Source: a virus
Lineage: Duplodnaviria; Caudoviricetes
Direction: 5' to 3' (one strand)
DNA: 61,032 bases
IMG/VR virus record: IMGVR_UViG_3300042864_000169
Location: 1 to 61,032 of that record
A program made the translations under genes and the position numbers. How positions within the stretch are numbered: position 1 is the first letter of the stretch; each line of letters begins with the position of its first letter. The notes below the pieces were generated by a model. The model was not told where the DNA came from. It saw only the letters and a list, made by a program, of their open reading frames with translations, and made no database searches. Below, one piece after another: positions 1-61,032 of this stretch.

Positions 1-53
1 GTGGTTTTGAGAAAGGTTGGGTCTGATTGGGTGATAGCTTTCACCTTCCTCAT
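1..53 (-). CDS. 5' part of a hypothetical protein running off the window edge
   Basis: ATG at 53 overlaps the stop of the upstream ORF, with GAGG just upstream; open to position 1 (MRKVKAITQSDPTFLKT). Confidence 0.5.
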   Translation of the reverse strand, partial: MRKVKAITQSDPTFLKT

Positions 54-301
54 CAATGCACCTCATTGGACGTAGGACGCATTGAACGTTCCATGTCATA
101 GGTAACCGACACAACCTCCAGTATGTCCTCCTTGGGTAGGTTATTGGTCACGGCTAGGGCTATGGCGGCTTTTACCAATAGACCGAGGGTCTCTTGCCCG
201 TCTACTTCGTTCTTACCGATCCACTCAATCAAGCCCCCATAGGCTTGATACAGGCGGTCATAGTCAATGTCTCTTTCTCTTTTAATTGCCTTGATCTGCA
301 T
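53..301 (-). CDS. hypothetical phage protein
   Basis: ORF track; AAGGAG RBS; packed in the leftward operon. Confidence 0.7.
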   Translation of the reverse strand: MQIKAIKRERDIDYDRLYQAYGGLIEWIGKNEVDGQETLGLLVKAAIALAVTNNLPKEDILEVVSVTYDMERSMRPTSNEVH

Positions 302-539
302 AATCGGTCTCCTTTTCCATGTAACGAACTAATGCTTTGGCATCCTCACTTTGCATCTTTTGAATGATCTCATACATCTGCGGGGCAATGGCTATCAGTC
401 GGGCATTCGCCCGTTGGGTAGCCATCGGGGTGCTTAAGCTTTTGCAGTCAGCAACCCGTGGATAGCCCCATTGATCCTGATAACCCCAAACAGTAACGTT
501 TGATGAGTGCCAAGGATGCGGTGTTATGTGTTTAAACAT
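282..539 (-). CDS. hypothetical phage protein (TPxPW...ANARLIAxAP family)
   Basis: HITPHPW and ANARLIAIAPQMYE motifs typical of a common small phage early protein. Confidence 0.8.
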   Translation of the reverse strand: MFKHITPHPWHSSNVTVWGYQDQWGYPRVADCKSLSTPMATQRANARLIAIAPQMYEIIQKMQSEDAKALVRYMEKETDYADQGN

Positions 540-631
540 TAAGGTCTCCAGTAAAACAAATCAAGCAGTAAAACGATAAAGCCAATGAGCAGTAACACCC
601 GCTCAAGTTTTTGCCATTGTGTGTGGTTCAT
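539..631 (-). CDS. 30-aa single-TM membrane protein (MNHTQWQKLERVLLLIGFIVLLLDLFYWRP)
   Basis: Not in ORF track; fills the gap exactly, GAGGTG RBS, hydrophobic helix. Confidence 0.65.
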   Translation of the reverse strand: MNHTQWQKLERVLLLIGFIVLLLDLFYWRP

Positions 632-879
632 TTGGTCACCTCTTCTTGTTTCTTAGCCCACCAATCAGGGGTGTATTCCGACACGCACTCAATGACAAAG
701 TCGCCATGATCATTCAGCACCCCATCGCCATCGGTGTAGTAAAAGATGCGCTCATCCACGGCATCCTCTATCCCATCCCACTCACCATCGCAAACAATCA
801 TGTCGCTGAATGGTTGCTTCTTGTCGTTCCATACAGTGGGTTTCCAGTACCCATCACAACTCCATAGTTTTGAGGTCAT
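628..879 (-). CDS. hypothetical acidic protein
   Basis: ORF track; AAGGAG RBS; overlapping start/stop. Confidence 0.7.
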   Translation of the reverse strand: MTSKLWSCDGYWKPTVWNDKKQPFSDMIVCDGEWDGIEDAVDERIFYYTDGDGVLNDHGDFVIECVSEYTPDWWAKKQEEVTK

Positions 880-1088
880 GCTTTCTCTCCTTTAATTAAT
901 CTGCCTACTGCATCCCTGATGCTCCGTTCTTCTTTGCTGTATTTGGTTGACTTAAGAACACCCTTTGCAAACTCTACGTCAAGTGAAAGATGCTCAATCC
1001 ATGACCCGTCCTCTATGTAGCGGTCAGCGGATTCGGTCAGGTTCTTCAGTGCTGATGTAAGGTAAACGATTCGTTCTTTATCATCCAT
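876..1088 (-). CDS. hypothetical protein
   Basis: ORF track; GGAGGTG RBS. Confidence 0.7.
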   Translation of the reverse strand: MDDKERIVYLTSALKNLTESADRYIEDGSWIEHLSLDVEFAKGVLKSTKYSKEERSIRDAVGRLIKGEKA

Positions 1089-1254
1089 TGGTCACCTCCT
1101 CGGTGCTTACCAAGTCCCAATCACCATGACCTGAGTCAATGAAATCTGACCCGTCCATTTCCTTAGCCTTCTCCCACGCATCCTCATGGTTTTCCGCTTC
1201 TATGAGTGCGTAGACGTGCGACACACTTCGTGCCCATACCTTGTAAGTTTTCAT
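1081..1254 (-). CDS. small acidic phage protein (MKTYKV...IEAENHEDAWEKA)
   Basis: Start reassigned to ATG 1254 behind AGGAG; VEAxxxEEA-type motif common in phage early genes. Confidence 0.7.
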   Translation of the reverse strand: MKTYKVWARSVSHVYALIEAENHEDAWEKAKEMDGSDFIDSGHGDWDLVSTEEVTNG

Positions 1255-1396
1255 TGGTTCTCTCCTGTATGTTTTTTCTAACGATGTAACGAGCGTCAGG
1301 TCTGCTTGCAAACCACTTGCTCAATCCTGAGTCATCATCTTGGAGGAGACCCGCAGGGTAGCCGGTCTTGCCTCCTTGTTTAAACGTCATGTCCAT
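1184..1396 (-). CDS. hypothetical protein
   Basis: ORF track; LLQDDDSGLSKWFASRPDAR core; 3' end overlaps the next gene. Confidence 0.55.
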   Translation of the reverse strand: MDMTFKQGGKTGYPAGLLQDDDSGLSKWFASRPDARYIVRKNIQERTNENLQGMGTKCVARLRTHRSGKP

Positions 1397-1632
1397 TTCT
1401 CCACGTCTGCGACAGATTTCTCGGTCACCACAATGTTGATACTGCTGTCGTTGAATATCTCCATAGCCTGATCAACTGCCTTGGATCGGCTAGTAGCCTC
1501 AACATCTATCTGCACAAAGCCCTCTACAGCCACTGTAATGGTGTATTTGGCAGTGGGTGTACCCTCTGCCTCCCTGCGCTCATTGGCAACCCACAACGCA
1601 GAAAAATGATTGTCTAATCCTTGCATGGTCAT
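1387..1632 (-). CDS. hypothetical protein (VEATSRSKA motif, similar fold to 1081-1254)
   Basis: ORF track; AGGAGG RBS. Confidence 0.7.
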   Translation of the reverse strand: MTMQGLDNHFSALWVANERREAEGTPTAKYTITVAVEGFVQIDVEATSRSKAVDQAMEIFNDSSINIVVTEKSVADVEKWT

Positions 1633-1637
1633 CCTCC

Positions 1638-1859
1638 TTAGTCTAGGTATGGTTCAAACTTGGGGGCAGTCCAACCGCCCTTGGCACGTAAGTCCTTGGT
1701 TGTGATGCCATATCTATGCACCACGTCACCCTCCCTGTTGAACACGTTGAGGTGCAGAACACCCTCCGCTATGAAAGCCTCAACATAGCCACTGTTCGCA
1801 CCAATGTTGATGACTGCACTCTTGACTTCGTTGTCAAGTAACTCGACTGATAATTTCAT
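1638..1859 (-). CDS. hypothetical protein
   Basis: ORF track; AAGGAG RBS. Confidence 0.7.
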   Translation of the reverse strand: MKLSVELLDNEVKSAVINIGANSGYVEAFIAEGVLHLNVFNREGDVVHRYGITTKDLRAKGGWTAPKFEPYLD

Positions 1860-2101
1860 TCTGTCTCTCCTTCGTTTAAACGTAATGTTTTAATAACTGC
1901 CATAACCTCATCAACAGACGGGGCGGTAAAGTTCTTGTCAAATAACTTCCATGCCTCGCAGACGGGGCAACCCGCCTCATAGTGATCACAGGGCGAACCC
2001 CATGTCGCTACTTGGTTGGTCACCACGTTGACCATCTTGTTGGTGCGTGGGCGGTTGAAATTGCCACGGATGGCACGGGGATCGTTGGGCATCAGTTCCA
2101 T
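1856..2101 (-). CDS. hypothetical protein with Cys cluster (CDHYEAGCPVC)
   Basis: ORF track; AGGAG RBS. Confidence 0.7.
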   Translation of the reverse strand: MELMPNDPRAIRGNFNRPRTNKMVNVVTNQVATWGSPCDHYEAGCPVCEAWKLFDKNFTAPSVDEVMAVIKTLRLNEGETE

Positions 2102-2124
2102 GATTACTCTCCTGTTTAAACGTG

Positions 2125-2301
2125 TTAATAAACGGCAAAGTCGCTTTGAAACTTCTCAATCAATGCGTCTGCTTTGACTCTCAGTTCCTCAATTTGTTTT
2201 GGTGGCATAGATATTTCCTTAGTCGCCAACCACATTAAGGTCTGCATGGTTGCAATAATTTCACTCTGCATTTCAGAACCGCTAATAAATTCAATTTTCA
2301 T
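2125..2301 (-). CDS. 58-aa hypothetical protein (MKIEFISGSEMQSEII...)
   Basis: Not in ORF track; AGGAG RBS; fills the gap. Confidence 0.6.
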   Translation of the reverse strand: MKIEFISGSEMQSEIIATMQTLMWLATKEISMPPKQIEELRVKADALIEKFQSDFAVY

Positions 2302-2315
2302 TTGTTCTCTCCTGT

Positions 2316-2573
2316 TTAAACATAAAGTGGGTCAATCTTTGTGAGGGATAAGCCTGACGCATACTTCACGTTAAGCTTGGAATCACTCTGCACAAGGGCA
2401 ACGATCTGAGGCTCATCCTCTGCGAGCCAGTGAGAGTTGTTGGTCAGGAACTTGTCAAGTGCCCGTTGGATTCTTGATAAAGCAGGGAATGCTTTTGAGG
2501 TGTATCTAAGGTCAACATCAAGTGTGAATGTCGAGCCACTTGCGTTGGTGCTGAGTATTAATGTGGTGTTCAT
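2316..2573 (-). CDS. hypothetical protein
   Basis: ORF track; GAGGAG RBS. Confidence 0.65.
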   Translation of the reverse strand: MNTTLILSTNASGSTFTLDVDLRYTSKAFPALSRIQRALDKFLTNNSHWLAEDEPQIVALVQSDSKLNVKYASGLSLTKIDPLYV

Positions 2574-2633
2574 AACCGCTCTCCTCTACTGGTCTCATTT
2601 GTTGGGTGATAGTGTGGACAGTGCCACAACGAT

Positions 2634-2642
2634 ATTGTATCA
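2634..2642 (-). promoter_or_regulatory. extended -10 promoter TGaTACAAT
   Basis: Intergenic TGnTAnnAT about 60 bp upstream of the 2573 start. Confidence 0.45.
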
Positions 2643-2660
2643 CAAGGGGGGAAGCCCCCC
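2642..2660 (-). terminator. GC hairpin directly after the vWA stop (possible weak terminator)
   Basis: GGGGGG-CTT-CCCCCC followed by TTGT; poor U tract. Confidence 0.4.
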
Positions 2661-3332
2661 TCATACAGCAAGCTTCAGCTTGTCAAACGCTACAGTGCCC
2701 ATGTCCTCAAGCTTCTCGATGGTTACAGCGTTCTTGTAAATGTGGGTCACGTCCGAGCGGATGCCAACCCCGATAGTGGTGATGCCAAGGTTCTCACCCG
2801 ACAGTGCTTGTTCTCTGCAAGCATCAGCATTGCCGATGCCATCGGTAAGAAAGAAGCAAACCTTGCGCTCCTCCTGACGATTCAACAGCAACCCGTGGGC
2901 ATATGACAGGGCGGTGAAGTCCTGAGTACCGCCCCCTGACTGAAGCCTCTCAAGCATCGGTCTGACACGTTGATAGGGCACGTTGAAGTCTTTGAGCAAT
3001 GAGACCTCGCACCCGAATGTCACGACACTGGTTGCAACCCCTGCCTTGGACAGGGTGTCCAGTAGGGCATAGGTTGCTAGGATGGCATGGTACATCTTGG
3101 AGTCCAAGGGCTTGGCAGGGCGAAACATTGAGCCTGACACGTCAAGCACAATGGTCACCGCAGAGTCGATGCCGTCATGTTCTTTCCTACGTTTAAACAG
3201 GCGGTCATTGTGAGCCATAGTCGGGAGTGCCCGAACATTCAGCACCCCTGACTTGCGGTTGTTTTGGAATTCTTCAAAGCCCGAATTCTCAAACAGCTTT
3301 CTGACTGTATAGCGTAACTTGGCGGGAATCAT
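2661..3332 (-). CDS. vWA domain protein (CobT-like C-terminal half)
   Basis: MIDAS LDVSGSM, GGTQD and FFLTDG motifs; next to a MoxR/CobS ATPase. Confidence 0.9.
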   Translation of the reverse strand: MIPAKLRYTVRKLFENSGFEEFQNNRKSGVLNVRALPTMAHNDRLFKRRKEHDGIDSAVTIVLDVSGSMFRPAKPLDSKMYHAILATYALLDTLSKAGVATSVVTFGCEVSLLKDFNVPYQRVRPMLERLQSGGGTQDFTALSYAHGLLLNRQEERKVCFFLTDGIGNADACREQALSGENLGITTIGVGIRSDVTHIYKNAVTIEKLEDMGTVAFDKLKLAV

Positions 3333-3341
3333 AAGACCTCC

Positions 3342-4346
3342 TTAAAAGTCGATTGGGAAAGTACGGGGGTTGTCAGCCCTTGTGTGATACCCATTGCGCA
3401 TCACGTCATCGGTGCTGTAAGAGCCTCCCGATCCTGCACCCTCGGGAGGGTTGGCGGTAGGCTCAACCTCACGGGCTTTGACTGTATTGCCATCCTTTGT
3501 AGGAGGCTTCGCAGGGTTGGTTGGGGGGGTAGGTTGGTCACCCTCCTGATCACCGCCTGTAGGCTGTTCTGAGTCCCCTCCTGAGCCATTCTCATCATCA
3601 CCCTCACCGCCATCCTGATCACCGCCCTGATCACCCTCATCCTCACCCTCATCATCGGAGGGAGGGGTTGGGTTGGTTGGCGGTTGGATTGGCTCATCCT
3701 CGGGCTTGGTGTTCACATTGTTAAGCTGATCAAACACCCACTTGGCAACCTCCAAGGTGTCCCAAGAATTACCGCAAGTGTTTAAACGTTTGACAGCCTC
3801 GGCAAAGATTGGCTCAAGCCCAAGGGCGAGAGGCACTTTGATCTTGGCGTGTTTACGTCCGTAGACAGCGAGAACAAAGGGGTACTGGACAGGGTCTGAC
3901 CAGTCGATTGCCTCACCCCTGCGGTTCTTGTAAGCCAAGCCCTCGGCAACCATGCCGTTGATCAGGGCACTGAGCAACTCCTCGATGTTGCCTGTCAGCC
4001 CTGCCTTGATGCCCTTGCCCTCGATCCACGCATCCTCTAAGGCATTGTGCAACTGGGCAATGTACTGCCCGTGCGCATAGGCTGAGTGAACAGCATCAAA
4101 GTCGGTATACATCCAGTGCAACAACTCATGTACCGCCATGCCTACATAGCGCATCAGGTCACCCTGAGTCAGCACTGCATCATCTTTGACGTTGGCAAGT
4201 ATGACACTGCCACTCTTGTTGATACAGGCGGTTTGTGTACCCGCATCCCAACGAACCTCGACAGGACGCAAGCCCAAGTCAGAGCAGATTTTGTGAATGC
4301 CGATCACCACGGCACGTTTAAACTCATAGCCACGATAGGTTTTCAT
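3342..4346 (-). CDS. CobT-like N-terminal half: zincin-like domain plus acidic Gly/Asp linker
   Basis: AVHELLHWMYTD (HExxH), HNALEDAWIE, long D/E/G-rich tail. Confidence 0.85.
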   Translation of the reverse strand: MKTYRGYEFKRAVVIGIHKICSDLGLRPVEVRWDAGTQTACINKSGSVILANVKDDAVLTQGDLMRYVGMAVHELLHWMYTDFDAVHSAYAHGQYIAQLHNALEDAWIEGKGIKAGLTGNIEELLSALINGMVAEGLAYKNRRGEAIDWSDPVQYPFVLAVYGRKHAKIKVPLALGLEPIFAEAVKRLNTCGNSWDTLEVAKWVFDQLNNVNTKPEDEPIQPPTNPTPPSDDEGEDEGDQGGDQDGGEGDDENGSGGDSEQPTGGDQEGDQPTPPTNPAKPPTKDGNTVKAREVEPTANPPEGAGSGGSYSTDDVMRNGYHTRADNPRTFPIDF

Positions 4347-4353
4347 ATTGACC

Positions 4354-5778
4354 TCACAGATATTTTGCTAGAACACTAGCGTTGATGTAAGCCGACTTGA
4401 TTGCATCAAGTGCGACACGGCTCTCCTCGGGTTGACGGGAGGTAATGGTTGATTCCCATGCCTCATCAACTGAGAGAATTTCCAATGCCCGAATGAAAGC
4501 GAGGGCAGAGCGGATAGAGGGGGCATCGATCACGTCCCCTGTAATGACCTTGGCACGGCAAGCACTGATGGCATTGACTACGTGTTCAGCCAACATTTTG
4601 TGGCAACCAGTGTGCAAGGTCAGAGCAATAACCTCTTGCTCTTTGCTCAGGTACTTGAACTCAATGACACGGGCAAAGCGGTCAACCAGTGCAGAATTCA
4701 TTTGTTGAACCTTGGCATAGCGTCCTGATGTATCACCATTGGTCAGGGTGTTATCAGCCGAAAAGACCAAGACACCCTCTGCCCTGCGGTGAACAGAACC
4801 CCCGTAGTTGACTGCACTATTGGGTTCTAAGAACCCGTTAAGAACAGCCAACTCACCCGCATCTGCCATGCTGATTTCATCGAGCAAAACCACTGTAGAT
4901 GGGGAGGTGAAAGCCTCCAAGAAAGCACCTTTTTTGAACACTGTCGCACCATTCTCAAGACCGACAGCACCCGCATAATCATCGGCTGTCGTGTACTTGT
5001 GGAAGTTGATACGTGTAAACGAGCGTCCAGTACGGGCACTAAATTGTCTTGCAGTCTCACTTTTCCCAGTGCCTTTAGCCCCACCAAACCACAAATTTTC
5101 TGAAGTCTTTTGTGAGAGGAGCAAGTGCTTCAGAATGTCCTCTTGCCACACAAAGTTGGGATCAACATCGGGGCTGTCAGGGGCATCCCAAATGTCAACC
5201 ATGACAGGGTTGCCCTTTGGGTTGCGAACGTCAACACCGAATACATCGAGCGCAGATTTCCGATCAATGATCTTTGCCTTGGTAGCGTTAGCCACGACAG
5301 CCTCTGCCTTGGCATCTTTGACAGCTTGCGCAAAGGGTTTAAACGCTTTTGCAATGGCACTGGCAACCTCTGCGCTGATCTTGTCCTCATCGAGGTTTGA
5401 CTTAGATGCGACAGAGGCATTGTGGACTGCCACTGACAGATCATTGATCTGTTGCGCTACAGCGTTGATGCTCTGAGTAGCCACTGCCACTTTGTTGATG
5501 GCATCGAGGGCAACCGCCTCGGCACGTACAGCAACCGAGGCGGTAGCATCAAGCTTGGCACTGTCTACACTGCTCACATTGTCAGCGACAGGTGAGCAAT
5601 TTCTGATGTAGTCAAAGTCAGTTAAGCCCTGCTCGATCAGGTCACCTAACCAGTTTAAACGCACCATCTTGTCTTTGTCCTGACGGATATGGTCAGGGGC
5701 TTTGAGGGCTGAAACAGCCCCGTTGATAACGAACTTGTCGAGGGTTGACAAGGTTTTAATTGTGTTCATGGAAGCCAT
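4354..5778 (-). CDS. CobS/MoxR-type AAA+ ATPase with N-terminal coiled-coil extension
   Basis: Walker A GAKGTGKS, Walker B VLLDEI, sensor ADNT, NSALVDRF, SIR. Confidence 0.9.
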   Translation of the reverse strand: MASMNTIKTLSTLDKFVINGAVSALKAPDHIRQDKDKMVRLNWLGDLIEQGLTDFDYIRNCSPVADNVSSVDSAKLDATASVAVRAEAVALDAINKVAVATQSINAVAQQINDLSVAVHNASVASKSNLDEDKISAEVASAIAKAFKPFAQAVKDAKAEAVVANATKAKIIDRKSALDVFGVDVRNPKGNPVMVDIWDAPDSPDVDPNFVWQEDILKHLLLSQKTSENLWFGGAKGTGKSETARQFSARTGRSFTRINFHKYTTADDYAGAVGLENGATVFKKGAFLEAFTSPSTVVLLDEISMADAGELAVLNGFLEPNSAVNYGGSVHRRAEGVLVFSADNTLTNGDTSGRYAKVQQMNSALVDRFARVIEFKYLSKEQEVIALTLHTGCHKMLAEHVVNAISACRAKVITGDVIDAPSIRSALAFIRALEILSVDEAWESTITSRQPEESRVALDAIKSAYINASVLAKYL

Positions 5779-5802
5779 GTTGTTCTCTCCTAGGTACTGG
5801 TT

Positions 5803-6414
5803 TCAAATCAAAGCGAGGGTATCGCCCTCATTGGGGCAGATCGGCAGGTTGAGGTTGCCGTTCTTGTATGCCCACTTGGAGGTGAGCCGAACCGCATATC
5901 CGCATGATGGGCACTGAGCAAGCAACATCCGAGTGCCTTGCTTTTTGCCAACCGAGGCTGACAACTCAGCGTGGACGTATGCACCGAGCGAGTCGATGAT
6001 CTGCTGATAGGCTTGAACGAATGCACCGCCATGAGTCACCGACTTGTAACGGGCTGACTGAGTGCCGTTGGGTAACAGCAACATGGCATCGGCTATCTTT
6101 TGATAAGGCTTGCCGTGATTGAGCGCACCCTTAGCGGTATGGCACAACATGGCAATGAGGGTCTCAAAGACCTTGACGGGATCGGCAAGCACAGGGCTGA
6201 TGAAAATCTCATAGTGAGCGTCAGCACTGTTCGTACTAGGGAAGCACTCGCCAACTGACTTGAAGTTGGTACGCTTGGCATTGGAGGGCAGAGCGCAAGA
6301 CACTCTGATTCTGTCGCTGATGGACACGCCATTGATAAGAAAGAACGGCTTCAACTCGGTGATAGCACCATTGAGCCAATCTTCACGGGTAGAGTAAATG
6401 ACAGGTAATGACAT
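5803..6414 (-). CDS. SprT-like protein with C-terminal Zn ribbon; catalytic HExxH degenerate
   Basis: TREDWL, VGECF, EIFISP, H(G)KPY, CPSCGYAVR..KW...PICP; LIAMLCH at the expected LxHELCH position. Confidence 0.7.
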   Translation of the reverse strand: MSLPVIYSTREDWLNGAITELKPFFLINGVSISDRIRVSCALPSNAKRTNFKSVGECFPSTNSADAHYEIFISPVLADPVKVFETLIAMLCHTAKGALNHGKPYQKIADAMLLLPNGTQSARYKSVTHGGAFVQAYQQIIDSLGAYVHAELSASVGKKQGTRMLLAQCPSCGYAVRLTSKWAYKNGNLNLPICPNEGDTLALI

Positions 6415-6431
6415 GGTAGGTCTCGGTTGCC

Positions 6432-6479
6432 GTGGGAATTTCCACTGGTGAACCCCGTAAGGCTCACCGCTAAAAATTC
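6432..6479 (-). ncRNA. structured 5' leader element, copy A (two hairpins plus pseudoknot)
   Basis: GAAUUU-UU-AGC-GGUGAGCC/GGUUCACC-A-GUGG-AAAUUC-CCAC; one of four covarying copies. Confidence 0.7.
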
Positions 6480-6488
6480 AATAACGTA

Positions 6489-6517
6489 AGTGTAAACGAT
6501 AACGATATCCTTTGCAA
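6489..6517 (-). promoter_or_regulatory. sigma70-type promoter TTGCAA-N17-TACACT
   Basis: Exact 17-bp spacer; overlapped by the inverted repeat GATAGCGATA...TATCGTTATC; predicted start about 6482. Confidence 0.6.
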
Positions 6518-6536
6518 GTGGGTATCGCTATCATGT

Positions 6537-6836
6537 TTAAACAGTCGCTTGATATTGCGCTGTCAGGGCTTCCAACACCTTGATGCGTTCAGAAGCAAGG
6601 GCGAAAGCCTCACTCATCACCTCCGCAAGTTGGAGGGTTGTTGTCTCTGCAACCACGCCCCCTGCCCCGTAGTGGAGCGTGATTGTCGGGGGCTTGCGGT
6701 TGCCGTAATGCTCAAACTTAATGAAGCAAATCCCATCACTGCACCAGTGTGTCGGTGAGTGGTACTCATAACGAATCTGCCCGTAAACACCGCCTTTTTC
6801 AAGACGGGCATTGTCAATGATCTTTTCTGTGATCAT
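6537..6836 (-). CDS. hypothetical protein
   Basis: ORF track; start moved to ATG 6836 behind AGGGGA. Confidence 0.65.
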   Translation of the reverse strand: MITEKIIDNARLEKGGVYGQIRYEYHSPTHWCSDGICFIKFEHYGNRKPPTITLHYGAGGVVAETTTLQLAEVMSEAFALASERIKVLEALTAQYQATV

Positions 6837-6837
6837 G

Positions 6838-6993
6838 TTATTCCCCTGCAAAGTAGAAAATTAAAGAGGCAACCAACGACATGATGGCTACCCAAAACAA
6901 GAGCAGTGATTCACTGCCCAAGACCATGACACTCGCCAAAAACCCTGTCATGCAGACCAAGGTTTTGAGAATGTAGAACTGATAGATTTTCAT
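6838..6993 (-). CDS. 51-aa two-TM membrane protein
   Basis: Not in ORF track; AGGAGG RBS; MKIYQFYILKTLVCMTGFLASVMVLGSESLLLFWVAIMSLVASLIFYFAGE. Confidence 0.7.
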   Translation of the reverse strand: MKIYQFYILKTLVCMTGFLASVMVLGSESLLLFWVAIMSLVASLIFYFAGE

Positions 6994-7005
6994 AAGACCT
7001 CCTGT

Positions 7006-7587
7006 TTAAACCCAACCGAAACGCTTTGCGCAGACAGCACCCATGCCGAGTGCGACTGACTCAGGATCTGACAGATCCCTGTTACAGACTGAACAACGTC
7101 CGAATGTTTTGCCATAGGCAATGGCTGAACTACGGGGGTCAGCAAGCACCTCGCTGATCTGACTTGCACTCTCAGCGGAGGCATCACGGGAGGTAAACAA
7201 CTTACCGCCTGTCACCTTGCCGAGGTAGACACCCTCGGACTTGACGTAGATTGAACCCGCATTCTTGCCTGTCACTGGGGCAGGGCTGAATACGAAAGCA
7301 CCGAGCCGTAGCTTGGGGTAGGACAGACCCGAATCCTTAGCCTTGTCAAAGGCAACCTCGATAGGGGACACGTCAACCTGAGCGGAGGGGACAGGCTCAG
7401 GGCGAGGGGCAGAATCCTTAGCCACGCACCGCTGAATAGCGGACAGTTGGTTAGGGGTCAGATTGCCATATCTGTGAAGCGCAGACAGCACAGAGGAGGC
7501 AAAGGAGAAAGAGGGTGACTTGGCAACAAGCCACTCATACTCGGCAGGGTTAGCCTCGATGAACTGGGCGATACGTTGAACATTCAT
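7006..7587 (-). CDS. protein with C-terminal DUF6011-like Zn finger
   Basis: GRCSVCNRDLSDPESVALGMGAVCA; N-terminal GNLTPNQL motif. Confidence 0.8.
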   Translation of the reverse strand: MNVQRIAQFIEANPAEYEWLVAKSPSFSFASSVLSALHRYGNLTPNQLSAIQRCVAKDSAPRPEPVPSAQVDVSPIEVAFDKAKDSGLSYPKLRLGAFVFSPAPVTGKNAGSIYVKSEGVYLGKVTGGKLFTSRDASAESASQISEVLADPRSSAIAYGKTFGRCSVCNRDLSDPESVALGMGAVCAKRFGWV

Positions 7588-7603
7588 AGTAGGTCTCCGA
7601 TGT

Positions 7604-7659
7604 TGGGCAAAATTGCCACTTCAAAACCCTGACAAGCAGGGCTTCAAGGTGAAAATTTA
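7604..7659 (-). ncRNA. structured 5' leader element, copy B
   Basis: AAAUU-UUC-ACC-UUGAAGCCCUG/CAGGGUUUUGA-A-GUGGC-AAUUUU-GCC. Confidence 0.6.
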
Positions 7660-7788
7660 AGCAGTGGCAAACTTCCTGTTTAAACAGTCTTTGTAACTGC
7701 CAGTGAAAAAGATGCGGTAGCCGTTACGCTCCCGATCACCCTTGCAAACAATGATGTTGCCGAATCTGTCGATTTGTGCGGTGTACAT
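7657..7788 (-). CDS. 43-aa hypothetical protein (MYTAQIDRFGNIIVCKG...)
   Basis: Not in ORF track; AAGGAG RBS. Confidence 0.65.
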   Translation of the reverse strand: MYTAQIDRFGNIIVCKGDRERNGYRIFFTGSYKDCLNRKFATA

Positions 7789-7799
7789 ACTGGTCTCCT

Positions 7800-8057
7800 T
7801 TATTCGTTAACAGTGCCGATCAACTGCCCGTCCATGATTTGGAACAGGACAGCCTTGGCACGATTGAGGGTCTGACGGGCACGTTCGTTGTCGCCAACCG
7901 ACAGCAACTCTTGGGCATCGGACATAAGCCCTGCAACGATCATGTTGCCCCCGACAGTCTTGTAGGTCACAGACCCTTTGATGGAGTCGATGAATAAGTC
8001 AATGTTGGCAACCCCGTACATTGCCCTGTTTTGATTACGTTGCGCTACGATATTCAT
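7800..8057 (-). CDS. hypothetical protein (LMSDAQELL...ARQTLNRAK)
   Basis: Start moved to ATG 8057 behind GAGGA. Confidence 0.75.
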   Translation of the reverse strand: MNIVAQRNQNRAMYGVANIDLFIDSIKGSVTYKTVGGNMIVAGLMSDAQELLSVGDNERARQTLNRAKAVLFQIMDGQLIGTVNE

Positions 8058-8075
8058 GTTGTTTCCTCTGTAGAA

Positions 8076-8123
8076 GTGCGAACTAGCACTGGTAAACCCC
8101 GCAGGGCTTACCGCTGATAGATC
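8076..8123 (-). ncRNA. structured 5' leader element, copy C
   Basis: GAUCUA-UC-AGC-GGUAAGCC/GGUUUACC-A-GUGC-UAGUUC-GCAC. Confidence 0.7.
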
Positions 8124-8436
8124 AGTCTGCTCTCGATCCCATGTAAGCGGGAATGCCGTTGTCCCTGAGTACCTTGGCAAAGGCACTAGCACCCGCTTCT
8201 TTCACGTCCATTGACTGAGTGAAGTTGGCACTGGGATTCCAAATCTGCCAACCTTTTTGCCAGTGCTTTTTGCCAACGTTGTTTTTTCTGCACCAGTTAA
8301 CGAAAGGGTCTCTGCCGTTGGTAATGTCAACCCAAGCAAAACCGCAATACATCGGCTCGCCATACTGGGCAATGAAGTCTGCTTCTGCTTGCTGTCCCGC
8401 CTGTACAGCTTGCTCATAAATTGCTTTGTAGTCCAT
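8122..8436 (-). CDS. conserved phage early protein (CGFAWV...QSMDVKEAGASAFAKVL...SRAD)
   Basis: ORF track; recognisable widespread phage family; first gene of the early operon. Confidence 0.8.
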   Translation of the reverse strand: MDYKAIYEQAVQAGQQAEADFIAQYGEPMYCGFAWVDITNGRDPFVNWCRKNNVGKKHWQKGWQIWNPSANFTQSMDVKEAGASAFAKVLRDNGIPAYMGSRAD

Positions 8437-8455
8437 GTTGTTGTCCTAGATAGCA

Positions 8456-8502
8456 GTGCGAAAATGCACCCCGTAGCCCTAGGGGCTACAGGCTGAACTC
8501 TA
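8456..8502 (-). ncRNA. structured 5' leader element, copy D
   Basis: AGAGU-UC-AGC-CUGUAGCCC/GGGCUACGG-G-GUGC-AUUUUC-GCAC. Confidence 0.65.
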
Positions 8503-8675
8503 GCTAGAGGGGCAGGGGGATTTCAAACGTTTTACGTACCTGATTAGTCCCTGCCTCAAGACTCTTGTTGGTATCCCCAACTCTGTCTCACTAGGACTTT
8601 GATCAGTAGCCTAGAACTTATCCCCTTTGTCGGTTGGCGGGGAAAACATCTAAAGAACAATCAACCGACAACTGA

Positions 8676-8703
8676 ACTTTAACAGAATGATAGTGCCTGT
8701 CAA
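8676..8703 (-). promoter_or_regulatory. main leftward early promoter TTGACA-N16-TAAAGT with extended TG
   Basis: Perfect -35 and TGtTAAAGT at the head of the early operon. Confidence 0.65.
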
Positions 8704-9077
8704 TACACCTAATATTTATCCGAGTAAACTGTAGGGTTATTAGATTGTGGGTTGGCGGTGGGTTTAGGACATTCTTTATTAGTGTGAATACGTTTTCAGA
8801 CTTGAACTACAAAGTATTCATTTCACTGTAAAAGTAACACTCGGGTCAAAAGTATTAAAAAACGCTCAGAACGGCTCAGGTGAGGCGATCAGGGAGGAGG
8901 TAAGGGGGTAGGTGCTTGGAGGTCTAAAACGGCTCAAAATCGATTCTGATGCGTTCTAGAGCCATGTATCTTTATACAGTTCGCACTTACATTTGAGGTA
9001 TTCAGTAGTACCAAGGTACTCAGTTCTTGGTGTTGTTTTTATGCACTGTATAAGAAATGTATAACATATGTATAAGC

Positions 9078-9168
9078 TGTGGATAACTTGGGGGGTGTGG
9101 ATAAGCTGTGGATAACTTCCTGTGGATAACTTTGACTTATGCACAGGGTGTGGATAAACTGTGCATAA
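9078..9168. promoter_or_regulatory. cluster of 7 DnaA boxes
   Basis: TGTGGATAA at 9078, 9096, 9107, 9121 and 9149; TTATGCACA at 9137; TGTGCATAA at 9160; all fit TTATNCACA. Confidence 0.85.
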
Positions 9169-9241
9169 TACGAACAGTGTGTTTCCCTGCGTTGGTGCGT
9201 GGGAAATGTGTGGTACTTATATATAGATGGAGCGTTTAAAC

Positions 9242-9910
9242 ATGAGCAAGACAAGTCAGGCTGAGTACAGGGCGGAGTTGGATCAGGCAATGGCGGAGGA
9301 GGAGAACTGGGGCGAGGATGTAGACCTAGAAGCCCTTAGCGAAGCGGAACAGTTAGCCCATCTCGCAGAGAAACCTATAAGGAGAAAGGATGGAGAACAT
9401 AAGGGATCAGATGTAAAGAGACCTAAGCCTCTAAGCCCTCGGCAAGTACTGTTTACACAAGGGGTTATACAGGGGAAAAGCCTAAGACAAGCATACAGAG
9501 ATGCCTATGGCAACGACACAGGATCAGATGCAAGTATTAGTGCCAGTGCTAACAAGCTAATGAAAGATCCAAGGATCAAAGTAATACTAGAGGAAGCATG
9601 GGAGGAGACAGCAGAACACCTGAGTGAGGACATCTCAGCGTCTAAACGATATGTGCTGAAAGGGTTGCTTGCACTAAGCAAGAAAGCCAAGCAAGAGGGT
9701 ACTAAATTAAAAGCACTGGAACTGATGGGCAAAGCCTGTGGGCTGTTCACCCCGACAGACGTGCAAGACAAGGCAGTGATCACCGCAGATCAATTGAAGC
9801 GGGAACTTGCAGGGCACATTAAGTTACTAGAGCAGGGCAAGGCTTCTGTGCTAGACGTAGACGCAAAGCGTTTAAACGAGAGGATACCAGTAGCGCAGGA
9901 GGGCGTGTAA
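9242..9910 (+). CDS. terS: terminase small subunit
   Basis: LSPRQVLFTQGVIQGKSLRQAYRDAY...ANKLMKDPRI HTH and KLKALELMGK; upstream of terL; GGAG RBS favours ATG 9242. Confidence 0.8.
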   Translation: MSKTSQAEYRAELDQAMAEEENWGEDVDLEALSEAEQLAHLAEKPIRRKDGEHKGSDVKRPKPLSPRQVLFTQGVIQGKSLRQAYRDAYGNDTGSDASISASANKLMKDPRIKVILEEAWEETAEHLSEDISASKRYVLKGLLALSKKAKQEGTKLKALELMGKACGLFTPTDVQDKAVITADQLKRELAGHIKLLEQGKASVLDVDAKRLNERIPVAQEGV

Positions 9911-10079
9911 ACGTGGGCGTGGGCGTGACCCACCCGCCCCCGACCCCCACGTGTGGCGAGCCGACACCCCTCCCGCGTATACGCTCTAATCCACACACCC
10001 AAATACATTCCACAGAACACCCCCCCCTTGTCTTTCCAATTCGCCTACCCCGGGGGTATATATATTTTCAGAAAAGGTA

Positions 10080-10108
10080 TTGCGAACGTTCGTGTTTGCG
10101 TTTAAACT
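10080..10108 (+). promoter_or_regulatory. promoter TTGCGA-N17-TAAACT containing palindrome CGAACGTTCG
   Basis: 17-bp spacer; -10 overlaps GTTTAAAC; predicted start about 10115. Confidence 0.6.
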
Positions 10109-10114
10109 ACAAAC

Positions 10115-10268
10115 GTTGGTGAATGCGTAGGCTGATACGCACATACGAACGACACTCGGATGTTCGGCGCTATGCGTTGGCAAGTCCCTTAACGGCATCT
10201 TGGAGATCTAGTAGTTAACCCTTGTCTTGCGAGGCTGGGGATGCCGGAGTTCAGTACCGGCTGCCAAC
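10115..10268 (+). ncRNA. tRNA-shaped structured RNA with kissing loops
   Basis: GTTGGTG/TGCCAAC closing stem; TGCGTA-GGCTGA-TACGCA arm; GCCGG-AGTTCAGTA-CCGGC arm; loops complementary. Confidence 0.65.
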
Positions 10269-10341
10269 TTATATGAAGGCACATTGTGGTTGACAACCAA
10301 ACTGGAGCAGTTAGTCGCCGCACTGGGCAGTGTGCCCTCAT

Positions 10342-10572
10342 ATGAGTAAACGCAGACAGCTAGTCTTGGACTTCATCCGTGCATACATTCGGTTGCACGG
10401 TGTATCTCCATCTTACGAGGTTATTGCTAAAGGGATTGGATTGAAATCTAAGTCAAATATCCACAGGATTGTTCATCGGTTAAAGACCGACGGACACATT
10501 GTGACCAAGCCTTATAAGTTCCATGCTATTAAGTTGGTGGATACCTCGGTAAAGGCTGTAGCACGTCTATGA
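10342..10572 (+). CDS. LexA N-terminal-like winged-HTH protein (no peptidase domain)
   Basis: MSKRRQLVLDFIRAYIRLHGVSPSYEVIAKGIGLKSKSNIHRIVHRLKTDGHI. Confidence 0.85.
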   Translation: MSKRRQLVLDFIRAYIRLHGVSPSYEVIAKGIGLKSKSNIHRIVHRLKTDGHIVTKPYKFHAIKLVDTSVKAVARL

Positions 10573-12068
10573 GTCTACTGACCCACGCAGAGATTAAGAA
10601 CTACATGGCAATGGTTCCCAAGGCTTCGCCGGAGAACCGTGCAAAGATTCAGGCTTTGCTGGAGATGGACAAAATTGAAAGATCCAAAGAATCCTTTTTG
10701 TACTTCGTGACGCAGATGTGGCCCATCTTCATATCGGGATCCCACCACAAGATCATGTCTGATGCTTTTGAGCGGGTAGCTAACGGGGAGCTTAAGAGAT
10801 TAATCATTAACATGCCTCCCCGGCATACCAAGTCTGAGTTTGCTTCCTTCCTGTTGCCTGCGTGGTTTCTGGGGAAGTTTCCTCAGAAGAAGATCATTCA
10901 GACTGCACACACCGCAGAACTTGCCACAGGTTTTGGACGAAAGGTTAGGAATCTTGTTTCATCTGAACAGTATCAGAAGGTATTTCAAACTAAGCTATCG
11001 AGCGATTCAAAAGCCGCAGGTCGCTGGAATACTAACGTGGGTGGTGATTATTTCGCTATTGGCGTTGGGGGTGCTGTCACAGGTAAAGGAGCCGATCTTT
11101 TAATCATTGATGACCCGCATTCTGAGCAGGAAGCCAAGCAAGCTAACCCCGCAGTGTTTGACGGGGTCTATGAGTGGTTCACTTCCGGCCCTCGTCAGCG
11201 ATTACAGCCGGGTGGAGCCATCATTATTGTGATGACTCGGTGGTCTAAGCGAGATTTGACCGGTCAGATCCTCAAAAACTCCGATAAAGATGGCGTAGAT
11301 CAGTGGGAAGTCATTGATTTTCCCGCAATTATGCCCAACGGGAACCCTTTATGGCCCGGATTCTGGTCTAAAACAGCTCTAGAAGCCTTGAAAGCCGAGC
11401 TTCCCGTCTCTAAATGGGAAGCGCAGTACCAACAGAACCCCACATCCGAGGAAGGCGCAATCATTAAGCGCGAACATTGGATGATTTGGGAGGAAAAACG
11501 ACCCCCTGAGTGCGAATACATCATTCAATCTTGGGATACTGCGTTTGAAAAGAATAATAGGGCAGACTATTCAGCCTGTACAACGTGGGGTGTCTTCCAA
11601 CATCCCGACAAACAGGGGAATTTGAAGGCCAACATCATCCTTCTGGACGCATTCAAGGAGCGTATGGAGTTCCCTGATCTAAAGCGCAAGGCTTTAGAGA
11701 TATACAAGGAATATGAACCCGACACTTTGATTGTAGAGAAGCGGGCAGCAGGCGCTCCGTTGATCTACGAGATGAGAAAGATGGGAATTCCGGTTGCGGA
11801 GTATACGCCGGGCAAAGGAAACGATAAGATATCGCGTGTAAACGCTATCTCTGCTTTGTTTGAATCTAGCATGGTGTGGTGTCCTGAAACCCGATGGGCT
11901 GAAGAAGTGATGGATGAGTTGGCTTCTTTCCCTAATGGAGACCACGACGACCTTGTTGACTCAAGCAGTCAGGCTTTGATGCGATTTCGCTTGGGAGGTT
12001 TCATCTCCATTGATTCTGATGAAGAAGATGAACCTTTTTACCGTCGTAGAAAAGTAGAGTACTACTAA
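10569..12068 (+). CDS. terL: terminase large subunit
   Basis: MPPRHTKS Walker A variant, LLIIDDP Walker B, YQQNP, SWDTA/DYSA and HDDLVD nuclease motifs. Confidence 0.95.
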   Translation: MSLLTHAEIKNYMAMVPKASPENRAKIQALLEMDKIERSKESFLYFVTQMWPIFISGSHHKIMSDAFERVANGELKRLIINMPPRHTKSEFASFLLPAWFLGKFPQKKIIQTAHTAELATGFGRKVRNLVSSEQYQKVFQTKLSSDSKAAGRWNTNVGGDYFAIGVGGAVTGKGADLLIIDDPHSEQEAKQANPAVFDGVYEWFTSGPRQRLQPGGAIIIVMTRWSKRDLTGQILKNSDKDGVDQWEVIDFPAIMPNGNPLWPGFWSKTALEALKAELPVSKWEAQYQQNPTSEEGAIIKREHWMIWEEKRPPECEYIIQSWDTAFEKNNRADYSACTTWGVFQHPDKQGNLKANIILLDAFKERMEFPDLKRKALEIYKEYEPDTLIVEKRAAGAPLIYEMRKMGIPVAEYTPGKGNDKISRVNAISALFESSMVWCPETRWAEEVMDELASFPNGDHDDLVDSSSQALMRFRLGGFISIDSDEEDEPFYRRRKVEYY

Positions 12069-12076
12069 GGAACAAT

Positions 12077-14566
12077 ATGAGCATTGAACAATCATTAAAT
12101 CCCGCTCCATTAGGTTTAAACGCTTTGGAGATGGATGACAGCCCGGCAATGGAGATTGAGATTGTCAACCCCGAGGGTCTTAAGATTGGTATTGACGGCG
12201 TAGAGATTGACCTCATGCCAGAGACCGAGGAAGAGGAAAACTTTGACGACAACCTCGCAGAGTACATGGATGACAGTGAACTTCAAAAGATTTCCAGTGA
12301 TCTAATTGAAATGATTGATACAGACGTTAACTCCCGAAAAGATTGGGTGGAGATGTATGTCAAAGGTCTTGATGTTTTGGGGATGAAGTATGAAGAACGA
12401 ACAGAACCTTGGCTCGGAGCCTGTGGAGTTTTTTCTACAGTACTTACTGAAGCGGCGGTCAGGTTTCAAAGTGAAACGATTATTGAGACTTTCCCGGCTC
12501 AAGGCCCTGTCAAAACGGAAATCATTGGTGCAATTGATAAACTTAAGGAAGAGGCTGCGGAGCGTGTCAAAGATGACATGAACTACAGATTGACGGAAGG
12601 TATGCCTGAGTATCGTCCAGAGCATGAACGCCTTCTGTACTCTCTAGGTCTGGCTGGCGCAGCATTTAAAAAGGTCTACTACGATCCTTCCTTGGGCCGT
12701 CAAGCTTCTATTTTCATCCCCGCAGAGGATGTAATTATTCCTTACGGTGCTTCTAGTGCCATGACTTCCGAGCGTGTGACTCACATCATGCGCAAGACAA
12801 AAAATGACATTCGCAAGCTTCAAGTCTCCGGTTTTTACTTAGACAAAGAACTTGGAGAACCTCTTCAGTTTTACACTGACGTAGAGAAGAAGAAAGCCGA
12901 AGACCAAGGCTACAACCTCAATGACGACGACCGCTACCAGATCTATGAGATCCACGTAGACTACGACCTGCCCGGTTATGAAGATGAAGACGGCATTGCT
13001 CTTCCTTACGTCATTACCCTAGAGCGAGGTACGACTGAGATTCTCTCCATCCGCAGAAACTGGGATGAAGACGACAAACACAAGCTTAAGCGCCAGCATT
13101 TTGTCCAGTACACCTACGTGCCCGGATTTGGAGCTTATGGTCTAGGTCTTATCCACCTGATCGGTGGTTATGCCCGTGCGGGTACATCTATTATTCGTCA
13201 GTTGGTGGACGCGGGTACTCTGTCTAATCTGCCCGGAGGTTTGAAGACTCGGGGACTACGAATCAAAGGAGATGACACTCCCATCCAGCCGGGTGAGTTC
13301 CGTGATGTAGACGTTCCTAGCGGATCAGTCAAAGAGAACATCATGGCCCTGCCATACAAAGAACCTTCTCAGGTTCTCTTGGCTCTCTTGAACCAGATCA
13401 CAGACGAAGGCAGGAGACTCGGATCAATCGCAGATATGAACATCAGCGATATGTCAGCTAACTCTCCCGTAGGTACAACTTTAGCATTACTTGAGCGCCA
13501 GCTTAAGACAATGTCTGCGGTGCAGGCTCGTGTTCATTATTCAATGAAGCAAGAGTTTAAACTGCTCAAAGAAATCATCCGTGACTACATGCCGGAGGAT
13601 TACGACTACACGCCTGTGTTTGGTACGCCCCAAGCTAAACGGGCTGACTATGACATGGTGGATGTTATCCCCGTATCAGATCCTAATTCAGCCACGATGG
13701 CTCAACGGATCATGCAGTATCAGGCTGTCATTCAGTTGGCACAAGGCGCTCCACAGATCTACAACCTCCCTTTGCTGCACCGCCAGATGATTGAAGTCTT
13801 AGGCGTTAAGAATGCGGATAAGCTTGTACCTGTAGATGATGATCTAACACCACGAGATCCAATCTCAGAGAACATGGCTTTCTTGACTGGAAAGCCAACT
13901 AAAGCATTCATTTACCAAGATCACGACGCTCACATTGCTGTACATACATCAATGATGCAGGATCCTATGGTGATGGGTCAGATGGGTCAAAACCCAATGG
14001 CTCAACAGATGCAGGCTGCAATCATGGCCCACGTAGCTGAACACATTGCCTTCCAGTACAGAACCAAGATTGAGCAACGCCTTGGCGCTACTCTACCGAT
14101 GCCAAACATTGAGATGCCCGAGGATGTTGAGGTTCAGTTGTCTAAGTTGGTTGCACAGGCGGCAAAACAACTCTTGGACATCAACAAGAACCAAGCAGCC
14201 CAACAGCAAGCCCAACAGCAGATGCAAGACCCCGTCATGCAGATGCAGCAAGCCGAGTTGCAAATCAAGCAACAAGATGCTCAAACCAAAGCGCAGAAAG
14301 TTCAAGGCGACTTGGCTATTAAGCAGGCAGAGCTTCAACTCAAAATGGCGCAGATGCAAGGCGCACAAGGCGAAGACCCTGCTGCTGCCGCACAAAAAGC
14401 CCAGCAAGACATTGCAATTGATGCCATGAAAAAACAGGCAGAAATGCGCATGTCTGAACAACAACATCAGCAGCAGTTGGAACACAACCAACAAACGCAG
14501 GACTTGCAGGCTAAACAACAGCTTTTACAGATGCTTTTAAACGCAAAACGTACCGGGGGTGAATGA
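12077..14566 (+). CDS. portal protein
   Basis: Directly after terL; 829 aa; GAAFKKVYYD; Q-rich C-terminal coiled coil as in P22-like portals. Confidence 0.85.
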   Translation: MSIEQSLNPAPLGLNALEMDDSPAMEIEIVNPEGLKIGIDGVEIDLMPETEEEENFDDNLAEYMDDSELQKISSDLIEMIDTDVNSRKDWVEMYVKGLDVLGMKYEERTEPWLGACGVFSTVLTEAAVRFQSETIIETFPAQGPVKTEIIGAIDKLKEEAAERVKDDMNYRLTEGMPEYRPEHERLLYSLGLAGAAFKKVYYDPSLGRQASIFIPAEDVIIPYGASSAMTSERVTHIMRKTKNDIRKLQVSGFYLDKELGEPLQFYTDVEKKKAEDQGYNLNDDDRYQIYEIHVDYDLPGYEDEDGIALPYVITLERGTTEILSIRRNWDEDDKHKLKRQHFVQYTYVPGFGAYGLGLIHLIGGYARAGTSIIRQLVDAGTLSNLPGGLKTRGLRIKGDDTPIQPGEFRDVDVPSGSVKENIMALPYKEPSQVLLALLNQITDEGRRLGSIADMNISDMSANSPVGTTLALLERQLKTMSAVQARVHYSMKQEFKLLKEIIRDYMPEDYDYTPVFGTPQAKRADYDMVDVIPVSDPNSATMAQRIMQYQAVIQLAQGAPQIYNLPLLHRQMIEVLGVKNADKLVPVDDDLTPRDPISENMAFLTGKPTKAFIYQDHDAHIAVHTSMMQDPMVMGQMGQNPMAQQMQAAIMAHVAEHIAFQYRTKIEQRLGATLPMPNIEMPEDVEVQLSKLVAQAAKQLLDINKNQAAQQQAQQQMQDPVMQMQQAELQIKQQDAQTKAQKVQGDLAIKQAELQLKMAQMQGAQGEDPAAAAQKAQQDIAIDAMKKQAEMRMSEQQHQQQLEHNQQTQDLQAKQQLLQMLLNAKRTGGE

Positions 14567-14760
14567 TGGACAAACTGCTTGAGAGTTTAAACAAAAAGCT
14601 TGATGAACATGTCAAGCAGTTAGTCGATGTTGTCAGTGGTGGTGGTGCTAAATCCCACGATCACTACAAAGAACTGTGCGGGACAATCCGAGGTCTGCAA
14701 ACCGCGCAGTATGAACTTGCTGACCTTGTGCGTAAAACGAAAGACTATGACGATGACTGA
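14563..14760 (+). CDS. small conserved head-module protein
   Basis: ORF track; YKELCGTIRGL; overlapping start/stop. Confidence 0.7.
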   Translation: MMDKLLESLNKKLDEHVKQLVDVVSGGGAKSHDHYKELCGTIRGLQTAQYELADLVRKTKDYDDD

Positions 14761-15157
14761 ATTTGATGTCAGTGCGGTAGATCTCAGTGGAGTGCTTAAC
14801 ACCTCCCCTGAAGAGAAAGCCAAACAAGTGCCTGATCCGGCTACTTACCACATTCTTTGTATGCTTCCAAAAGCAGAAGATGAATACAGTGAAACAGGGA
14901 TCCTTAAATCTGCAACTGCAATTCTTCACGAGGAGCTTTTATCCCCCGTGCTGTTTGTAGCCAAGATTGGCCCCGATGCGTTTAAAGACGCAGCCCGCTT
15001 CCCTTCAGGCCCAGCCTGCAAAGTGGGAGACTTTGTGTTAGTACGTCCTAACACGGGAACCCGCATGAAGATTCACGGAACGGAGTGGAGATTAATTAAC
15101 GACGATTCTATTCAGGCAGTTGTGCAAGACCCTCGCGGCATCCAGCGACCTAACTAA
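14747..15157 (+). CDS. GroES-like co-chaperonin
   Basis: TGIL, VAKIGPDAF, CKVGDFVLV, RLINDDSIQAVV; real start 14747 or 14753. Confidence 0.8.
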   Translation: MTMTEFDVSAVDLSGVLNTSPEEKAKQVPDPATYHILCMLPKAEDEYSETGILKSATAILHEELLSPVLFVAKIGPDAFKDAARFPSGPACKVGDFVLVRPNTGTRMKIHGTEWRLINDDSIQAVVQDPRGIQRPN

Positions 15158-15166
15158 GGAAAAATC

Positions 15167-16120
15167 ATGGCTGAAATTGAAAAAACAGAATTTGAGTTTC
15201 CTGATGAAAAGGAAGATAACCTCCGAAAGGGCGGGAAAGTTGTAACTCCAGAAGGAGACACCCCTGAAATTGAAGTCGTAGACGATACCCCGGAAGAGGA
15301 TCGTTACCGCACTCCAATGAAGGAAGCTCCGCAAGATCCTACAGAAGAAGAGTTAGCAACCTACTCTGAGAGCGTCAAGAATAGGTTTAAACACTTCACC
15401 AAGGGATATCACGAAGAACGCAGAGCCAAAGAGTCTGCCGAGCGTGAAAAAGAAGAGGCTCTTCGCCTTGCTCAGGCAATGTTTGAAGAAAACAAAAAGC
15501 TCAAAGGCTCCGTCAATCAAGGGCAGACTGTTCTCTTGGAACAAGCCAAGAAGGTCATTAACTCCGAGATTGAAGAAGCTAAACGGCTCTATAAAGAAGC
15601 TTACGAGTCTGGAGATGCTGATAAGTTGTTGGATGCTCAGGAAGCACTCACTACTGCCAGAATCCGCGCAGACAAAGTAAATAATTTTAGACCCGCCCCT
15701 TTACAAGAGGAAGAAACTCCTGTACAAATAGCACCACAACCTCAACAGGCAGCGCCCGTTGACGAAAAACTACTAGCGTGGCAAGACCAAAATCAGTGGT
15801 TTGGAAGCAACAAACGCATGACTTCATATGCTTTAGGGCTACATGAGGAACTTGTTGAGAATGGTATTAGGGTTGGCAGTGATGAATACTATCGTCGTAT
15901 TGACACTGACATCCGTGAAAGATTCCCCGACCAAGTTGGAGCCGGAGAATCCGCTGATGCGAAACCTCAGCGAACCAAGTCCAATGTTGTTTCACCGGCT
16001 ACCCGTAGCACAGCGCCTAAAAAGATCGTGCTAACGCAGACGCAAGTGAATCTCGCCAAGCGGTTGGGAGTTCCTTTGGAACTGTACGCCCGTAAGGTTG
16101 CTGAAGAAATGAGGAAATAA
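15167..16120 (+). CDS. capsid scaffolding protein
   Basis: Acidic coiled coil, C-terminal AKRLGVPLELYA; between portal and capsid. Confidence 0.75.
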   Translation: MAEIEKTEFEFPDEKEDNLRKGGKVVTPEGDTPEIEVVDDTPEEDRYRTPMKEAPQDPTEEELATYSESVKNRFKHFTKGYHEERRAKESAEREKEEALRLAQAMFEENKKLKGSVNQGQTVLLEQAKKVINSEIEEAKRLYKEAYESGDADKLLDAQEALTTARIRADKVNNFRPAPLQEEETPVQIAPQPQQAAPVDEKLLAWQDQNQWFGSNKRMTSYALGLHEELVENGIRVGSDEYYRRIDTDIRERFPDQVGAGESADAKPQRTKSNVVSPATRSTAPKKIVLTQTQVNLAKRLGVPLELYARKVAEEMRK

Positions 16121-16122
16121 TT

Positions 16123-16575
16123 ATGGAAAAATCTGCACGTCCTAGTCGTGATCTATCTACCCGCGAAGTAGCGGAACGTCCAAAACAATGGATGCCTCCT
16201 AAACTTCTCCCCGATCCAATCGCGGAAGAAGGCTACAAATATCGGTGGATTCGTATCGCTGTACAAGGTAAAGACGATGGAACCAATTATTCTTCTAAGC
16301 TTGCCGAGGGTTGGGAACCCGTTAGAGCCTCTGATCATCCCGAGATTCGTTTGTTTAGCTCTGCTGCGGCAAAGTTTCCAGACAGTATCGAGGTAGGTGG
16401 TCTCTTGCTTTGCAAAACACCTGTAGAGTTTACTGAACAACGTAATGCGTATTATCGCCAACAAGCGGATGCGCAAATGGAATCAGTTGACAATACATAC
16501 ATGCGCGAGAATGATCCGAGGATGCCTATGTTCAAAGAACGTAAGTCCACGGTCACTTTCGGAAAAGGTACTTAA
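16123..16575 (+). CDS. conserved head-module protein
   Basis: ORF track; YRWIR, EGWEPV, GGLLLCK. Confidence 0.7.
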   Translation: MEKSARPSRDLSTREVAERPKQWMPPKLLPDPIAEEGYKYRWIRIAVQGKDDGTNYSSKLAEGWEPVRASDHPEIRLFSSAAAKFPDSIEVGGLLLCKTPVEFTEQRNAYYRQQADAQMESVDNTYMRENDPRMPMFKERKSTVTFGKGT

Positions 16576-16592
16576 TTTTTTAGGAGTCTTAA

Positions 16593-17195
16593 ATGGCAAC
16601 TACTGCTGCACCCTATGGGCTACGACCCATAAATCGTATCGACGGCATGCCCTATGCTGGCGCTACGAGTCAATTCTTAATCGATCCTGCTGGCGAAGGT
16701 ACTAACTTGTTTTATGGACAAGTTGTTATCATCGGCGCTGACGGTTATATTGCTTTGTCTACCGCTACCGGCGCAGATTTGACTACCAATAACCTTGGTG
16801 GTAATAATCTTGGTGCTATCGGCGTGTTTGTAGGCTGTTCGTACATTAACGCACAAGGCCAGCAAATTTACGGTCAGTACTACCCCTCCGGCACAACCGG
16901 CGTGGTAACTGCGTATGTTGTAACGGATGACAGCGTAACTTTCCAAGCGCAACTGGACGGCGTTGCTGACCAGTCGGATCTTGGTGCTAACACTTTCTTT
17001 GCTGCCGTACAGTCCACTTCTACAGGTTCTACCCGTACAGGTAACTCGACCAGCGCATTAGAGTCAACCACTCAGACCGCTGCTGCTGCGTTTAAAATTA
17101 TCGGCTTTGCATCTCCTGTGACTGACGCTTTCCCAGATGTTCTGGTTAAGTTCAATCCCGGCGCACACGCCTTCAGCAACGCCGTTGGCATCTAA
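16593..17195 (+). CDS. capsid decoration/cement-like protein
   Basis: APYGLRP start, beta-rich, immediately upstream of the major capsid gene. Confidence 0.6.
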   Translation: MATTAAPYGLRPINRIDGMPYAGATSQFLIDPAGEGTNLFYGQVVIIGADGYIALSTATGADLTTNNLGGNNLGAIGVFVGCSYINAQGQQIYGQYYPSGTTGVVTAYVVTDDSVTFQAQLDGVADQSDLGANTFFAAVQSTSTGSTRTGNSTSALESTTQTAAAAFKIIGFASPVTDAFPDVLVKFNPGAHAFSNAVGI

Positions 17196-17206
17196 GGAGC
17201 TAAATC

Positions 17207-18121
17207 ATGGCTATTTCACGCGCACAACTGCTCAAAGAATTACTCCCCGGCTTGAACGCTTTGTTCGGTCTTGAGTACGCTAAATACGGCGAAGAGCACA
17301 AAGAGATCTACGAAACAGAGACATCTGAGCGTAGCTTTGAAGAAGAGACAAAGCTGTCTGGCTTTGCTGCTGCACCAGTCAAAAACGAGGGTTCTGCCAT
17401 CGCTTATGACAATGCACAGGAAGCATGGACTGCACGTTACACTCACGAAACCATTGCGATGGGCTTTTCCATCACAGAGGAAGCTGTGGAAGATAACTTG
17501 TATGACAGCCTGTCTTCACGTTATACCAAGGCTTTGGCCCGTGGTATGGCTTACACCAAGCAAGTTAAAGCTGCTGCAATCTTGAACACCGGTTTTACTG
17601 GTTCCGGTAACCCCACCTATGGTGACGGTCAGGTTTTGTTCTCGACGCAGCACCCCTTGGTTTCTGGTGGAGTTAACAGCAACACACCATCTACTCCTGC
17701 CGACTTGAATGAAACATCGTTGGAAAACGCTGTTATTCAGATCGCTGCTTGGACAGATGAGCGTAGCTTGCTGATCGCTGCAAAGCCTAGGAAGTTGATT
17801 GTTCCTCCTGCTTTGATGTTCGTTGCCACACGTTTGCTGGAAACCGAACTTCGTGTTTCTACAGCCGACAATGACATCAACGCATTGAAGAACAACGGCT
17901 CAATCCCTGAAGGCTACACCGTTAACCACTATCTGACAGACACCAATGCTTGGTTCCTGTGTACAGATGTGCCTAACGGCTTGAAGCACTTCGTGCGTAC
18001 CCCCATGTCTACAGGCATGGACGGTGACTTTGACACAGGTAACGTTCGTTACAAAGCCCGTGAGCGTTACAGCTTCGGCGTGTCAGATCCTTTGGGCGTG
18101 TTCGGTTCACCCGGCGCTTAA
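17207..18121 (+). CDS. major capsid protein (Mu gpT-like family)
   Basis: MAISRAQLLKELLPGLNALFG, GDGQVLFSTQHP, LIVPPAL, YKARERYSFG; strong terminator follows. Confidence 0.9.
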   Translation: MAISRAQLLKELLPGLNALFGLEYAKYGEEHKEIYETETSERSFEEETKLSGFAAAPVKNEGSAIAYDNAQEAWTARYTHETIAMGFSITEEAVEDNLYDSLSSRYTKALARGMAYTKQVKAAAILNTGFTGSGNPTYGDGQVLFSTQHPLVSGGVNSNTPSTPADLNETSLENAVIQIAAWTDERSLLIAAKPRKLIVPPALMFVATRLLETELRVSTADNDINALKNNGSIPEGYTVNHYLTDTNAWFLCTDVPNGLKHFVRTPMSTGMDGDFDTGNVRYKARERYSFGVSDPLGVFGSPGA

Positions 18122-18129
18122 TAGGCATC

Positions 18130-18160
18130 AAAAAAAAGGGGAGCTTCGGCTCCCTTTTTT
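18130..18160. terminator. bidirectional intrinsic terminator
   Basis: A8-GGGGAGC-TTCG-GCTCCC-T6. Confidence 0.9.
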
Positions 18161-18161
18161 G

Positions 18162-18190
18162 TTGCATTGGTTTAAACGTAGTGGTATAAA
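18162..18190 (+). promoter_or_regulatory. promoter TTGCAT-N17-TATAAA with extended TG
   Basis: 17-bp spacer containing GTTTAAAC. Confidence 0.6.
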
Positions 18191-18197
18191 TACACAT

Positions 18198-18271
18198 CCG
18201 GGGTTTTCCGGTGCATTAGACAGTCCCGGCTGACGACATACAGACTAATGCACTTAACTTGTATGTAAGGA
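18198..18271 (+). ncRNA. double-pseudoknot leader RNA downstream of the capsid gene (possibly the Mu-gpT-DE motif)
   Basis: GTGCATTAG/CTAATGCAC stem; loop TCCCGG pairs with CCGGGG; ACATACAG pairs with CTTGTATGT next to the RBS. Confidence 0.65.
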
Positions 18272-18277
18272 AAAATC

Positions 18278-18871
18278 ATGGCATTGACCACATTCTCCGG
18301 CCCAGTCAAATCGTTAAACGGTTTTATCGGCGGCACAGCAACCTCCCCCATTGCAGTAACAACTGCTGGCAATATTTCTGAATCTTACGCTACGACATCT
18401 GCCACCACTGGCGATACACGTTTGTCGTATAACCGGTTGACTTTTACCTCTACAGGTTCAGGCGAAACATTTCGTGCTTTGACCCGAGTAACGGGTGCTA
18501 ACGGCGCTACAGGCGGCACAATCAACGGTGCTCATATCTCTACTTCAATTAACACAGGCGGCACGATCTCTGGTGCGGCTAACGCAATCCGTGCAACCAT
18601 TGGTGCTGCTGTTGCCGCCCCCGGCGGTACATTGGCTGCTTTGCAGTTGGATACTGACTTTGCTTCTGGCACAACTCTTGGTGCTGAAAGTGCTTTTATC
18701 CGCGTAACTGACTCGGGTGCTGGCACAGGCAAGATGACTCGCTTGATGAACGTTAGTACAGGTACAGGCTTGTTCACTGCGGCTACTAGCTCAAGCACTT
18801 TGGCTGGCGGTCTTAGAGTTCGTATTGCCGGTGCTGATTACTTTTTGGTTGTTGCTAGCGCAGTAGCCTAA
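18278..18871 (+). CDS. virion structural protein (MALTTFSGPV family)
   Basis: ORF track; G/T/A-rich. Confidence 0.7.
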   Translation: MALTTFSGPVKSLNGFIGGTATSPIAVTTAGNISESYATTSATTGDTRLSYNRLTFTSTGSGETFRALTRVTGANGATGGTINGAHISTSINTGGTISGAANAIRATIGAAVAAPGGTLAALQLDTDFASGTTLGAESAFIRVTDSGAGTGKMTRLMNVSTGTGLFTAATSSSTLAGGLRVRIAGADYFLVVASAVA

Positions 18872-19041
18872 TGCAGATCACCAAGGAATTCTTGGAGTCT
18901 GAGATTCGTGAACTTGAGACTGAAGCGCAGAAGGCCCAAACCTTTTTGATTCAGGCTCAAGCCACAATCCAAGCGTACAAGATGCTTATAAACAGGTTAG
19001 ACGCACCAGAACCGGAGCAACAACATGACGATGCAATATGA
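18871..19041 (+). CDS. 56-aa coiled-coil protein (MQITKEFLESEIRELE...)
   Basis: Not in ORF track; TAATG coupling, fills the gap. Confidence 0.65.
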   Translation: MQITKEFLESEIRELETEAQKAQTFLIQAQATIQAYKMLINRLDAPEPEQQHDDAI

Positions 19042-19540
19042 CGTAAAACAAGGACATTTAAACCAAAGCGGTTTTTTTGTGCTTGGGCGCAACCGTGTAA
19101 AAGGCGTTTCTTTTTACGGCGGTAGCGGAACTTTGGTTTTGTTTGATACGACTACAGCCCCAGTAACTTCAAGCGTAACTTATGGTCGTAACAGCACAAC
19201 CGTAACAATTGCAAAAACTGCGCATGGGTTAACAACCGGCACTGTTGTTGGTATTCACTTTGACAGTGGCTCAGGTGGTGCTGCCACTGATGGAAATTAC
19301 GCCATCACTGTAACAACCGCAGATGCGTTTACGATCACAGACATCAATACTGGGAATATCACAGGTTCTCCAGCAGCCGTTTATGTCAGTGGCGCAAATC
19401 GTTGGCTGATGACCTACGAAACGCACTCATCAGACGAGTTCCAAAACGCCCCCATTATTCCCGGTGAAGGCGTGTTGGCGGTCAATGGGATTTATGCCTA
19501 CATGAGCGCAATTGACGCGGCGCAGATTTATTATGGCTAA
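19025..19540 (+). CDS. virion structural protein
   Basis: ORF track; beta-rich with inserted HGLTTG module; IPGEGVL..NGIY end. Confidence 0.65.
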   Translation: MTMQYDVKQGHLNQSGFFVLGRNRVKGVSFYGGSGTLVLFDTTTAPVTSSVTYGRNSTTVTIAKTAHGLTTGTVVGIHFDSGSGGAATDGNYAITVTTADAFTITDINTGNITGSPAAVYVSGANRWLMTYETHSSDEFQNAPIIPGEGVLAVNGIYAYMSAIDAAQIYYG

Positions 19541-19778
19541 ATCACCAGCATGGCAGAGGAAAGAAGGCAAGTCCGAGAAGGGCGGCTTGAACGCCAAGGG
19601 TCGGGCCTCCGCGAAAGCGCAAGGTATGAACTTGAAACCTCCCCAGCCGGAAGGCGGCTCACGGCGCGACTCCTTTTGTGCAAGGATGAGTGGCATGAAG
19701 AAAAAACTAACTTCTGCCAAAACCGCCAACGACCCAGACTCACGGATCAACAAAGCTCTTAGAGCTTGGAACTGTTAA
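19533..19778 (+). CDS. small basic protein (resembles DUF6321)
   Basis: MAKSPAWQRKEGK...RRDSFCARM...SRINKALRAWNC. Confidence 0.75.
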   Translation: MAKSPAWQRKEGKSEKGGLNAKGRASAKAQGMNLKPPQPEGGSRRDSFCARMSGMKKKLTSAKTANDPDSRINKALRAWNC

Positions 19779-19787
19779 GGAAGTGTT

Positions 19788-20120
19788 ATGAAACGCAGTA
19801 TTAACGAATACGATCCAAATCGTGGTGGCGGTGGCGGCGGCGGTTCTTCCTCACCGACAAGCGGCGGTGTTGGCGGCGCTAAACCTAAAGAGAAATATAC
19901 TTTTGATCGGATTACTGGTTCACGTTCTGCAAAAGATTACAAAGAAAGAGAACGAGAGCCGGAAATAACAGGTCAATTAAATTTTGGTTCTCCACGCCAA
20001 AGTAGTAGCAATAGAACTCCAAAGATGAGTGATGATTATTCACGCGGAGGAAAGGTGCCTGCTTCTAAACGCGCAGATGGTATAGCCCAGCGCGGCAAAA
20101 CTAAAGGTCGGATGTGCTAG
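19788..20120 (+). CDS. small basic probable internal virion protein
   Basis: Ends YSRGGKV..SKRADGIAQRGKTKGRM. Confidence 0.65.
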   Translation: MKRSINEYDPNRGGGGGGGSSSPTSGGVGGAKPKEKYTFDRITGSRSAKDYKEREREPEITGQLNFGSPRQSSSNRTPKMSDDYSRGGKVPASKRADGIAQRGKTKGRMC

Positions 20121-20356
20121 ATCTAAACACCGCTTGGTCTGCCGTCCTGTCCTTAGTGATTGGATTGTTAGGTTATATGATGAATGAAAAGTTCAGGGAG
20201 CTGGCTCGTGTCACGATCCTGTTGAACAAAACCCGTGAGGAGGTTGCCCGTGATAACGTTACTCAAGCAGAAATTGACAAAATTACTAACCACATTGACC
20301 AACGCTTTAACAAACTTGAAGCAAAAATTGACCAGCTTCTTTCAGCGGGGAAATGA
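20114..20356 (+). CDS. small membrane-anchored coiled-coil protein
   Basis: N-terminal TM, LLNKTREEVAR, RFNKLEAKID. Confidence 0.7.
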   Translation: MLDLNTAWSAVLSLVIGLLGYMMNEKFRELARVTILLNKTREEVARDNVTQAEIDKITNHIDQRFNKLEAKIDQLLSAGK

Positions 20357-20823
20357 TGCCAAGCACAAGTAAAAAGCAGCACAATTTCATGGAAGCGGTG
20401 GCTCATAACCCATCGTTCGCCAAGAAAGCAGGAGTCCCACAGTCCGTGGGAAAGGATTTTTCAGAGGCTGATAAAGGCCGTAAATTTTCTAAAGGTGGCG
20501 ACATGAAAAAGATGAATATGGGTGGATACGCAGACGGTGGTATGACTATGGTCAACAAGGGCGGCAAAATGGTTCCTGACTTTGCTGCTGACGGCAAAGG
20601 CAAGATGGCTAAAGGCGGCATGGCTAAAAGCAAAATGCCAGCAGCTTTGGCTAAACATGCAGGGATGCCAGCTTCTAAGGCTCACAAAGGTCTGAAGGCT
20701 GGCGGTATGGCCCCATCTAAGATGGGTTCAGTCAAAACTTCCGCTACTCGAGATGGTGTCGCGTCTAAGGGTAAAACCAAAGGCACAATGATTAAGATGA
20801 CCAAGGGCGGCAGAGCCTGCTAA
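20353..20823 (+). CDS. basic M/K/G-rich probable internal virion protein
   Basis: MPSTSKKQHNFMEAVAHNP; repeated MxxGG; DGVASKGKTKG. Confidence 0.7.
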   Translation: MMPSTSKKQHNFMEAVAHNPSFAKKAGVPQSVGKDFSEADKGRKFSKGGDMKKMNMGGYADGGMTMVNKGGKMVPDFAADGKGKMAKGGMAKSKMPAALAKHAGMPASKAHKGLKAGGMAPSKMGSVKTSATRDGVASKGKTKGTMIKMTKGGRAC

Positions 20824-20833
20824 GGGGAATATT

Positions 20834-21412
20834 ATGAAAGTTAGCTTACCTGATAATGAAAATATTGGTGAGGCCGTTGGCGATAGCAATGAGGGTATGA
20901 AAGAGGCGTATGACGTAGGTCAAGCTGAAATGCGTATCAACAGTGCCAAAGAACGTATGCGGGCTGAAGCTGAAGGCGCAAGAGATGCAGGCAAAATTAT
21001 TGAGTCTGGGAATAAAGGTTTTGGTGGCCCCGGTTCCAGTAGAACTGTAAAAGCACCTAAGCCAGCAGTTGTTACCAAGGAAGAATTAGCCAAATCAGGC
21101 TATGACAACTTGCGTGACTATTTAAATGCCAAACAAGGTTTGACACGCCGTAAAGAAAAAACTCCTACTCCTAAACTTATTGATCCATCTAATATTAGAA
21201 GTGGCCCTCGTTTTGACGACGAAGGACTTATTGACCCCAAAAATATTAGAAGTGGTCGTCGTCCTGAAGAAGAAGCACTATTAAAAAATCGTGTTAAAGG
21301 CATGAAGAGCGGTGGCTCTGTTAATTCAGCTTCTAGCCGTGCAGATGGTTGTGCCACTAAAGGCAAGACCAAAGGCACAATGGTTAAGATGAATTACGGC
21401 GGAAAGTGCTGA
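20834..21412 (+). CDS. probable internal virion protein
   Basis: Duplicated LIDPxNIRSG; MKSGGSV..ASSRADGCATKGKTKG. Confidence 0.65.
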   Translation: MKVSLPDNENIGEAVGDSNEGMKEAYDVGQAEMRINSAKERMRAEAEGARDAGKIIESGNKGFGGPGSSRTVKAPKPAVVTKEELAKSGYDNLRDYLNAKQGLTRRKEKTPTPKLIDPSNIRSGPRFDDEGLIDPKNIRSGRRPEEEALLKNRVKGMKSGGSVNSASSRADGCATKGKTKGTMVKMNYGGKC

Positions 21413-21413
21413 C

Positions 21414-21590
21414 ATGGCAACCGTAAAACCTGCTGCTAAAGTAGTTAAGTCTTTAAAAAAGGCTGGGTTTTACGGCGCGAGTAAGCCTAAACGGTTGGGT
21501 ATTATTAACAAGGTTACAACTAAACCTCAGCGGATAGAAATGGTTGATAAATTGTTTCTAGCCAAAAAAACCAAAGGTAATCCAAAATGA
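21414..21590 (+). CDS. 58-aa lysine-rich protein
   Basis: Not in ORF track; fills the gap, ATGA coupling to the next gene. Confidence 0.55.
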   Translation: MATVKPAAKVVKSLKKAGFYGASKPKRLGIINKVTTKPQRIEMVDKLFLAKKTKGNPK

Positions 21591-21862
21591 TGGCAAGCCG
21601 TGGAATGGGGGCAATGCTCCCTAGCAAAATGTCCAAAGGCAAGCGTAAAGCTCGCCGTGATGACACTGACTTCACGCAGTACGCTGAAGGCGGTAAAGTC
21701 AATGCTGCTGGTAACTACACCAAGCCAGATTTGCGTAAGAGAATTGTGTCTCAGGTAAAAGCTGCGGCAACTCATGGTACAGGCGCTGGTGAATGGTCTG
21801 CTCGTAAAGCTCAACTTGTAGCTAAAAAATACAAGGAAGCTGGTGGAGGATATAGAGATTGA
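21587..21862 (+). CDS. basic protein, DUF5872-like first half fused to a YAEGG leader
   Basis: NYTKPDLRKRI...GEWSARKAQLVAKKYKEAGGGY. Confidence 0.7.
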   Translation: MMASRGMGAMLPSKMSKGKRKARRDDTDFTQYAEGGKVNAAGNYTKPDLRKRIVSQVKAAATHGTGAGEWSARKAQLVAKKYKEAGGGYRD

Positions 21863-22092
21863 AAGCCCCTCAGAAATCGCTTAAAGATTGGGGCGACCAG
21901 AAATGGCGCACTAAGTCTGGCAAACCGTCTAGCAAGACGGGGGAGCGGTATTTGCCCGAAGCGGCTATCAAGTCTTTATCATCATCTGAGTACGCAGCTA
22001 CAACCAAAGCCAAACGCGCAGGCAAGGCGGCGGGCAAACAGTTTGTAGCCCAACCAAAAACGATAGCAAAGAAAACGGCAGGATTTAGATGA
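21859..22092 (+). CDS. basic protein, DUF5872-like second half
   Basis: QKSLKDWGDQKWRTKSGKPS...ERYLPEAAI. Confidence 0.7.
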   Translation: MKAPQKSLKDWGDQKWRTKSGKPSSKTGERYLPEAAIKSLSSSEYAATTKAKRAGKAAGKQFVAQPKTIAKKTAGFR

Positions 22093-23015
22093 CCACTACC
22101 GGCTCAACGCTCTTCAATATGGACTTCACGGAGATTGCCGAGGAAGCGTGGGAGAGGGCTGGGCGGGAAATGCGTTCAGGTTATGACTTACGTACAGCAC
22201 GTAGGTCTATGAACCTAATGACCATAGAGTGGCAGAACAAAGGGATTAACATGTGGACTATGGAGCAGGGTGTAATCAACCTTACTCCGGGACTTGCCAC
22301 GTATGCTTTACCTACAGATACCATTGACTTGCTTGAGCATGTCATCCGCACAGGGCAGAACACCTCTTCTACGCAGGCTGACTTAACCATTACACGTATT
22401 AGTGTGTCTACTTATGCGACCATTCCGAACAAACTACAACAAGCAAGACCAATCCAAGTTTGGATTCAGCGTCTTTCTGGACAAACTAATCCAACGACTG
22501 CGGTCTTGGACGGAGCCATTACCTCCACGGCAACAACGATCACGCTTAACTCGGTGGTTGGGTTAGCCGGAGCAGGCTTTATACGTTTAAACACAGAAGA
22601 TATATATTACACATACATATCAGGGAATACCCTCGGTGGTGTGTACCGTGGTCAGAACAACACTACAGCCGCCGCTCAGGCAGATGGCACAGCAGTCTTT
22701 GTCCCGCAGCTTCCTGCGGTTACTGTGTGGCCTACACCTGATAACAGCACTCCTTACCAATTCGTGTACTGGCGCTTAAGGCGAGTGCAGGATGCGGGTG
22801 CTGGTATGGAGACCTCAGATATGAACTTCCGCTTCCTGCCATGTTTGGTGGCAGGTCTGGCGTATCACATTGCAATTAAGACACCAGACTTAATGCCTCG
22901 CATTCAGATGCTCAAACAGATTTACGATGAGACCTTTGAAATTGCAGCCGGTGAAGACCGTGAAAAAGCTGCTGTAAGGTTTGTGCCTCGTCAGATGTTT
23001 ATTGGTGGTACGTAA
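22089..23015 (+). CDS. head-tail adaptor-like protein
   Basis: IAEEAWERAG, ARRSMNLM, WPTPD, RFLPCLVAGLAY. Confidence 0.65.
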   Translation: MTTTGSTLFNMDFTEIAEEAWERAGREMRSGYDLRTARRSMNLMTIEWQNKGINMWTMEQGVINLTPGLATYALPTDTIDLLEHVIRTGQNTSSTQADLTITRISVSTYATIPNKLQQARPIQVWIQRLSGQTNPTTAVLDGAITSTATTITLNSVVGLAGAGFIRLNTEDIYYTYISGNTLGGVYRGQNNTTAAAQADGTAVFVPQLPAVTVWPTPDNSTPYQFVYWRLRRVQDAGAGMETSDMNFRFLPCLVAGLAYHIAIKTPDLMPRIQMLKQIYDETFEIAAGEDREKAAVRFVPRQMFIGGT

Positions 23016-23398
23016 TGGGGAATAGGTTTGCATCCGGCAAAATAGCGATTGCCATGTGTGATCGCTGTGGGCAGCAGTTTAAACTTAAAAAGCTTAAGAC
23101 AGAAATTATTAAGCAGCGTAAGTATCAACTGTTGGTCTGTCCGGAGTGCTGGGATCCTGATCAGCCGCAATTAATGCTTGGTACATTTCCTGTTGATGAT
23201 CCGCAGGCTTTACGTAATCCACGCAAGGACACAACATACGTTACGGCAGGCGTAAACAGTATTGGTAGTTTGACTGGTGGTTCGCGAGACATTCAGTGGG
23301 GCTGGAATCCGGTTGGCGGGTCTAGGTTTTTTGATGCGGAATTAACACCAAACTACTTGGTGGCAACGACATTTGTTGGTACAGTAACGGTATCTTAA
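23015..23398 (+). CDS. conserved CxxC/CxxC virion-module protein
   Basis: CDRCG...CPECWDPDQPQL, DPQALRNPR. Confidence 0.7.
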   Translation: MGNRFASGKIAIAMCDRCGQQFKLKKLKTEIIKQRKYQLLVCPECWDPDQPQLMLGTFPVDDPQALRNPRKDTTYVTAGVNSIGSLTGGSRDIQWGWNPVGGSRFFDAELTPNYLVATTFVGTVTVS

Positions 23399-23409
23399 GG
23401 AGTTTAAAC

Positions 23410-23598
23410 ATGGCATACACAAGATCAGCCGACGGCATTGCTAAAAAGGGTAAGACTGATGTTCAAGTTTTCCCTACCAGTGGCCCTTCCCAAAAAGAAA
23501 TGATGGGCGGAAAAGGTAAGGGTAAGGGTAAAACCAACGCCGATATGAAATCAATGGGTCGTAACTTGGCAAAGATTGCCAATCAGAAGCGAGGCTAA
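23410..23598 (+). CDS. small basic protein
   Basis: ADGIAKKGKT; MGRNLAK. Confidence 0.65.
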   Translation: MAYTRSADGIAKKGKTDVQVFPTSGPSQKEMMGGKGKGKGKTNADMKSMGRNLAKIANQKRG

Positions 23599-23600
23599 TC

Positions 23601-23864
23601 ATGGCTACATACAGCAAAAAAATGATGGGTAAAGAAGTTGGCGATGCCAAGGTCTATGCAAAGCCACACACAATGACCGGCAAAGAAGTTAAAGCTTCTG
23701 AGAATCCCGGATCTGGCCCTGACCACAGCGATGCCGGAACAGTCAACATGGCTGTTGGTAACGTTTATCGTCGTTCTCAGCCAGCAGCTAAGACAACTGG
23801 TATCAAAATGCGTGGTGCTGGCGCGGCTACTAAAGGCTTTATGTCTAGAGGCCCGATGGCATGA
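23601..23864 (+). CDS. small basic protein
   Basis: Ends GIKMRGAGAATKG. Confidence 0.65.
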   Translation: MATYSKKMMGKEVGDAKVYAKPHTMTGKEVKASENPGSGPDHSDAGTVNMAVGNVYRRSQPAAKTTGIKMRGAGAATKGFMSRGPMA

Positions 23865-24700
23865 ATTACAGTGAGCTTGTCACGCAGGTAAGCGATTACT
23901 GCGAGAACTCTTTCCCAACTGACAATATGAATACGTTCATTCGTCAGGCGGAGCAGCGCATCTATAACACCGCGCAGCCTGCTAACTTGCGAAAGAACGT
24001 GACGGGCGCATTAACCACTGGCAATAAGTACCTTCAGTGTCCATTAGACTTTTTGTCTGTATACAGCCTTGCCGTATATCCGTATAACACTACAACTGCT
24101 ACAGGAACATCTGGGCAGAAAACAATTGTGGTGGCTAGTACGACAGGTATTGCTGTGGGCCAGCAGGCAACTGGGACAGGGATTGGCACTAATGCACAGG
24201 TTCGTAGCATTGCTGGAACCACAATCACATTAACTGTTGCAAATAGCGGTACGGTATCAGGCTCTATTGTCTTCCAAGGTGATTACTTGTATCTCTTGAA
24301 CAAGGACGTTAACTTCATCCGTGAAGCTTATCCCTTGTCTGCACAGGTCAGTGAACCCAAACACTACGCAATCTTTGGCCCACGGTCAGACAATGTAAAT
24401 GAATTGACGTTCATTGTTGGGCCTACTCCAAGTGCCGCATACATTGCAGAGCTTCACTACAACTATTATCCCGAGTCAATTGTCACAGCCGGAACCACAT
24501 GGCTAGGTGATAACTTTGATTCTGTATTGTTGTATGGAACTATCTGTGAGGCTTACACCTACATGAAAGGTGAAGCGGATATGGTGGCTCTTGCCCAACA
24601 ACGTTACGTACAGGCTATTGCTCTGTATAAAAACTTGTCAGATGGCAAGCAACGTGCCGATGCTTATCGTGATGGTCAGGTTAGAGTGGCTGTTTCATGA
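23861..24700 (+). CDS. head-tail adaptor / tail tubular A-like protein
   Basis: MNYSELV..V.DY, FIRQAEQRI, GPTP, LLYGTICEAYTYMKG. Confidence 0.7.
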   Translation: MNYSELVTQVSDYCENSFPTDNMNTFIRQAEQRIYNTAQPANLRKNVTGALTTGNKYLQCPLDFLSVYSLAVYPYNTTTATGTSGQKTIVVASTTGIAVGQQATGTGIGTNAQVRSIAGTTITLTVANSGTVSGSIVFQGDYLYLLNKDVNFIREAYPLSAQVSEPKHYAIFGPRSDNVNELTFIVGPTPSAAYIAELHYNYYPESIVTAGTTWLGDNFDSVLLYGTICEAYTYMKGEADMVALAQQRYVQAIALYKNLSDGKQRADAYRDGQVRVAVS

Positions 24701-25113
24701 GTAGTATTGTCCAAACCCAAACGACTAGCTTTAAAACAGAGCTATACACAGGCGTTCATAACTTAGCAACTAACACGCTAAAGATTGCCCTGTACACGGC
24801 TGCGGCTGATTTAAACGAGGCAACCACCGTTTACACGACAACCGCAGAGGTAACGGGTGGCGGTTACGTGGCGGGTGGCGTAACGCTTACGGGCGTGACT
24901 ATTAGCTCTTCTGGGTATACAGCTTTTGTAGACTTTGCTGATGTAGTATTTAACGCCTCAGTAACTGCCCGTTGTGCGCTGATCTATAACGTCACGCAGG
25001 GTAATAAATCTATTGCCGTGCTGGACTTCGGGTCTGACAAAACATCTACAAATTTCACCATCACAATGCCTGCCAACTCAGCTACGGCGGCTCTTATTAG
25101 GAGTTCAAATTGA
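24697..25113 (+). CDS. tail-associated structural protein
   Basis: TSFKTEL..GVH, KIALY, YVAGG, VLDFGSDK. Confidence 0.7.
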   Translation: MSSIVQTQTTSFKTELYTGVHNLATNTLKIALYTAAADLNEATTVYTTTAEVTGGGYVAGGVTLTGVTISSSGYTAFVDFADVVFNASVTARCALIYNVTQGNKSIAVLDFGSDKTSTNFTITMPANSATAALIRSSN

Positions 25114-25301
25114 TTGTTACAACAACCAAAGGTGACATGGACGAATCATTGCTTGAAAAGCGTGAAGGTTCATTGGATAATGACAACGAAACAACCACAT
25201 GGGTGGAGTATTGGTTGGACGGCGAATTAGTACATCGTTCTGCTCATGTGGCTTTGAAAAAATCCATGTTAGCGGGTCTTGAAGCAGCATCACTAGGATA
25301 A
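25110..25301 (+). CDS. small conserved protein (WVEYWLDGELVHRS)
   Basis: ORF track; AGGAG RBS. Confidence 0.7.
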   Translation: MIVTTTKGDMDESLLEKREGSLDNDNETTTWVEYWLDGELVHRSAHVALKKSMLAGLEAASLG

Positions 25302-25304
25302 ATC

Positions 25305-25805
25305 ATGGCGAATACTCAAAGTATGTGCACCTCTTTCATGGGGCAGTTATTGAATGGCGGTCACCAATTTGGCACTATTACGTTGACCAGCAGGGGTAGT
25401 TTGACTGCCCCAACTGTAGACACGTTTAAAGCAGCTTTGTATCTTGTCGGGGCAACAATAAATGCTTCTACTACGGTATACAGTGCGAGCAATGAAGTAT
25501 CGTCAGCAAACTATTCGGCTGGTGGTGTGGTAATTACCAATGCCAATGTGCCTGTAGCTACCAATGCTTCAGCTACCGCAGGGGTGGCTTATTGGACTCC
25601 TTCGGCAAGTATTGTCTACGGGGCCACGGCAACACCTGTAACCTTTGCTGCTTTTGATGCGGTGTTGATTTACAACTCCACACAGGGCGACACAGCGGTT
25701 AGCGTTCACACATTCAGCAGCCAGACCATTACGTCTGGGGTGTTTACGTTGACGATGCCGACAAGTTCAACGACAACTGCGTTATTGCGTTTGTCTACAA
25801 CTTGA
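25305..25805 (+). CDS. tail-associated structural protein, paralog of 24697-25113
   Basis: TSFMGQL..GGH, KAALY, YSAGG, LIYN. Confidence 0.7.
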   Translation: MANTQSMCTSFMGQLLNGGHQFGTITLTSRGSLTAPTVDTFKAALYLVGATINASTTVYSASNEVSSANYSAGGVVITNANVPVATNASATAGVAYWTPSASIVYGATATPVTFAAFDAVLIYNSTQGDTAVSVHTFSSQTITSGVFTLTMPTSSTTTALLRLSTT

Positions 25806-25809
25806 TGTC

Positions 25810-26529
25810 ATGTCTCTTGGATGGGGCGATGGTACATGGGGTAGTAGTGTCTGGGGCGGCGGTGAACTTGCCATCACGGGCGTTGAAGCAACGGGAGCCG
25901 TTGGGTTAGTAAAGGTAAGTGTTGAGGTAGCTCTCTCAGGTGTAACGGCATCTGGGTTGGTTGGGACGGTTGTAGCAAGCACTGAGACAGCTATCACAGG
26001 CGTAGCGGCAACGGGAGCCGTAGGGTCAGTAGGTATTGAAAAAGCAATAGCCCTGACAGGTGTTCAAGCAACCGGCGAGGTCGGAACGGTAGTAAGTAGT
26101 ACAGCGATAGCTCTGACGGGTGTATCGGCAACGGGTGATGTAGGAACGGTCGTACCATCGTACATTATTGTTGAGAATGGGACTTTTGCCAGCGGGTTTG
26201 TTGGGACGGTGGTTCCAGCGTTCTCCGTAGCTTTGACAGGTGTGGTATCGGCGGGTGCGGTTGGAACACTGGGTGTTTTGCATTCTCCGGCTTTAACGGG
26301 TGTAGCTGCAATAGGCGCAGTTGGGTCGGTAGGAATTAACAAGTCAATAGCCTTAACGGGCGTATCGGCAACTGGAGCGGTTAACGCATTTTCACAGGCG
26401 TTTGGATGGAGTGTTATAGATGACACGCAGACCGCAAACTGGCAGAATATTGGTAACACGCAGACTGCAAGCTGGCAGACTATTGGTAATACACAGACAG
26501 CGGCATGGGCTGATGTTTCAACGAATTAG
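25810..26529 (+). CDS. repetitive fibre/shaft protein
   Basis: About 9 repeats of ALTGVxATGxVG; WG-rich N terminus. Confidence 0.7.
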   Translation: MSLGWGDGTWGSSVWGGGELAITGVEATGAVGLVKVSVEVALSGVTASGLVGTVVASTETAITGVAATGAVGSVGIEKAIALTGVQATGEVGTVVSSTAIALTGVSATGDVGTVVPSYIIVENGTFASGFVGTVVPAFSVALTGVVSAGAVGTLGVLHSPALTGVAAIGAVGSVGINKSIALTGVSATGAVNAFSQAFGWSVIDDTQTANWQNIGNTQTASWQTIGNTQTAAWADVSTN

Positions 26530-26538
26530 GAGTTTTAA

Positions 26539-29500
26539 ATGACTACAGGCGCAACAGGACAACTAGGTTTAGCTCTACCAGTACAGGGGGAACTCTCCGG
26601 CACATGGGGCGATACCGTTAACAATGGTCTAACGCAGTACATTAATATTGCCATTGCCGGTACTTTGACTCTAACAGGTGATGGCGCGGTAACTCTGGCT
26701 AACACCACTGGTGACGCTTCAGCTTCTAATGTCACATCCAGTCTGACAGGCGCGGGCACAGTCACAGCCCAGTTTGCCATCGTGCGGGTTACAGGTACGC
26801 TGACAGTCGCCAAGGTAGTCACAGGCCCAAGCTACAGCAAGACATACACAGTGGTGAACGCTGCTACGGGCGGTATCGTTACGTTTAAAGCATCAGGCCA
26901 GACTGGTGTTTCTATCGCTGTAGGCGAGACAGCCTTTGTTTACTTCAACGGCACAGACTATGTAAAGGTTGTTGGTACAGCCACGGCTGGTGCGGCTGGT
27001 GGTTCTAACACTCAGGTTCAGTTCAACAGTTCTGGCGTATTGGCTGGTTCTTCCAATCTGACCTTTGATGGCACTACACTTGTAGCGGCAAACCTTACCG
27101 ACTCTTCTTTGACATCTGGTCGAGTGGTTTACACAACCACTGGCGGTAACTTAATTGACTCTGCTAACCTTTTGTACTCTGGTACTGACCTGACTGTTTA
27201 CGGCATCACCGTAGGCCGTGGTGGTGGTGGTGTGGCTTCCAATACGGCTGTAGGTGCTGGTGCTTTAGTGTCTAATACTACTGGATTCAACTCGACTGCT
27301 TTTGGTATCAATGCTTTAGCAACAGTAACAACTACAAATTCAAATACTGCTTTTGGGTATGAAGCATTAAAACTTACTACAAGTGGTTACGCAAATAATG
27401 CTTTTGGAAATAACTCTTTACAAGCAAACACCACGGGATTTTTTAATACAGCCGTTGGTTCAACTGCATTAGGAGCTAATACTACTGGCACAAATAATGT
27501 AGCAGTTGGTGCTAATGCCCTTAACGCTAACACCACAGCATCAGACAACACTGCTGTTGGCTATCAGTCTCTCTATACCAACACCACTGGTGGCTACAAC
27601 ACTGCCCTAGGTATTCAGACTGGGTATTTAAATACGACTGGCGCAGAGAATGTTTATGTTGGTCGCACAACTGGATACAGCAATACAACCGGTAGTTACA
27701 ACTCGGCTCTTGGTGCCGCCGCACTTGCAAACAATACCACAGCATCTTACAACACTGTTGTAGGACATCAAGCGGGGTATACAAATACTACGGGCAACGG
27801 AATAACAGCAATTGGTTCGCAAGCACTGTACTCCAACACCACTGGCACTGCAAATACGGCTGTAGGTACATTTATTTCCACTGTGTATGCCGCATTATGG
27901 TCAAATACTACTGGTAATAACAACGTAGCAATGGGTGCTGGTATTATTGGTTCTCGTGTTGCCGCACTAGCCCTTAATACGACAGGTAGCAACAACACTG
28001 CGATTGGTACATCTGCTCTTAGTACTAACACAACCAGCAGTGACAATACTGCGGTTGGTACTAGAGCGTTACAAGACAGCACTGGTGCTTCTAATACTGC
28101 GGTTGGTAAAGATGCGCTTGGTTCCAACACAACAGGCTCTAACAGCACTGCTGTTGGTTATCAGGCTGGATATAACCAAAACAACCTTGGGGCAAATAAC
28201 AACGTAGCGGTGGGTTCTCAGGCTATGTATGGTGTTTCAGGCTCTAATGGTTACTACAACGTAGCTGTTGGTGGTCAATCTTTGTTTGCCAATACAACAG
28301 GATTATCCAACACAGCAGTAGGTTATCAAGCTGGATACAGTAACACTACTGGAACACAAAACGTTGCAGTAGGATCGTTATCTCTGTACTCTAATACCAC
28401 CCCTACTGGCAACACGGCTGTTGGTTATACGGCTGGCTACGCAAATACAACAGGCGGTGCTTTAACCGCAGTAGGATTTCAAGCGGGTGGATCAAACTCA
28501 ACTGGAAATAGTACAACAGCTTTTGGGTACAACGCGCTGTTATTTAATAACACTGGAAGCTATAACGTAGCTGTAGGAGAAAATACACTCCGAGAAAACA
28601 CAACCGCTTCAGGTAATACAGGTGTTGGAACTAATGCTTTGTATGCAAATACCACTGGGGTTGCCAACACCGCAGTGGGTGGGTACGATGGTTCTACAAA
28701 TTCGCCTATGCGCTTTAATACAACTGGCTCGTACAACATTGCTGTTGGCACTGGCGCATTAGGTGCTAACACCACAGCATCTAACAACACTGCTGTAGGT
28801 TATCAATCACTTTATGCAAACACAACTGGTGCTGACAATACCGCTGTTGGCTATAGAAGTTTATATAGCAACACGACAGGAGAGGTTAACTCTGCATTTG
28901 GTGTAAATGCACTGCAAGCTAACACAACGGGTTCGTACAACACAGCACTTGGTCGCCAAGCCCTCCAAGCCAACACCACAGGAGTAAATGCAACAGCTAT
29001 TGGTTATCAAGCACTTTATACGGGTACAAATATAAACTGGAGTGTTGCGGTTGGTTACCAAGCGGGATATACGTCCACTGGAAACCACAACGTACTTATA
29101 GGTGCGTCCGCTGGTTATGGTTTGACTACTGGCACAGGCAATACATTTGTTGGGTCAAACAATGGTACTGTTAATTCTTGCGGTGCTTTAGTTACAACAG
29201 GTTCTAAAAACACCATTCTTGGTGGTTACTGTGGCAACCAAGGTGGCTTAGACATTCGCACAGCAGATAGCTACATCGTGCTGTCTGATGGAGATGGGAA
29301 TCCACGGGCTTATTGGAATAACAGTGGAAGACCTTTTTTTCCAGACTTAGGCAGTGACGCAGGCACAAACGCTGTTAGATTTAATACTGGTACTGGTCGG
29401 CTGTCCTATGACACATCTTCTGCGCGTTACAAAGACAACATTCGTGACAGCATCTACGGCTTGAGCCATGTCATGCAAATGCGTTCTACCCAGTTTGAAT

Positions 29501-29691
29501 ACAAAGAGGGTGGTCGTTCTGATGTCGGTTTAATTGCAGAAGAACTACAACCAATTGTTCCAGAATTAGTTGGCGTAAACAAAGAAGGCCAAGCAGACTC
29601 AGTATCTTATGACCGCATGGTTTCTGTATTGGTAAAAGCAATTCAAGAACTCAAAGCAGAATTTGATTCTTACAAAGCAACCCACCCTTAA
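26539..29691 (+). CDS. tail fibre/spike with NTTGxxNTAVG repeats and C-terminal peptidase S74 chaperone
   Basis: Many 14-aa beta-roll repeats; SSARYKDNI, GLIAEEL, VSYDRMVSVLVKAIQELK. Confidence 0.9.
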   Translation: MTTGATGQLGLALPVQGELSGTWGDTVNNGLTQYINIAIAGTLTLTGDGAVTLANTTGDASASNVTSSLTGAGTVTAQFAIVRVTGTLTVAKVVTGPSYSKTYTVVNAATGGIVTFKASGQTGVSIAVGETAFVYFNGTDYVKVVGTATAGAAGGSNTQVQFNSSGVLAGSSNLTFDGTTLVAANLTDSSLTSGRVVYTTTGGNLIDSANLLYSGTDLTVYGITVGRGGGGVASNTAVGAGALVSNTTGFNSTAFGINALATVTTTNSNTAFGYEALKLTTSGYANNAFGNNSLQANTTGFFNTAVGSTALGANTTGTNNVAVGANALNANTTASDNTAVGYQSLYTNTTGGYNTALGIQTGYLNTTGAENVYVGRTTGYSNTTGSYNSALGAAALANNTTASYNTVVGHQAGYTNTTGNGITAIGSQALYSNTTGTANTAVGTFISTVYAALWSNTTGNNNVAMGAGIIGSRVAALALNTTGSNNTAIGTSALSTNTTSSDNTAVGTRALQDSTGASNTAVGKDALGSNTTGSNSTAVGYQAGYNQNNLGANNNVAVGSQAMYGVSGSNGYYNVAVGGQSLFANTTGLSNTAVGYQAGYSNTTGTQNVAVGSLSLYSNTTPTGNTAVGYTAGYANTTGGALTAVGFQAGGSNSTGNSTTAFGYNALLFNNTGSYNVAVGENTLRENTTASGNTGVGTNALYANTTGVANTAVGGYDGSTNSPMRFNTTGSYNIAVGTGALGANTTASNNTAVGYQSLYANTTGADNTAVGYRSLYSNTTGEVNSAFGVNALQANTTGSYNTALGRQALQANTTGVNATAIGYQALYTGTNINWSVAVGYQAGYTSTGNHNVLIGASAGYGLTTGTGNTFVGSNNGTVNSCGALVTTGSKNTILGGYCGNQGGLDIRTADSYIVLSDGDGNPRAYWNNSGRPFFPDLGSDAGTNAVRFNTGTGRLSYDTSSARYKDNIRDSIYGLSHVMQMRSTQFEYKEGGRSDVGLIAEELQPIVPELVGVNKEGQADSVSYDRMVSVLVKAIQELKAEFDSYKATHP

Positions 29692-29709
29692 TTAACTGAA
29701 AGGTAAATC

Positions 29710-30027
29710 ATGACCACTTTTACAACCCGCATCACAGCAATGTACACCCTGCAACAGCCTGACCCTAACTATGTGGTCAATGCTTTGTGGGAAGTCACTG
29801 GCGTAGACGGCACTTACACTGCTTCTATCGGTGGCAACACGCAGTTCAACTCTGCTGACCAAGAGGGTGCATTCATCCCCTACGCCAGCCTAACAGAAGC
29901 CACCGTCATTGGTTGGATTCCTGAGAACCAGATTACAAGCGCACAGCAGTGTGTGCAGGGACAACTGGACAGTCTTGCCAACCCTCCGGTGAGTCCAGCG
30001 AACACCGCATTACCTTGGTCAGCATAA
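29710..30027 (+). CDS. tail-fibre-associated small protein
   Basis: FIPYASLTEATVIGW...LPW; follows the fibre gene. Confidence 0.7.
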   Translation: MTTFTTRITAMYTLQQPDPNYVVNALWEVTGVDGTYTASIGGNTQFNSADQEGAFIPYASLTEATVIGWIPENQITSAQQCVQGQLDSLANPPVSPANTALPWSA

Positions 30028-30041
30028 CCGGCGACTGATAA

Positions 30042-30767
30042 ATGACTGCTTTCTATGTGTATGAACACATCCGTAGAGATACGGGGGCGGTCTTTTATGT
30101 GGGTAAAGGAAGTGGCAATAGATGTTTTAGTAAAATGGGAAGAAACATTTATTGGCACAGGGTGGTTAAAAAAACAGATGGCTTCAATGTTTTAAAAATA
30201 ATTGAGAATATTGATGAGGACTTTGCATTTTTAATTGAAATTGAACGTATTGATCAATTAAAAAGACTAGGGTACGCACTAACAAATTTAACTATTGGTG
30301 GAGAAGGAGCTTCAGGGCTGGTGCATAGTCAAGAAGCAAAGCATAAAATTTCTTTTGCTCAACTAGGAAAACCTAGGGGGCCAATGAAAGAAAGTACAAA
30401 ACAGAAATTAAGTATTCTTAAGACTGGGGTGTCTAGAGGCCCGATGCCTGAAGAAACAAAAAGAAAAATACAAGTTTCAAACATTGGAAATAAACACTCA
30501 GAAGAATCATATGCTCAAATGGCAATTAAAAAAAGAGGAGTAAAACTTACCGAAAAACATAAAAAAACTTTGTCTATTTTGTTTTCAGGTAAAAACAATC
30601 CTAATTATGGTAGAAAACATAGTGATATTGCAAAAGAAAAAATTAGACAAACTCGCTTAAATGCAAAGACAATAGCGTGTCCTCATTGCCATAAAATTGG
30701 CGATCCGCCAAATATGGCAAGATGGCATTTTGATAACTGTAAACATAAAGGAAATGAAAATGGGTAA
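30042..30767 (+). mobile_element. free-standing GIY-YIG homing endonuclease with NUMOD3 repeats
   Basis: FYVYEH...FYVGKG..R, TNLTIGGEG, repeated HSxExKxKIS; visibly AT-richer than flanks. Confidence 0.85.
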
Positions 30768-30996
30768 AGATACAAACAACCCCCAAATCATTACAATTGA
30801 TGGCGTAGAGCACCAATTAAATAACTTGACTGACCAGCAACGTATTTTGCTGGAGCACGTTGCAGACCTTGACCGAAAATTAAACTCAGCTAGGTTCTCG
30901 GTTGACCAACTCCAAGTGGGCAGAGATGCCTTCTTCACAATGTTAAAGACAGCGTTAGAAGCCAAGCCTGAAGAGGCTGACGTAACCGTTAACTGA
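30760..30996 (+). CDS. small coiled-coil protein (ITIDGVEH...LTDQQ)
   Basis: Start moved to ATG 30760 behind AAGGA. Confidence 0.7.
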   Translation: MGKDTNNPQIITIDGVEHQLNNLTDQQRILLEHVADLDRKLNSARFSVDQLQVGRDAFFTMLKTALEAKPEEADVTVN

Positions 30997-30998
30997 CC

Positions 30999-31091
30999 AT
31001 GTGGGACTGGGCTGAAGCATTCATTGCGGCGGCCCTTATTGTGGCCTTTGTCATCTATGGTACGTACGTGATCGCGTGGACTTTGGTGTGA
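30999..31091 (+). CDS. 30-aa single-TM protein
   Basis: Not in ORF track; MWDWAEAFIAAALIVAFVIYGTYVIAWTLV. Confidence 0.5.
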   Translation: MWDWAEAFIAAALIVAFVIYGTYVIAWTLV

Positions 31092-31094
31092 TAA

Positions 31095-31250
31095 ATGCGT
31101 TGGCTACTGATGCTCTTTTTGGTGTTTCTACCGGGAGCAGCCAGCCAAGATAGGAAGACTGAATACCGCTGTGTGCGGTGGGCGTGGACGGGTGATGTTT
31201 ATAACCGCAAAGTTGTTTGCCTACAGTGGGAAAAGGTTGTACGGAAATGA
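31095..31250 (+). CDS. 51-aa exported protein with a Cys pair
   Basis: Not in ORF track; MRWLLMLFLVFLPGAAS signal; YRCVRWAWTGDVYNRKVVCLQW. Confidence 0.6.
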   Translation: MRWLLMLFLVFLPGAASQDRKTEYRCVRWAWTGDVYNRKVVCLQWEKVVRK

Positions 31251-31741
31251 TTGATCCGATCACGGCGCTAGAAGGATTGCAAACTGCAATCAGTGTCGTT
31301 AAAAAAGCTAGTAAAGTCGCTAGTGATCTGGCAGGTCTAACGCCGTCAATAGCCAAGCTTTTTGATGCAAAGAGCACCGCTACCAAGGCCATGCTTCAGG
31401 CCAAGCGTACAGGGGGAAAGTCTAACCTTGGTGCGGCGTTACAAATTGAGATGGCTTTGGATGAAGCCAAACGGTTTGAAGAACAGTTAAAGATGCTTTT
31501 TATGCAATCTGGACGGATAGACGTGTGGAATGCAACCAAAGCCCGTCAAGCTGAAATGGACAGGGATGATGCCAAAGAGATGGCGGCCTTACACGCTGAA
31601 GAGAAAAGGCGCAAAGAAGCTGAAGCCGAACAAATGCAATGGGCGGCTGCCATTGTTATTATTGTGATGTTTATTGGTGCTGTTGGTTGGGGTATTAATG
31701 AAGTCTCTGATCTGTGTGCTAGATCAAGGTGTGGGCGGTGA
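31247..31741 (+). CDS. MIDP-family coiled-coil protein with C-terminal TM
   Basis: Start at ATG 31247 (ATGA coupling). Confidence 0.7.
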   Translation: MIDPITALEGLQTAISVVKKASKVASDLAGLTPSIAKLFDAKSTATKAMLQAKRTGGKSNLGAALQIEMALDEAKRFEEQLKMLFMQSGRIDVWNATKARQAEMDRDDAKEMAALHAEEKRRKEAEAEQMQWAAAIVIIVMFIGAVGWGINEVSDLCARSRCGR

Positions 31742-31890
31742 ATGAGTACCAGAAGCAATTTGACCTTTTTCTTAAAGTCTTTGTGCGGTTGTGCATTGCA
31801 TGGTGGGTGCTTGGACTGCTCCGCTTCCTGCCAGATGAGTTGGCGGGGAAAATTGTCGATAAACTACTTGGAATGATAGGACTCGGATAA
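31738..31890 (+). CDS. 50-aa membrane protein
   Basis: Not in ORF track; GTGA and TAATG coupling on both sides. Confidence 0.55.
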   Translation: MNEYQKQFDLFLKVFVRLCIAWWVLGLLRFLPDELAGKIVDKLLGMIGLG

Positions 31891-32393
31891 TGCTTTCACT
31901 ATTCTCAACACTTGGCGGTTTGCTCATATCGGGCTTACCCAAACTACTGGACTTCTTCCAGAACAAGGCTGACCAGAAGCATGAGTTGGCTCTTGCCCGT
32001 GTCCAAGTAGAACTACAGCTACAGATGATGGCTCAAGGCTTTGCGGCCCAAGAGCGCATGGAAGAGATTCGCACCGATCAGATTGCTATGGAGACGGACG
32101 CGCAGATGACTGTAGCGGCCTATGACCACGACAAAAAGATCATGGAAGAAGCCAGCCGCTGGGTGGTTAACTTTGTAGGTACTGTGCGCCCGATGGTTAC
32201 TTACATCTTTGTGTTGGAACTCTGCGCTATCAATGCTTGGATTGCCTATTACGTCTACAGCAACCCACGGCTTGTCTTGAGCATGGAAGACCTGATTCGT
32301 GTTTCTGACATTATTTTCTCCACAGACGAGATGGCAATGCTGGGCGGTATCATTGGTTTCTGGTTTGGCTCAAGAAGCTGGAGCAAGAAATGA
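31890..32393 (+). CDS. holin-like membrane protein
   Basis: N-terminal amphipathic helix, VRPMVTY, IIGFWFGSR; directly before the lysozyme. Confidence 0.65.
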   Translation: MLSLFSTLGGLLISGLPKLLDFFQNKADQKHELALARVQVELQLQMMAQGFAAQERMEEIRTDQIAMETDAQMTVAAYDHDKKIMEEASRWVVNFVGTVRPMVTYIFVLELCAINAWIAYYVYSNPRLVLSMEDLIRVSDIIFSTDEMAMLGGIIGFWFGSRSWSKK

Positions 32394-32896
32394 AATTGGG
32401 AAAAGCTGGCGCTGATTTGATGCACCAATGGGAGGGGTATCGCACTAAGCCGTACCTCTGCCCAGCCCATATTTGGACAATTGGTTACGGTCATGTTTTG
32501 TACCAAGAGCAAATTAGATTACCAGTGGTGCGCGTAGAGGGAAAAGAAACGCCCATGATTCGCAAAGAGATGCCACTGAAACCGGAGGACAACCGTGTCT
32601 GGACTAAAGAAGAGATCGAGAAATTATTCACAGATGATGTCGTCCCTACTGAACGTGGTGTTCTACGACTTGCTCCCGCTTTATCTGGTCGTCAAGGGGC
32701 TTTTGATGCGTGTGTTAGCTTTGCCTTCAACGCCGGAGTGGGGGCTTTTCAGCGTTCTTCTATTCGGATGAAAATTAACAGGGGTGATTGGGAGGGCGCA
32801 GCCGATGCGCTCTTGCTGTATTGCATGGCTGGTGGCAAAATACTGCTAGGGCTAAAAAAGCGCAGGGACGCTGAAAAAGCACTGTTTCTATCTTAG
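32390..32896 (+). CDS. endolysin, GH24 lysozyme
   Basis: EG-x-PYLCPAHIWTIGYGH, FDACVSFAFNAG, GLKKRRDAE. Confidence 0.9.
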   Translation: MKLGKAGADLMHQWEGYRTKPYLCPAHIWTIGYGHVLYQEQIRLPVVRVEGKETPMIRKEMPLKPEDNRVWTKEEIEKLFTDDVVPTERGVLRLAPALSGRQGAFDACVSFAFNAGVGAFQRSSIRMKINRGDWEGAADALLLYCMAGGKILLGLKKRRDAEKALFLS

Positions 32897-32904
32897 GACT
32901 GCCA

Positions 32905-35022
32905 ATGCCTCTTAAAAAACTAACCCTGAAATCTGGTGTAAACAAAGAAAATACTCGATATACATCCGAGAACGGCTGGTTTATTTCCGACAAGATGCGG
33001 TTTCGTCAGGGTACGCCAGAAAAGATTGGTGGTTGGGTTCGTATTTCTTCGTCTGTTTTTCAAGGCGTATGCCGTTCTTTGTGGAACTGGGTCACATTAA
33101 CCTCCCTCAATTTAATTGGTGTAGGCACCAACTTAAAGTTTTACATTGAGTCTGGTGGGGCATACAACGACATCACGCCTATCCGAACTACAGTAACGAT
33201 CAATAACAACCCGTTTGCACTGACTGCCTCTACAACAGTTACCGTGACTGACACTGCTCACGGATGCTACACAGGCGACTTTGTAACCTTCAGCGGTGCT
33301 ACAGATATTGGCGGTGGCGGCACTAACGTTACTGCGTCTGTCTTAAACCGAAACTTCCAAGTTACGGTTATTGACGCAAACACGTACACAATCGTTATAT
33401 CTGTAACGCCAAATGCTACGGCTATTTCGGCTTCTCCCGGAGGCGGGAGTGGTGTCATAGCGGCTTATGAAATTCATACTGGCCCTGCGTATGCGGTGGC
33501 TTTGACAGGCTGGGGCGGTGGTGCTTGGGGTGCTGGAACATGGGGCGTTGGAGTCACAACAGTTAATGCTATCCAGTTGTGGAGCCAGAATAACTTTGGT
33601 GAAGATCTAATCTACGCCCCAAGGGGTGGTGGTATTTACTACTGGTCTGCTCAGATTGGTGTTACGCCTCTGGTGTTTACAGTAACTATCGCTACGCCCG
33701 CTGTGGTGACTGCGGCTTTAAGGAACGGCACAGCGGTCGTGCTAAACACAACAGGCGCTTTGCCAACTGGTTTGTCTGTAGGCACGGTCTACTATGTGGT
33801 GGGAAGCTCTGGCACAACTTGTAATCTATCGGCTACTTTTGGCGGTGCGGCTATTAACACCAGCGGTTCTCAGTCGGGGACTCAAACAATCTCCGCCAGA
33901 GGCATTGATATTACCCAATTAGGTGGAGCATCAGACTGCCCGACTGTCCAGAACACCATCTTTGTTGCTGATGTAAGCCGGTTTGTGTTTGCGTTTGGCT
34001 GTAATGATTACGGCAGTACCGTTCAAGACCCTATGTTGCTTCGCTGGTCTGACCAAGAATCAGTGACAAACTGGACGCCATCAGCCACAAACCAAGCGGG
34101 CAGTATCCGACTGTCCCACGGCTCTGAAATCGTTACTTGCGTACAGACCCGTCAAGAGATTGTGGTTTGGACTGACTCGTCTATATATTCACTCCAATAC
34201 CAAGGATCACCTGTTGTTTGGTCTAGCCAACTTCTAGGAGACAACATCTCTATCATCGGCCCCAATGCGGCTGTTGTTGCGTCTGGTGTGATTTATTGGA
34301 TGGGCGTAGAGAAGTTCTATAAATACGATGGTCGCACTCAGACTATGCGTTGCGATCTGCTCCGTCATATCTTCCAAGACATTAACTTGGCGCAGGCATC
34401 TCAAGTGTTTGCGGGAACTAACGAAGGCTTTAACGAGGTCTGGTGGTTCTATTGTTCTGCCAATAGCACTGCAATTGACCTATATGTTATCTATAACTAC
34501 TCAGAAGATGTTTGGTCTTATGGAACACTAGGCCGCACGGCATGGCTTGATTCAGGTCTGCGTGACCACCCAATAGCCGCTACATACTCCTATAACCTTG
34601 TTGACCATGAGCAAGGTAATGATGATAACCAAACAGGCACACCAGCGGCTATCAATGCCATCATTGGTTCTGCTGAGTTTGACATTGACGATGGCGACCA
34701 CTTTGGATTTGTCTGGAGGATGCTCCCAGACATTACATTCCGAGGCTCTACTGCGGCTTCACCCCAAGTCACAATGACACTGATTCCCATGCAGAACGCT
34801 GGTTCAGGTTACAACAATCCTATTTCTTTAGGTGGCAATCAAAACGCTACGGTTACCCGCACATCTACCTCTGTGATTGAGCAGTTTACGGGTCAGGTGT
34901 ATGTCAGGGTGCGAGGCCGTCAGATGATTATTCAAGTTGAATCTACTCAGCTTGGTTGCGCTTGGCAGTTGGGTTCACCACGTATTGACATTAAACAAGA
35001 CGGTCGCAGGGGTAACTCATGA
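32905..35022 (+). CDS. tail nozzle / tubular B-like (P22 gp10-like) protein
   Basis: 705 aa beta-rich; RFRQGTPEKIGGW, RWSDQE, EVWWFY, RVRGRQ. Confidence 0.7.
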   Translation: MPLKKLTLKSGVNKENTRYTSENGWFISDKMRFRQGTPEKIGGWVRISSSVFQGVCRSLWNWVTLTSLNLIGVGTNLKFYIESGGAYNDITPIRTTVTINNNPFALTASTTVTVTDTAHGCYTGDFVTFSGATDIGGGGTNVTASVLNRNFQVTVIDANTYTIVISVTPNATAISASPGGGSGVIAAYEIHTGPAYAVALTGWGGGAWGAGTWGVGVTTVNAIQLWSQNNFGEDLIYAPRGGGIYYWSAQIGVTPLVFTVTIATPAVVTAALRNGTAVVLNTTGALPTGLSVGTVYYVVGSSGTTCNLSATFGGAAINTSGSQSGTQTISARGIDITQLGGASDCPTVQNTIFVADVSRFVFAFGCNDYGSTVQDPMLLRWSDQESVTNWTPSATNQAGSIRLSHGSEIVTCVQTRQEIVVWTDSSIYSLQYQGSPVVWSSQLLGDNISIIGPNAAVVASGVIYWMGVEKFYKYDGRTQTMRCDLLRHIFQDINLAQASQVFAGTNEGFNEVWWFYCSANSTAIDLYVIYNYSEDVWSYGTLGRTAWLDSGLRDHPIAATYSYNLVDHEQGNDDNQTGTPAAINAIIGSAEFDIDDGDHFGFVWRMLPDITFRGSTAASPQVTMTLIPMQNAGSGYNNPISLGGNQNATVTRTSTSVIEQFTGQVYVRVRGRQMIIQVESTQLGCAWQLGSPRIDIKQDGRRGNS

Positions 35023-35684
35023 TTGTTATTTCTGACTTTGAGATCAATCAGGTTGCCGCGCCTAACTTACCACTGGCTCCGTTTGAATATGATCGTCTGT
35101 ATGCAGATCAACTAAACAACGTGCTTCGCCTGTATTTCAACAGGCTTGATGCTATTTTAAATCAGTTAAAGACATCCGATGATATTGATCCCGCTAACGT
35201 CAATTTCCCAAATGGTTTGTTCTTTAACACCGCAGACCAAACGCTGGCGGCTGTAGATACAGGCTATCCCATCACGTTTAACCAAACGTACCTTAATAAT
35301 TTTGTGGCCCTCCAAACCGCCAGCACTTCTAAGATTGAGGTGGCTGTTCCCGGTGTATATAACTTTCAGTTGTCGGCTCAGTTAAAAAGCACTAACGCAT
35401 CAGCCAAAGATGTTCAGATTTGGATCAAGCGTGGTACAACAACAATTGGTTATTCGGGGCATAGATACACCGTTGAAGGCTCAGACAACCACATGAATGT
35501 TAACTGGATATTTGACATTGACTTGGCTGCTGGTGAATACATTGAGATGTACTGGGGCGCAGACAATACAAACGTGACAATGGAGGCTATTGCCGCATCT
35601 GCTCCATATCCTGCCGTTGCTTCAGCGGTAATGGCTGTAAACTTTGTTGCGCGGTTGCCTAGCCCCCGTCCAACTCCCCCGTGA
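35019..35684 (+). CDS. tail-associated protein
   Basis: APNLPLAP..Y...LRLYFNRL plus C-terminal jelly-roll-like domain. Confidence 0.6.
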   Translation: MIVISDFEINQVAAPNLPLAPFEYDRLYADQLNNVLRLYFNRLDAILNQLKTSDDIDPANVNFPNGLFFNTADQTLAAVDTGYPITFNQTYLNNFVALQTASTSKIEVAVPGVYNFQLSAQLKSTNASAKDVQIWIKRGTTTIGYSGHRYTVEGSDNHMNVNWIFDIDLAAGEYIEMYWGADNTNVTMEAIAASAPYPAVASAVMAVNFVARLPSPRPTPP

Positions 35685-35691
35685 GGACAAC

Positions 35692-37230
35692 ATGACACTA
35701 GAAGAACTTAAAAAGATGTACGGCGAAAAAGGCGCTACCACGCGCCGAGAAGAAGAAACCGAAGCCGGTACAAAGTATTACGATGAAGCTGTCCAATTAG
35801 GAGACGGATGGACAGCGTGGGAAAATCAACCTACAGAAATTATTGACTACATTGGTCAAGGCATGGATGCCACGCCTATCTATAAAGAAGTTGACCCAAC
35901 CAATAAACTTGGTGGTTTTCAGCGTTCTGAAGGCAATAAAAATTACATCTACGATACCACCGGCAAATTAATTCACGTTGAAAAACAAGCCACCGATTGG
36001 GACTATCTTGGCCCCATTATCATGGGCGCAGTGACTATGGGTGGTGGCGCAGGGGTTCTTGGCAATTCTTTGTTTGGTTTAACCGGTACGGCGGCGGCTG
36101 GTGCTGGCGGAGCTTTGGCTGGTGGCTTTAATGCCGCCATGACGGATCAAGACATCCTACAAGGCGCATTAAAGGGCGGTGTAAGCAGTGCTGGCGCTAT
36201 GAAATTAGGCGATACAGGCTTTACTCTTGGAGATGTAAACAAAGCCATTAACTTTGCGCAAAACCCTACATTAGCAGGGGCGGCTAATCTTGCCTCCCCT
36301 TATGTAACCACTAACTTTGATATTGGTGATACGGGCTTTACAACTAATGATGTGCTTAAAGGTTTAAACACTGTTCAAGCTTTGGGTAGTGGCGATAACA
36401 AAAGAATTTTTGACACCATTACAGGTTTAGCTAAAGGAACAGACTTTAGCAGTCTGACTGCAAGTGAACAGGCGGAACGTGATGCCAACCGAGAAACAGC
36501 ACGTTTAAACAGAATTGAAGACGCAGTTTTAAACCAACCTGCTTCCGACGATGGATCAACTCAAGGGATTGTTGATTTAATTAGCGAAATGTATCCATCC
36601 GCAGATATTAAAGGCATGTCGCAAGGCGACTTGGCTAAGTTTCTTGAAGCTAATATAGATGAAATCCAAGGCTCTGCGGATCTTGAAACTTTGCTTAGAG
36701 GTCAGGGTCAGTCAACCGCAGATGAAGGCACGGTAACTGTAACGGGCGAAAGACCTACAGGTCTTGGCGACTTTATGGTTCCCGGCACAAATACCCCTAG
36801 AGGTAATGTAATTCCCGCAGACACTCCTGAAGAATTGGTTATTACCGGAGATCGTCCTGCGCCATATGTTTCAGGACTTCGTACCAAAGAAATTAAATCT
36901 GATATTCCGGATCAACTTACAATTGGTGATATTGACAAGCTGTTTCCTAATTTAAACGTCAACGATATCTTGCAAACCGTTACGGTTCCCGGCGGTACAA
37001 AGACGGTTGTACCCACTAAAACAACCACACCGGGCACAACGACAACGCAGCAAGCTTTGTCAAATCTTGGTTTAAACGCCCCAATGCCTAGCCAAGATCC
37101 GTATGCCAATATAAAATTGATGGAAGAGTTGTTTGGTGGTGATACAGATTACAAACTAAGGTCGCTTGGAGCGCCTAAAAACTTAGCATCTGCTGATATA
37201 GATGCTCTTGCAAGAATGTTAAGGGGTTAA
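35692..37230 (+). CDS. probable internal virion/ejection protein
   Basis: Start at ATG 35692 behind GAGGA; Gly/Ala hydrophobic segment; between nozzle and pilot genes. Confidence 0.6.
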   Translation: MTLEELKKMYGEKGATTRREEETEAGTKYYDEAVQLGDGWTAWENQPTEIIDYIGQGMDATPIYKEVDPTNKLGGFQRSEGNKNYIYDTTGKLIHVEKQATDWDYLGPIIMGAVTMGGGAGVLGNSLFGLTGTAAAGAGGALAGGFNAAMTDQDILQGALKGGVSSAGAMKLGDTGFTLGDVNKAINFAQNPTLAGAANLASPYVTTNFDIGDTGFTTNDVLKGLNTVQALGSGDNKRIFDTITGLAKGTDFSSLTASEQAERDANRETARLNRIEDAVLNQPASDDGSTQGIVDLISEMYPSADIKGMSQGDLAKFLEANIDEIQGSADLETLLRGQGQSTADEGTVTVTGERPTGLGDFMVPGTNTPRGNVIPADTPEELVITGDRPAPYVSGLRTKEIKSDIPDQLTIGDIDKLFPNLNVNDILQTVTVPGGTKTVVPTKTTTPGTTTTQQALSNLGLNAPMPSQDPYANIKLMEELFGGDTDYKLRSLGAPKNLASADIDALARMLRG

Positions 37231-37232
37231 TT

Positions 37233-40151
37233 ATGTCTGTTGATTATGCCGATGGTAGCTATTTTGGTGGCGATGTTGCAACCCAAATTGACGAAAATGT
37301 ATTTAATCCGGGCGGAGAAACGCTGTCTCAAGCCGGTGGGGATGGTGCTTTCTTGGGTGAAGGTGTACGTAGCGGAATTGATAGCTGGGACAAAGCCTAC
37401 ACAGACGCAGGCGGTAAAATACCCTCTCGTTTTGGTTTGTCCGATCTAAAGCAATTTGCACTTGACAATAAATCATGGCTGGCAGGTGCAGGTGCTTTGG
37501 CAGGTATCTATGGTGGTGGTTCAAACGTAGATAAAAAGACAGGCTACCAAGGCGTTATTCCTACGCTATCTGCATCTCGTTCAATGATTGCCGCTCCTCC
37601 TACACGGGCACAAGGTTACCGTCCGGGCGCAGGCGGTATTGATTATGGTGGCGATGTAAGCTACAGGCTTGCTCCCGGCATGGATCCCTATGCCAATCTA
37701 TCTGGCACTTCAGGTTCTGCGGCTGGTGCTAACTTAACAACCCCCGGTAGTTCAATTGTCACACCCGCTGGTACAACCCCGGGCGGCACAAAAGTAGTAA
37801 CGCCCATTACAACCACCCCCGGAGGCACAAAAGTAGTAACGCCAATCACTACCACTCCCGGCGGTACTGACACCACCAAAACCAATGTAGCTTCCAAAGG
37901 GTATCAGGACGCTATAAAAGCTGGTTTAACCCCAACTCAATATTACGGAAACATTAACCAGTGGCTTATTGATAATCCCCGTGCAAGTCGCTCTCAGATT
38001 GATGCCGTCATGGCTCAAGTTGGTGTAAGTAAAGAAGACTTGCAAAAAGCTTTAGGTACTTCAGGATTTTCAGACTTTACTAAATACGGATTGACTCAAG
38101 GCCAAGGTTTACAAGAGTTAAACTTTAAAATTTCTGATTGGGTTGAAAAGAATCCATTTGCGACAGGCGCAGAAATTAAAGAAATAATGAAAGCCGCAGG
38201 GGTTAATCAGGAAGATGTTGCCCGTGGCATAAACGCATTGTCAGCTTCTGCGGGTAAAGAGGCCGCAATTGTTGGCGGCATGGGCTTAGATCAGTTGTAT
38301 AAGAACATCTTAGACTATCAATCTAAACCCCGTACACCCGAAGAAATTGCCGCCGCCTTAGCGGCTACAGGGCTTGAGCAACGCGACCTTAATGCCGCTC
38401 AAAGATACGCAAAAGAAAAAGGTTATGTTGGCAACCCCAAGTCTGAGGCGGCAAACTTTGATTATCTTGCGAACACTAAAGCCGCAGATACTACAGCCGC
38501 TAATACTTCAGTAGCAGATACATTAGCCGCAGTTGAATCCAGTGCAGGCATTCCAGTAATTCAACAGCCTGTTGTTCAAGAAGCAGTAGTTCAAACACCT
38601 GTTGTCCAAGAGGCGGTTGTTCAGCAACCGACTACTGCAACAGACAACACAAACGACATTTACAGGTACTTTGCGGATCCATCAACCCAAGCTATGCTTG
38701 CCGCAGGAGATGTTCAATCTATTGCAGAAACCATGCAGGCACTAGGATGGTCACCCGCAGAAGTTGCGGCGGCTACAAATTCAAACCCTGCTGAAGTTCA
38801 GGCCGCATATGATGCCGCTTTAGGCATAGGACAACAAGATAGCTATTTGTATGCGGCTACAGGTGGTTATTTAGGATACGCCGACGGTGGAGAAATTGCT
38901 ATGGCTAAAGGCCGTTACCTTCAAGGTGAAACAGATGGCATGGCAGACAAACTCCCAGCTAGGATTGGTCGTAATCAGCCAGCCGCTTTGAGCCACGGTG
39001 AGTTTGTTATCCCTGCGGATGTTGTGTCTCATATGGGTAACGGCAATTCTGATGCTGGTGCTAAAAAGCTTTATCAAATGATGGACAAAATTCGTATGGC
39101 ACGTACAGGCAACAAAAAACAAGGCAAGAAGATTAATCCCGATAAGTTTATGCCGGGTGGTTTGGCTCAGGCTTATGCATCGGGAGGTGAGGTTCAAAAG
39201 TTTACTACCGGTGGAACAGCGGCTGATAAAAACTACGCAGCAGGCATTCAGGGTATTGAATCCAACCTCTCTAATTGGGCAGGCCCATATGTAACCAACA
39301 TGCTTGGTCAAGGTCAAGCTTTGGCTAACATGCCATATCAGGCATACATGGGTCAATTGACTGCGGGTGAGTCTCCTTTGCAGACAGGTGCATTTAATAC
39401 TGCCGCAAATTTACAGACACCATCTAGCATTGGTACTGCCGCCACAACCGCAGGCAACATTGCTACTGCCGCTCAAGGCTTAAAGTACACGCCCACGACA
39501 TCCTCGTTTGATACTGCGCAAATGCAGAACTACATGAACCCATATTTAAAGGGTGCATTAGAGCCGCAGTTAGAAGAGGCTCGTCGTCAGTCGCAAATTA
39601 CTCAAACTCAAAACGCAGGTAAGATGACGCAAGCTGGCGCATTTGGTGGTGGTCGTCAAGCTATCCTTGACGCAGAAACACAGCGTAATCTTGCTTCCAC
39701 ACAGGCAAATATCACAGGTCAAGGCTATAGCACTGCGTATGACAAAGCTATGGCTCAGTTCAATGCTGATCAGCAACGCAAGATGCAAGAAGCTCAGTAT
39801 GGCGCAGGTTACGGATTGCAAGGACTACAGACAGGTTTGCAAGCCGCTCAGGCTCAAGGCGGTCTTGGCGCTACACAATCTTCCACAGGCTTGGCTAACT
39901 TGTCTCAACAGCTTGCCGCTGGCGCTCAACAACGTGGCATTGAGTCTGAAGGTATTGCCGCAGACAAAGCACAGTTTGAAGAAGCCCGTGCTAACCCATA
40001 TAAGATGGTTCAGTATCAACAGTCTTTGTTGCAGGGCTTACCATTAGCGGCTCAGAGCTACCAAGGTATTGATCCCAGCACCCTGACCAAGGCTGCTCAA
40101 GGCGCAACCTCCGTAAATCAATTGTTGAAGAATCTTGGACTTATTTCTTAA
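37233..40151 (+). CDS. DNA ejection/pilot protein (apparent fusion of two modules)
   Basis: GETDGMADKLPA..LSHGEFVIPADVVS; YMNPY..AGAFGGGRQ; TTPGGTKVVTPI repeats. Confidence 0.7.
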   Translation: MSVDYADGSYFGGDVATQIDENVFNPGGETLSQAGGDGAFLGEGVRSGIDSWDKAYTDAGGKIPSRFGLSDLKQFALDNKSWLAGAGALAGIYGGGSNVDKKTGYQGVIPTLSASRSMIAAPPTRAQGYRPGAGGIDYGGDVSYRLAPGMDPYANLSGTSGSAAGANLTTPGSSIVTPAGTTPGGTKVVTPITTTPGGTKVVTPITTTPGGTDTTKTNVASKGYQDAIKAGLTPTQYYGNINQWLIDNPRASRSQIDAVMAQVGVSKEDLQKALGTSGFSDFTKYGLTQGQGLQELNFKISDWVEKNPFATGAEIKEIMKAAGVNQEDVARGINALSASAGKEAAIVGGMGLDQLYKNILDYQSKPRTPEEIAAALAATGLEQRDLNAAQRYAKEKGYVGNPKSEAANFDYLANTKAADTTAANTSVADTLAAVESSAGIPVIQQPVVQEAVVQTPVVQEAVVQQPTTATDNTNDIYRYFADPSTQAMLAAGDVQSIAETMQALGWSPAEVAAATNSNPAEVQAAYDAALGIGQQDSYLYAATGGYLGYADGGEIAMAKGRYLQGETDGMADKLPARIGRNQPAALSHGEFVIPADVVSHMGNGNSDAGAKKLYQMMDKIRMARTGNKKQGKKINPDKFMPGGLAQAYASGGEVQKFTTGGTAADKNYAAGIQGIESNLSNWAGPYVTNMLGQGQALANMPYQAYMGQLTAGESPLQTGAFNTAANLQTPSSIGTAATTAGNIATAAQGLKYTPTTSSFDTAQMQNYMNPYLKGALEPQLEEARRQSQITQTQNAGKMTQAGAFGGGRQAILDAETQRNLASTQANITGQGYSTAYDKAMAQFNADQQRKMQEAQYGAGYGLQGLQTGLQAAQAQGGLGATQSSTGLANLSQQLAAGAQQRGIESEGIAADKAQFEEARANPYKMVQYQQSLLQGLPLAAQSYQGIDPSTLTKAAQGATSVNQLLKNLGLIS

Positions 40152-40161
40152 GGACATCTAA

Positions 40162-41991
40162 ATGTTTACACAACCGTCCCCTGAAAAAATTGCTTCAGCA
40201 TATGTGGGCAACCCTGCGCCGTTAGCACGTAAAGTTGATCAAGATAAAAAGCAGAATGGCGGGATCCCTAGGGATCTGCGTCAGTTGATAGCTTTAAACG
40301 ACATTGCTCAGGGCAAACAATCCGCTGGGATTGACCAAGCGTTAAAGATCCCAACCAACATGCCTACTGTGGCACAGAACACTCAGCAACTAGCAGAGCA
40401 AGCTTTGCAGGCTCGTATGCTTCAGCAAGTTCGTGAGCAACAGCGTTTACAGCAAAAACCTCCTACGTTACCTCTAGGCACACCACAGCCTGAAGAACAA
40501 CCTCAAGGTCTTGATGCCTTACGCGCCAACATAGGCGAAGGCTATGCCGAAGGCGGCATTATTGGTTTTGATGGTACAAAAACTTCTTCCGTGCAAGACC
40601 CAGAAGAGAAAAAAGAAGAAAAGGCAACCTCTGCCGCCGGTGATTTTATGCGGGCAATTGCAAATGCTATAAGTAGTGGTGTTCAACGCACCGCAGATTA
40701 CGGAAAATTAAAATCTGAAAAAGAAGCCGCAGCCCCCGGATTTTTTGAATCATTAACACCAACACAACGTACCGAACGTTTAAAGCAGTTTGCTTTATTA
40801 AAATCACAGGAGGGTCAAGTGGCTGATAGCGGAGAAATTACGCCAACATACCCCAAAGCAGGCACACCTACGTTTAAAACATATGCTGCTGATTCACGTC
40901 CTAATGCCGCCGAAGAAGCTCTAGCCGCAGAAACTAGCAAGCTGTTCAATCTTGCCGCTGCGCCTAGTGCAGAAGCAGTTGCGCCTACTAAAGTTTCAGC
41001 GCCTAGGCCATCTACAACACAAGGGACGCAAGGAACTAACCGTGTAAACGTAGACAGTGCGCCTATGCCTGCTGGTTTGCAAGGTTTGGCTTCTTCACTC
41101 GCCACTCCCGGCTTGGACTATCAGCGTAAACTACTCAACCAAGATGAGAACGCAATAGCCGCAGCTAAGAGAGCTTTGTACGACAAAGAGGTTGGCGCTC
41201 GTGATCTATCCATTTATGACCGCACAGCCGCAGAACTTGAAGCACGTAAGCAGAAGTTGAATGCTCCTAAAGCGGGTTATGACGCAATGATGGAGTACTT
41301 AGAGCAGATTGCCCTAGGTGGTGGACGTACATCTGCTGAATCAGGATCTATTGGCGCTGCCCGTCAAAGAGCGTTACAAAAAGAACGTCTTTCTCAACAA
41401 GATATTCTTATGGACAAGATCCTTGAGTTGGGCGCTAAGAAGTCTGAAGCTCAGTTTGCTGAGAAGAAGGGCATGTTTGAACTTACACAAGCTGAAAAAG
41501 ATCGTGTCATCAAAGAGAAGTCAGACGCTGCCAAACAGCTTGGTTTGTCTGAGGATGAAACTCGGAAGTTGATTGAACAAGGTTTGCAAAAAGAACTTGA
41601 TCGCAAGAATGAACTGAAAAAAGCCGGTATTAGCGCATCTGCCGCTAATCGTGATGATTTGCTTGGACGTGCCCTTCTTATTAAGAAGGACAACCCAACA
41701 ATATCAATGGAAGAGGCAATTAAACGTGCCTCTGTTGCTACATACGCAGGTCAGTTAACCGCTGCTGAAGGCAAGTCTGACACCGCCAGAGATCAACGTA
41801 TTGCCAAAATTCGTGAGAACTATGGCAAAACAATGAAGTTCTTAAGCCCTAACTCTCCTTTGTATAAACGCCAACAAGCACTGATGGATCAAGAGATTGC
41901 TGACGAACGTGGTACGCCGGGTTTAAACGCATTGCCCGGCGCATCGTCATCTGGTACAGTGCCTCCACCCCCCGGATTTAGATTGAACTAA
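40162..41991 (+). CDS. internal virion/ejection protein
   Basis: Helical, YAEGGIIGF motif; precedes the giant gene. Confidence 0.6.
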   Translation: MFTQPSPEKIASAYVGNPAPLARKVDQDKKQNGGIPRDLRQLIALNDIAQGKQSAGIDQALKIPTNMPTVAQNTQQLAEQALQARMLQQVREQQRLQQKPPTLPLGTPQPEEQPQGLDALRANIGEGYAEGGIIGFDGTKTSSVQDPEEKKEEKATSAAGDFMRAIANAISSGVQRTADYGKLKSEKEAAAPGFFESLTPTQRTERLKQFALLKSQEGQVADSGEITPTYPKAGTPTFKTYAADSRPNAAEEALAAETSKLFNLAAAPSAEAVAPTKVSAPRPSTTQGTQGTNRVNVDSAPMPAGLQGLASSLATPGLDYQRKLLNQDENAIAAAKRALYDKEVGARDLSIYDRTAAELEARKQKLNAPKAGYDAMMEYLEQIALGGGRTSAESGSIGAARQRALQKERLSQQDILMDKILELGAKKSEAQFAEKKGMFELTQAEKDRVIKEKSDAAKQLGLSEDETRKLIEQGLQKELDRKNELKKAGISASAANRDDLLGRALLIKKDNPTISMEEAIKRASVATYAGQLTAAEGKSDTARDQRIAKIRENYGKTMKFLSPNSPLYKRQQALMDQEIADERGTPGLNALPGASSSGTVPPPPGFRLN

Positions 41992-41993
41992 GT

Positions 41994-44900
41994 ATGGCAC
42001 TACAGACTGCTACCAACCCAAGTACAGGTGAAACAGTTGCATTGGTTGGCAATCAGTGGTTGCCAATTACCAAAACAGCTTCTAACGATCAAGGGCAGAA
42101 AGCCTATCTAGTCAATAACCAATGGTTAGTTGATCAAGAAGAAGAGAAGAAAAAAACCGCTGGTTTCTCCCTCAAAGATCTAGCCTTGTCTTTTGGACAG
42201 GGTGTAGGCGGTGGTACGCAAGCACTTACTGACATAGCTGGTGCTGGTAACGTTGTCTCCAAAGGCTTAACGGGTCTTCAAGAAGCCGCTGGTGAGGCTA
42301 TGTCTCCTGAGCGTCAGGCTGAGATCCGTCGCCGTCAAGAGATTAAGAAGAAGGCTGAAGGCAATACACTAGAAGAGGTTAAAGCTGTTCTCGGTGGCTT
42401 TGCTGAAGCTCCTTTACAGACCCTTGCACAGGGTGCTGGCTCAATAGTTCCAATGGTTCTTGGAACTGCGTTAATGCCTGCCGCCGCTGTACCTGCCGCA
42501 GTTGCTAGATTAACTGCGATGGGTGTATCTGCTGGCACTGCCGCCAAAGTTGCCTCTTCTCTCCCCGCAGCTACTGTCGGTGCAATGATGGGCGTTGGCG
42601 GTCAAAAGGGCCAAGACTACGAGACAGTCAAGCGTGAGTTACTTGAGAAAAAGATACCTGAAGCAGAAGCAGAACGCTTGGCTCAAAAAGCCGCAGAGTA
42701 TTCTTTAGAGAACGTACCACGTCAACTTGCAAGCGGTGCGGCTGGCGCTCTTGCTGGTGGACTAGGCGTTGAATCGCTTGTTGGTCGTATAGGCAAGAAA
42801 CTACCTGAAGTCAAAGGCCCATCACTAAAGTTGCCTGAGCCAACAGTGGCACAAGCTATTGGCAGAAGTACAGCAGCCGAGGCTTTACCTGAAGGTCTTC
42901 AGTCTGCGGTTAGCACTGTCGGTACAAACGTTGCGCTTAACCAAGCTGGCGTTGAGAGAGATCTAACCCAAGGTGTATTGGCTAACGCTATAAATGACGC
43001 ATTAGTCGGTGGCATATTGGGTGCTGGAGCTTCTCCTCTCAAGTTAAAAGAGATGCGTCAGCAGTACGTGCAGGATGAATTTAAAGGCCAGCAGGAATAC
43101 CAGAAGCAACAGCAAGAAGAGATTGCAGCTAACCAAAAGAAGATTAAAGATGAACTGAGCATGACCCAGAACCCACTGGGCATGTTAACTATTGACGATC
43201 TTGGCGCGGATCTATTTAAGGTTGTTCAGCAAAATCGTGCTGATACAGGTAAGCCAGCACTCACTTCTTTTAGTTTAGATGATGTGGTTGATGCGCTGCC
43301 GGGCAAAGATAAAGCAGCAGAGTCTGCAAGTTTAAACGCAATAATCGCAGCCAAGACCGGTTACACCAACGAGGTTTACACGCCTGCGCAAGTTATTGAA
43401 GCTGCTCAAGCCAAGAACGTTGAAACAGGAACTCAAGGTTTCTCTGACTTTCTTTCTAGGACAACTGGTCTCAGTGATCCTGCTCAGATGTCTCAGCCCC
43501 AACTCCATGCGGCTGTCACTGCGCTTGGAAAGCTACCCGGGTTCACATCAACACAGTCGCTGCCAGAAGGTTTAAACGCTACCAACTACACGCCGGATCA
43601 GTTTACTCAAGCCATTGACAGTTTAAACACGCAGATGGATGTGTTGGGTAAAGATGAGCTAACGTTTAAAGAAACAACTAATGCAATAGAGACAGCCACG
43701 GGACTCAAAGGTTCTGCTGTCAATGCTTTGATTAATGATGCCGCTCGCAAGGGTGATGTTGTTACCGAAAACAAGAAAGTTAGTGTTCCCTCACGTACCA
43801 CACCTACTGGATACGGCATTTCTGAAGAGGTTGGCGCTGAACAAGAGCAGGCTACCTCCTACGAAGTTAGACGTGGCGATGAGATTCTGGACGAGCATAA
43901 AACTAAAGAATCTGCTGACCAGCAGGTTGAAGGTTTAAACAAGCTGACCGCAGAAGAGATTAAAAACATTGATGAATCTCTTAAGACGGAAGAAGCCAAG
44001 ATAAGTAAGGCCGAGAAGGAAGTCCAGAGACTTATCCTTGCAGGCAACCGCAGTACTCCAGAATTTAAGACTGCACAGGATGCTTACGAAAAGGCGACTG
44101 ATGAAGCATTCCCCCGTATTGCCGAGTTGAAGGCTAGGAAAGAGTCTTATCAGACTCCTTTAACCGTTGCTCCTATTGGCGTTACAAAAGTTAAGCCAAA
44201 GTCTTATGTAGTACGTAAAGGCGAAGGCATCCAAACCGTCAAGCAGACCCGTGAAGAAGCTGAACAGGCTATCTTTGAGGATCTATCTGACGCAGATCTT
44301 CAAAAGCTATCCAAGAAGCGTTCGCCCGCGTTGCAGAAGCGTGTAAACGCAGAGATCCAGCGTCGTGCTGCTGCGCCAACAAAAGCGGCTCCTGCGACAG
44401 CGGCAACGCCTGAGCAACAAGCTAAGTTAGACAAGCTTAAAAAAGACTTGCCAGCCATGCTGGAGCGGTTTGGCCTGAAGGATGTTGGCCTCAAGATTGT
44501 TGATGCCATTGAGGGTGGTGCTGAAGGTTCTTATGCCGCCAAGGTAATTGAGATTGCTCTGGACGCAGTTAATCCTGTGCAGACCCTGCGCCATGAAGCT
44601 ATTCATGCCTTGAAAGAACTGGGTTTCTTTACCCCCCAACAATGGGCGGCATTAGAGCGTCAGGCTAAGAACGAGTGGGTACAGAAGTATCTTAAGGATA
44701 GAAATTACCGCACAGATGACGGCAAGACTATGAGCCGTTACGAGGCTTATAAGACCCCCGGAATTGCCAGTAAAGATGGCTTGACCGAAGAAGACATTAT
44801 TGAAGAAGCCATTGCCGATGCATTTGGTGACTTTGATGCAACCAAAGCACCTCCGGGAATGCTGACTGCGTTGTTGAACAAGTTGCGTAACTTCTTCTCT

Positions 44901-47900
44901 GCGCTGCGTAGTTATTTAAACGGTCAAGGCTTCCAAACCTACAAGGATGTGTTTGCCAAGATTGAAGCGGGTGAACTTAAGGGTACTACTCCCGCCACTA
45001 CTGGCGAGGCTAAGAAAGCCCTCAAGACCGAGAAGTACGGGATGCTTAACCCCGCCATACAACCCAAGTATGAAAAGGTTTTGAACGACATCATTGATGA
45101 GATGGAAGTAACTCCTGAAGAGCTTGCTTCTACATCTTTGCTTTATCAAACTGGTAAAGCTGGTATTGAGCAGTTTGAAGGCCCAGATATTGGTAGGTTA
45201 CCTGCTGTTGTTCAACATCTACAAGACTTACGTCGTCAGTCGGGTCTGCCTTTACTTGACACAGAAAAGCCGGAAGACCGAAAGACTCTTGCTAGATTGA
45301 TGACAATTGAGGCTATGGCGGCTATCCGTTCTGGTGGCGCTAACCTTGAGTGGTATGACTCGGTCATTAACAAGACGTTGGGTATGGCTGGGCTTAAGTA
45401 CGCAGAACTCAATACAGATCCAAATGCTCGATCAGCCTTCCGGGTTGGAATGGCTATCACCTCTCAAGGTTTAAACGTTGAAGACAATCTTGCGTTTGCC
45501 ATGAAGGTTTATGACTCCTTCAGAATCAACCAGCGTTTCCCAGAAATAGGTCAAGGCGCTGACCAAGGTGCAATGGTAAGCAACTTCAAGTTGGCTAATG
45601 CATTACTTTCCGACATGGGGCCAGACCTGATGCGTCAGTTCCTTGAGACAGAGTTTACTGTTGATGAAATGCGCAGTGCTGGTTTTGACATCAAGGGTGA
45701 GTTAAAAGATGAGAAAGTTCTAGGTTCTTCCGTTTTTGGGCCAAAGATCGGATTTGGCTTCTACTCCAATTTAAACGGTAACTTTGAGCCAACAACAATG
45801 GACATGTGGTTCATGCGAACCATTGGTCGTTTAACTGGCAAGCTAAAGGACTTTGATCCTGAGCTTTACAAAGAACAGCTTGGTAAGTTTAGAAATGCTT
45901 TAAACGTCAAAGGCGACAATGGTGTCTTTGCCAATCAGTTTAATGAGGCAGACGTAGAGGCCGCAAAAACTGATGATGATGCCGCTGAAGCCTTGGCACG
46001 TAAAGTTAAGAGTGCGCATGAGCGTGACTACAAAAACAATCGCGCTGATTACAACAACAAAACAAGAGAGAAATCTAAGTTAGTTGGTGCGGCAGAGTCA
46101 ATGATTAACTCATTGGACAAGCCTAGAGATGCGCCAGCCAGTGGCTCAGAACGCAGAAACTTGCGTGATGTTGTCCGTCAAATGGTGGACATGGTTGAGA
46201 AGAAATACGGTAAGCGAGTACCGCCTGCTTCTTTGCAAGCGGCTATTTGGTATCCTGAACAAGAGTTGTACAAGGCTCTTGGTGTAAGACTGCGTGTAAC
46301 AAGTCAGAGCTACGCAGGAGCAATGGAAAAGATTCTCACGAAGGAGGGATACAATGCAGGACAACTTAGCACAGCAGCAAAATCTGGATCAAGAACAACA
46401 CAACGATTGGCTAATGCGCCAGTCGCCAAAAGAACTCAAGCAACTGGCACACAACCTTACAGAATTGGCCCGCTTGAAGCTCAACAACGGGAAGAGTTCC
46501 TTGAAAAGTACAGAACAAAAGCAGTAATTGAGCAAGAGCGTGAAACGCCACGCCGTAAGAAAGTTGTTTTTGAGGTTGCGCCAGACCCTAATAATGTTGA
46601 ACTAAGCAACCGGTGGAGAAACTTAGATCAAGTTACCCGTTTAAACATCAGTGAAAAAATAGCTCGTAGTATTGTTCGCAAGGCTATGGCTGACTTTGAT
46701 GTGGATGGCTACATCGCTCCGCAAGTTGGTAGTTATATGGATGACACCAACCCATCGTTTGCTTTGTTCCTTAACTCTGGTGACTCTGTAGAGATCTCTA
46801 AATTCATTGGCTACGCCTTGTCGCAAGACAGCATGATGGTTATTTCGCCTAAGCCAGCAAAAGGCTTGGACAAAGTCAGCGCCATCACTGTTGATTTAAA
46901 CACGCAGGATCCAGCCAAGATTGACAAGATCTATCAAGAACTGCGCAAGATTAAGGTTGACGGGGAAACGCCTATTGGTGGTCAGACCACCATGAACGGC
47001 AAGATGATTCTGTTGAATTATTCCAACGTTGACTCTAATGAGTTGGCATCATTGATTGATGATCAACTAAAGGGTGATTACAATATTTCCGTTGGAGATG
47101 TTTATTCCGCATTCCCTGAAAAAGAAAGTTACAACTATGCCAATCCGTCAGATGACCCCAGAGGAGAAAGAGGAACTATTCGGGAACGGAGTCGTTCTCT
47201 TCGGGATGAAGCCACTCGACAACTCCAAGCAGAACTCGGAGAACCCGCCGCCCAAAGAGGAAGAAGAAAGCTAAGTCTTCCGCTTGAAACTGAGGCCGCA
47301 AAGAAGTCTGAGAATCTGCGTGGGATCATTAGTGATGAGACCCTCTACAAAGTCCAAGAGGTTCTCAATACATACACTGAGAAGCCTAAGAATGTAAGCG
47401 TTACGCCTGAGCAACGTGCTAAGGCTGAACAAGCATTACTGCCTTATGTCAACAAGGCAAAAGCAATTAAGCCTAAGTTTGATCAGCAGATCAGAGACAT
47501 CGCCGCTGAGGTTGATGGCGAGGCACGTATCCCCGGACTTAAAGGCTTGGGAAGAGCCGCAGAGAAGCTTATTCTTGAGACTGATGACGGTATGGCTGGT
47601 AACCCCAAAGGTTCCGACATCATGGACTTGCTCCGTGCAACCATTGTCGTTAACAGCGAGAGTCAGATTCAACCTACGCTTGAGTTAATTAAGAAGAAGT
47701 TCCCGCAAGTTCTGCGTGTAAAGGATCGCTTTACAAAACCACAGGACACAGGCTATCGGGACATTTTGATGAACGTCAAGTTACCTAACGGTCTTGCTGT
47801 TGAGATTCAGTTAAACATCCCTGAGATGATCAAGGCTAAGACTAGCGGTCATGTGCTTTATGCAATGAGCCGTAACTTGGTTGATGGTGATCCAAAGAAG

Positions 47901-50900
47901 GCCATGCTTGATGACCTGTCTCGTGATCTTTACAGTCAAGCGTATCGCTTTGCCCAGAATGCCATATCGCCATCATCGGCAGGCTCTGCCTTGGCAAATG
48001 TTTCTGGTGGTACGGGAATATCTGGCTTGGCGGCAAAGACCACTGAGCCATCTTTGAGTTCTAAAACTGGTGTGGCATCTAGTGCCCAAACCTTAGCGCC
48101 TTCAGGAACTTTAAACATACCTGCCTCCTCTAAAGATACAAGTATAAAAGAAAGCAAGAAGAGTCTCAAGACTAATTTTGAAACTGCTGAAGAGGCAGAG
48201 AATGCTGCGTACCGCAAAGCTCCGCCTACAACGCCAGAGTTTAAACGTTTCTTTGGCAGCAGTGTTGTAAAGGAAGAAGGTCGTCCACAGGTGATGTATC
48301 ACGCAAGCATGGAAGATTTCCCTGCGTTCCGTGAGAACAGATCAATCTTTGTTTCTCCTGACCCATATTTTGTAGAAGACTTTATTCAGCGCAGGATCAA
48401 TGAATCAGGCTCATTGCAATACTTGAGCGAAGGAAACCTTAAGACAAAAACTGCAAAGATATACCCTGTGTGGGTTCGTGCGGAGAAGCCGTTTGATTAC
48501 GAAAATCCTAATCATGTACAGCAGGTGGTTGATGATGTTGCGGCAGACTTTACAAGCAAAGAAAAGGGAGGCCGCATTCAATTGGCTACCCATCTTGTTA
48601 GCCGTAAAGACTTGACCGACAAGCTGACAAATGCTCAGTGGGACTATATTGAAGATGGTCGCATTCAAGAGGCTATAAAGAAGCTTGGGTTTGATTCTTT
48701 CTACACACGAGAAGGTGGAGCCAAGAACCTTGCTCTTTACAACTCCAACCAAGTTAAGTCAGTCACAGGCAATACTGGTGAGTTTGGCGAGACTAAAGAC
48801 ATACGCTTTAGTTTAAACAAAGTAAAAGACGAAGTAGACACACTGCCTAACGGTGCGGCTATCAACGCTAGTATCAATCGCCTTGCTCCGGGCCGTGAGC
48901 AAAAAGGATACATCGAGCGTATTCTGGAATTGTTTAAACCACAAAGTGTAGATGCGCTGCGCCAGCAGTTCTTGAATCGTTACAACCAACTTGGTGTGTA
49001 TGACAAGAAAGTTGCCGAACAGATGGGTGGAGCCGCTCTCCTTGCTGACTCAAGCGCAGAATCTGCCGCCCTGATGTCAGACAATGCCGCCGCTATTGCG
49101 ACTATGGCTTGCGGTATTGAGGGTAAAGGTGGCATTCCTGTCTTTGACAAAGGCTACACAACAATCAGTAATGCCAATGGTGAGAAGGGTGTCCTAGAGA
49201 TCCTCATGCCTTTGGCTAAGAGGGGTGACCCACGTATCTACCAAACCTATCAGTTCTGGGCTGGTTCTCTACGGGGTTCCCGTCTGTTAGCTAACGGCAC
49301 AGACCACACCTACACACAGGCTGAGATAGATTACGCCAAAGAACTCTTGGTTAAGTATCCTGAGTTTGAGCAAGTCCAAAAAGATTGGATTAAATACAAC
49401 AATGGCTTGATGAACTACGCAGTAAAAACTGGAGTTCTGTCGCCTGAAAAGGCCGCAGAGTTTATGAAGTACTCTGACTACATTCCTTTCTATCGTCAGA
49501 TAGATGGGGAAAAGACTGTCGGGCCTAGACTGTTCCAAAACATCTCAGGAGTTACTCCTCCCAAGAAACTAAAGGGTCTCAAGGAAGAGCAAGACATTCC
49601 TTTTGCTGACTTCTTAGAAACCATTGTCCGTAACACGCAGTCCATCATCCAATCAGGAATGAAGAACACTGCGGCTCAACGTGCTATTGGTCAGGCCGTC
49701 TTTTTAAAGATGGCTGACAAACGACAAGATGTGTCCTACGCCCCCGGCGTTGTGACTGTCTTGGAGAACGGCAAGCCTGTTTCCTACGACGTAGCCGATC
49801 AGTTGTTCATTGATGCCGTCAAGAGTTTAAACCTACCAGAATTGCCATTCCTAAGTTTCTTTGCTGCGCCAGCAAATCTGCTCCGCAACTTGGTTACCAA
49901 AGATCCCGGCTTTATGATGGCTAACTTGATGCGTGACTCATTGTCTGCGTGGGTTACCAGCGGTGCAAAGATGACACCTATCGCCTCTACCATTGCTAAC
50001 TTTGGCAGGGCTATCGGTGGTACTGACCCTGTCTATCTTGCCTTGCGTAATGCGGGTGTGATTGGTGGTTATGAGTTTGCCGCTGGCGTTGAGAACAGCG
50101 GTGTTATTTTGGGTGAAAGCCTGCGCAGAGCCACAGGAACTCAGACAGGTACAGAGAAGGCTCTCAAGCCGTTTACAAGCCTCTGGCGCGGTCTGGAGAA
50201 GGGTACAGAGGCATCTGATGCCGCTACCCGCATGGCAGTGTACAAAGCTACGCTGGAGAAGACGGGCAACGAGGCAGAAGCTATCTACCGTGCGATGGAA
50301 GTGATGAACTTTAACCGTAAGGGTAACCTTGCCATTGTTCGTATTTTGACTGCGGCTGTGCCATTCCTTAACGCACGTATGCAGGGCTTGGATGTGTTCT
50401 ACCGTGCCGCCTTTGGCAAGATGGCTACGGCAGATGCCGCCGCTATTCAGAAATCTTTCTTTATTCGTGGTGCAACCCTCATGGCTCTTACGTCCATGTA
50501 TTGGTTCTTGACACATGATGATGAGGAATACTTAAACCAAGAGCAAGAGACAAGGGATAACAATTGGTTGTTCCCGTCAGCAGGCATCCGCATCCCAATT
50601 CCTTTTGAGGTGGGTGTCCTGTTTAAAGTCGTGCCTGAACGTATCCTTGAATATTCATTTGGTAGTGACACCGGCAAGGATATGGCTGACTCGTTTAAAC
50701 GTAACTTAATCTCTACGTTTGCGTTTAATCCAATTCCTCAGACTGTTCTGCCTTTTGTTGAGGCTCGTACAAACTACTCGTTTTTCACAATGCGTCCCAT
50801 TGTGGGACAGGGTATGGAGAACGTAGCCAAAGAGTACCAGATGGCTCCTAACACTTCAGAAGCCGCTAAGAAGCTGGGTGGAATTTTGGGTGAGTCCCCA

Positions 50901-51383
50901 ATCATTGTGGATCACATTATGAAGGGCTACACAGGATCGCTTGGTATGTATGCCATTGACCTGATTGACGCAGTCCTGTTCAGTAATGACGCATCACCTA
51001 AGCCTGCAAAACGCTTTGAGCAGATGCCCGTGATCAAACGATTCATTGTGGACAAGGAAGCCAAAGGAACTGTGACCGCTTATTACGAACTGAAGAACTC
51101 TGTAGATGAAGTGGTTCGTACCATTAATCTGTTAGAGCGCACAGGTAAAGTTGAAGACATTGAAGGCTACATGCAAAAGAATGCCGCCATGTTTGCCGCT
51201 CAAGACTACGTCAAGGCTATTGAGTCTGATATGAAGGCTCTGCGTGAGGCGTTGATACAGGTGCGTAGTTCTGACATGTCAGGCGAAGAGAAGAGGGATG
51301 CAATTAGTGAGTTGAACGAAGCGCAGAATCAACTGACATCTCAGATCAGGCTCTTTAAGAAAGAAATCTCTAAGTCACAGTAA
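41994..51383 (+). CDS. giant polyvalent ejection protein: zincin (HEAIH), HhH/DUF7178-like, unknown domain, RelA/SpoT-like synthetase, ART-like, LPD38
   Basis: LRHEAIHAL; WYD..AITSQ..GPKIG..DMWFMR; KGLGRAAEK..DLLRATI..GYRD..EIQL; YHAS..FVSPD..IYPVW..GFDS..NQVKS; MNFNRKG..VPFLNARMQG..IPIPFEVG. Confidence 0.85.
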   Translation: MALQTATNPSTGETVALVGNQWLPITKTASNDQGQKAYLVNNQWLVDQEEEKKKTAGFSLKDLALSFGQGVGGGTQALTDIAGAGNVVSKGLTGLQEAAGEAMSPERQAEIRRRQEIKKKAEGNTLEEVKAVLGGFAEAPLQTLAQGAGSIVPMVLGTALMPAAAVPAAVARLTAMGVSAGTAAKVASSLPAATVGAMMGVGGQKGQDYETVKRELLEKKIPEAEAERLAQKAAEYSLENVPRQLASGAAGALAGGLGVESLVGRIGKKLPEVKGPSLKLPEPTVAQAIGRSTAAEALPEGLQSAVSTVGTNVALNQAGVERDLTQGVLANAINDALVGGILGAGASPLKLKEMRQQYVQDEFKGQQEYQKQQQEEIAANQKKIKDELSMTQNPLGMLTIDDLGADLFKVVQQNRADTGKPALTSFSLDDVVDALPGKDKAAESASLNAIIAAKTGYTNEVYTPAQVIEAAQAKNVETGTQGFSDFLSRTTGLSDPAQMSQPQLHAAVTALGKLPGFTSTQSLPEGLNATNYTPDQFTQAIDSLNTQMDVLGKDELTFKETTNAIETATGLKGSAVNALINDAARKGDVVTENKKVSVPSRTTPTGYGISEEVGAEQEQATSYEVRRGDEILDEHKTKESADQQVEGLNKLTAEEIKNIDESLKTEEAKISKAEKEVQRLILAGNRSTPEFKTAQDAYEKATDEAFPRIAELKARKESYQTPLTVAPIGVTKVKPKSYVVRKGEGIQTVKQTREEAEQAIFEDLSDADLQKLSKKRSPALQKRVNAEIQRRAAAPTKAAPATAATPEQQAKLDKLKKDLPAMLERFGLKDVGLKIVDAIEGGAEGSYAAKVIEIALDAVNPVQTLRHEAIHALKELGFFTPQQWAALERQAKNEWVQKYLKDRNYRTDDGKTMSRYEAYKTPGIASKDGLTEEDIIEEAIADAFGDFDATKAPPGMLTALLNKLRNFFSALRSYLNGQGFQTYKDVFAKIEAGELKGTTPATTGEAKKALKTEKYGMLNPAIQPKYEKVLNDIIDEMEVTPEELASTSLLYQTGKAGIEQFEGPDIGRLPAVVQHLQDLRRQSGLPLLDTEKPEDRKTLARLMTIEAMAAIRSGGANLEWYDSVINKTLGMAGLKYAELNTDPNARSAFRVGMAITSQGLNVEDNLAFAMKVYDSFRINQRFPEIGQGADQGAMVSNFKLANALLSDMGPDLMRQFLETEFTVDEMRSAGFDIKGELKDEKVLGSSVFGPKIGFGFYSNLNGNFEPTTMDMWFMRTIGRLTGKLKDFDPELYKEQLGKFRNALNVKGDNGVFANQFNEADVEAAKTDDDAAEALARKVKSAHERDYKNNRADYNNKTREKSKLVGAAESMINSLDKPRDAPASGSERRNLRDVVRQMVDMVEKKYGKRVPPASLQAAIWYPEQELYKALGVRLRVTSQSYAGAMEKILTKEGYNAGQLSTAAKSGSRTTQRLANAPVAKRTQATGTQPYRIGPLEAQQREEFLEKYRTKAVIEQERETPRRKKVVFEVAPDPNNVELSNRWRNLDQVTRLNISEKIARSIVRKAMADFDVDGYIAPQVGSYMDDTNPSFALFLNSGDSVEISKFIGYALSQDSMMVISPKPAKGLDKVSAITVDLNTQDPAKIDKIYQELRKIKVDGETPIGGQTTMNGKMILLNYSNVDSNELASLIDDQLKGDYNISVGDVYSAFPEKESYNYANPSDDPRGERGTIRERSRSLRDEATRQLQAELGEPAAQRGRRKLSLPLETEAAKKSENLRGIISDETLYKVQEVLNTYTEKPKNVSVTPEQRAKAEQALLPYVNKAKAIKPKFDQQIRDIAAEVDGEARIPGLKGLGRAAEKLILETDDGMAGNPKGSDIMDLLRATIVVNSESQIQPTLELIKKKFPQVLRVKDRFTKPQDTGYRDILMNVKLPNGLAVEIQLNIPEMIKAKTSGHVLYAMSRNLVDGDPKKAMLDDLSRDLYSQAYRFAQNAISPSSAGSALANVSGGTGISGLAAKTTEPSLSSKTGVASSAQTLAPSGTLNIPASSKDTSIKESKKSLKTNFETAEEAENAAYRKAPPTTPEFKRFFGSSVVKEEGRPQVMYHASMEDFPAFRENRSIFVSPDPYFVEDFIQRRINESGSLQYLSEGNLKTKTAKIYPVWVRAEKPFDYENPNHVQQVVDDVAADFTSKEKGGRIQLATHLVSRKDLTDKLTNAQWDYIEDGRIQEAIKKLGFDSFYTREGGAKNLALYNSNQVKSVTGNTGEFGETKDIRFSLNKVKDEVDTLPNGAAINASINRLAPGREQKGYIERILELFKPQSVDALRQQFLNRYNQLGVYDKKVAEQMGGAALLADSSAESAALMSDNAAAIATMACGIEGKGGIPVFDKGYTTISNANGEKGVLEILMPLAKRGDPRIYQTYQFWAGSLRGSRLLANGTDHTYTQAEIDYAKELLVKYPEFEQVQKDWIKYNNGLMNYAVKTGVLSPEKAAEFMKYSDYIPFYRQIDGEKTVGPRLFQNISGVTPPKKLKGLKEEQDIPFADFLETIVRNTQSIIQSGMKNTAAQRAIGQAVFLKMADKRQDVSYAPGVVTVLENGKPVSYDVADQLFIDAVKSLNLPELPFLSFFAAPANLLRNLVTKDPGFMMANLMRDSLSAWVTSGAKMTPIASTIANFGRAIGGTDPVYLALRNAGVIGGYEFAAGVENSGVILGESLRRATGTQTGTEKALKPFTSLWRGLEKGTEASDAATRMAVYKATLEKTGNEAEAIYRAMEVMNFNRKGNLAIVRILTAAVPFLNARMQGLDVFYRAAFGKMATADAAAIQKSFFIRGATLMALTSMYWFLTHDDEEYLNQEQETRDNNWLFPSAGIRIPIPFEVGVLFKVVPERILEYSFGSDTGKDMADSFKRNLISTFAFNPIPQTVLPFVEARTNYSFFTMRPIVGQGMENVAKEYQMAPNTSEAAKKLGGILGESPIIVDHIMKGYTGSLGMYAIDLIDAVLFSNDASPKPAKRFEQMPVIKRFIVDKEAKGTVTAYYELKNSVDEVVRTINLLERTGKVEDIEGYMQKNAAMFAAQDYVKAIESDMKALREALIQVRSSDMSGEEKRDAISELNEAQNQLTSQIRLFKKEISKSQ
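46354..46527 (+). CDS. nested +1-frame 57-aa ORF inside the giant gene (candidate antitoxin)
   Basis: AAGGAGG 6 nt before ATG; lies in the linker right after the HhH-like domain. Confidence 0.55.
   Translation: MQDNLAQQQNLDQEQHNDWLMRQSPKELKQLAHNLTELARLKLNNGKSSLKSTEQKQ
47137..47274 (+). CDS. nested +1-frame 45-aa acidic ORF (candidate antitoxin)
   Basis: MPIRQMTPEEKEELFGNGVVLFGMKP...; host frame becomes an Arg-rich linker; RBS weak. Confidence 0.45.
   Translation: MPIRQMTPEEKEELFGNGVVLFGMKPLDNSKQNSENPPPKEEEES
47936..48118 (-). CDS. nested antisense 60-aa ORF after the RelA/SpoT domain (candidate antitoxin)
   Basis: GAGGAGG RBS, own promoter; host frame is a Ser/Gly-rich linker over this span. 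Confidence 0.7.
   Translation of the reverse strand: MFKVPEGAKVWALDATPVLELKDGSVVFAAKPDIPVPPETFAKAEPADDGDMAFWAKRYA
48141..48169 (-). promoter_or_regulatory. antisense internal promoter TTGAGA-N17-TATACT
   Basis: 5/6 match at both boxes, 17-bp spacer, about 10 nt upstream of the GAGGAGG RBS. Confidence 0.7.
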
Positions 51384-51657
51384 GATGACCCCCCTCAAAG
51401 AGCCATCCAATGGTTCTGCGATGGGCTTCATCCCAGATTTCTTTCCGGGCTTCCTTGTTTAAACTCTTGCCTTGGTCAATATCCGCGTGGCAGGAAAAAC
51501 ATAACGCAGCGATGCGATAGTCGTGGGCTTTGATGCCCATACCCTTTCCATCCTTTTGTTGATTGGAATGGGAGGCGACCACCGTGCCATCCTGCGCCCC
51601 GCAGATCTGACATGGTGATTCCCGCACAATCTCAAGTAGTTTCTTATTCCGGTACAT
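51370..51657 (-). CDS. DUF1364/DUF968-like HNH-type Zn protein
   Basis: PCQICG...VVASHSN..GKGMGIK.HD...LCFSCH. Confidence 0.8.
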   Translation of the reverse strand: MYRNKKLLEIVRESPCQICGAQDGTVVASHSNQQKDGKGMGIKAHDYRIAALCFSCHADIDQGKSLNKEARKEIWDEAHRRTIGWLFEGGHLTVT

Positions 51658-51856
51658 CTTGCTTTGCCAAAAAGTTAATGTAACGGGCTATTTCATGTCC
51701 GGTGTAGTCGATGTCCTTGTAACCTGCAAACCTTGCTGCAAGACGTTTAAACACAGCCTGCTGGGCTGCCGTCCAAACTTCGTAACTCCAACCTCCGTCA
51801 TCTTCAAAGGCTTTACTGCCAATGAAGTCACAGTATTCCTTTTTGCATTCGTTCAT
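51644..51856 (-). CDS. hypothetical protein
   Basis: ORF track; overlapping neighbours. Confidence 0.6.
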   Translation of the reverse strand: MNECKKEYCDFIGSKAFEDDGGWSYEVWTAAQQAVFKRLAARFAGYKDIDYTGHEIARYINFLAKQDVPE

Positions 51857-52013
51857 TCTGATCCTTGTAATGTTGTATGGGAAGTTTAGCTTTTTGTTTA
51901 ACCAACTTCCTTAGCCAATCAGCCCCACCAAGATCTAAAAACATCAGCCATTCAACGTCTGACATCCTTACTTGCCTGCCTTTTAATGGCATGGGAGGTT
52001 TAGGTCTAGGCAT
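51828..52013 (-). CDS. small ribbon-helix-helix-like DNA-binding protein
   Basis: MPRPKP...QVRMSDVEW...LGGADWLR. Confidence 0.65.
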   Translation of the reverse strand: MPRPKPPMPLKGRQVRMSDVEWLMFLDLGGADWLRKLVKQKAKLPIQHYKDQNERMQKGIL

Positions 52014-52191
52014 TCTTTGGCCTCCGTGTTGCTCTAAGCGTCCAGCACCCAGCGCAGTACCATCTGTTTAAACCCATTTGGATACCGCCTTCTGGTGGTT
52101 TCTGCTGCGTACATTTATCACACTGTTTAAACTGGTGTGTGCTGGGTGGCATCCCATTTAAATCTAACTGTTGTTTTACAAACCCATTCAC
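52006..52191 (-). CDS. small Zn-ribbon protein
   Basis: CDKC...KPPEGG...RWYCAGCW. Confidence 0.65.
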   Translation of the reverse strand: MNGFVKQQLDLNGMPPSTHQFKQCDKCTQQKPPEGGIQMGLNRWYCAGCWTLRATRRPKNA

Positions 52192-52388
52192 TTCTTCATG
52201 CTCCGTACATAAGCGGCAAAACTTGCCGAGGTGTCTCCACCGTTTTTCATTTGGTCAAACTCCTTAGCCACCTCTTCTAGGGTGTTGTTCCTGATCTGAT
52301 TGGTTACAGGATCAAGTTGCTTTAGGATCATCTGCCTCTTGCGCCACCCTAGTGCCTTCTCCCATATGTTTAAACTTGGTTCGCTCAT
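52188..52388 (-). CDS. hypothetical protein (RNNTLEEVAKEF...SFAAYVRSMK)
   Basis: Start moved to ATG 52388. Confidence 0.65.
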   Translation of the reverse strand: MSEPSLNIWEKALGWRKRQMILKQLDPVTNQIRNNTLEEVAKEFDQMKNGGDTSASFAAYVRSMKK

Positions 52389-52539
52389 TGTTTGCCTTTC
52401 TGTATTCCAATACTTCGTTGAGTAAACGTTCCATCTCATCAGCCGCCATCAAATGAAATGGGCTGATCGGTTTGTGGCTTGCCATTGAACGCATCATGCC
52501 GATGGTTTGTCTTGCCGTGCCTTCACTTAGCTTTCTCAT
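52312..52539 (-). CDS. hypothetical protein
   Basis: ORF track; AADEMERL motif. Confidence 0.55.
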   Translation of the reverse strand: MRKLSEGTARQTIGMMRSMASHKPISPFHLMAADEMERLLNEVLEYRKANNERTKFKHMGEGTRVAQEADDPKAT

Positions 52540-53168
52540 GCGTTCTTTTCCTTAATATCGTAGAACCAATCATCACCCGCTGACCACTTACGTGTGCCAT
52601 CCACAGTCCACAGTCTTTGTGCGGCTTGGAAATCAGGAAACTTGGTGTCGGCAGGTATTAGGCTTTGGTCGTACCACAAACATCTGTTGTTCGGTTGCGT
52701 GGCAAACTGGCCGTTGTCTAATGCAATAAAGTTAAAGCTCTTGTGCTCCTCGGCTTGCTCAGTAAACGTTGTGTCTAAGTCCATCCCGTCAGCGCAAAAG
52801 TCCACGGTAAACAGATAGCGCCCAAAGTGCCACTCACGGTCTTTACCAAGGAACTTAACACCAAGGTTCCGTAGGGCAAGCTTTTCAATAATCGTAAACC
52901 GATAGCCCATGCAGTCCCACAGTTGAAGAATATCAATGGGTAGGTTGCCAGCCTCTTTGTGCCACACATACGCATGAATTGGTAGCTTGTCATACAACGC
53001 CCCGTAGTGCGGTAACAGGCTCTCAATACGGAACACCTGACCACGCAATGCTTTGAGTGAGATCCAAACCGCAGGCTCTAGTTCACCGTGGCCTTGATGG
53101 TCGTTATAAAGAAACTCCCGCTTCACAAAACATTTGATGGGAGGCAGTGACGCAACAATATAACTCAT
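52536..53168 (-). CDS. conserved phage protein of unknown function
   Basis: VKREFLY, GALYDKLPIHA, LQLWDC, YLFTVD, EHKSFN, QPNNR. Confidence 0.8.
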   Translation of the reverse strand: MSYIVASLPPIKCFVKREFLYNDHQGHGELEPAVWISLKALRGQVFRIESLLPHYGALYDKLPIHAYVWHKEAGNLPIDILQLWDCMGYRFTIIEKLALRNLGVKFLGKDREWHFGRYLFTVDFCADGMDLDTTFTEQAEEHKSFNFIALDNGQFATQPNNRCLWYDQSLIPADTKFPDFQAAQRLWTVDGTRKWSAGDDWFYDIKEKNA

Positions 53169-53620
53169 ACTCTTGCCTCTTCCGCTCCTTGGGCGCGTTG
53201 CTTTAAACCTTCATCCAACTGAACAATTAAGTCTGCGATGTCTGAGTCAACTAGATGCAACTTCTTAGTCCAACGGGCGATAGTCAATTGAAGATCATGG
53301 ACAAACTCCTCTTTCATTGAAACGTTTGTCATTACATCGGCAACCATCCTATAACCACCGCCAGTTTCACGGTCAGATGGCAGACTAACAAACGCACGAA
53401 CATGCGTAGGTTCATCTGCTAATACAGTGATCCTACATCTTTGAATCAAGGTTCTAGCCTGTTCTCTGCGGTATTGAACAGCCGCCTCTGAGTCATCCCA
53501 CTCAAAATGACTGTGCAGAATACTGCCCTCGTCTTGAGCCTCTTTGATAACGTCATCAATCATCAGCACCCCGCCATTGCGACGTGCCATCTTCTCTAAC
53601 AGTTTTCTTTCTTCGTTCAT
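53165..53620 (-). CDS. accessory protein downstream of the pentamer array (LHSHFEWDD..AA..YR..QAR family)
   Basis: Start at ATG 53620 behind AAGGAG; same strand as the RAMP-like gene and array. Confidence 0.75.
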   Translation of the reverse strand: MNEERKLLEKMARRNGGVLMIDDVIKEAQDEGSILHSHFEWDDSEAAVQYRREQARTLIQRCRITVLADEPTHVRAFVSLPSDRETGGGYRMVADVMTNVSMKEEFVHDLQLTIARWTKKLHLVDSDIADLIVQLDEGLKQRAQGAEEARV

Positions 53621-53648
53621 AGTTTCTCCTTTGTGTTTAAACATAAAT

Positions 53649-54222
53649 GCCTGCCTTGCCCCGCGCTACCGCACTGCGCCGTGCCTTTCCATGCCTGCCA
53701 ATCCTCACCGCGCCGTACCCCTCCAAGCCCCGCCTCGCCTGCCTTGCCTGCCTCACCGTGCCACTCCCGTCCTGACGTTGCCCCGCCTTGCCCCGCCTGC
53801 CTTGCCCTACCACGCCCTGCCTAGCCGAGCCATGCCTGCCTCACCCAACCGTACCCCTCCAAGCCCCGCCTCGCCTGCCAAACCACGCCCCACCTTACTC
53901 CGCCAATCCTTGCCAGTCCTCGCCTGCCTTTCCCGACCTCACCTAAACTCACCATGCCATGCCCGCCCTTGCCTGCCTAACCGATCCAATCCCGACCACG
54001 CCTTGCCCCTCCGTGCCACGCCTGCTATACCGCGCCCCGCCGAACCCGTCCACTACGGGCCATGCCTGCCATACCTATCCCCACCGCGCCCCACCTGTCC
54101 CGAACATGCCTGTCCATGCCTGCCGTACCTTTACTTACCTATCCCCGCCTCGCCACTCTAAGCCTGCCATGCCAGACCGGAACCCGCCAAACCCCGCCAA
54201 TACGGGCCTATCCAATCCTGCC
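53649..54222 (-). repeat. non-coding array of 12 units of GG(C/U/A)NN pentamers separated by GGCAGGC (candidate guide-RNA array)
   Basis: Separators (+ strand GCCTGCC, two with one mismatch) at 53649, 53693, 53737, 53746, 53795, 53834, 53873, 53922, 53971, 54020, 54064, 54118, 54162, 54216; all spacings are 5n+4. Confidence 0.9.
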
Positions 54223-54234
54223 TTGGTTTAAACG

Positions 54235-54897
54235 TTACTCAATGCCAAACTTGGTTTTGATTGCGTTCTCTCGGTCACTCTCTACTACCTTGAATAAACC
54301 AAACCCGCATCCGGCACTAGCCTTACTGTCGGGCCTGCCTGCTCCAATTCCCACTTGCAAGCCACAACGGCTAATCAAGTTAATTACGTCCACAGTTTTA
54401 AACTGATCCATGTCAAAACGAATACGCAGTTTGACTGCCCACTCTTTGTACATAGGGCGTGACCGTACATCTACTACTCCGGTAGCGTTACGGGTGTGTG
54501 CTGTGTAGGTGTCGCTCTTGCCGTAGACCCGAACAAGTGGAATGCCATCTTGCTGATCCCAACCATCGGCTTCTACAAACGTGGATAGCTTGGCAAGGGT
54601 CATCTTGAACCCAACCAGACGACACGCAGAAATCATCGCAGCACGGAACGATGCAGCGTTTACACCTTCCCATCCTTCCATACTACGGTAACGTGCATCC
54701 TCTGCTTCCTTCTCGTAGTCCCGTGCATCACGAACCTTTTTATTGCCTGCTGACTTGCCCTCTTGCATCTTCGCCATTAGTTCTGCTTTCTTGCTGAAGC
54801 GTTCAACTACTAGCGGTGCAATGCCCTCTAAGTAAACGTCCACAGTTGCAAACTTTGGTGGGGAAATAACGTATGTTGTTTCAATTTCTTTAGCCAT
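54235..54897 (-). CDS. stand-alone RAMP/Cas7-like RNA-binding protein
   Basis: First strand VDVYLEGIAPLVV, NAASFRAAMISA (cf. PGSSLKGA), RSRPMYKEW, terminal Gly loop GLQVGIGAGRP..AGCGFGLFKV. Confidence 0.7.
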   Translation of the reverse strand: MAKEIETTYVISPPKFATVDVYLEGIAPLVVERFSKKAELMAKMQEGKSAGNKKVRDARDYEKEAEDARYRSMEGWEGVNAASFRAAMISACRLVGFKMTLAKLSTFVEADGWDQQDGIPLVRVYGKSDTYTAHTRNATGVVDVRSRPMYKEWAVKLRIRFDMDQFKTVDVINLISRCGLQVGIGAGRPDSKASAGCGFGLFKVVESDRENAIKTKFGIE

Positions 54898-54922
54898 TTT
54901 GGTACTCTCTTTGTGTTAAAAA

Positions 54923-55132
54923 TTATTCGCCTAACTCTGTAAAAATTTGATCTGTTAGATCACGGATTCGGGCTAACGCTATCGCCATGTCTGCTTTGTG
55001 GGTGAACTCACCCGTCACAGCCATCTTGATATTGGTTAAAGCCTTGTACATTTCAGGCCCTTTGATTGCAAACAAAAGTCCGTCTTCATCATCGGGGTAG
55101 TAAAACTCAAGTGTTACTTTGGGTTGCATCAA
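54923..55132 (-). CDS. hypothetical protein
   Basis: ORF track; KVTLEFYYPDDE..AIKG motif. Confidence 0.65.
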   Translation of the reverse strand: MMQPKVTLEFYYPDDEDGLLFAIKGPEMYKALTNIKMAVTGEFTHKADMAIALARIRDLTDQIFTELGE

Positions 55133-55286
55133 GTCTCCCTATTGGCTTGGCATTCAGCCAATGCTCACCCAATCGCAGAACTGCACGTACCCACTTGCGT
55201 TGGTTGTGTCGATTGATATGTTCGGGAACCATATCGTTGTTGTAAATCTTCCGAGCCTTACGTCTTAATTGTTCATTCGTCAACAT
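55107..55286 (-). CDS. 59-aa basic protein (NRHNQRKWVRAVLRLGEHWL)
   Basis: Not in ORF track; AAGGGA RBS; fills the gap. Confidence 0.6.
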   Translation of the reverse strand: MLTNEQLRRKARKIYNNDMVPEHINRHNQRKWVRAVLRLGEHWLNAKPIGRLDATQSNT

Positions 55287-55503
55287 TTTGTAAATCCCTT
55301 TTCTTCATATGATCCGGCATCTTTGAAGCAATCCAATAGCCAGCCGCGTTTAAACTAAAACCTTTTGCAATCATTTCTTCGGGGGTTCTGCATCTGCGGT
55401 CTACTCCATACTGACCTGTGCGGTGTTTCTCAAACGCACCAGTGCTGTTGAAGTATTCCTTGCATCCCTGACATTGATTGCGGTCACCCCTTAATACTTT
55501 CAC
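55273..55503 (-). CDS. FDXHR-like Zn-finger protein
   Basis: CQGCKEYFNSTGAFEKHRTG...RCRTPEEM. Confidence 0.75.
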   Translation of the reverse strand: MKVLRGDRNQCQGCKEYFNSTGAFEKHRTGQYGVDRRCRTPEEMIAKGFSLNAAGYWIASKMPDHMKKRDLQNVDE

Positions 55504-55801
55504 TTGTTACCTCCCTCATAATTAAATGAGCAATCTCCTCGTTAATCAACTCCCCAAACGACTTTCCTGACGGGAATCTCATCTGAGATGCCTGATTGGA
55601 ATTAATCACGTTTGTAGCCGCATTAAGCCCGTCATTGAACCCCTTGAGATAAGGGTTGTCCTGTGCCATGCGCACTTCCAATCCCTCACGCAGAATCCTA
55701 GCCATAGTCACTCTCTTTGACTTGGCAAACTTCTTTAGCTTGACGTAATCAGCATCATCCAAGTAAGTCATAAACGGTTTTAGTTTTTTAGAAGGGGTCA
55801 T
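55484..55801 (-). CDS. ribbon-helix-helix-like regulator
   Basis: FMTYLDDADYVKLKKFAKSKRVTMARILREG. Confidence 0.65.
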   Translation of the reverse strand: MTPSKKLKPFMTYLDDADYVKLKKFAKSKRVTMARILREGLEVRMAQDNPYLKGFNDGLNAATNVINSNQASQMRFPSGKSFGELINEEIAHLIMREVTSESIKG

Positions 55802-56180
55802 TGTTTTTCCTTACAGATTCAAATTCATGGAGTAACAAGTCAAACTTGTATATAGCGTCTGTGTTTCCATGAAGCAATGTACGTGATTCAATTCCACAGC
55901 GTTTACACAACATGTGCGCAGCGTCTGTTTCGTTATCACACAACAGGAACTCTTGGAAGTCAGGGTCTCGGCAAAGCATCCCTGCTTTAGCAACTCGGTT
56001 GTTGTACTGCGTTGGTGACTCATCATCTTGGATGCGAACCAATGCACAGGCGTATCTCGCCCCAACAAAGTCCCGCAGAATCTCTACGGGTACTTCATCA
56101 GGGTGCAGAACAAGCGTCAAGACAAAACCTGTGCGGTCTTGCTTTAACGCTATCTTACGGGCTTCAAACTGTAGCGCCAT
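55788..56180 (-). CDS. conserved phage protein
   Basis: AGMLCRDPDFQEFL...CGIESR. Confidence 0.7.
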   Translation of the reverse strand: MALQFEARKIALKQDRTGFVLTLVLHPDEVPVEILRDFVGARYACALVRIQDDESPTQYNNRVAKAGMLCRDPDFQEFLLCDNETDAAHMLCKRCGIESRTLLHGNTDAIYKFDLLLHEFESVRKNNDPF

Positions 56181-56496
56181 CAAGTTGTCCCTGTAGATAG
56201 GAGATCACAGCACGGTAGCCAACCACATCTTGCTCAAGTTGAGTCAATGCTTCACTGGCAGAAAGGTACAACTCTTTCCAGCCGTCAAGGTCTTCGTGTA
56301 AACGTTTAATCTCTTTACGCAAAGTGTCTTGACCTTCTGTAACAACTGGCTTCACCGCCTTTACCGTCTTTTTCTTGGCGTGATGCAAGACTTGGTAAAC
56401 ATAGGTTGTAGTTACACCACAAGCCTTGGCAATATCTTTTGCCTTGTGTGTGGGGTTGGCTTCTTTGCAAGCACGAATTTCTTTTGCTTTAGTCAT
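56164..56496 (-). CDS. HTH plus coiled-coil protein
   Basis: KAKDIAKACGVTTTYVYQV. Confidence 0.7.
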   Translation of the reverse strand: MTKAKEIRACKEANPTHKAKDIAKACGVTTTYVYQVLHHAKKKTVKAVKPVVTEGQDTLRKEIKRLHEDLDGWKELYLSASEALTQLEQDVVGYRAVISYLQGQLDGATV

Positions 56497-56505
56497 GGTC
56501 TCTCC

Positions 56506-56805
56506 TCAAAAGGGAATGTCTTTATCGTCAGCAGGAAACTCCTGCGCTTGGTCTTCGTGGCGTGTACCGCCTTCTTGCTTTGGAACATAACGATCCACAG
56601 CAAATGACAGGAACGTTTTACCGTTTTTGGCAACCTTCTTCCAACCGGATATCTTGATGATGGTCAGACCATCCTCAGTTTTGATGTTGGTCATGTCTTT
56701 TAAGTTGACTGCAATAGACCCAAAATAATCAGGAGACTTGGGAGTCTTCTTGGTTTGGGTTGCGAACATAGAACCTGTGTCCGGCTTTGCTTGGTAATCA
56801 CTCAT
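56506..56805 (-). CDS. single-stranded DNA-binding protein
   Basis: PDYFGSI..ISGWKK..GKTFLS; acidic C terminus DDKDIPF. Confidence 0.75.
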   Translation of the reverse strand: MSDYQAKPDTGSMFATQTKKTPKSPDYFGSIAVNLKDMTNIKTEDGLTIIKISGWKKVAKNGKTFLSFAVDRYVPKQEGGTRHEDQAQEFPADDKDIPF

Positions 56806-57472
56806 TTGGTTTCTCCGTTTGGTTTAGTTTTGTCTTCAATTCCTTGAAGCATTTAAGAACCCCCTCGTAAAGAGGAGGGTGCGTTTCCTTCAGCGAGTCA
56901 AGCTGAAGTTCATTGCTCTTCCAGTAGCTGTTTAAACCTGCTACTGTGGTGCAGTGGGATGTCCACTCAATCATTCCATCGGCAAACAATTTACGGCTTG
57001 CATCTGAGTCGTCCCATTCCTTGGGCTGAACAAACTTGGTGGCTGTCCTGACAATAGGCTTTGGAGCCGTTGCCACGGGCGTAGGAGCCTCTTTTGACTC
57101 ATCCTCCGGAAGATCATCTCCCGAATAGATATATATGCCCAAACCGTGGAGCGCAAGGGCTTTGGTCATGCATCGCATGATGGCAGTGTTAACGGCAAAC
57201 GCATCGGGATTAAGGATGGGTTTGTTCTTGTAGTCCATCACGGGCAACATACAGGTACGGGGTTGACCGAACATGGTGACGGTGACCCACACCATGCCTG
57301 TGCCATTAACATCCATGTAGGGTTTACCCTCAAATGTCTGCACATCAAAGGTTGCGCTTTGGTCTGCCTTTAATGCCTCTCGCCATGCCCACGCCCATGA
57401 AAGGTACGTTAAGCCATTCTTCTTCTCTGTATGCTCGTTGACGTTAATTTTGAGCAGATCATGCGGGGACAT
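56798..57472 (-). CDS. Sak/Rad52-like single-strand annealing protein (DUF1071)
   Basis: LTYLSWAWAW, LPVMDYKNK, RCMTKALALHGLGIYIY.G.DLP; start 57472 behind AAGGAG. Confidence 0.85.
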   Translation of the reverse strand: MSPHDLLKINVNEHTEKKNGLTYLSWAWAWREALKADQSATFDVQTFEGKPYMDVNGTGMVWVTVTMFGQPRTCMLPVMDYKNKPILNPDAFAVNTAIMRCMTKALALHGLGIYIYSGDDLPEDESKEAPTPVATAPKPIVRTATKFVQPKEWDDSDASRKLFADGMIEWTSHCTTVAGLNSYWKSNELQLDSLKETHPPLYEGVLKCFKELKTKLNQTEKPNE

Positions 57473-58337
57473 TGAGTTCTCCTTGGTACTGTTTACACCA
57501 CTTGCTGACTCCACAGAAATCTCCTGTGCATCGCTTGTACTCACCTTTTCTTTCCTCGACATAGCCTTTTTCCTTTTCTGCCAACTCTGTGGCTTCCTCT
57601 ATGGTTTTAAAAACACGGATCGCAGACTTGCGTCCCTCTCTCTTTACTGCGTAGATGGTTTCACTCATCCATCTTTCTTCATCGGTACAGGGTTGTAGTT
57701 CCTCTCCGAATTCTTGGGCTTGCTTGGCAAAGCGGTGCATGTCCAAGCGTTGGCGTACATAGGTCTCGGTGGTGACCGAGTTCCACATTGGGATGTCAAT
57801 CATCACTGCCTCTGCCTCGGGATAGTTCTCCTGATTGGCATGGGGCGAGTAATCTTTAATGATTGCGCAGATCTTCAGACCGCAGACCTTTTGCTTCTTG
57901 ACTGTCTCAATCAACCATTTGTAGATGTTCAGTTGGGTAACCCATTCGTCCTTGTTACTTGCCAAGGCTTGCATGGCTGACCAAGCCTTAACAAACTTGT
58001 AATCGATGATTACAACCCCGTCCTTTGTGTGTTCCTGTAAATCAATAGCGCCGCTGATGGTGATCCCGTCAATAGAATGAAAGATGCGCTCCTCGTTGGT
58101 GTAGCCCTCAATGGCCTTGCCCTCAAGCTTTGCATGCATGAATGTGCCTAGCTGAGAAGCAATCAACTTGGTAACGTCAATCTCCATCTCGTCATCGTAC
58201 TGTTCTCTCATTCTGCGTATCTTTGGTGGCGACATTAACTCTGTTACGCTATACTGAGATGCGCCCTTAGTGTAGAAGTCTCTAGCAAGCAAAGCCACTA
58301 ACGGTGCGGGTAAGCCTTGTTTGTTGGTAATTTTCAT
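57459..58337 (-). CDS. PD-(D/E)XK Cas4-like exonuclease
   Basis: GTFMH, ISGAIDL, IIDYK, QLNIY, C-terminal RC..FC.V..WC. Confidence 0.85.
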   Translation of the reverse strand: MKITNKQGLPAPLVALLARDFYTKGASQYSVTELMSPPKIRRMREQYDDEMEIDVTKLIASQLGTFMHAKLEGKAIEGYTNEERIFHSIDGITISGAIDLQEHTKDGVVIIDYKFVKAWSAMQALASNKDEWVTQLNIYKWLIETVKKQKVCGLKICAIIKDYSPHANQENYPEAEAVMIDIPMWNSVTTETYVRQRLDMHRFAKQAQEFGEELQPCTDEERWMSETIYAVKREGRKSAIRVFKTIEEATELAEKEKGYVEERKGEYKRCTGDFCGVSKWCKQYQGELNVPA

Positions 58338-58357
58338 GTACTCTCCTTAAGGTTTTT

Positions 58358-58795
58358 ATGAATCCAGACCTCTATAATAGCGATGATGTAACACAATTGC
58401 AAGCGCTATCACAAATTATTTTTGGTGAGCCAGCTTCAAAAGCAAATTCCCGTAGGGTTGTACGCTATGGTGGTATGTCTAGACTGATTAAGTCTGCTAA
58501 AGCATTAAGTTACTCTGATGTTTTTAGGCAACAGTGCAAGCCATTGGCTACTCTAATGACAGGTGATCTGCGGGTTACTCTGCATATTTTCTATGCGTCA
58601 CGACGACCCGACTTGGATGAGAGCCTGATTCTAGACCTGATGCAGGGTCTTATATATGAGAACGACCGACAGGTTAAAGAGCGTCATTGCTACTGGGGGC
58701 TAGACCCTGACAACCCAAGGGCAGAGATCATCATTGAAAAGATCCCCGAAGTAGCCCCAAAAAAAAGCCCCTCCAAGAAACCTCGGAAGGGCTAA
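58358..58795 (+). CDS. rusA: RusA-like Holliday junction resolvase (start uncertain)
   Basis: GEPASKAN, RRPDLD, IYENDRQV, NPRAEI. Confidence 0.85.
   Translation: MNPDLYNSDDVTQLQALSQIIFGEPASKANSRRVVRYGGMSRLIKSAKALSYSDVFRQQCKPLATLMTGDLRVTLHIFYASRRPDLDESLILDLMQGLIYENDRQVKERHCYWGLDPDNPRAEIIIEKIPEVAPKKSPSKKPRKG
58374..58402 (-). promoter_or_regulatory. leftward promoter TTGCAA-N17-TATTAT for the recombination/RAMP arm
   Basis: 17-bp spacer; overlaps a + strand TATAAT at 58373. Confidence 0.55.
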
Positions 58796-58842
58796 ATCTC
58801 ACAATGGAGAGAGGAGAGTACCGGCAACTGCAAGTTGCGGTG
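58759..58842 (-). ncRNA. candidate ~85-nt sRNA (hairpin, CU-rich seed, terminator)
   Basis: Upstream promoter; 12-bp terminator stem with G-U pairs on the minus strand plus U8. Confidence 0.55.
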
Positions 58843-58847
58843 CGTGA

Positions 58848-58876
58848 AGTTTAAACTAAAAATACAACAGGTGCAA
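58848..58876 (-). promoter_or_regulatory. promoter TTGCAC-N17-TAAACT
   Basis: 17-bp spacer; -10 overlaps GTTTAAAC. Confidence 0.55.
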
Positions 58877-59016
58877 ATAATACTGCTGTTGGCTCCCGGC
58901 GGCAGTGTTTAAACGCTTGCGGCGTTCCCGGGGTAACATTTTTTGTTTAAACAAACCAGCCAACCCGGCTGCGATTTTCATTTTGCATACAGATTGAAAA
59001 TATTTTTACAAAGTAC

Positions 59017-59047
59017 TTGACAATATCCCAATAAGTTGTGATACATT
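59017..59047 (+). promoter_or_regulatory. rightward promoter (TTGACA...TGaTACATT)
   Basis: Perfect -35 but 19-bp spacer; extended -10 present. Confidence 0.45.
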
Positions 59048-59049
59048 CA

Positions 59050-59202
59050 GGTTGTTGCCGTAGGAAGCAATAAAGATTAAGGCCGTTTGCACATGCGTTC
59101 CGCTTTATCTAAGAGCCGAGTGGTGCTTTTAGATAAGGTTCCTACCGGACGCAGTTGCAAGCGGCTTTTTTCGTTATACCCCCCCGCATTCCTACGACAA
59201 CC
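59050..59202 (+). ncRNA. attenuator-like structured leader with bulged long hairpin and U tract
   Basis: Hairpin 59079-59168 with bulge TTCCTAC; GTAGGAA at 59060; second TTCCTACGACAACC at 59189. Confidence 0.6.
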
Positions 59203-59454
59203 GTACTCCAGACGTTACTAAGGGGTAGATATCTGCCTGCGTGGAAGCAAAGGGTTACGTGGTATGCGCAAGCTAGGGGGCAGTTCCCGAATAATCCACG
59301 GTGCTGGTCGTATCTGCAAGCACAGGGGTTAGGGCAACCTAACATGCAGAAGCCCTAACGGGCGGTGAAACCATCCCTCTCTACTCCTTGGGGTAGGGGG
59401 GTCTATGGGTGAAAATTATTAACAGCCCCGCAAAGGGGCGATAAGGAGAGAGAG

Positions 59455-59922
59455 ATGGAAGCAAGAGAAAGGGATTTCCAAAGGTTCGTCAAGCACCTTG
59501 GAGAAAGCCATGAGGGGGTTATCTCAGCCTCTAATTGGTTGAACAGTTTGGGTTACTCGGTAACGATACCGCCCTCGACTGTATCGGACAGTTATGAGAA
59601 CCGCATGGATCACGTAGATAAAGGTGACCTCTACATCAACATGAGGGTTGAGGTCAAGAGACTTGGAATTAATTTCACAAGCAGGGCAGATTGGAAATTT
59701 GGGGATAAGTTTATTGTCTGCGCCAAGCATTCCTTTGACAACGCAAGTCCCAAGCCATACGCATACATTATCCAAAGCGCAGATTTAACACACCTCGCAG
59801 TGGTGCATTCACATACGTGCAAACAATGGTATTCAGAAAAGCGCAAGGACTCAAGATACGAGGATGTAACGCAAGATTTTTATCTTTGCCCGATTGACCT
59901 TGTCAGGTTTCATGCGGTTTAA
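59455..59922 (+). CDS. PD-(D/E)XK-like protein
   Basis: DKGDLYINMRVEVKR; AAGGAG RBS. Confidence 0.65.
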   Translation: MEARERDFQRFVKHLGESHEGVISASNWLNSLGYSVTIPPSTVSDSYENRMDHVDKGDLYINMRVEVKRLGINFTSRADWKFGDKFIVCAKHSFDNASPKPYAYIIQSADLTHLAVVHSHTCKQWYSEKRKDSRYEDVTQDFYLCPIDLVRFHAV

Positions 59923-59944
59923 TTAACATCCCAAGGAGCAAATA

Positions 59945-60184
59945 ATGACACGCAATTTCAAGCAAGAGTACAAGACCCAACAAGAACGAGGCGAACATGA
60001 GAACCGAATGGAACGCCAACGTGCCCGTAGAAAATTGGACGCTAAGGGAGTGACCCGACAAGGTAAAGACGTAGCCCACGTCAAGGCTTTGAGCAAGGGT
60101 GGATCAAACGCAGATGGCGTGAGACTGGAATCCCCCAGCAAGAACCGCTCGTTTAAACGCAAGTCAGATGGTTCAATGAAATGA
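59945..60184 (+). CDS. small HNH-like endonuclease
   Basis: RNFKQEY...GKDVAHVKALSKGGSN...SKNRS. Confidence 0.75.
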   Translation: MTRNFKQEYKTQQERGEHENRMERQRARRKLDAKGVTRQGKDVAHVKALSKGGSNADGVRLESPSKNRSFKRKSDGSMK

Positions 60185-61032
60185 ACGCGGAGTTCGTGGA
60201 GCAGTTCCACTTCAACGAATCTACTCGGGTAGCTTGCCCGTACTGTTCTGCTGAACGCAGAAAATCAAATCAAAAAGACATGACGCTAACCCGCAAAGCA
60301 GACGGGGCGGTCGTGTTTCATTGCCATCATTGTCAGACTAACGGCTCAGTCCAACCACAACAGGAGAGAATTTTGTCAGCCGTACCAAACCCAACAATTG
60401 TTTCAAACAAACTGCAAGATCAACATTACGCATGGTTAGCCACACGGGGCATATCACATCAGACCGCAGACAAAATGAAGTTGTTTGCCTCTGAGAAGTA
60501 CTTTGGCAAACTGGGCAAGACCGCAGATGCCATCGGCTTTCCCTATTACAGGAATGGTGCGTTAGTTGCCGCCAAGTACCGATCATTCCCTGAGAAAGAT
60601 TTCACGCAAGACTCAGGCGGTGCGCATGATTTCTTTGGCATTGATTTAATTCAAAAGGATCAGCCACTCATCATCGTTGAGGGCGAGATAGACTGCCTGT
60701 CCCTCATGGAGATGGGCTACGAGAACGTGGTTAGTGTTCCATCGGGTGCGCCAATCAAAGTCGCAGACGGAAAGGTTCTGCCCTCTGAAGATAAGAAGTT
60801 TGCCTATGTATGGAATGCTCGGGAGATACTGGACGCAGTTCCTTACATCATCCTAGCTACAGACCAAGACACTGCGGGTCAAGCGTTAGCCGAAGAGTTG
60901 GCAAGACGGATTGGCAAAGAAAAATGCAGGCTGGCTAAGTTTGAAAAGAAAGATTTAAACGAGGTCATGCTTGATGACCCGACAAAGGTAGGGGCGCTAC
61001 TGGCATCGGCTGTGCCGTACCCCGTTTCGGGG
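60181..61032 (+). CDS. T7 gp4/Twinkle-like primase-helicase, 5' part (runs off the window)
   Basis: Open 284 codons, not in ORF track; CPYC..CHHC Zn finger, IIVEGEIDCLS, VVSVPSGA, LATDQDTAG, KDLNE TOPRIM motifs. Confidence 0.9.
   Translation, partial: MNAEFVEQFHFNESTRVACPYCSAERRKSNQKDMTLTRKADGAVVFHCHHCQTNGSVQPQQERILSAVPNPTIVSNKLQDQHYAWLATRGISHQTADKMKLFASEKYFGKLGKTADAIGFPYYRNGALVAAKYRSFPEKDFTQDSGGAHDFFGIDLIQKDQPLIIVEGEIDCLSLMEMGYENVVSVPSGAPIKVADGKVLPSEDKKFAYVWNAREILDAVPYIILATDQDTAGQALAEELARRIGKEKCRLAKFEKKDLNEVMLDDPTKVGALLASAVPYPVSG

Follow-up and report, generated by a model that had tools for sequence, protein, structure and literature searches.

What maintains an eight-base palindrome at a mean spacing of 1.2 kb along a phage chromosome is the question raised by GTTTAAAC. 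The window analyzed here, i.e., the whole stretch of 61,032 nucleotides, is a near-complete freshwater phage record from lake metagenomes. An exact count over its full length yielded 52 copies of GTTTAAAC, in agreement in number and position with those listed in the original prediction, where the roles suggested were binding of a regulatory or genome-coating protein, service as a modification target or decoy, and a hotspot for recombination.

Abundance of GTTTAAAC and its relation to coding content

The expected number of copies, previously put at about one, was 1.08–1.79 under Markov models of orders 0–5 with the motif copies taken out of the background, while 100 dinucleotide shuffles of the window gave a mean of 1.33 and a maximum of 5. 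The enrichment is about 40-fold. Among the 256 palindromic octamers, the runner-up has 5 copies and 183 do not occur at all. There are 8 copies each of the variants GTGTAAAC and GTTTACAC; the original prediction had put variants at more than ten copies.

Such an excess might be an artefact of peptide repetition, biased codon usage, or a family of repeats, and the expectation does climb to as much as 22.65 in high-order Markov models of the raw sequence. This rise is circular, because sub-words of GTTTAAAC feed the models, and it falls to 1.79 once the copies are removed from the background. Synonymous-codon shuffling (1000 shuffles within the 90 called genes) left 5.07 ± 1.79 in-gene copies, with a maximum of 12, versus 39 observed. 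Two reading frames are used by the in-gene copies (25 xGT-TTA-AAC and 14 xxG-TTT-AAA-C), and 13 copies are intergenic or at a gene edge, one of which (56930) falls within a gene once the SSAP gene is added to the gene list. Copies in two frames and in non-coding DNA speak against a peptide motif, as the original prediction had argued from copies in different frames. The sequences flanking the copies are neither conserved nor complementary. Together, the synonymous shuffle, the motif-removed Markov models, the flanks, and the two frames plus non-coding copies rule out this artefact, to which we assign practically no probability; the excess persists under the codon-aware and higher-order models that had been named as its check. 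Of 48 peptide contexts able to encode GTTTAAAC, 40 actually do so, and the tripeptide [CSRG]-L-N occurs 34 times, compared with 12–24 for permuted orders.

Positions of the copies in the window

Gene junctions are favored, with 16 of the 52 copies lying ≤30 nt from a gene boundary versus a random mean of 6.3. A Shine-Dalgarno-like word follows 10 of the 52 at a distance of 0–4 nt, including those at 2114, 2314, and 7004, for which adjacency to ribosome-binding sites had been described. The overlaps with promoters claimed at 10100, 18170, and 58849, and at the variant at 6490, were not borne out, as sigma-70 consensus scans found no promoter-like site there; across the window, promoter-like sites in these scans were no commoner than in shuffles. 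The copies and variants of the left part are as follows (no strand is assigned to them, gene strands are in parentheses, and fractions give the relatives that keep a copy).

530..537: start of gene 282-539(-), read ATG-TTT-AAA-C; 6/6 aligned relatives
1378..1385: intergenic; AAGGAGG follows on the minus strand
1874..1881: gene 1856-2101(-), xGT-TTA-AAC, then GAAGGAGA; 6/6
2114..2121: intergenic; immediately precedes AGGAGAG, minus strand
2314..2321: edge of gene 2316-2573(-); immediately precedes AGGAGAG
3191..3198: gene 2661-3332(-), xxG-TTT-AAA-C
3780..3787: gene 3342-4346(-), xGT-TTA-AAC
4316..4323: gene 3342-4346(-), xxG-TTT-AAA-C; lineage-specific gain, 1/10 aligned relatives
5337..5344: CobS-like gene 4354-5778(-), xxG-TTT-AAA-C; 1/5
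5653..5660: CobS-like gene 4354-5778(-), xGT-TTA-AAC
6490: variant GTGTAAAC, near the copy at 6535
6535..6542: edge of gene 6537-6851(-), 121 nt upstream of the SprT-like gene start
7004..7011: edge of gene 7006-7587(-); immediately precedes AGGAGG
7678..7685: ORF 7657-7788(-), xGT-TTA-AAC; 4/6
9234..9241: small-terminase gene 9227-9910(+), 7 nt in; 14/16
9870..9877: near the small-terminase 3' end; 20/27
9905: variant GTGTAAAC, near the small-terminase 3' end
10100..10107: ORF 9913-10122(+); 40/40, 99th percentile for conservation among 8-mers of the region
12114..12121: portal gene; polymorphic, 44/79
13555..13562: portal gene, GAG-TTT-AAA-CTG; 80/83
14585..14592: intergenic, after the portal gene; polymorphic, 28/80
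15385..15392: gene 15167-16120(+), xxG-TTT-AAA-C; 58/69, 96th percentile
18170..18177: intergenic, after the capsid gene and hairpin 18139-18154; 18/19
22585..22592: gene 22089-23015(+); 3/10
23077..23084: gene 23015-23398(+); 2/8
23402..23409: between AAGGA and ATG of gene 23410-23598(+); final copy before the motif-free module

This last copy borders a 13-kb stretch that lacks the word, contains only two peptide opportunities (neither realized), and consists of genes with weak or no homologs in the relatives G001/G003. The recombination-hotspot idea gains nothing from this distribution, because the tail-fiber module is the most mosaic part of the genome and yet has no copies. The features from this stretch to the right end are as follows.

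23410..36361, no strand: stretch of 13 kb without GTTTAAAC; tail spike/fiber genes and a homing-endonuclease gene
36362..36369, 36503..36510, and 37070..37077: copies in gene 35644-37230(+)
41921..41928: gene 40162-41991(+)
43330..50700: 11 copies in the 3129-aa gene 41994-51383(+), at 43330, 43570, 43621, 43933, 45469, 46639, 48239, 48811, 48932, 49825, and 50693; 8 xGT-TTA-AAC and 3 xxG-TTT-AAA-C, 1.17 per kb
51457..51464: gene 51370-51657(-)
51745..51752: gene 51644-51856(-); 3/3
52066..52132: two copies (52066, 52125) in gene 52006-52191(-)
52368..52375: gene 52188-52439(-)
53635..53642: start of gene 53165-53644(-), read ATG-TTT-AAA-C
54226..54233: intergenic
55348..55355: gene 55273-55503(-); 0/3, two having GTTTACAC
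56930..56937: Sak-like SSAP gene 56798-57562(-); 3/3
58849..58952: three intergenic copies (58849, 58907, 58945) in inverted arrangement between the RusA-like gene and replication genes; inverted repeat I1, 15-nt arms, 93% complementary
60151..60158: 79-aa ORF 59945-60184(+), just before the primase gene; 3/3
60181..61032, plus strand: primase/helicase gene, cut by the record end

The window lacks about 1.5 kb of the genome, comprising the remainder of the primase gene plus a small gene; no large additional gene is seen there in relatives.

Relatives, word switching, and the early module

Relatives and site conservation had both been suggested as checks on the excess. The word proved dense in relatives as well, with 443 copies in 80 portal-linked loci and 888 copies in 80 loci (939,635 b) linked by the SprT-like early gene; 76 of the latter 80 have at least 0.26 copies per kb, and of the remaining four, three have variants differing by one letter. 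Single sites at 10100, 13555, and 15385 are under purifying selection, being kept in 40/40, 80/83, and 58/69 relatives while mean 8-mer identity in their region is 0.36. The presence of GTTTAAAC at nearly every place that protein sequences allow, in the window phage and hundreds of relatives, points to a phage-encoded protein that would read the word along the whole chromosome.

Word specificity evolves with lineage. The phage G419 is syntenic with the window (TerL 78%) but has one GTTTAAAC and 32 copies of ATTTAAAC/GTTTAAAT, and it carries ATTTAAAC at the sites orthologous to 13555 and 18170. Its x-F-K-[LPHQR] contexts are written A-TTT-AAA-C in 11 of 17 cases and never G-TTT-AAA-C, such that wobble choice follows the new word, while another relative, G421, favors GTGTAAAC. 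Because synonymous opportunities are saturated, sites are kept in up to 80 of 83 relatives, and the word changes between lineages, these findings support the view that GTTTAAAC is probably a sequence-specific recognition site under DNA-level selection. In the ATTTAAAC lineage, the word is asymmetric and its orientation is polar by region, unrelated to gene direction: in the head arm, 6/8 opportunities in one orientation and 0/7 in the other are realized (p 0.007), the neighboring arm is reversed (0/2 vs 4/4), and head-only loci, which are close relatives and not independent lineages, give 24:1. Polarity is absent in 1–30 kb of G419 and in the GTGTAAAC lineage G421.

Occurrence of the word goes with the early gene module, not with the structural genes. 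Its marker in the window is a SprT-like zincin gene (5803..6414, minus strand) with a C-terminal Cys4 ribbon, in which the HExxH motif is lost and reads AMLCH. Among 19 word-dense contigs picked by the word alone, 14 encode the SprT-like family, 10 a primase(/helicase), and 6 TerL. Low-GC contigs (GC 0.34–0.38) with a different terminase (phrog_2 vs phrog_38) and the same early genes, helicase/primase included, have the word in the early region, where a copy occurs every 250–300 nt, and almost none across 8–30 kb of structural genes. Conversely, phages with the shared head module (TerL 56–67%, capsid about 84%) but an unrelated early region have 0–2 copies, and at portal site 13555 the Phe-Lys dipeptide is retained in phages with other early modules but spelled with different codons, the word being present in 0/12 vs 80/83. 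In G006-G012, the divergent control region adjoining the SprT-like gene contains arrays of 3–6 copies spaced 14–27 nt apart. Phages with other early modules contain palindromes of their own, which lie for the most part between genes and do not extend beyond the early region (TAACAATGTTA, 14 copies; CTAACAAATGTTAG, 10; CTCAAGTC-N-GACTTGAG, 5; ATACTGTC-N-GACAGTAT, 7); this is the pattern that lineage-specific regulator sites would be expected to give. These associations narrow the source of the word to the early module of the phage itself, away from the host.

Candidate readers and related systems

We infer that a protein binds GTTTAAAC, and tentatively view the palindrome as the genome-wide recognition word of a candidate DNA-binding factor encoded in the early module, most likely a distributed operator. 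A sequence-specific reader of double-stranded DNA, encoded in the replication and regulation module marked by the SprT-like zincin, primase/helicase, and Cas4-like exonuclease, would recognize the word. If every additional site gave a small benefit, selection would therefore have written the word almost wherever coding allows, through synonymous codon choice, conservative residue changes (e.g., Asp to Asn), and gene junctions, where the TAA within the word could act as the stop immediately ahead of the following ribosome-binding site. The tail-fiber module would then be recently arrived DNA that is still blank. One phage protein may thus bind many chromosomal sites, more densely arrayed at the control and origin region, and control or mark the whole genome, as the cluster A mycobacteriophage immunity repressor does via stoperators.

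Several observations count against this reading. No reader protein was identified. The SprT-like protein is only 24–55% identical among same-word phages with no variant-specific change at invariant residues, has lost HExxH in the window, and has a homolog in Pseudanabaena phage Pan1, which showed no iterated word in the 35.5-kb stretch examined. A lysogenic, stoperator-like role is unsupported because a search of the window for a partition gene, an integrase, or an HTH repressor found nothing convincing, with only weak RHH and HTH matches below Pfam cut-offs. In addition, 39–40 of the 52 copies are inside genes, unlike the mostly intergenic, oriented stoperators, the divergent region of the window (8437–9226) has no copies, and a simple operator model does not predict the regional polarity of the ATTTAAAC lineage. 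Instead of a phage protein, the reader may be a factor of the host whose occurrence follows the early module.

The primase/helicase, or a partner such as the upstream 79-aa protein, might instead read GTTTAAAC for loading or priming; with sites on both strands every 1–2 kb, lagging-strand synthesis would be faster or more secure, and a palindrome would serve both fork directions. The mean spacing fits, the primase/helicase is the second most shared gene of word-dense contigs and is present in the low-GC group too, three copies lie just upstream of replication genes, and orientation in the ATTTAAAC lineage is polar by region, not by gene sense. The window phage also seems dependent on loading host machinery, since no DNA polymerase was found in the window and a DnaA-box array is present at 9047–9168. 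This reading is nevertheless unlikely: known primases read 3–5 nt, not 8 bp, the 13-kb stretch without copies must still be replicated, low-GC relatives nearly lack the word in their structural genes, and the polarity is missing from part of G419 and from G421 and comes in its 24:1 form from close relatives.

A signature imposed by the host, either HIP1-like or a Chi-like self-marker of a host recombination nuclease, would arise if the word were favored by an enzyme of the host (either RecBCD/AddAB or a methylase together with mismatch repair) and resident DNA accumulated it. The HIP1-like statistics (palindromic octamer, all frames, near-saturation), the wordless recently acquired DNA that amelioration predicts, and the failure to find a phage methylase or reader in the window agree with this, and, as the early module has to function together with the replication proteins of the host, module and host may be correlated. 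We consider it quite unlikely, as word-dense phages span GC 0.34–0.56, low-GC relatives confine the word to one part of the same genome, and same-head-module phages from the same kind of samples lack it. No word-dense cellular genome was seen among listed stretches with clustered copies, five whole genomes, and 401 genomes of one proteobacterial order. Among the matches listed for cellular stretches with three clustered copies (at least 120), none has phage-like dispersed density or SprT-family homologs; they include one weak 50-aa match, to another small window protein. Of the five genomes, a single MAG showed an excess (438 vs control 49), with copies ~134 nt apart in a repeat element, and the 401 genomes reached at most 109 copies in 3.5 Mb, most being below the control word. 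Very unlikely in our estimation is a role as a modification target, in which a methyltransferase or another modifying enzyme would act on the word and dense modification would protect or mark phage DNA. Recognition of 8-bp palindromes is typical of type II enzymes, among which one-letter specificity shifts between lineages are common, and restriction pressure on this phage is real, given that 20 of the 64 hexamer palindromes are missing from the window (e.g., GGCGCC, 0 vs 16.1 expected; CTGCAG, 0 vs 18.8). Against this, the window proteins scanned against Pfam or PHROGs include no methyltransferase, restriction, or other modification gene, relatives have no large extra gene in the missing ~1.5 kb, restriction targets are normally lost, not multiplied, under selection, and ATTTAAAC is asymmetric. 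Of the ideas in the original prediction, a selected, sequence-specific recognition site, which may serve binding or modification, is supported, the promoter link is not supported, and the hotspot gains nothing.

By analogy, the closest system would be mycobacteriophage stoperators and the closest in statistics cyanobacterial HIP1, which the original prediction had named as a precedent. Stoperators of cluster A phages (L5 gp71-type) likewise comprise many genome-wide copies of a short word, often at gene ends, that differs slightly between related phages, and the repressor is reported also to terminate elongation at numerous genome sites (PMC9283540). They are 13-bp, asymmetric sites that mainly share one orientation with respect to transcription and are recognized by a known temperate-phage repressor, whereas the window word is an 8-bp palindrome, a putative binding site, with three quarters of its copies in genes, about twice the density, and no repressor or lysogeny gene found. 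HIP1 (GCGATCGC) is also a vastly over-represented palindromic octamer of unsettled function, dispersed in coding and non-coding DNA, and embeds a methylated CGATCG core (PMC6604393). It is a property of cellular chromosomes, whereas the window word belongs to a phage early module, is absent from head-sharing phages, is not dense in the cellular genomes examined, and has no cognate methylase found; GCGATCGC and CGATCG (0 vs 4.5 expected) are both absent from the window. We take GTTTAAAC to be identical to the PmeI/MssI restriction site. Restriction sites are usually avoided in phage genomes, whereas this one is enriched without any restriction/modification gene found. Chi and KOPS are octamers selected genome-wide as they are read by a translocating enzyme; their sequences are asymmetric, with strand skew along entire replichores and enrichment in the chromosome of the host. 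The window word differs in being a palindrome with no enriched host seen among the cellular genomes examined, while the regional polarity of the ATTTAAAC lineage resembles that of such polar octamers.

Excess and coding context of the word

The palindromic octamer GTTTAAAC is a lineage-wide, selected and re-codable word tied to a mobile early module, i.e., the replication and regulation genes marked by a SprT-like zincin, a primase/helicase and a Cas4-like exonuclease. Its excess in the window is real and is stronger than the original prediction had supposed. Exactly 52 copies are present, the coordinates proposed there proved right, and the copies are spread over 60 kb except for a 13-kb tail module. 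Dinucleotide shuffles of the window contained 1.33 copies (maximum 5), and Markov models of order 0–5 predicted 1.08–1.79 when the copies were removed from the background; on the raw window sequence the expectation rose to as much as 22.65, because the copies feed their own sub-words into the models. Apart from a mild Y...R preference, the flanks show no conservation.

Phage genomes are known palindrome avoiders. Absent from the window are 183 of the 256 palindromic octamers and 20 of the 64 hexamer palindromes (GGCGCC, CTGCAG, CAGCTG, CCATGG, GGTACC, GCCGGC and others), with GGCGCC at 0 vs. 16.1 expected and CTGCAG at 0 vs. 18.8, while the 4-bp palindromes GGCC (80 vs. 220 expected), CGCG (48 vs. 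141) and TCGA (44 vs. 148) are depleted. Such wide avoidance indicates that the host exerts heavy restriction pressure on the phage.

The copies had been predicted to lie in different coding frames, and with 90 genes called, 25 were found to read xGT-TTA-AAC and 14 xxG-TTT-AAA-C, the 13 others being noncoding or at gene edges. Shuffling of synonymous codons within genes (1000 shuffles) left 5.07 ± 1.79 copies (maximum 12) vs. the 39 seen, and of the 48 peptide contexts compatible with it ([CSRG]-Leu-Asn or x-Phe-Lys-[LPHQR]), 40 (~83%) carry the word. The excess, which the original prediction had allowed might vanish under a codon-aware or higher-order Markov model, therefore persists under both. 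Protein sequence is bent too: the tripeptide [CSRG]LN occurs 34 times vs. 12–24 for its permuted orders (~2x). Near-saturation holds for hundreds of lake contigs as well. Codon choice in these phages is moulded by a DNA word, which matters for gene prediction, k-mer-based host prediction and tests of selection.

Copies are densest in the two early regions, at 1.41 and 1.35 per kb, followed by a giant gene at 1.17 and the head genes at 0.78; the tail module has a density of 0. The features concerned are as follows.

23,410-36,361: tail spike/fibre module, including the homing endonuclease
30042-30767, plus strand: homing-endonuclease-like gene (phrog_314, E 2e-27), within the word-free tail module
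41994-51383, plus strand: giant ORF, 3129 aa, with family matches in the last 700 residues only (phrog_9854 and phrog_18222, function unknown)

The tail module offers two peptide opportunities only, neither of which is used, and its homology in relatives is the weakest of the genome or absent; the module resembles a recent acquisition.

Sixteen copies are found no more than 30 nt from a gene boundary, compared with a random mean of 6.3, an enrichment of only ~2.5-fold. The predicted adjacency to ribosome binding sites was borne out by 10 copies that immediately precede a Shine-Dalgarno-like word, and the TAA inside GTTTAAAC can terminate an upstream gene. The predicted overlap with promoters at 10100, 18170 and 58849, and of a variant at 6490, fared otherwise: consensus scans called no sigma-70-like promoter at any of these four positions. 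A hairpin function was also considered and rejected for the window, where flank complementarity is at chance level, as it is in close relatives. A few copies in low-GC relatives centre palindromes of 20–28 bp, the arms of which covary, differing by site and phage yet remaining complementary. At gene junctions in two such loci, L320 (genome G011; 8718, 9242 and 10048) and L317 (genome G007; 17781), the word centres perfect palindromes of 26–28 bp.

Relatives, cellular genomes and the early module

All of the 80 portal relatives fetched (81–99% identity) carry GTTTAAAC, with 443 copies in 646,883 b, and three long relatives hold 54, 39 and 44 copies. Mean identity over the 8-mers in 83 aligned relatives is 0.36. 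Certain sites are widely retained (10100 in 40/40 relatives, 13555 in 80/83, 15385 in 58/69 and 18170 in 18/19); the remaining sites are polymorphic, and relatives have gained copies elsewhere. Whole-genome comparisons gave 25/34, 12/22 and 17/25 aligned sites retained. The nearest cultured relatives share only 51–58% TerL identity (Phage DSL-LC04, phage 023Pt_psg01, and Pelagibacter phages HTVC027P and HTVC023P); DSL-LC04 has 0 copies and 023Pt_psg01 has 3.

Virus contigs scanned for clusters of three copies yielded 94 stretches, of which about two dozen have dispersed, dense copies, a GC content of 0.33–0.55, and GTTTAAAC as the top or near-top octamer. When the ORFs of 19 word-dense contigs were clustered, the SprT-like family was present in 14/19, the primase in 10/19 and TerL in 6/19. 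The window member of this family is the following.

5803-6414, minus strand: SprT-like zincin, 203 aa, named after annotated actinophage homologues ('SprT-like protease')

A search of virus contigs for the SprT-like family yielded 80 loci, 76 of which reach a density of 0.26 copies per kb or more; the total is 888 copies in 939,635 b. Low-GC members have a different terminase family and have in common the SprT-like protein, the helicase/primase and the Cas4-like exonuclease; in these phages the word occurs only in the early region, at one copy per 250–300 nt and at gene junctions, with arrays that adjoin the SprT-like gene.

Phages with the same head module (TerL 56–67%, capsid ~84%) and an unrelated early region contain 0–2 copies. 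At portal site 13555 the word is present in 0/12 of these head-sharing phages vs. 80/83 relatives; the Phe-Lys residues are the same, encoded by TTC-AAA or TTT-AAG. In a second portal set, the SprT-like gene was found in six loci, all six word-dense, and in none of the sparse loci. Host, structural genes and early genes are usually confounded; these data separate them and tie GTTTAAAC to the early genes. Each head-sharing lineage with another early region has a palindrome of its own there, and the early modules of this phage group seem to bring private words.

Private palindromes of head-sharing lineages, each found in the early region only
Locus L471: TAACAATGTTA, 14 copies in 7.5 kb
Locus L432: CTAACAAATGTTAG, 10 copies, single orientation
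Locus L473: CTCAAGTC-N-GACTTGAG, 5 copies
Locus L474: ATACTGTC-N-GACAGTAT, 7 copies

Among at least 120 cellular stretches of mixed taxa that have three clustered copies, none shows the dispersed density of the phages, and tblastn found no SprT-family homologue among them; a small window protein other than the SprT-like one had one weak 50-aa match, in cellular locus L254. In 401 genomes from the order of a Zoogloea MAG, including four unpublished genomes counted in aggregate only, the maximum was 109 copies in 3.5 Mb, and most genomes fell below the control word. Dense GTTTAAAC is absent from the cellular genomes searched, which is no proof of its absence in the host. Five whole genomes were also counted, and an excess occurred in one MAG only. 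This MAG, G015 (titled Aquimarina sp.; locus L250), has 438 copies vs. 49 of the control word in 2.1 Mb, many of them in pairs 134–139 nt apart, a spacing that suggests the two ends of a small repeat element.

Variant words, candidate readers and known systems

The word is replaced by related words in some lineages. G419, a 55.5-kb genome syntenic with the window and having a 78% identical TerL, contains GTTTAAAC once, ATTTAAAC 20 times and GTTTAAAT 12 times. Wobble positions track the new word: the x-F-K-[LPHQR] contexts of G419 are A-TTT-AAA-C in 11/17 and G-TTT-AAA-C in 0/17, and its [CSRG]-L-N contexts use AAT five times and AAC once. At the orthologues of sites 13555 and 18170 of the window, this genome has ATTTAAAC, and such natural replacement of GTTTAAAC by ATTTAAAC at orthologous positions constitutes a ready-made specificity experiment. 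A sister group with 91% portal identity has both words mixed. A further variant, GTGTAAAC, is favored in G421, another variant-word lineage, and in loci L380 and L396, and is enriched in the window also (8 + 8 copies).

The asymmetric word of G419 has 13 sense and 14 antisense copies relative to transcription and is therefore no RNA signal. Along the DNA, its orientation is regionally polarized. In the head arm, ATTTAAAC-sense opportunities are used in 6/8 cases and GTTTAAAT-sense ones in 0/7 (p 0.007); the replication-gene arm is reversed (ATTTAAAC-sense 0/2, GTTTAAAT-sense 4/4), and outside both arms both orientations are in use. Head-only loci of the G419 lineage, which are close relatives of one another, have a 24:1 orientation ratio. 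The switch occurs near the CobS/SprT/terminase region, and the matching part of the window has DnaA boxes. G421 has no polarity.

A DNA reader, i.e., a phage protein recognizing GTTTAAAC, and the function of the word are what we infer from these patterns. If found, such a reader would provide a compact protein-DNA pair acting genome-wide, a new way for a phage to mark or control its own DNA, and a possible clue to the origin of iterated palindromes such as HIP1. The SprT-like protein was rejected as the specificity determinant: it has no variant-specific residue and does not covary with the word, and the part of the Pan1 genome examined, which holds a SprT-like homologue, lacks an iterated word. 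It is therefore retained as a marker of the module and not as the reader. Its family consensus includes HExxH and a Cys4 ribbon. The HExxH position, kept in 10/12 sequences of alignment A1, reads AMLCH in the window copy (His and Glu lost) and SQLAH in the relative L152, a loss that points to a non-proteolytic role in some lineages. The protein has no Pfam match, and Spartan was reached by PDB profile only (E 0.3). The best fold matches of its predicted model, which is confident (pLDDT 88), are minimal zincins, at a weak E of 0.06–0.2, with CapP (E 0.17) and an MCM-type zinc ribbon (E 0.26) as other weak matches. The remaining candidate readers are listed here.

79-aa ORF before the primase gene, 59945-60184: HNH-like by eye only; 87–91% identity in same-word genomes and 43% in G419
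131-aa ORF, 55788-56183: small
RHH-like (55484-55801) and HTH-like (56164-56496) proteins: weak matches

The small ORFs common to word-dense contigs had no informative Pfam match.

The nearest analogues of GTTTAAAC are HIP1, the highly iterated palindrome of cyanobacteria, and the stoperators, dispersed repressor sites of cluster A mycobacteriophages, yet GTTTAAAC departs from each in defining traits. As with HIP1, a palindromic octamer is present far above expectation (52 vs. 1.1–1.8) and is dispersed in several frames and in noncoding DNA, beyond codon bias. HIP1 has a cognate methyltransferase acting on its core, whereas neither a methyltransferase nor a restriction enzyme was found among the window proteins scanned; HIP1 is a trait of host-lineage chromosomes; among the cellular sequences listed or counted here, phage-like density occurred in none. 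Like the stoperators, many copies of one word extend across a whole phage genome. Stoperators, however, are asymmetric 13-bp sites with one orientation to transcription, while the window word is an 8-bp palindrome and the G419 form is divided between the two senses. Most stoperators occupy short intergenic stretches where genes end, while only 12–13 of the 52 copies of GTTTAAAC are intergenic or at an edge. The stoperator word varies between lineages along with a cognate repressor; the word here varies too (GTTTAAAC, ATTTAAAC and GTGTAAAC), and no repressor was found.

Chi and KOPS are asymmetric and skewed by strand along replichores, in contrast to a palindrome in the window, polarity that is only regional in G419, and none in G421. 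The uptake sequences DUS and USS are non-palindromic 9–12-mers enriched in the chromosomes of competent hosts, unlike a palindromic 8-mer with unconserved flanks and no enriched cellular genome seen. Among the papers listed outside subscription journals, only cloning-site or cyanobacterial ones matched, and no description of GTTTAAAC in phages was found.

A phage-borne addressing system, analogous to Chi and not to a repressor, is a speculative reading that we consider unlikely. A mobile early module with an 8-bp reader would drive any genome that it joined to fill up with the word; the head genes would have acquired copies once the modules had come together, and the tail module would still lack them. 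The word is re-codable, e.g., in the G to A switch across ~30 sites. The asymmetric form would be read directionally, so that the reading would fall to a machine that translocates or is coupled to replication and that could tell phage from host DNA.

Other features of the phage genome

The window is one whole virus record of 61,032 b with linear ends and a CheckV completeness of 98%. Its tailed-phage gene set comprises small and large terminase, portal, capsid and tail spike, together with the 3129-aa virion-type protein, CobS/CobT-like proteins, a Sak-like annealing protein, an exonuclease, RusA and a primase/helicase; a DNA polymerase gene was not found in the window, and tRNA and Rfam scans gave zero matches. 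The giant ORF is 54–58% identical to relatives over aligned parts and had no Megablast match in cultured phages. Contigs with near-identical DNA came from 21 runs labelled freshwater or lake water in 18 coded studies, and three RNA runs had small shares (0.05–0.10). Features bearing on replication are given below.

9047-9168: DnaA-box-like 9-mer array (TGTGGATAA, TGTATAA and TGTGCATAA variants; CTGTGGATAACTT three times)
59040-59440, plus strand: GC-rich noncoding stretch upstream of replication genes
60181-61032: primase/helicase gene, cut by the record end

Past the point at which the record cuts the primase gene, G001, a related genome, and L152 extend ~1.2–1.5 kb, which holds the gene remainder and a small ORF. 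The DnaA-box array, which lies in a divergent region of 790 nt upstream of the gene for the small terminase (9227-9910), is likely a replication origin using host DnaA, and its consensus boxes, together with strong AGGAG ribosome sites, would fit a proteobacterial or similar host. The stretch at 59040-59440 had no Rfam match and folds at -156.2 vs. -131.4 kcal/mol for shuffles (z -4.9); a structured RNA is one possible explanation, and a portion of an origin another. In the relatives L334, L382 and L441, TGTGGATAA-type words are among the top octamers.

Follow-up and report, generated by a model that had tools for sequence, protein, structure and literature searches.

The DNA analysed here, positions 1 to 61,032 of the IMG/VR virus record IMGVR_UViG_3300042864_000169 (Duplodnaviria; Caudoviricetes; hereafter the window, 61,032 nucleotides in full), carries a giant gene (41994–51383, + strand) whose frame is uninterrupted along all 3129 amino acids. 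Within this gene three consecutive modules are each followed, at the C-terminal boundary of the module, by a small ORF in another frame. A preliminary description had read this arrangement as toxin and immunity cassettes stacked inside a virion protein. The question raised by the locus is therefore twofold: whether the small ORFs are genes at all and, if so, whether their products neutralise the modules that precede them.

The giant gene and its three small frames

The giant gene is located 3' of the virion structural and tail-spike genes, the terminase and the portal. Pfam recognises in its product a RelA_SpoT match, an ART-PolyVal ADP-ribosyltransferase module (amino acids 2094–2264; 48273–48785) and, within the conserved C-terminal region, an LPD38 domain (amino acids 2843–3014; 50520–51035). 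Pfam gave no match to a zincin peptidase domain in the giant protein; only the motif HEAIH is present in its sequence.

Module X (45054–46353; amino acids ~1021–1453 of the giant protein), defined by BLAST and an AF2 model, is all-helical, and its tail is overprinted by orfA (46354–46527, + strand, +1 frame, 57 aa from an ATG). Module Y (46530–47136; amino acids ~1513–1714), defined in the same way, consists of two ferredoxin-like halves and has its tail overprinted by orfB (47137–47274, + strand, +1 frame, 45 aa from ATG to stop), which is enclosed by longer frames starting at GTG 47074 and ATG 47098. Module Z (47319–47935) is, by Pfam and sequence, a Tas1-like nucleotidyl (pyrophospho)transferase domain of the RelA/SpoT type; its tail is overprinted by orfC, which runs on the opposite strand from ATG 48118 to the stop at 47936 (60 aa) within a frame starting at TTG 48217. 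All three ORFs were found as first described.

Judged from this single genome, the three ORFs are within chance. The giant gene contains 24 alternative-frame ORFs of at least 45 aa starting with ATG (17.0 ± 3.0 in 500 synonymous shuffles), and the probability of an open second frame, given the host protein, is 0.22 for orfA, 0.59 for orfB and 0.14 for orfC. The claim that the host frame turns low-complexity over these spans held for composition, the hydrophobic fraction of the host peptide being 0.19 (orfA), 0.13 (orfB) and 0.19 (orfC) as compared with ~0.29 for the gene median and 0.17–0.19 for the 5th percentile, but for sequence entropy only the orfC span lies below the 5th percentile. An alternative-frame ORF over such a linker is not evidence by itself, because a hydrophilic linker composition leaves frames open: the linkers are without T at codon position 2 and without Tyr, His and Gln codons, so that the wobble-matched antisense frame remains open alongside the +1 frame. 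By the same kind of reasoning, the antisense translation of a linker rich in S, T, G and A would look protein-like from the structure of the code alone.

Functionless chance ORFs are nonetheless highly improbable, as this explanation is contradicted by all comparative tests, made on a set of ~90 related loci. In a 53%-identical relative (L003) all four control alternative-frame ORFs of the giant gene (58–70 aa) are broken, whereas orfA, orfB and orfC are intact in relatives where the controls break. Host-frame identities of 20–60% among the related loci argue against an alignment artefact produced by a single, recently spread sequence. On comparison with these relatives, the three ORFs are far above chance. 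A conserved overprinted ORF was also looked for on the tail of the ART-PolyVal module and none was found, the antisense ORF at 48737–48913 being broken in three relatives (L001, L002 and L003).

Codon-level evidence for dual coding

At orfA, variability is highest at the third position of the host codons throughout the upstream stretch, which ends exactly at 46354 (nucleotide alignment of 40 non-redundant sequences), from where onward the wobble position of the +1 frame is the most variable; the diversity at the host third position is 0.60 before this point and 0.33 after it (p=2e-11). Of 58 loci, 52 have a recognisable orfA, with ATG as the start in 51 and GTG in one, and its ATG is shifted by one codon in one clade; the X-bearing locus L025 is an exception, without an orfA-like peptide. 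A Shine-Dalgarno sequence, AAGGAGG (46341–46347), is positioned 6 nt 5' of the ATG and contains the sole + strand AGGAGG of the 9.4-kb gene. Similar sites precede orfA in 41 of 42 non-redundant loci, as compared with 12% of 3273 control ATGs.

The same pattern is seen at orfB, where the dominance of the host third position ends exactly at 47137 (nucleotide alignment of 21 non-redundant sequences) and its diversity drops from 0.60 to 0.31 exactly from the ATG (p=9e-12). The ATG is kept, and a Shine-Dalgarno-like site is present in 15 of 20 loci (12% of control ATGs). The host frame is open across the entire orfA in 42/42 and across the entire orfB in 20/20 non-redundant loci, and therefore both frames are kept. 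Ungapped identity at orfB is 0.518 in the host frame and 0.487 in the +1 frame, which in these alignments indicates selection that is shared between the frames rather than shifted. Five Y-bearing loci have a different +1 ORF at the place of orfB, and a free-standing orfB relative persists where stops cut the host frame. A scan of 139 fifteen-codon bins (codons 706–2790, 56 non-redundant loci) demonstrated loss of third-position dominance in six bins, all six of them within orfA or orfB, which are the only two regions with such a collapse.

The wobble positions of orfC coincide with those of the host, and the mixed-clade whole-gene scan based on BLAST alignments gave no suppression over orfC (S4A2 0.27–0.32 vs S4A4 0.24–0.36). 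In the best-sampled clade (15 non-redundant sequences), transversion polymorphism was observed at 0/14 wobble sites that are four-fold in the host and two-fold in orfC; 17/26 sites with four-fold degeneracy in both frames carried it (p=3.8e-5), and inside the catalytic domain of Z the same class gave 19/32 (p=1.6e-4). Codon positions 1 and 2 moreover exchange their ranks of conservation over orfC, taking on the antisense pattern (MWU p=4e-4), and do so in the window's own clade as well; there, the wobble test (six sequences; 4/20 vs 8/19 sites) gave a trend only. The synonymous-site constraint that had been proposed as a check was found over orfA, orfB and, in the best-sampled clade, orfC.

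Signals for separate expression accompany orfC. Its Shine-Dalgarno sequence AGGAGG (48124–48129, − strand) is found 5 nt 5' of the ATG, behind a putative sigma-70-like promoter (48141–48169, − strand; TTGAGA at 48169–48164, a 17-nt spacer and TATACT at 48146–48141) with 10/12 consensus matches, the best site within 46000–49000. Among 23 loci, a −10-like hexamer 7–40 nt 5' of the ATG is present in 20 (1.1% of control ATGs), a Shine-Dalgarno-like site in 21 (6.4% of 1589 control ATGs) and both together in 18 (0.0% of the 1589). Metatranscriptome contigs, which are without strand or level information, span the three-ORF region.

The frames might instead be conserved for frameshifted, truncated isoforms with alternative tails, or as RNA or DNA elements such as recombination linkers and pause sites. 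The conserved stretches do lie exactly at the junctions where recombination shuffles the modules, the internal Shine-Dalgarno-like sequences could serve as pause sites, and the host frame is likewise kept open. However, the variability follows the codon pattern of the other frame and is not a flat nucleotide conservation, and the switch begins at a conserved, Shine-Dalgarno-preceded ATG, which has been relocated by one codon in one clade. Furthermore, orfC has its own −10 box, Shine-Dalgarno sequence and ATG on the opposite strand, the suppression of transversions over it is antisense-specific, and relatives of both orfB and orfC survive as free-standing genes, all of which makes such an explanation improbable. 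Overprinting of the three ORFs is, by contrast, well supported by these sequence comparisons.

Modules, cassettes and the predicted complex of Z with the orfC product

In relatives, modules X (common to ~50 loci by BLAST), Y and Z occur in varying order and as separate ORFs, and the small ORF stays at the tail of each, so the small ORFs are conserved with their modules across shuffled architectures. The co-occurrence of domain and small ORF that the preliminary description proposed to check did not extend to the free-standing relatives of orfC. A search of 401 bacterial genomes found these in four, and none of the four has a RelA/SpoT-like neighbour within ~1.5 kb (BLAST against the giant protein); in two of them a phage integrase is encoded directly upstream. 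The orfC family comprises 113 clusters (50% identity) matching at E≤1e-3, its members being mostly 57–90 aa long with end-to-end matches.

Module Z scores 29.9 bits against the Pfam RelA_SpoT cut-off of 27, and among solved structures its sequence is closest to Tas1 (6ox6_A, E=3.1e-13), a (p)ppApp-synthetase toxin. Invariant in 18 Z sequences are K61, R65, K69, D89, R92, R119, K121, R123, Y132, D134, E148, Q150 and H164. The prediction of a complex between Z and the orfC product, suggested at the outset, gave a score of 0.77 (runs 0.72, 0.80 and 0.77) as compared with 0.02 for the best of three controls; this score is a confidence of the model, not a measurement. Of 80 solved complexes 58 attain the score mark, as do 2 of 110 mismatched pairs, counts that are only rough since custom alignments were used. 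The partner has a pLDDT of 92, at least 79% of the contacts are common to the runs, and the interface includes six invariant Z residues (K69, D89, R119, K121, R123 and N138). The orfC product is thus predicted to dock on the invariant basic face of Z; an immunity or antitoxin role for orfC is plausible.

The AF2 models of X and Y have pLDDT values of 87.6 and 88.6, respectively. Foldseek gave no match for X at E≤1e-3; a VIA wide search returned HhH-GPD glycosylase-type folds in 19 of the top 24 rows (Z 5.5–7.8, weak), and Y weakly resembles RND porter subdomains (Z 8.6–9.2) and phage SAM lyase (Z 7.5 and 6.9), all of these matches falling under the reliability level of the tool. Fold matching assigned neither module to a recognised toxin family, and searches with orfA and orfB gave no relatives of known function. 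Some orfA relatives (P0067 and P0081) carry extra C-terminal domains.

The three ORFs may, as a possible though less probable reading, be real expressed overlapping genes that do not neutralise the adjacent module but act as assembly or packaging helpers, as regulators of proteolytic processing, or as independent anti-host or anti-defence peptides housed in tolerant linkers. The evidence from selection and start signals is silent on function; the weak folds of X and Y, whose toxicity we infer, the lack of detectable functional relatives of orfA and orfB, the extra domains on orfA relatives and the free-standing orfC relatives without a RelA/SpoT neighbour would all suit such roles. On the other hand, each ORF is strictly inherited along with a single, particular module however the architecture is shuffled, docking of the orfC product is predicted with high specificity and at residues that are invariant in its own module, and Z is of a toxin type known, from the cited part of PMC11782079, to require a protein neutraliser. 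A polyvalent protein with overprinted cognate neutralisers at three of its modules is thus the favoured reading, with a probability of roughly 0.55. The stacking of toxin and immunity first proposed is partly supported, by the conserved dual coding, by the cassettes and, at Z and orfC, by the toxin type and the predicted binding; an effector role of X and Y, with their weak fold matches, is putative.

Known systems and the proposed mechanism

Small genes embedded out of frame are represented by lambda Rz1 in Rz and Bacillus comS in the giant srfA, each a short +1 ORF wholly inside a larger gene with an internal ribosome-binding site. Rz1 is a spanin subunit and comS a competence regulator; unlike the ORFs described here with their putative role, neither is known to be repeated at successive module boundaries or to be linked to neutralisation of the host protein. 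The immunity genes of pore-forming colicins are oriented opposite to the colicin gene and have their own constitutive promoter, and immunity is therefore independent of toxin expression. The antisense orfC with its own predicted promoter is similar in this respect, but colicin immunity genes are intergenic and are not known to share codons with the toxin, whereas orfC overlaps its module.

Among toxSAS with protein neutralisers, the cited part of PMC11782079 covers Tas1-Tis1 (Tas1 structure 6OX6), FaRel2-ATfaRel2 and CapRel, in which a small structured protein occludes the substrate site of a toxic RelA/SpoT synthetase. Z is nearest to Tas1, and the orfC product is predicted to lie over invariant basic Z residues. 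In contrast to the neighbouring genes of those systems, orfC is antisense on the C-terminal linker of Z itself with its own predicted promoter, and Z, of putative activity and substrate, lies inside a phage protein of 3129 aa. No sequence likeness was found between orfC and the solved chains of the neutralisers Tis1, ATfaRel2 and CapRel.

With ART-PolyVal, RelA/SpoT and LPD38 in one giant multi-module protein among late and virion genes, the locus resembles the polyvalent proteins known from phages and from conjugative elements, RelA/SpoT and LPD38 being specific to the phage type according to the cited part of Iyer et al. 2017 (PMC5512222); overlapping or embedded ORFs are absent from the main text of that paper, where 'overlap' occurs 0 times. 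In polymorphic toxins and MuF proteins, as set out in the cited part of Zhang et al. 2012 (PMC3482391), a toxin domain and a small immunity gene likewise recombine as a cassette, and that paper also reports RelA/SpoT toxin domains joined to phage MuF. In these systems, however, the toxin is C-terminal with a separate downstream immunity gene, whereas here three cassettes are stacked internally and the small gene shares the nucleotides of the linker.

The giant protein is presumably a chain of effector modules, thought to be packaged and injected with the phage DNA, in which the DNA for the hydrophilic linkers after three consecutive modules would double as code for small proteins, the gene of each forming a single heritable cassette together with its module. 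These proteins would most likely be cognate neutralisers, that is immunity proteins or antitoxins; for orfA with X and orfB with Y we infer this role, as we do module toxicity, neutralisation, packaging and injection throughout. Both orfA and orfB would be translated from the late mRNA of the giant gene via their internal Shine-Dalgarno sites, and orfC would be expressed with a short leader from its own sigma-70-type promoter on the opposite strand. The neutralisers would bind the folded modules in the producing cell, where the orfC product, predicted to cover the face of Z that carries invariant basic and acidic residues, may block a nucleotide-consuming activity until the giant protein exits the cell. 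When the giant protein is threaded from the virion, a non-covalently bound inhibitor would stay behind. The orfC product would also act in any cell carrying its gene, and the orfC relatives standing free beside prophage integrases fit a role in protection against superinfection.

The giant gene and its modules

The window spans an entire virus record (61 kb, 98% complete), and its plus strand carries terminase, portal, virion structural and tail-spike genes upstream of the giant gene (41994-51383, +), which closes this block as its largest gene and is a single open frame of 3129 codons. Pfam recognised ART-PolyVal at aa 2094-2264 of the giant protein (46-54 bits) and LPD38 at aa 2843-3014 (122-125 bits), both above cut-off, and RelA_SpoT (PF04607) when 47274-48179 was scanned alone (29.9 bits vs the cut-off of 27). 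A HEAIH motif at about aa 868-872 marks a candidate zincin-like MPTase, and the stretch 44391-45053 is without any Pfam family. The accessible text of Iyer et al. (2017; PMC5512222) confines RelA/SpoT and LPD38 to phage-type polyvalent proteins. Several unrelated effector-type domains are joined here in one polypeptide encoded among late and virion genes, and the domain set, as judged from sequence, is that of a phage-type polyvalent protein. From its family membership, the giant protein is presumably carried inside the virion and enters the cell along with the DNA. Elsewhere in the window, the 474-aa product of 4354-5778 (-) hits a PHROG family whose annotation is porphyrin biosynthesis (auxiliary metabolic gene) and, more weakly, AAA-ATPase-type proteins. 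Contigs from 14 DNA runs on lake or freshwater samples contain the region 46000-48400 or close relatives of it (at least 95% of sampled words), and six metatranscriptome runs (wastewater, marine and lake) contain parts of it.

Of the three consecutive modules X (45054-46353), Y (46530-47136) and Z (47319-47935), the last is the best characterised. Among solved proteins, Z is closest in sequence to Tas1 (6ox6_A, E=3.1e-13), with E-values around 1e-3 for the GTP pyrophosphokinases that come next; 18 sequences share invariant basic and acidic residues, and the domain has the RelA/SpoT synthetase fold and motifs of toxSAS/Tas1-like enzymes. Tas1 is described in the accessible text of PMC11782079 as a (p)ppApp-synthesising interbacterial toxin that is neutralised by Tis1. 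Module X gave a confident model (pLDDT 87.6) for which Foldseek returned no match at E<=1e-3; in another structure search, 19 of the 24 top rows were HhH-GPD DNA glycosylases or queuine-salvage enzymes, at Z-scores of 5.5-7.8 that may reflect merely a common helical arrangement. Module Y (pLDDT 88.6) consists of two ferredoxin-like halves, with best structural Z-scores of 8.6-9.2 for RND-pump porter subdomains and of 7.5 and 6.9 for phage SAM lyases. PDB sequence searches with X and Y gave nothing significant and, the fold matches being weak, neither is claimed here as a toxin.

Two dual-coding ORFs in the +1 frame

Each module is followed by a small ORF lying within the open host frame, as the preliminary description had stated and as we confirmed: orfA (46354-46527, +1 frame, 57 aa) on the tail of X, orfB (47137-47274, +1 frame, 45 aa) on that of Y, and orfC (48118-47936, antisense, 60 aa) on that of Z. 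In the single sequence these ORFs are not evidence by themselves. Within the giant gene, 24 alternative-frame ORFs of at least 45 aa start with ATG, vs 17.0 +/- 3.0 in 500 synonymous shuffles, as do 11 of at least 60 aa vs 8.4 +/- 2.3; equally long ones lie inside domains of the same span (e.g. 47446-47688 and 47842-48051). Resampling of synonymous codons left the frames open with probabilities of 0.22 (orfA), 0.59 (orfB) and 0.14 (orfC). The hydrophobic fraction of the host peptide over the three ORFs is 0.13-0.19 (median 0.29), and such linkers leave alternative frames open by composition, since a +1 stop requires T at host codon position 2 and a stop in the wobble-matched antisense frame requires a host Tyr, His or Gln codon. 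The antisense reading of a linker rich in S/T/G/A/K is composed of D/E/V/P/A/F/L, and so looks protein-like through the structure of the genetic code alone. Four control alternative-frame ORFs of 58-70 aa (43607-43819, 44300-44509 and 48737-48913, all -, and 43735-43938, +) are all interrupted in the related locus L003, and each of the three on the minus strand has also lost its start or acquired stops in L001 or L002. A further antisense ATG ORF of 192 aa (49938-50516, -) lies within the conserved C-terminal block and slightly exceeds the 95th percentile (182 aa) of the longest alternative-frame ORF in shuffles; near it, codons 2600-2660 show lower transversion diversity at sites four-fold in the host and two-fold in antisense, a signal seen in only about 8 sequences and in a different antisense frame from that of the ORF.

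What separates orfA and orfB from such chance openings is the pattern of substitution. Two scans, of viral contigs and of metagenome contigs, each using module X rather than the small ORFs as its anchor, yielded 58 related loci, and nucleotide alignments were built without reference to frame (40 non-redundant sequences for orfA, 21 for orfB). Host position 3 is the most variable in every upstream 30-nt bin, and this ends exactly at 46354 and at 47137: host third-position diversity falls from 0.60 to 0.33 over orfA (p=2e-11) and from 0.60 to 0.31 over orfB (p=9e-12). Over orfA, host positions 1 and 2 relax at the same time, from 0.28 to 0.47 and from 0.21 to 0.41, and the +1 frame takes on the usual variability order of a coding frame, with variation visible in the alignment at the +1-frame wobble of a conserved AQQPNLDQ motif; over orfB the host and +1 frames are about equally constrained. 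Among 139 bins of 15 codons each (codons 706-2790, 56 non-redundant loci), six lose third-position dominance, and all six fall inside 46359-46494 or 47124-47258. The constraint on synonymous sites by which the preliminary description proposed to check its overprinted genes is seen in these two linkers as the collapse of variability at the host third position. The host frame is stop-free across the small ORF in all non-redundant loci (42/42 for orfA, 20/20 for orfB), and with the alternative frame under selection both readings are thus maintained, purifying selection acting in both frames over the shared nucleotides. A comparison of ungapped identities was not decisive: for orfA the alternative frame scored 0.317 vs 0.282 for the host and was higher in 486 of 861 pairs, a comparison confounded by a one-codon register shift, and for orfB it scored 0.487 vs 0.518 and was higher in 45 of 190 pairs. 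On these data, orfA and orfB are very probably real dual-coding genes.

Their start signals were recurrent. orfA was recognisable in 52 of the 58 loci, starting with ATG in 51 and with GTG in L049 and ending 47-118, mostly 57-63, codons after the start; in the clade of L008-L011, L019 and L038 the ATG lies one codon earlier and the length is kept. Among the six loci without an orfA match, the sequence of L047 is cut off ahead of the ORF, the +1 reading of L025 is unrelated, only weak matches come from L054 and L057, L056 has a divergent ATG-started ORF, and L050 was left out of the inspection. orfB was found in 26 loci, complete in 25 and running off the end in L010; in further distinct viral loci it was embedded in 9/9 cases, in host frames of 1170-2043 aa, and five loci with a distant Y (about 31% identity) have a different ATG-started +1 ORF in its place. 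A Shine-Dalgarno (SD)-like site stands 4-16 nt upstream of orfA in 41/42 and of orfB in 15/20 non-redundant loci, vs 12% of control ATGs. That of orfA in the window, AAGGAGG, contains the only plus-strand AGGAGG of the giant gene; an AGGAGG at 43855 (-) was dismissed, the nearest ATG being 35 nt off and too distant for it to serve. A promoter-like TTGATG-17-TACAAT (47056-47084, +) lies 53 nt before orfB, and a -10-like hexamer occurs within 60 nt upstream of orfB in 13/20 loci vs 3.5% of control ATGs; this hexamer may arise incidentally from conservation of the host residues DY(N/E)I.

A word-indexed profile search found 37 clusters at 90% identity for each of orfA and orfB and 41 for orfC, all unnamed or 'hypothetical' and without a Pfam domain. 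Pfam, PHROGs and PADLOC gave nothing above cut-off for the three peptides (best, HTH_WhiA at 17.5 vs 27 bits for orfA), the ESM Atlas no usable match for orfA or orfC, and PDB sequence searches with the three family profiles nothing significant. Among the database relatives, P0050 and P0065 carry a divergent orfB-like peptide fused in one frame to an orfA-like peptide, and P0067 and P0081 an orfA with a C-terminal extension of about 40-65 aa resembling a folded domain; from these forms, the orfA reading may start a longer downstream gene in some phages.

Antisense orfC and its predicted link to module Z

Codon positions 1, 2 and 3 of orfC correspond to host positions 2, 1 and 3, and since the wobble positions coincide, periodicity cannot separate the two readings. 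Sites were instead classed by their degeneracy in each frame, using 15 non-redundant sequences of the clade typified by L030. Transversion polymorphism was seen at 0/14 sites that are four-fold in the host and two-fold in orfC, vs 17/26 sites four-fold in both frames (Fisher p=3.8e-5) and 19/32 host-four-fold/antisense-two-fold sites within the catalytic domain of Z, in which no antisense gene is expected (p=1.6e-4); in that domain this class behaves like the four-fold class (30/41). Host position 2 is more conserved than position 1 in the catalytic domain and the order is reversed over orfC (MWU p=4e-4), a reversal also visible in the six sequences of the window's own clade. Host two-fold sites are still constrained over orfC (3/9 and 0/12 polymorphic). 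The wobble test in the window's own clade gave a trend only (4/20 vs 8/19 sites), and a whole-gene scan of wobble classes on mixed-clade BLAST alignments showed no suppression over orfC, which counts against selection on it; that scan is weak here because of the few sequences and the cross-clade alignment of a low-complexity stretch.

orfC also carries putative expression signals of its own. In the window, a promoter-like TTGAGA-17-TATACT (48169-48141, -) is the best such site in 46000-49000, a region in which the number of promoter-like sites equals chance expectation, and is followed by an SD AGGAGG (48129-48124, -), with the ATG next, at 48118. Of 23 loci drawn from four clades, 20 have a -10-like hexamer located 7-40 nt upstream of the ATG, 21 have an SD-like site and 18 have both; the corresponding values for 1589 other same-strand ATGs were 1.1%, 6.4% and 0.0%. 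TG-preceded variants take its place in the three loci that lack a strict hexamer, and in L031 and L040 the short distance from the -10 box to the ATG would allow a leaderless message. An ATG-started orfC stands at the tail of Z in the window and in 15/15 other loci, spanning four clades and several module orders. One further copy of Z and orfC (L033:5582-6061) is interrupted by stops on both strands, with the near-identical L034 and L035 intact, and is either a broken copy or an assembly error. Metatranscriptome contigs (four sets from four studies) aligned to 46000-48400 cover all three ORFs, giving no strand, start or level and possibly reflecting DNA carry-over; two RNA-library contigs, each from a different study, start at 46329 and 46342, immediately upstream of orfA, and were not counted as evidence. 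Taken together, orfC is likely, at a strength just short of that for the two plus-strand ORFs, to be a real dual-coding gene.

Complex prediction was carried out with alignments of 18 rows for Z (191 aa) and of 50 rows used for orfC (60 aa). The predicted Z-orfC complex scored 0.77 (runs 0.72, 0.80 and 0.77) vs 0.02 for the best of three controls; of 80 solved complexes 58 attain the mark, as do 2 of 110 mismatched pairs, counts that hold only roughly as our own alignments were used. The runs agreed in at least 79% of their contacts, and the partner had a pLDDT of 92. The predicted interface on Z (residues 69, 72-76, 78-79, 86, 88-89, 118-123 and 138) includes six invariant columns, K69, D89, R119, K121, R123 and N138. 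This model supports binding and does not show it. orfC has no sequence likeness to the known toxSAS neutralisers, whether Tis1-like or pZFD/ATfaRel2-like, or to any other solved chain: when all PDB chains were searched with a profile built from 53 orfC-family sequences, the 4 matches at E<=10 included neither Tis1 nor ATfaRel2 nor the CapRel pZFD. Lacking likeness to solved chains, the pair is less likely, though still able, to owe its score to a memorised structure.

The orfC family extends well beyond the giant gene. An exhaustive profile search found 113 clusters at 50% identity (E<=1e-3), most of them of 57-90 aa with end-to-end matches, sharing the pattern FPxGxxF...PV...PDG...SExEF; Pfam assigned no family to 50 members, and PADLOC none to orfC. 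A ~65-aa orfC unit is tandemly duplicated within proteins of 140-160 aa in L089/L092 (G358:C86:31546-31953), P0120 and P0123. Free-standing homologues, which the preliminary description had suggested seeking, do exist. Members of the orfC family occur in 4 of 401 genomes of one bacterial order, and in L088 and L091 the gene lies directly downstream of a phage integrase; by BLAST, no neighbour of the free-standing orfC relatives resembles the giant protein. The orfB relative P0112 (on 50 contigs) is free-standing in a MAG contig of Rubrivivax, where it precedes a terminase small-subunit-like gene and the former host frame is cut to 52 codons between stops. These relatives show that small ORFs of this kind can exist without the host frame.

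Inheritance with modules and proposed function

The small ORFs travel with their modules. Subsequent scans contributed another 13 loci for orfB and 14 belonging to a single orfC clade, the latter queried with one orfC sequence; a phage DNA search with 45800-48600 found no match, tblastn against phage records only partial module matches (coverage at most 48%), and a profile search of genome contigs with a 700-aa alignment no relative. BLAST of the relatives' long frames delimited modules at aa ~1020-1503 (X), ~1513-1758 (Y), ~1776-2062 (Z) and ~2078-2278 (ART), followed by the C-terminal block. Their order varies, Z preceding X in L014-L017 and L042, and Y preceding X in L028, L033 and L039; in L029-L032, L036, L041 and L043-L045 X terminates an 841-aa frame, the modules being on separate ORFs. 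Each small gene is linked to its module and co-inherited with it, as in toxin-antitoxin pairs, and the co-occurrence that the preliminary description proposed to test holds at the frequencies recorded for orfA, orfB and orfC. L011, L012, L038 and L049 carry two or three tandem ART-PolyVal-like modules, the window one, and in the window's clade the ART tail showed no conserved overprinted ORF.

Dual coding, own start signals and cassette-like inheritance are shown by these data. As to function, neutralisation of the adjacent module is the best-supported candidate, with direct computational support for orfC and Z only. The toxin and immunity roles proposed in the preliminary description stand in part: dual coding, cassette inheritance and the predicted Z-orfC binding speak for them, and X and Y are not claimed as toxins. 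On the complex model, that orfC neutralises Z is somewhat better than an even bet; that orfA and orfB neutralise X and Y is rather doubtful. Under this scheme, orfA and orfB would be translated from the late mRNA that encodes the giant protein, and orfC would be transcribed from a host-type promoter, with which it could be made before late gene expression and also in lysogens. Speculatively, a non-covalent inhibitor would be stripped off as the giant protein threads out of the capsid.

In toxin-immunity systems, the toxin is usually limited to the C-terminal end of its carrier, with the immunity gene behind it. The broader reading is that polyvalent proteins carry, for each injected module, a neutraliser overprinted on the next linker, forming cassettes of module and hidden antidote that can be stacked internally and shuffled without parting poison and antidote, and that the orfC family is a new class of anti-Tas1-like immunity proteins, widespread and serving also as orphan immunity genes beside prophage integrases against superinfecting phages; we give this joint reading a probability of about 0.4. 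Each element is known by itself, be it overlapping genes, toxin-immunity cassettes or toxSAS antitoxins, and their combined architecture appears new: the openly accessible literature covered, PMC5512222, PMC11782079 and PMC3482391 among it, gives no account of ORFs overprinted on polyvalent-protein linkers and describes no antisense-embedded toxSAS neutraliser.

The findings add three protein families that gene callers skip by design, amounting to about 115 clusters at 90% identity, all unnamed. The frame-specific tests are applicable to other giant phage and plasmid genes, in which similar hidden genes may be common. orfC is a testable candidate inhibitor of (p)ppApp-type alarmone toxins and, if expressed from prophages, the antisense gene is a candidate superinfection-immunity determinant. 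An immunity gene written over a linker would remove the C-terminal limit on toxins, and overprinted immunity would explain how a chain of dangerous enzymes can be made without premature killing of the host.

Follow-up and report, generated by a model that had tools for sequence, protein, structure and literature searches.

Does a 60-codon reading frame on the minus strand, lying inside the gene of a giant phage protein, represent a gene of its own, and could its product be the antitoxin of the RelA/SpoT domain encoded on the other strand? The question arises in a 61-kb virus record of an aquatic phage (61,032 nt; this whole stretch is referred to as the window), where the plus-strand structural block is closed by a polyvalent protein gene. 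The features of the locus are given below by their positions in the window.

41994..51383, plus strand: gene of the 3129-aa polyvalent protein (ORF list; Pfam domains; 85 homologous giant proteins)
Residues 2094-2264 of the 3129-aa protein, plus strand: ART-PolyVal domain (Pfam PF18760, E 1.2e-11)
Residues 2843-3014 of the 3129-aa protein, plus strand: LPD38 domain (Pfam PF18857, E 5.3e-35)
47271..47951, plus strand: RelA/SpoT (Tas1-like) module (Pfam, phmmer, Foldseek)
~47250 and ~48180, plus strand: K-x-S-L junction motifs bounding the RelA/SpoT module (comparison of loci)
47936..48118, minus strand: candidate nested antisense gene, 60 codons plus stop (stop codon 47938-47936)
48118-48116, minus strand: start codon ATG (read from the sequence)
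48124..48130, minus strand: Shine-Dalgarno-like (SD) motif GAGGAGG, 5 nt before the ATG
48141..48146, minus strand: -10 hexamer TATACT, with its end 22 nt upstream of the ATG
48164..48169, minus strand: -35 hexamer TTGAGA, with a 17-nt spacer to the -10

The whole minus-strand unit is enclosed by the plus-strand ORF, and its 60 codons are the ATG-initiated part of a 93-aa ORF with a TTG start (47936..48217) in the ORF list. They occupy the C-terminal linker or end of the RelA/SpoT module. The promoter, SD motif, ATG, 60-codon ORF and peptide were all found where the original prediction had placed them, and the ORF indeed lies just behind the RelA/SpoT domain, the Pfam match to which ends at ~nt 47849.

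The domain content of the 3129-aa product is that of a phage-type polyvalent protein, i.e., a giant, multidomain protein combining ART-PolyVal, LPD38 and RelA_SpoT. The RelA_SpoT match (PF04607, E 1e-6) covers ~nt 47607-47849. The best phmmer match of the module in the PDB was Tas1 (6ox6_A, E 6.6e-4), and the same entry was the best Foldseek match of its AF2 model (pLDDT 91.6), with an E-value of 2.3e-9 and TM scores of 0.61/0.71. Altogether 75 PDB matches at E<=0.001 were obtained for this model, and among the matches listed all were RelA/SpoT-family synthetases. Residues K91, R95, K99, D119, R122, K151, E178 and Q180, which we take to be the catalytic residues, are invariant in 12/12 RelA/SpoT modules. 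Judged by its sequence and predicted structure, the module has a synthetase fold with conserved nucleotide-binding and catalytic motifs, and its likeness to Tas1 suggests that it may be toxic. A nucleotide search with 46500-49500 against the phage collection gave no match, and the RelA/SpoT part was found in common with one Bordetella phage only (36%) in that collection. A MITE-like element with terminal repeats was considered and dropped, the RelA/SpoT flanks giving only short, chance-like inverted and direct matches.

Taken on the single sequence, the case for a nested gene is weak. In a scan of 41000-52500, the promoter of the nested unit was the sole 10/12 match, and promoter matches of at least 9/12 numbered 4 in total vs. 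11.2 ± 3.3 in shuffles. Over both strands of the whole window there were 7 promoter matches of at least 10/12 and 36 units consisting of an SD motif, a start codon and an ORF of at least 60 aa; the expected number of coincidences of promoter, SD and ORF is ~0.12 per window (0.15 with ORFs of at least 50 aa). The claim that these elements are unlikely to meet by chance thus fails on one sequence. The frame of the nested ORF and the sense frame have the wobble position in common, which favours open antisense frames, so that the open frame and the apparent amino-acid conservation of the nested ORF partly come free. Antisense ORFs of similar length are many in the polyvalent gene, where the ten longest antisense stop-to-stop stretches in two frames measure 76-197 and 69-120 codons. 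Moreover, the sense linker is rich in Ser/Ala/Gly/Thr and without Tyr, His or Gln codons; a stop in the wobble-sharing antisense frame arises only opposite Tyr, or where a T-ending codon precedes His/Gln, and that frame accordingly remains open. Each of these points would suit a chance by-product, with a frame kept open by linker composition and with promoter and SD coincidences inherited among relatives. It is the comparative data, and not the single-sequence coincidence, that lift the nested ORF above chance.

The peptide had been expected beside other RelA/SpoT domains, and this was confirmed by tblastn, with a match in 20 of the 22 fetched loci plus the window and an ATG start in each. The two loci without a tblastn match (31% RelA/SpoT identity) have an antisense ORF too, whose N-terminal motif is related. 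The set contains 13 distinct embedded copies, whose sense identities range between 96% and 48%. All 13 distinct RelA/SpoT modules of the clade carry the nested ORF whatever domain follows downstream (ART or other), and the ORF is absent from ART modules without RelA/SpoT. A tblastn search of the phage collection with the peptide returned no match at E<=10.

The expression signals were conserved to different degrees. An SD-like motif is located 4-6 nt before the ATG in 13/13 embedded copies, although the sense residues beneath it vary (ASS, ASG, SP, PP). In 12 of the 13, TATACT keeps a distance of exactly 22 nt to the ATG, and TTGAG[AG] with a 17-nt spacer was found in 10; the two lineages lacking a good -35 carry an extended -10 (TG-n-TATACT), and one locus (L022) shows no clear promoter match. 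In one embedded copy (L004) the stop comes two codons early. The sense codons of TATACT are AGT-ATA, a combination expected in ~3% of Ser-Ile pairs from the codon usage of the gene and nevertheless kept in 5/6 lineage groups with synonymous sites near saturation. The -35 hexamer overlaps the sense S-L-K junction motif, and its conservation is therefore not independent of the sense protein; the sense linker itself has a motif that stays conserved at identities as low as 43%.

Selection in the overlapping frames was evaluated by uncorrected pairwise counts among related sequences near saturation (pSS ~0.6), which gave an SN/SS of 0.47 (bootstrap 0.28-0.69) and an NN/NS of 0.45 (0.30-0.70) for the region of the nested ORF. 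The former value means that changes synonymous in the polyvalent frame and nonsynonymous in the nested ORF are suppressed. At the same time, the polyvalent frame is weakly constrained in this region (NS/SS 0.69; 0.40-1.03). In a 3.3-kb scan by 75 sliding windows, SN/SS was lowest (0.32-0.58) in the five that span 47907-48260 and at least 0.72 in all others. Frames (-,0) and (+,2) at the nested ORF gave SN/SS of at least 0.96, and two further frames had too few sites. The substitution pattern indicates that purifying selection is acting in the antisense frame, as in an embedded overlapping gene. Together with the ORF, SD and -10 kept across lineages, it supports, by computation, the proposal of a real small gene with its own promoter and ribosome-binding site.

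The nested ORF also has relatives outside polyvalent genes. Free-standing copies, in which the sense frame is closed by stops, were found at loci L019-21 and L024 (two copies); at L023, again with the sense frame closed by stops, the homologue makes up the C-terminal part of a 200-aa ORF. At the DNA level, L019 is homologous to the window over 47950-48118 only, i.e., over the nested ORF. In every tblastx comparison the small-ORF frame showed higher conservation than the sense frame (e.g., 79.7% vs. 74.0% and 71.2% vs. 61.8%). A set of 5.8 billion proteins contained eight small homologues, seven of them 61-65 aa long with the same start Met, and a profile search yielded 16 cluster representatives, with 167- and 232-aa forms among them. 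Five giant repetitive proteins from that search (6-13 short stretches each) were treated as probably spurious, and a scan of genome contigs with the small-protein alignment produced 42 pattern matches, 0 of which were confirmed. The existence of free-standing copies indicates that the embedded gene is not a lineage-restricted de novo ORF. Those at L019 and L024 have no SD-like motif; the former adjoins a MerR-type regulator region and the latter a type I R-M/M48 peptidase region. No RelA/SpoT similarity was detected at E<=10 within +/-1.5 kb of the free-standing copies, and the small protein may therefore have an independent role. On the other hand, every free-standing copy has its nearest relative in a single embedded lineage (three embedded lineages are so matched), as expected for captured orphan immunity genes.

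At 47134-47274 and 46354-46527, the +1 frame contains a second small-protein family, which may represent another nested gene belonging to this system. In L023 the two families are fused, and the second also occurs separately. The selection test on these two +1-frame ORFs was noisy, with too few doubly synonymous sites.

The 60-aa protein itself matched no Pfam family, and a PDB profile search gave nothing below E 1. Its monomer model is mediocre (pLDDT 69), and with this model Foldseek found no PDB match at E<=0.001 and a wide VIA-align search gave a best Z of 3.0. Likeness in sequence or fold to Tis1, pZFD, PanA or SAH was not detected, the fold searches again being based on the pLDDT-69 model. 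For the predicted complex with the RelA/SpoT module, ipSAE values of 0.89/0.89/0.88 were obtained vs. 0.00 for the best of 3 controls. The ipSAE mark applied is reached by 58/80 solved complexes and 2/110 mismatched pairs, a calibration that holds only roughly here because the complex run used author-made alignments. The runs agreed in at least 95% of contacts, with a partner pLDDT of 93-94. Predicted contacts include D116-D119 and L148-R153 of the module and the acidic loop D48-D51 of the peptide, and the small protein is placed over the catalytic cleft, on the conserved active-site motifs. The complex prediction supports binding of the 60-aa protein to the module, but does not show it. As for the claim of the original prediction that the peptide is the antitoxin of the adjacent RelA/SpoT domain, the partnership gains from the strict linkage, the Tas1-like domain and the ipSAE contrast, while the neutralisation is a computational proposition. 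Its suggestion that the peptide is made as soon as the phage has entered gained no support, nor did a regulatory antisense effect of the transcript on the toxin mRNA.

For RNA, 21 runs were listed, all as Logan contigs, and four metatranscriptome runs were aligned. Parts of 47000-48510, with 47949-48152 among them, are spanned by contigs from relatives that are 85-99% alike; such contigs carry no strand, ends, starts or levels, and DNA carry-over is possible.

In the light of these data, we favour, with a probability of about 0.6, the reading that the minus-strand ORF is a genuine nested antisense immunity or antitoxin gene whose product would inhibit the Tas1-like module encoded on the other strand. 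The polyvalent protein would be a virion-delivered, injected effector. The nested gene would have its own sigma-70-type promoter and Shine-Dalgarno site, and could consequently be transcribed by the host RNA polymerase without depending on the late structural operon of the plus strand. The product of the nested gene, 60 residues long, would bind the alarmone-synthetase domain encoded just upstream on the opposite strand, cover the catalytic cleft and hold the enzyme inactive, acting either in the effector-producing cell or after the effector has done its job. With the gene placed in the linker of the module itself, toxin and inhibitor would stay together during module shuffling among polyvalent proteins.

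Among the alternatives, the one that survives best accepts the small protein as real but not as an inhibitor of its own module; the protein could act as a chaperone, a packaging adaptor or an activator of the RelA/SpoT domain, or have a separate job and merely be carried in the linker. The free-standing copies beside unrelated genes, the L023 fusion to a small-protein family that occurs separately, and the lack of similarity to known toxSAS antitoxin domains would all suit such a protein. We nevertheless consider this rather unlikely, given that the predicted interface falls on conserved active-site motifs and not on a peripheral surface, that polyvalent genes contain the ORF only in strict linkage with the RelA/SpoT module, and that the free-standing copies show their one-lineage affinities.

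Improbable in our view is a conserved DNA- or RNA-level element with an incidental ORF, i.e., a promoter for an RNA antisense to the polyvalent mRNA, or a recombination junction between modules. In favour of such an element, codon identity where the residue is the same is highest, at 0.76-0.83, over the promoter, SD and start (48081-48170) vs. 0.33-0.39 in the RelA/SpoT domain, with 0.37-0.57 in the body of the nested ORF. Lineages clearly swap modules (upstream of the element P0022 shows 67% identity, and downstream it is identical). Furthermore, no minus-strand terminator-like site was seen 3′ of the nested ORF, so that a minus-strand transcript would read antisense into the toxin-coding region. 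Against these points, the constraint is frame-specific, ATG and SD are kept at fixed spacing in 13/13 copies, homology to the free-standing copies starts at the ATG and stops near the stop codon, gene callers give 61-65-aa proteins with the same start, and the peptide is confidently docked on the neighbouring domain in the model. The chance by-product, already disfavoured, is highly improbable given a selection signal unique to this place and frame, an SD motif kept through different sense residues, the retention of the rare AGT-ATA pair, a free-standing gene family and a complex prediction above the mark.

Returning to the favoured reading of a nested immunity gene, a broader proposal, which we regard as possible but somewhat doubtful, is that polyvalent effectors carry self-contained toxin-immunity cassettes, in which the immunity gene runs antisense through the linker of the toxin module under a host-type promoter and no module would lose its inhibitor on moving between giant proteins; from these cassettes bacteria, prophages or satellites would capture the small gene as orphan immunity against the injected effector. 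If the favoured reading is correct, the locus would provide a clear phage case of a functional antisense gene-in-gene with interacting products, as well as the first immunity partner assigned to any polyvalent-protein domain. It would explain how a Tas1-like toxin is made and packaged without self-poisoning, or how the toxin is switched off after entry. The small proteins would form a new, unannotated family inhibiting alarmone-synthetase toxins, and the free-standing copies may protect bacteria from phage-injected effectors. More generally, genes dropped by standard annotation can lie concealed in the linkers of giant mosaic proteins.

Embedded antisense overlapping genes with their own promoter and ribosome-binding site and under purifying selection have reportedly been found in studies of E. 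coli O157:H7 and P. aeruginosa. As in those cases, the present ORF lies wholly inside an opposite-strand gene; unlike them, its product is predicted to interact with that of the enclosing gene, and free-standing copies exist. To our knowledge, a function is known for only a minority of the antisense overlapping genes proposed so far. Immunity genes of pore-forming colicins have their own constitutive promoter and run opposite to the toxin operon without overlapping the toxin ORF; the nested gene shares the opposite direction and the own promoter, yet overlaps the toxin ORF. Rz1 in Rz and comS in srfA are likewise small genes nested in larger ones, but they lie on the same strand and do not encode immunity proteins.

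The host gene shares the defining ART-PolyVal and LPD38 domains of the polyvalent proteins of phages and conjugative elements, as characterised in the available part of Iyer et al. (2017, PMC5512222), which also lists RelA/SpoT as a phage-type polyvalent domain. The main text of that paper has 0 occurrences of "antisense" or "overlapping", and its available part describes no immunity partner for polyvalent effector domains. According to sections of PMC11782079, toxSAS modules (FaRel2/ATfaRel2, CapRel, PhRel) pair a RelA/SpoT-fold toxin with a small structured domain that neutralises it by blocking a substrate site, and phage-encoded examples are given there and reportedly in PMC7229694. The present pair is similar in combining a RelA/SpoT-fold toxin candidate with a small protein predicted at the substrate site. 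It differs in that toxSAS modules are co-directional bicistronic operons or fusions and here the partner is an opposite-strand nested gene; in that the toxin is one module of a 3129-aa protein; and in that toxSAS antitoxin domains are pZFD, Tis1-like, PanA or hydrolases, while the present protein matches no Pfam family. In Tas1-Tis1, the (p)ppApp-synthetase effector and immunity protein of the Pseudomonas aeruginosa T6SS, Tis1 sits on the nucleotide-binding cleft, as described in the same sections of PMC11782079. The arrangement predicted here would be alike in joining a delivered alarmone synthetase to a small protein over that cleft. Tis1 is encoded by a separate downstream gene, whereas the present partner is nested antisense inside the effector ORF, and delivery would be by the phage virion instead of a T6SS. 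The present module may make (p)ppApp or (p)ppGpp, or may modify tRNA. We rate the nested antisense partner and its module as a variant of the effector-immunity pair with an unusual gene-in-gene architecture.

The minus-strand unit that the original prediction took for an antitoxin gene directed against the RelA/SpoT domain, comprising a promoter, a Shine-Dalgarno (SD) sequence, an ATG and a 60-codon ORF, was located in the window sequence exactly at every coordinate it gave. The whole unit lies within a 3129-codon plus-strand ORF (41994-51383), a point absent from that prediction; judged by its ART-PolyVal, LPD38 and RelA_SpoT matches, the large ORF encodes a phage polyvalent protein. The 61-kb virus record was rated 98% complete, and the large terminase of the window is closest (51-58% identity) to those of phage DSL-LC04, phage 023Pt_psg01 and the Pelagibacter phages HTVC027P and HTVC023P.

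Features of the antisense unit and domain matches of the polyvalent protein
48169-48164, minus strand: -35 hexamer TTGAGA, followed by a 17-nt spacer (sequence)
48146-48141, minus strand: -10 hexamer TATACT, 10 nt before GAGGAGG (sequence)
48130-48124, minus strand: SD-like GAGGAGG, 5 nt before the ATG (sequence)
48118-47936, minus strand: small ORF, ATG at 48118, 60 codons, TGA at 47938-47936 (sequence)
~47607-47849, plus strand: RelA_SpoT (domain match, E 1e-6)
Residues 2094-2264 of the polyvalent protein, plus strand: ART-PolyVal (domain match)
Residues 2843-3014 of the polyvalent protein, plus strand: LPD38 (domain match)

The further claim, that such signals are unlikely to occur together by chance, could not be sustained from a single sequence. 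Since the window holds seven promoter matches at 10/12 and 36 units of SD, start and an ORF of at least 60 codons, ~0.12 coincidences of all three are expected per window. In a promoter scan of 41000-52500, the only 10/12 match was that of the small ORF. Sigma-70-like matches were depleted in and around the giant gene (four in 41000-52500 vs. 11.2 ± 3.3 expected from shuffles), so that the strong minus-strand match stands out more. Long antisense ORFs are numerous in this gene, others being 48411-48752 (-) of 113 aa and 49938-50516 (-) of 192 aa. In the sense frame, 47936 is a third codon position, so the two reading frames have their wobble positions in common. An antisense stop can then arise only from a Tyr codon or where His or Gln follows a codon ending in T, and the Ser/Ala/Gly/Thr-rich sense stretch offers few such sites. 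Because of the chance coincidences, the many antisense ORFs and the shared wobble, conservation of the small ORF in a 90%-identical relative (L002) alone proves little.

Eighty-five homologous giant proteins emerged from a region search; their RelA/SpoT C-terminal parts were aligned, and this alignment served to select 22 loci, 6 on viral and 16 on metagenome contigs. Tblastn with the peptide, one of the checks suggested for the ORF, came out positive in 20 of these 22 loci and in the window, the match always starting at Met; one locus (L024) holds a second, partial copy. There was no tblastn match in L007 and L008 (31% identity, high G+C), where the N-terminal part of an antisense ORF resembles the family, which is weak evidence in high-G+C DNA. 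Polyvalent genes with 96% down to 48% sense identity to the window harbour 13 distinct embedded copies, of which one (L004) ends two codons early.

The upstream signals are retained along with the ORF. In each of the 13 embedded copies the ATG is preceded at 4-6 nt by an SD-like motif, where the sense residues vary by lineage, and 12 of them (the exception is L022) have TATACT exactly 22 nt upstream of the start codon. TTGAG[AG] with a 17-nt spacer was found in 10/13; the L018 and L005/6 lineages, lacking a good -35, show an extended -10, with TG a single base ahead of the hexamer. On the sense strand TATACT reads as the codon pair AGT-ATA, expected in ~3% of Ser-Ile dipeptides given the usage of this gene (AGT 21% of Ser, ATA 14% of Ile). 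For pairs from different lineage groups, codon identity at same-residue positions was 0.76-0.83 over 48081-48170 vs. 0.33-0.39 in the RelA/SpoT domain, with a higher baseline (0.5-0.7) in later modules that probably stems from recent module exchange. As a caveat, the -35 hexamer overlaps a sense junction motif. Upstream of the free-standing copies in L019 and L024 no SD-like motif was found.

A motif in the sense 'linker' at 47990-48110 (+) (residues ~2015-2040), E-P-S-x-S ... T-G ... A-P-x-G, persists down to 43% identity and mirrors the best-conserved, N-terminal half of the small protein; statistics alone were used to ask which of the frames is responsible. As in published overlapping-gene tests, all possible and observed differences were classed by their effect (S, silent; N, non-silent) in the polyvalent frame (first letter) and in the alternative frame (second letter). 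Being uncorrected, pairwise and near saturation (pSS ~0.6), these counts are reliable in direction but not in size. Among the 13 embedded copies, SN/SS, which sets polyvalent-silent changes that alter the small protein against doubly silent ones, was 0.47 (bootstrap over codons 0.28-0.69) and NN/NS was 0.45 (0.30-0.70). The polyvalent frame itself is under only weak constraint over this stretch (NS/SS 0.69, 0.40-1.03). As a control for mutation bias, the same frame was run along 3.3 kb of alignment in 75 windows, each 60 codons long: SN/SS was lowest (0.32-0.58) in the five that span 47907-48260 and at least 0.72 in all others, and the two lowest NN/NS values (0.52, 0.53) fell there as well. 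At the small ORF, frames (-,0) and (+,2) gave SN/SS of at least 0.96; the comparison rests on these two, as the remaining two have very low site counts. The antisense ORF at 48411-48752 is unconstrained in its own frame (SN/SS 1.33, NN/NS 0.98), and 49938-50516 lies outside the alignment.

The small ORF also occurs without the polyvalent gene. Stops on either side close the sense-equivalent frame in L019/L020/L021, L024 and L023. Here the small ORF is an independent reading frame of 62-70 aa, present twice in L024, or, in L023, makes up the C-terminal end of an ORF of 200 aa. DNA homology between L019 and the window is confined to 47950-48118, that is, to the small ORF, and its frame was better conserved than the polyvalent one in every tblastx comparison (79.7% vs. 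74.0%, 71.2% vs. 61.8%, ~69-71% vs. ~59-60%). The three free-standing types are each nearest a different embedded lineage; no RelA/SpoT similarity was found within their retrieved flanks of 1.5 kb on each side. A set of 5.8 billion proteins holds eight clusters of the small protein, seven of them 61-65 aa long with the same Met-Phe start. A profile search of 1.84 billion representatives gave 16 matches at E<=0.001; we describe the family, which has no Pfam match, from 11 of these (nine between 62 and 116 aa, one of 167 aa and a 232-aa form in which the domain is N-terminal), the other five being giant repetitive proteins. In L024 the two copies are arranged in tandem (1175-1546 (-)) with ~40 nt between them; upstream of both are a fragment of a type I restriction subunit and a gene for an M48/DUF45-like peptidase, a defence-island-like setting. 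In L019 (1-2883) the small ORF is divergently adjoined by an 83-aa protein gene (1472-1723); this pair has a MerR-type metal regulator and a gene with an HMA domain as neighbours, and the zinc-finger/excisionase-like ORF that comes next suggests that an integrated element ends here.

The 83-aa protein, fused with the small ORF in the 200-aa ORF of L023, forms eight clusters of 69-88 aa in the protein set and was seen on 38 contigs. Its N- and C-terminal halves are resembled by two +1-frame ORFs of the polyvalent gene, 47134-47274 (+) and 46354-46527 (+), where synonymous-site identity is raised (0.62-0.74) and the selection test is noisy; they may be a second nested gene.

A short K-x-S-L/I-R/K motif marks the boundaries between modules of the giant proteins, and the RelA/SpoT module, from the motif at ~47250 to the next at ~48180, wholly contains the small gene, its SD and its -10. 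The antisense element is kept in homologues where domains other than ART follow this module and is absent from those with an ART module but no RelA/SpoT module, which links the small gene to the RelA/SpoT module and not to its neighbour. Motifs of the form K/R-x-S-L/I-R/K occur at ~47250, at ~48170-48180 and after the ART domain (RKLSLPL, KKSLKT, DIRFSLNK), and in 29 homologues also where ART modules begin; they may be proteolytic processing sites or recombination junctions. ART modules have been exchanged between lineages (48180-49000 vs. P0022/P0021 and L013-L016), and the homologous protein P0022 is 67% identical over the RelA/SpoT part and identical from the element onwards; these polyvalent genes are mosaics.

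The module is nearest, by sequence and by fold, to Tas1, a T6SS (p)ppApp-synthetase toxin. Tas1 was its best PDB sequence match (E 6.6e-4) and the best fold match (6ox6_A, E 2.3e-9, TM 0.61/0.71) of its AF2 model (pLDDT 91.6), ahead of an exported small alarmone synthetase and Rel/SAS enzymes. Predicted complexes of module and small protein gave ipSAE of 0.89, 0.89 and 0.88 vs. 0.00 for the best of three controls; of 80 solved complexes 58 reach the ipSAE mark, as do 2 of 110 mismatched pairs, a rough calibration given our own alignments. The runs share at least 95% of contacts, and the pLDDT of the small protein is 93-94 in the complex vs. 69 alone. The model supports binding without demonstrating it. 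Predicted contacts join module residues D116-D119 and L148-R153 to peptide residues L13-T16, F28-K31 and the D48-D51/F54 stretch. The contacted module stretches, which hold residues invariant in 12/12 modules, belong to what we take to be the nucleotide-binding and catalytic motifs of RelA/SpoT synthetases.

We consider the small ORF likely to be a real gene. A nested antisense immunity or antitoxin gene for the Tas1-like effector module is the most economical explanation, to which we assign a probability of about 0.6. The product may act early after injection, as originally proposed, or late in the producing cell. The minus strand has no terminator-like site after the small ORF, so its transcript may in addition have an antisense-RNA effect, and the free-standing copies suggest independent function or captured 'orphan' immunity. 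RelA/SpoT is listed among phage-type polyvalent-protein domains (PMC5512222), in the main text of which the words 'antisense' and 'overlapping' do not appear; the listed titles and abstracts on phage toxSAS antitoxins, bacteriophage antisense overlapping genes and Tas1/Tis1 immunity held nothing comparable. For known antitoxins, PMC11782079 describes how Tis1 and Tis1-like domains act on (pp)pApp-producing toxSAS by blocking their acceptor site, and how pZFD antitoxins work through blockage of the donor ATP site; the mode predicted for the small protein would be of the same general kind, the blocking of a substrate site.
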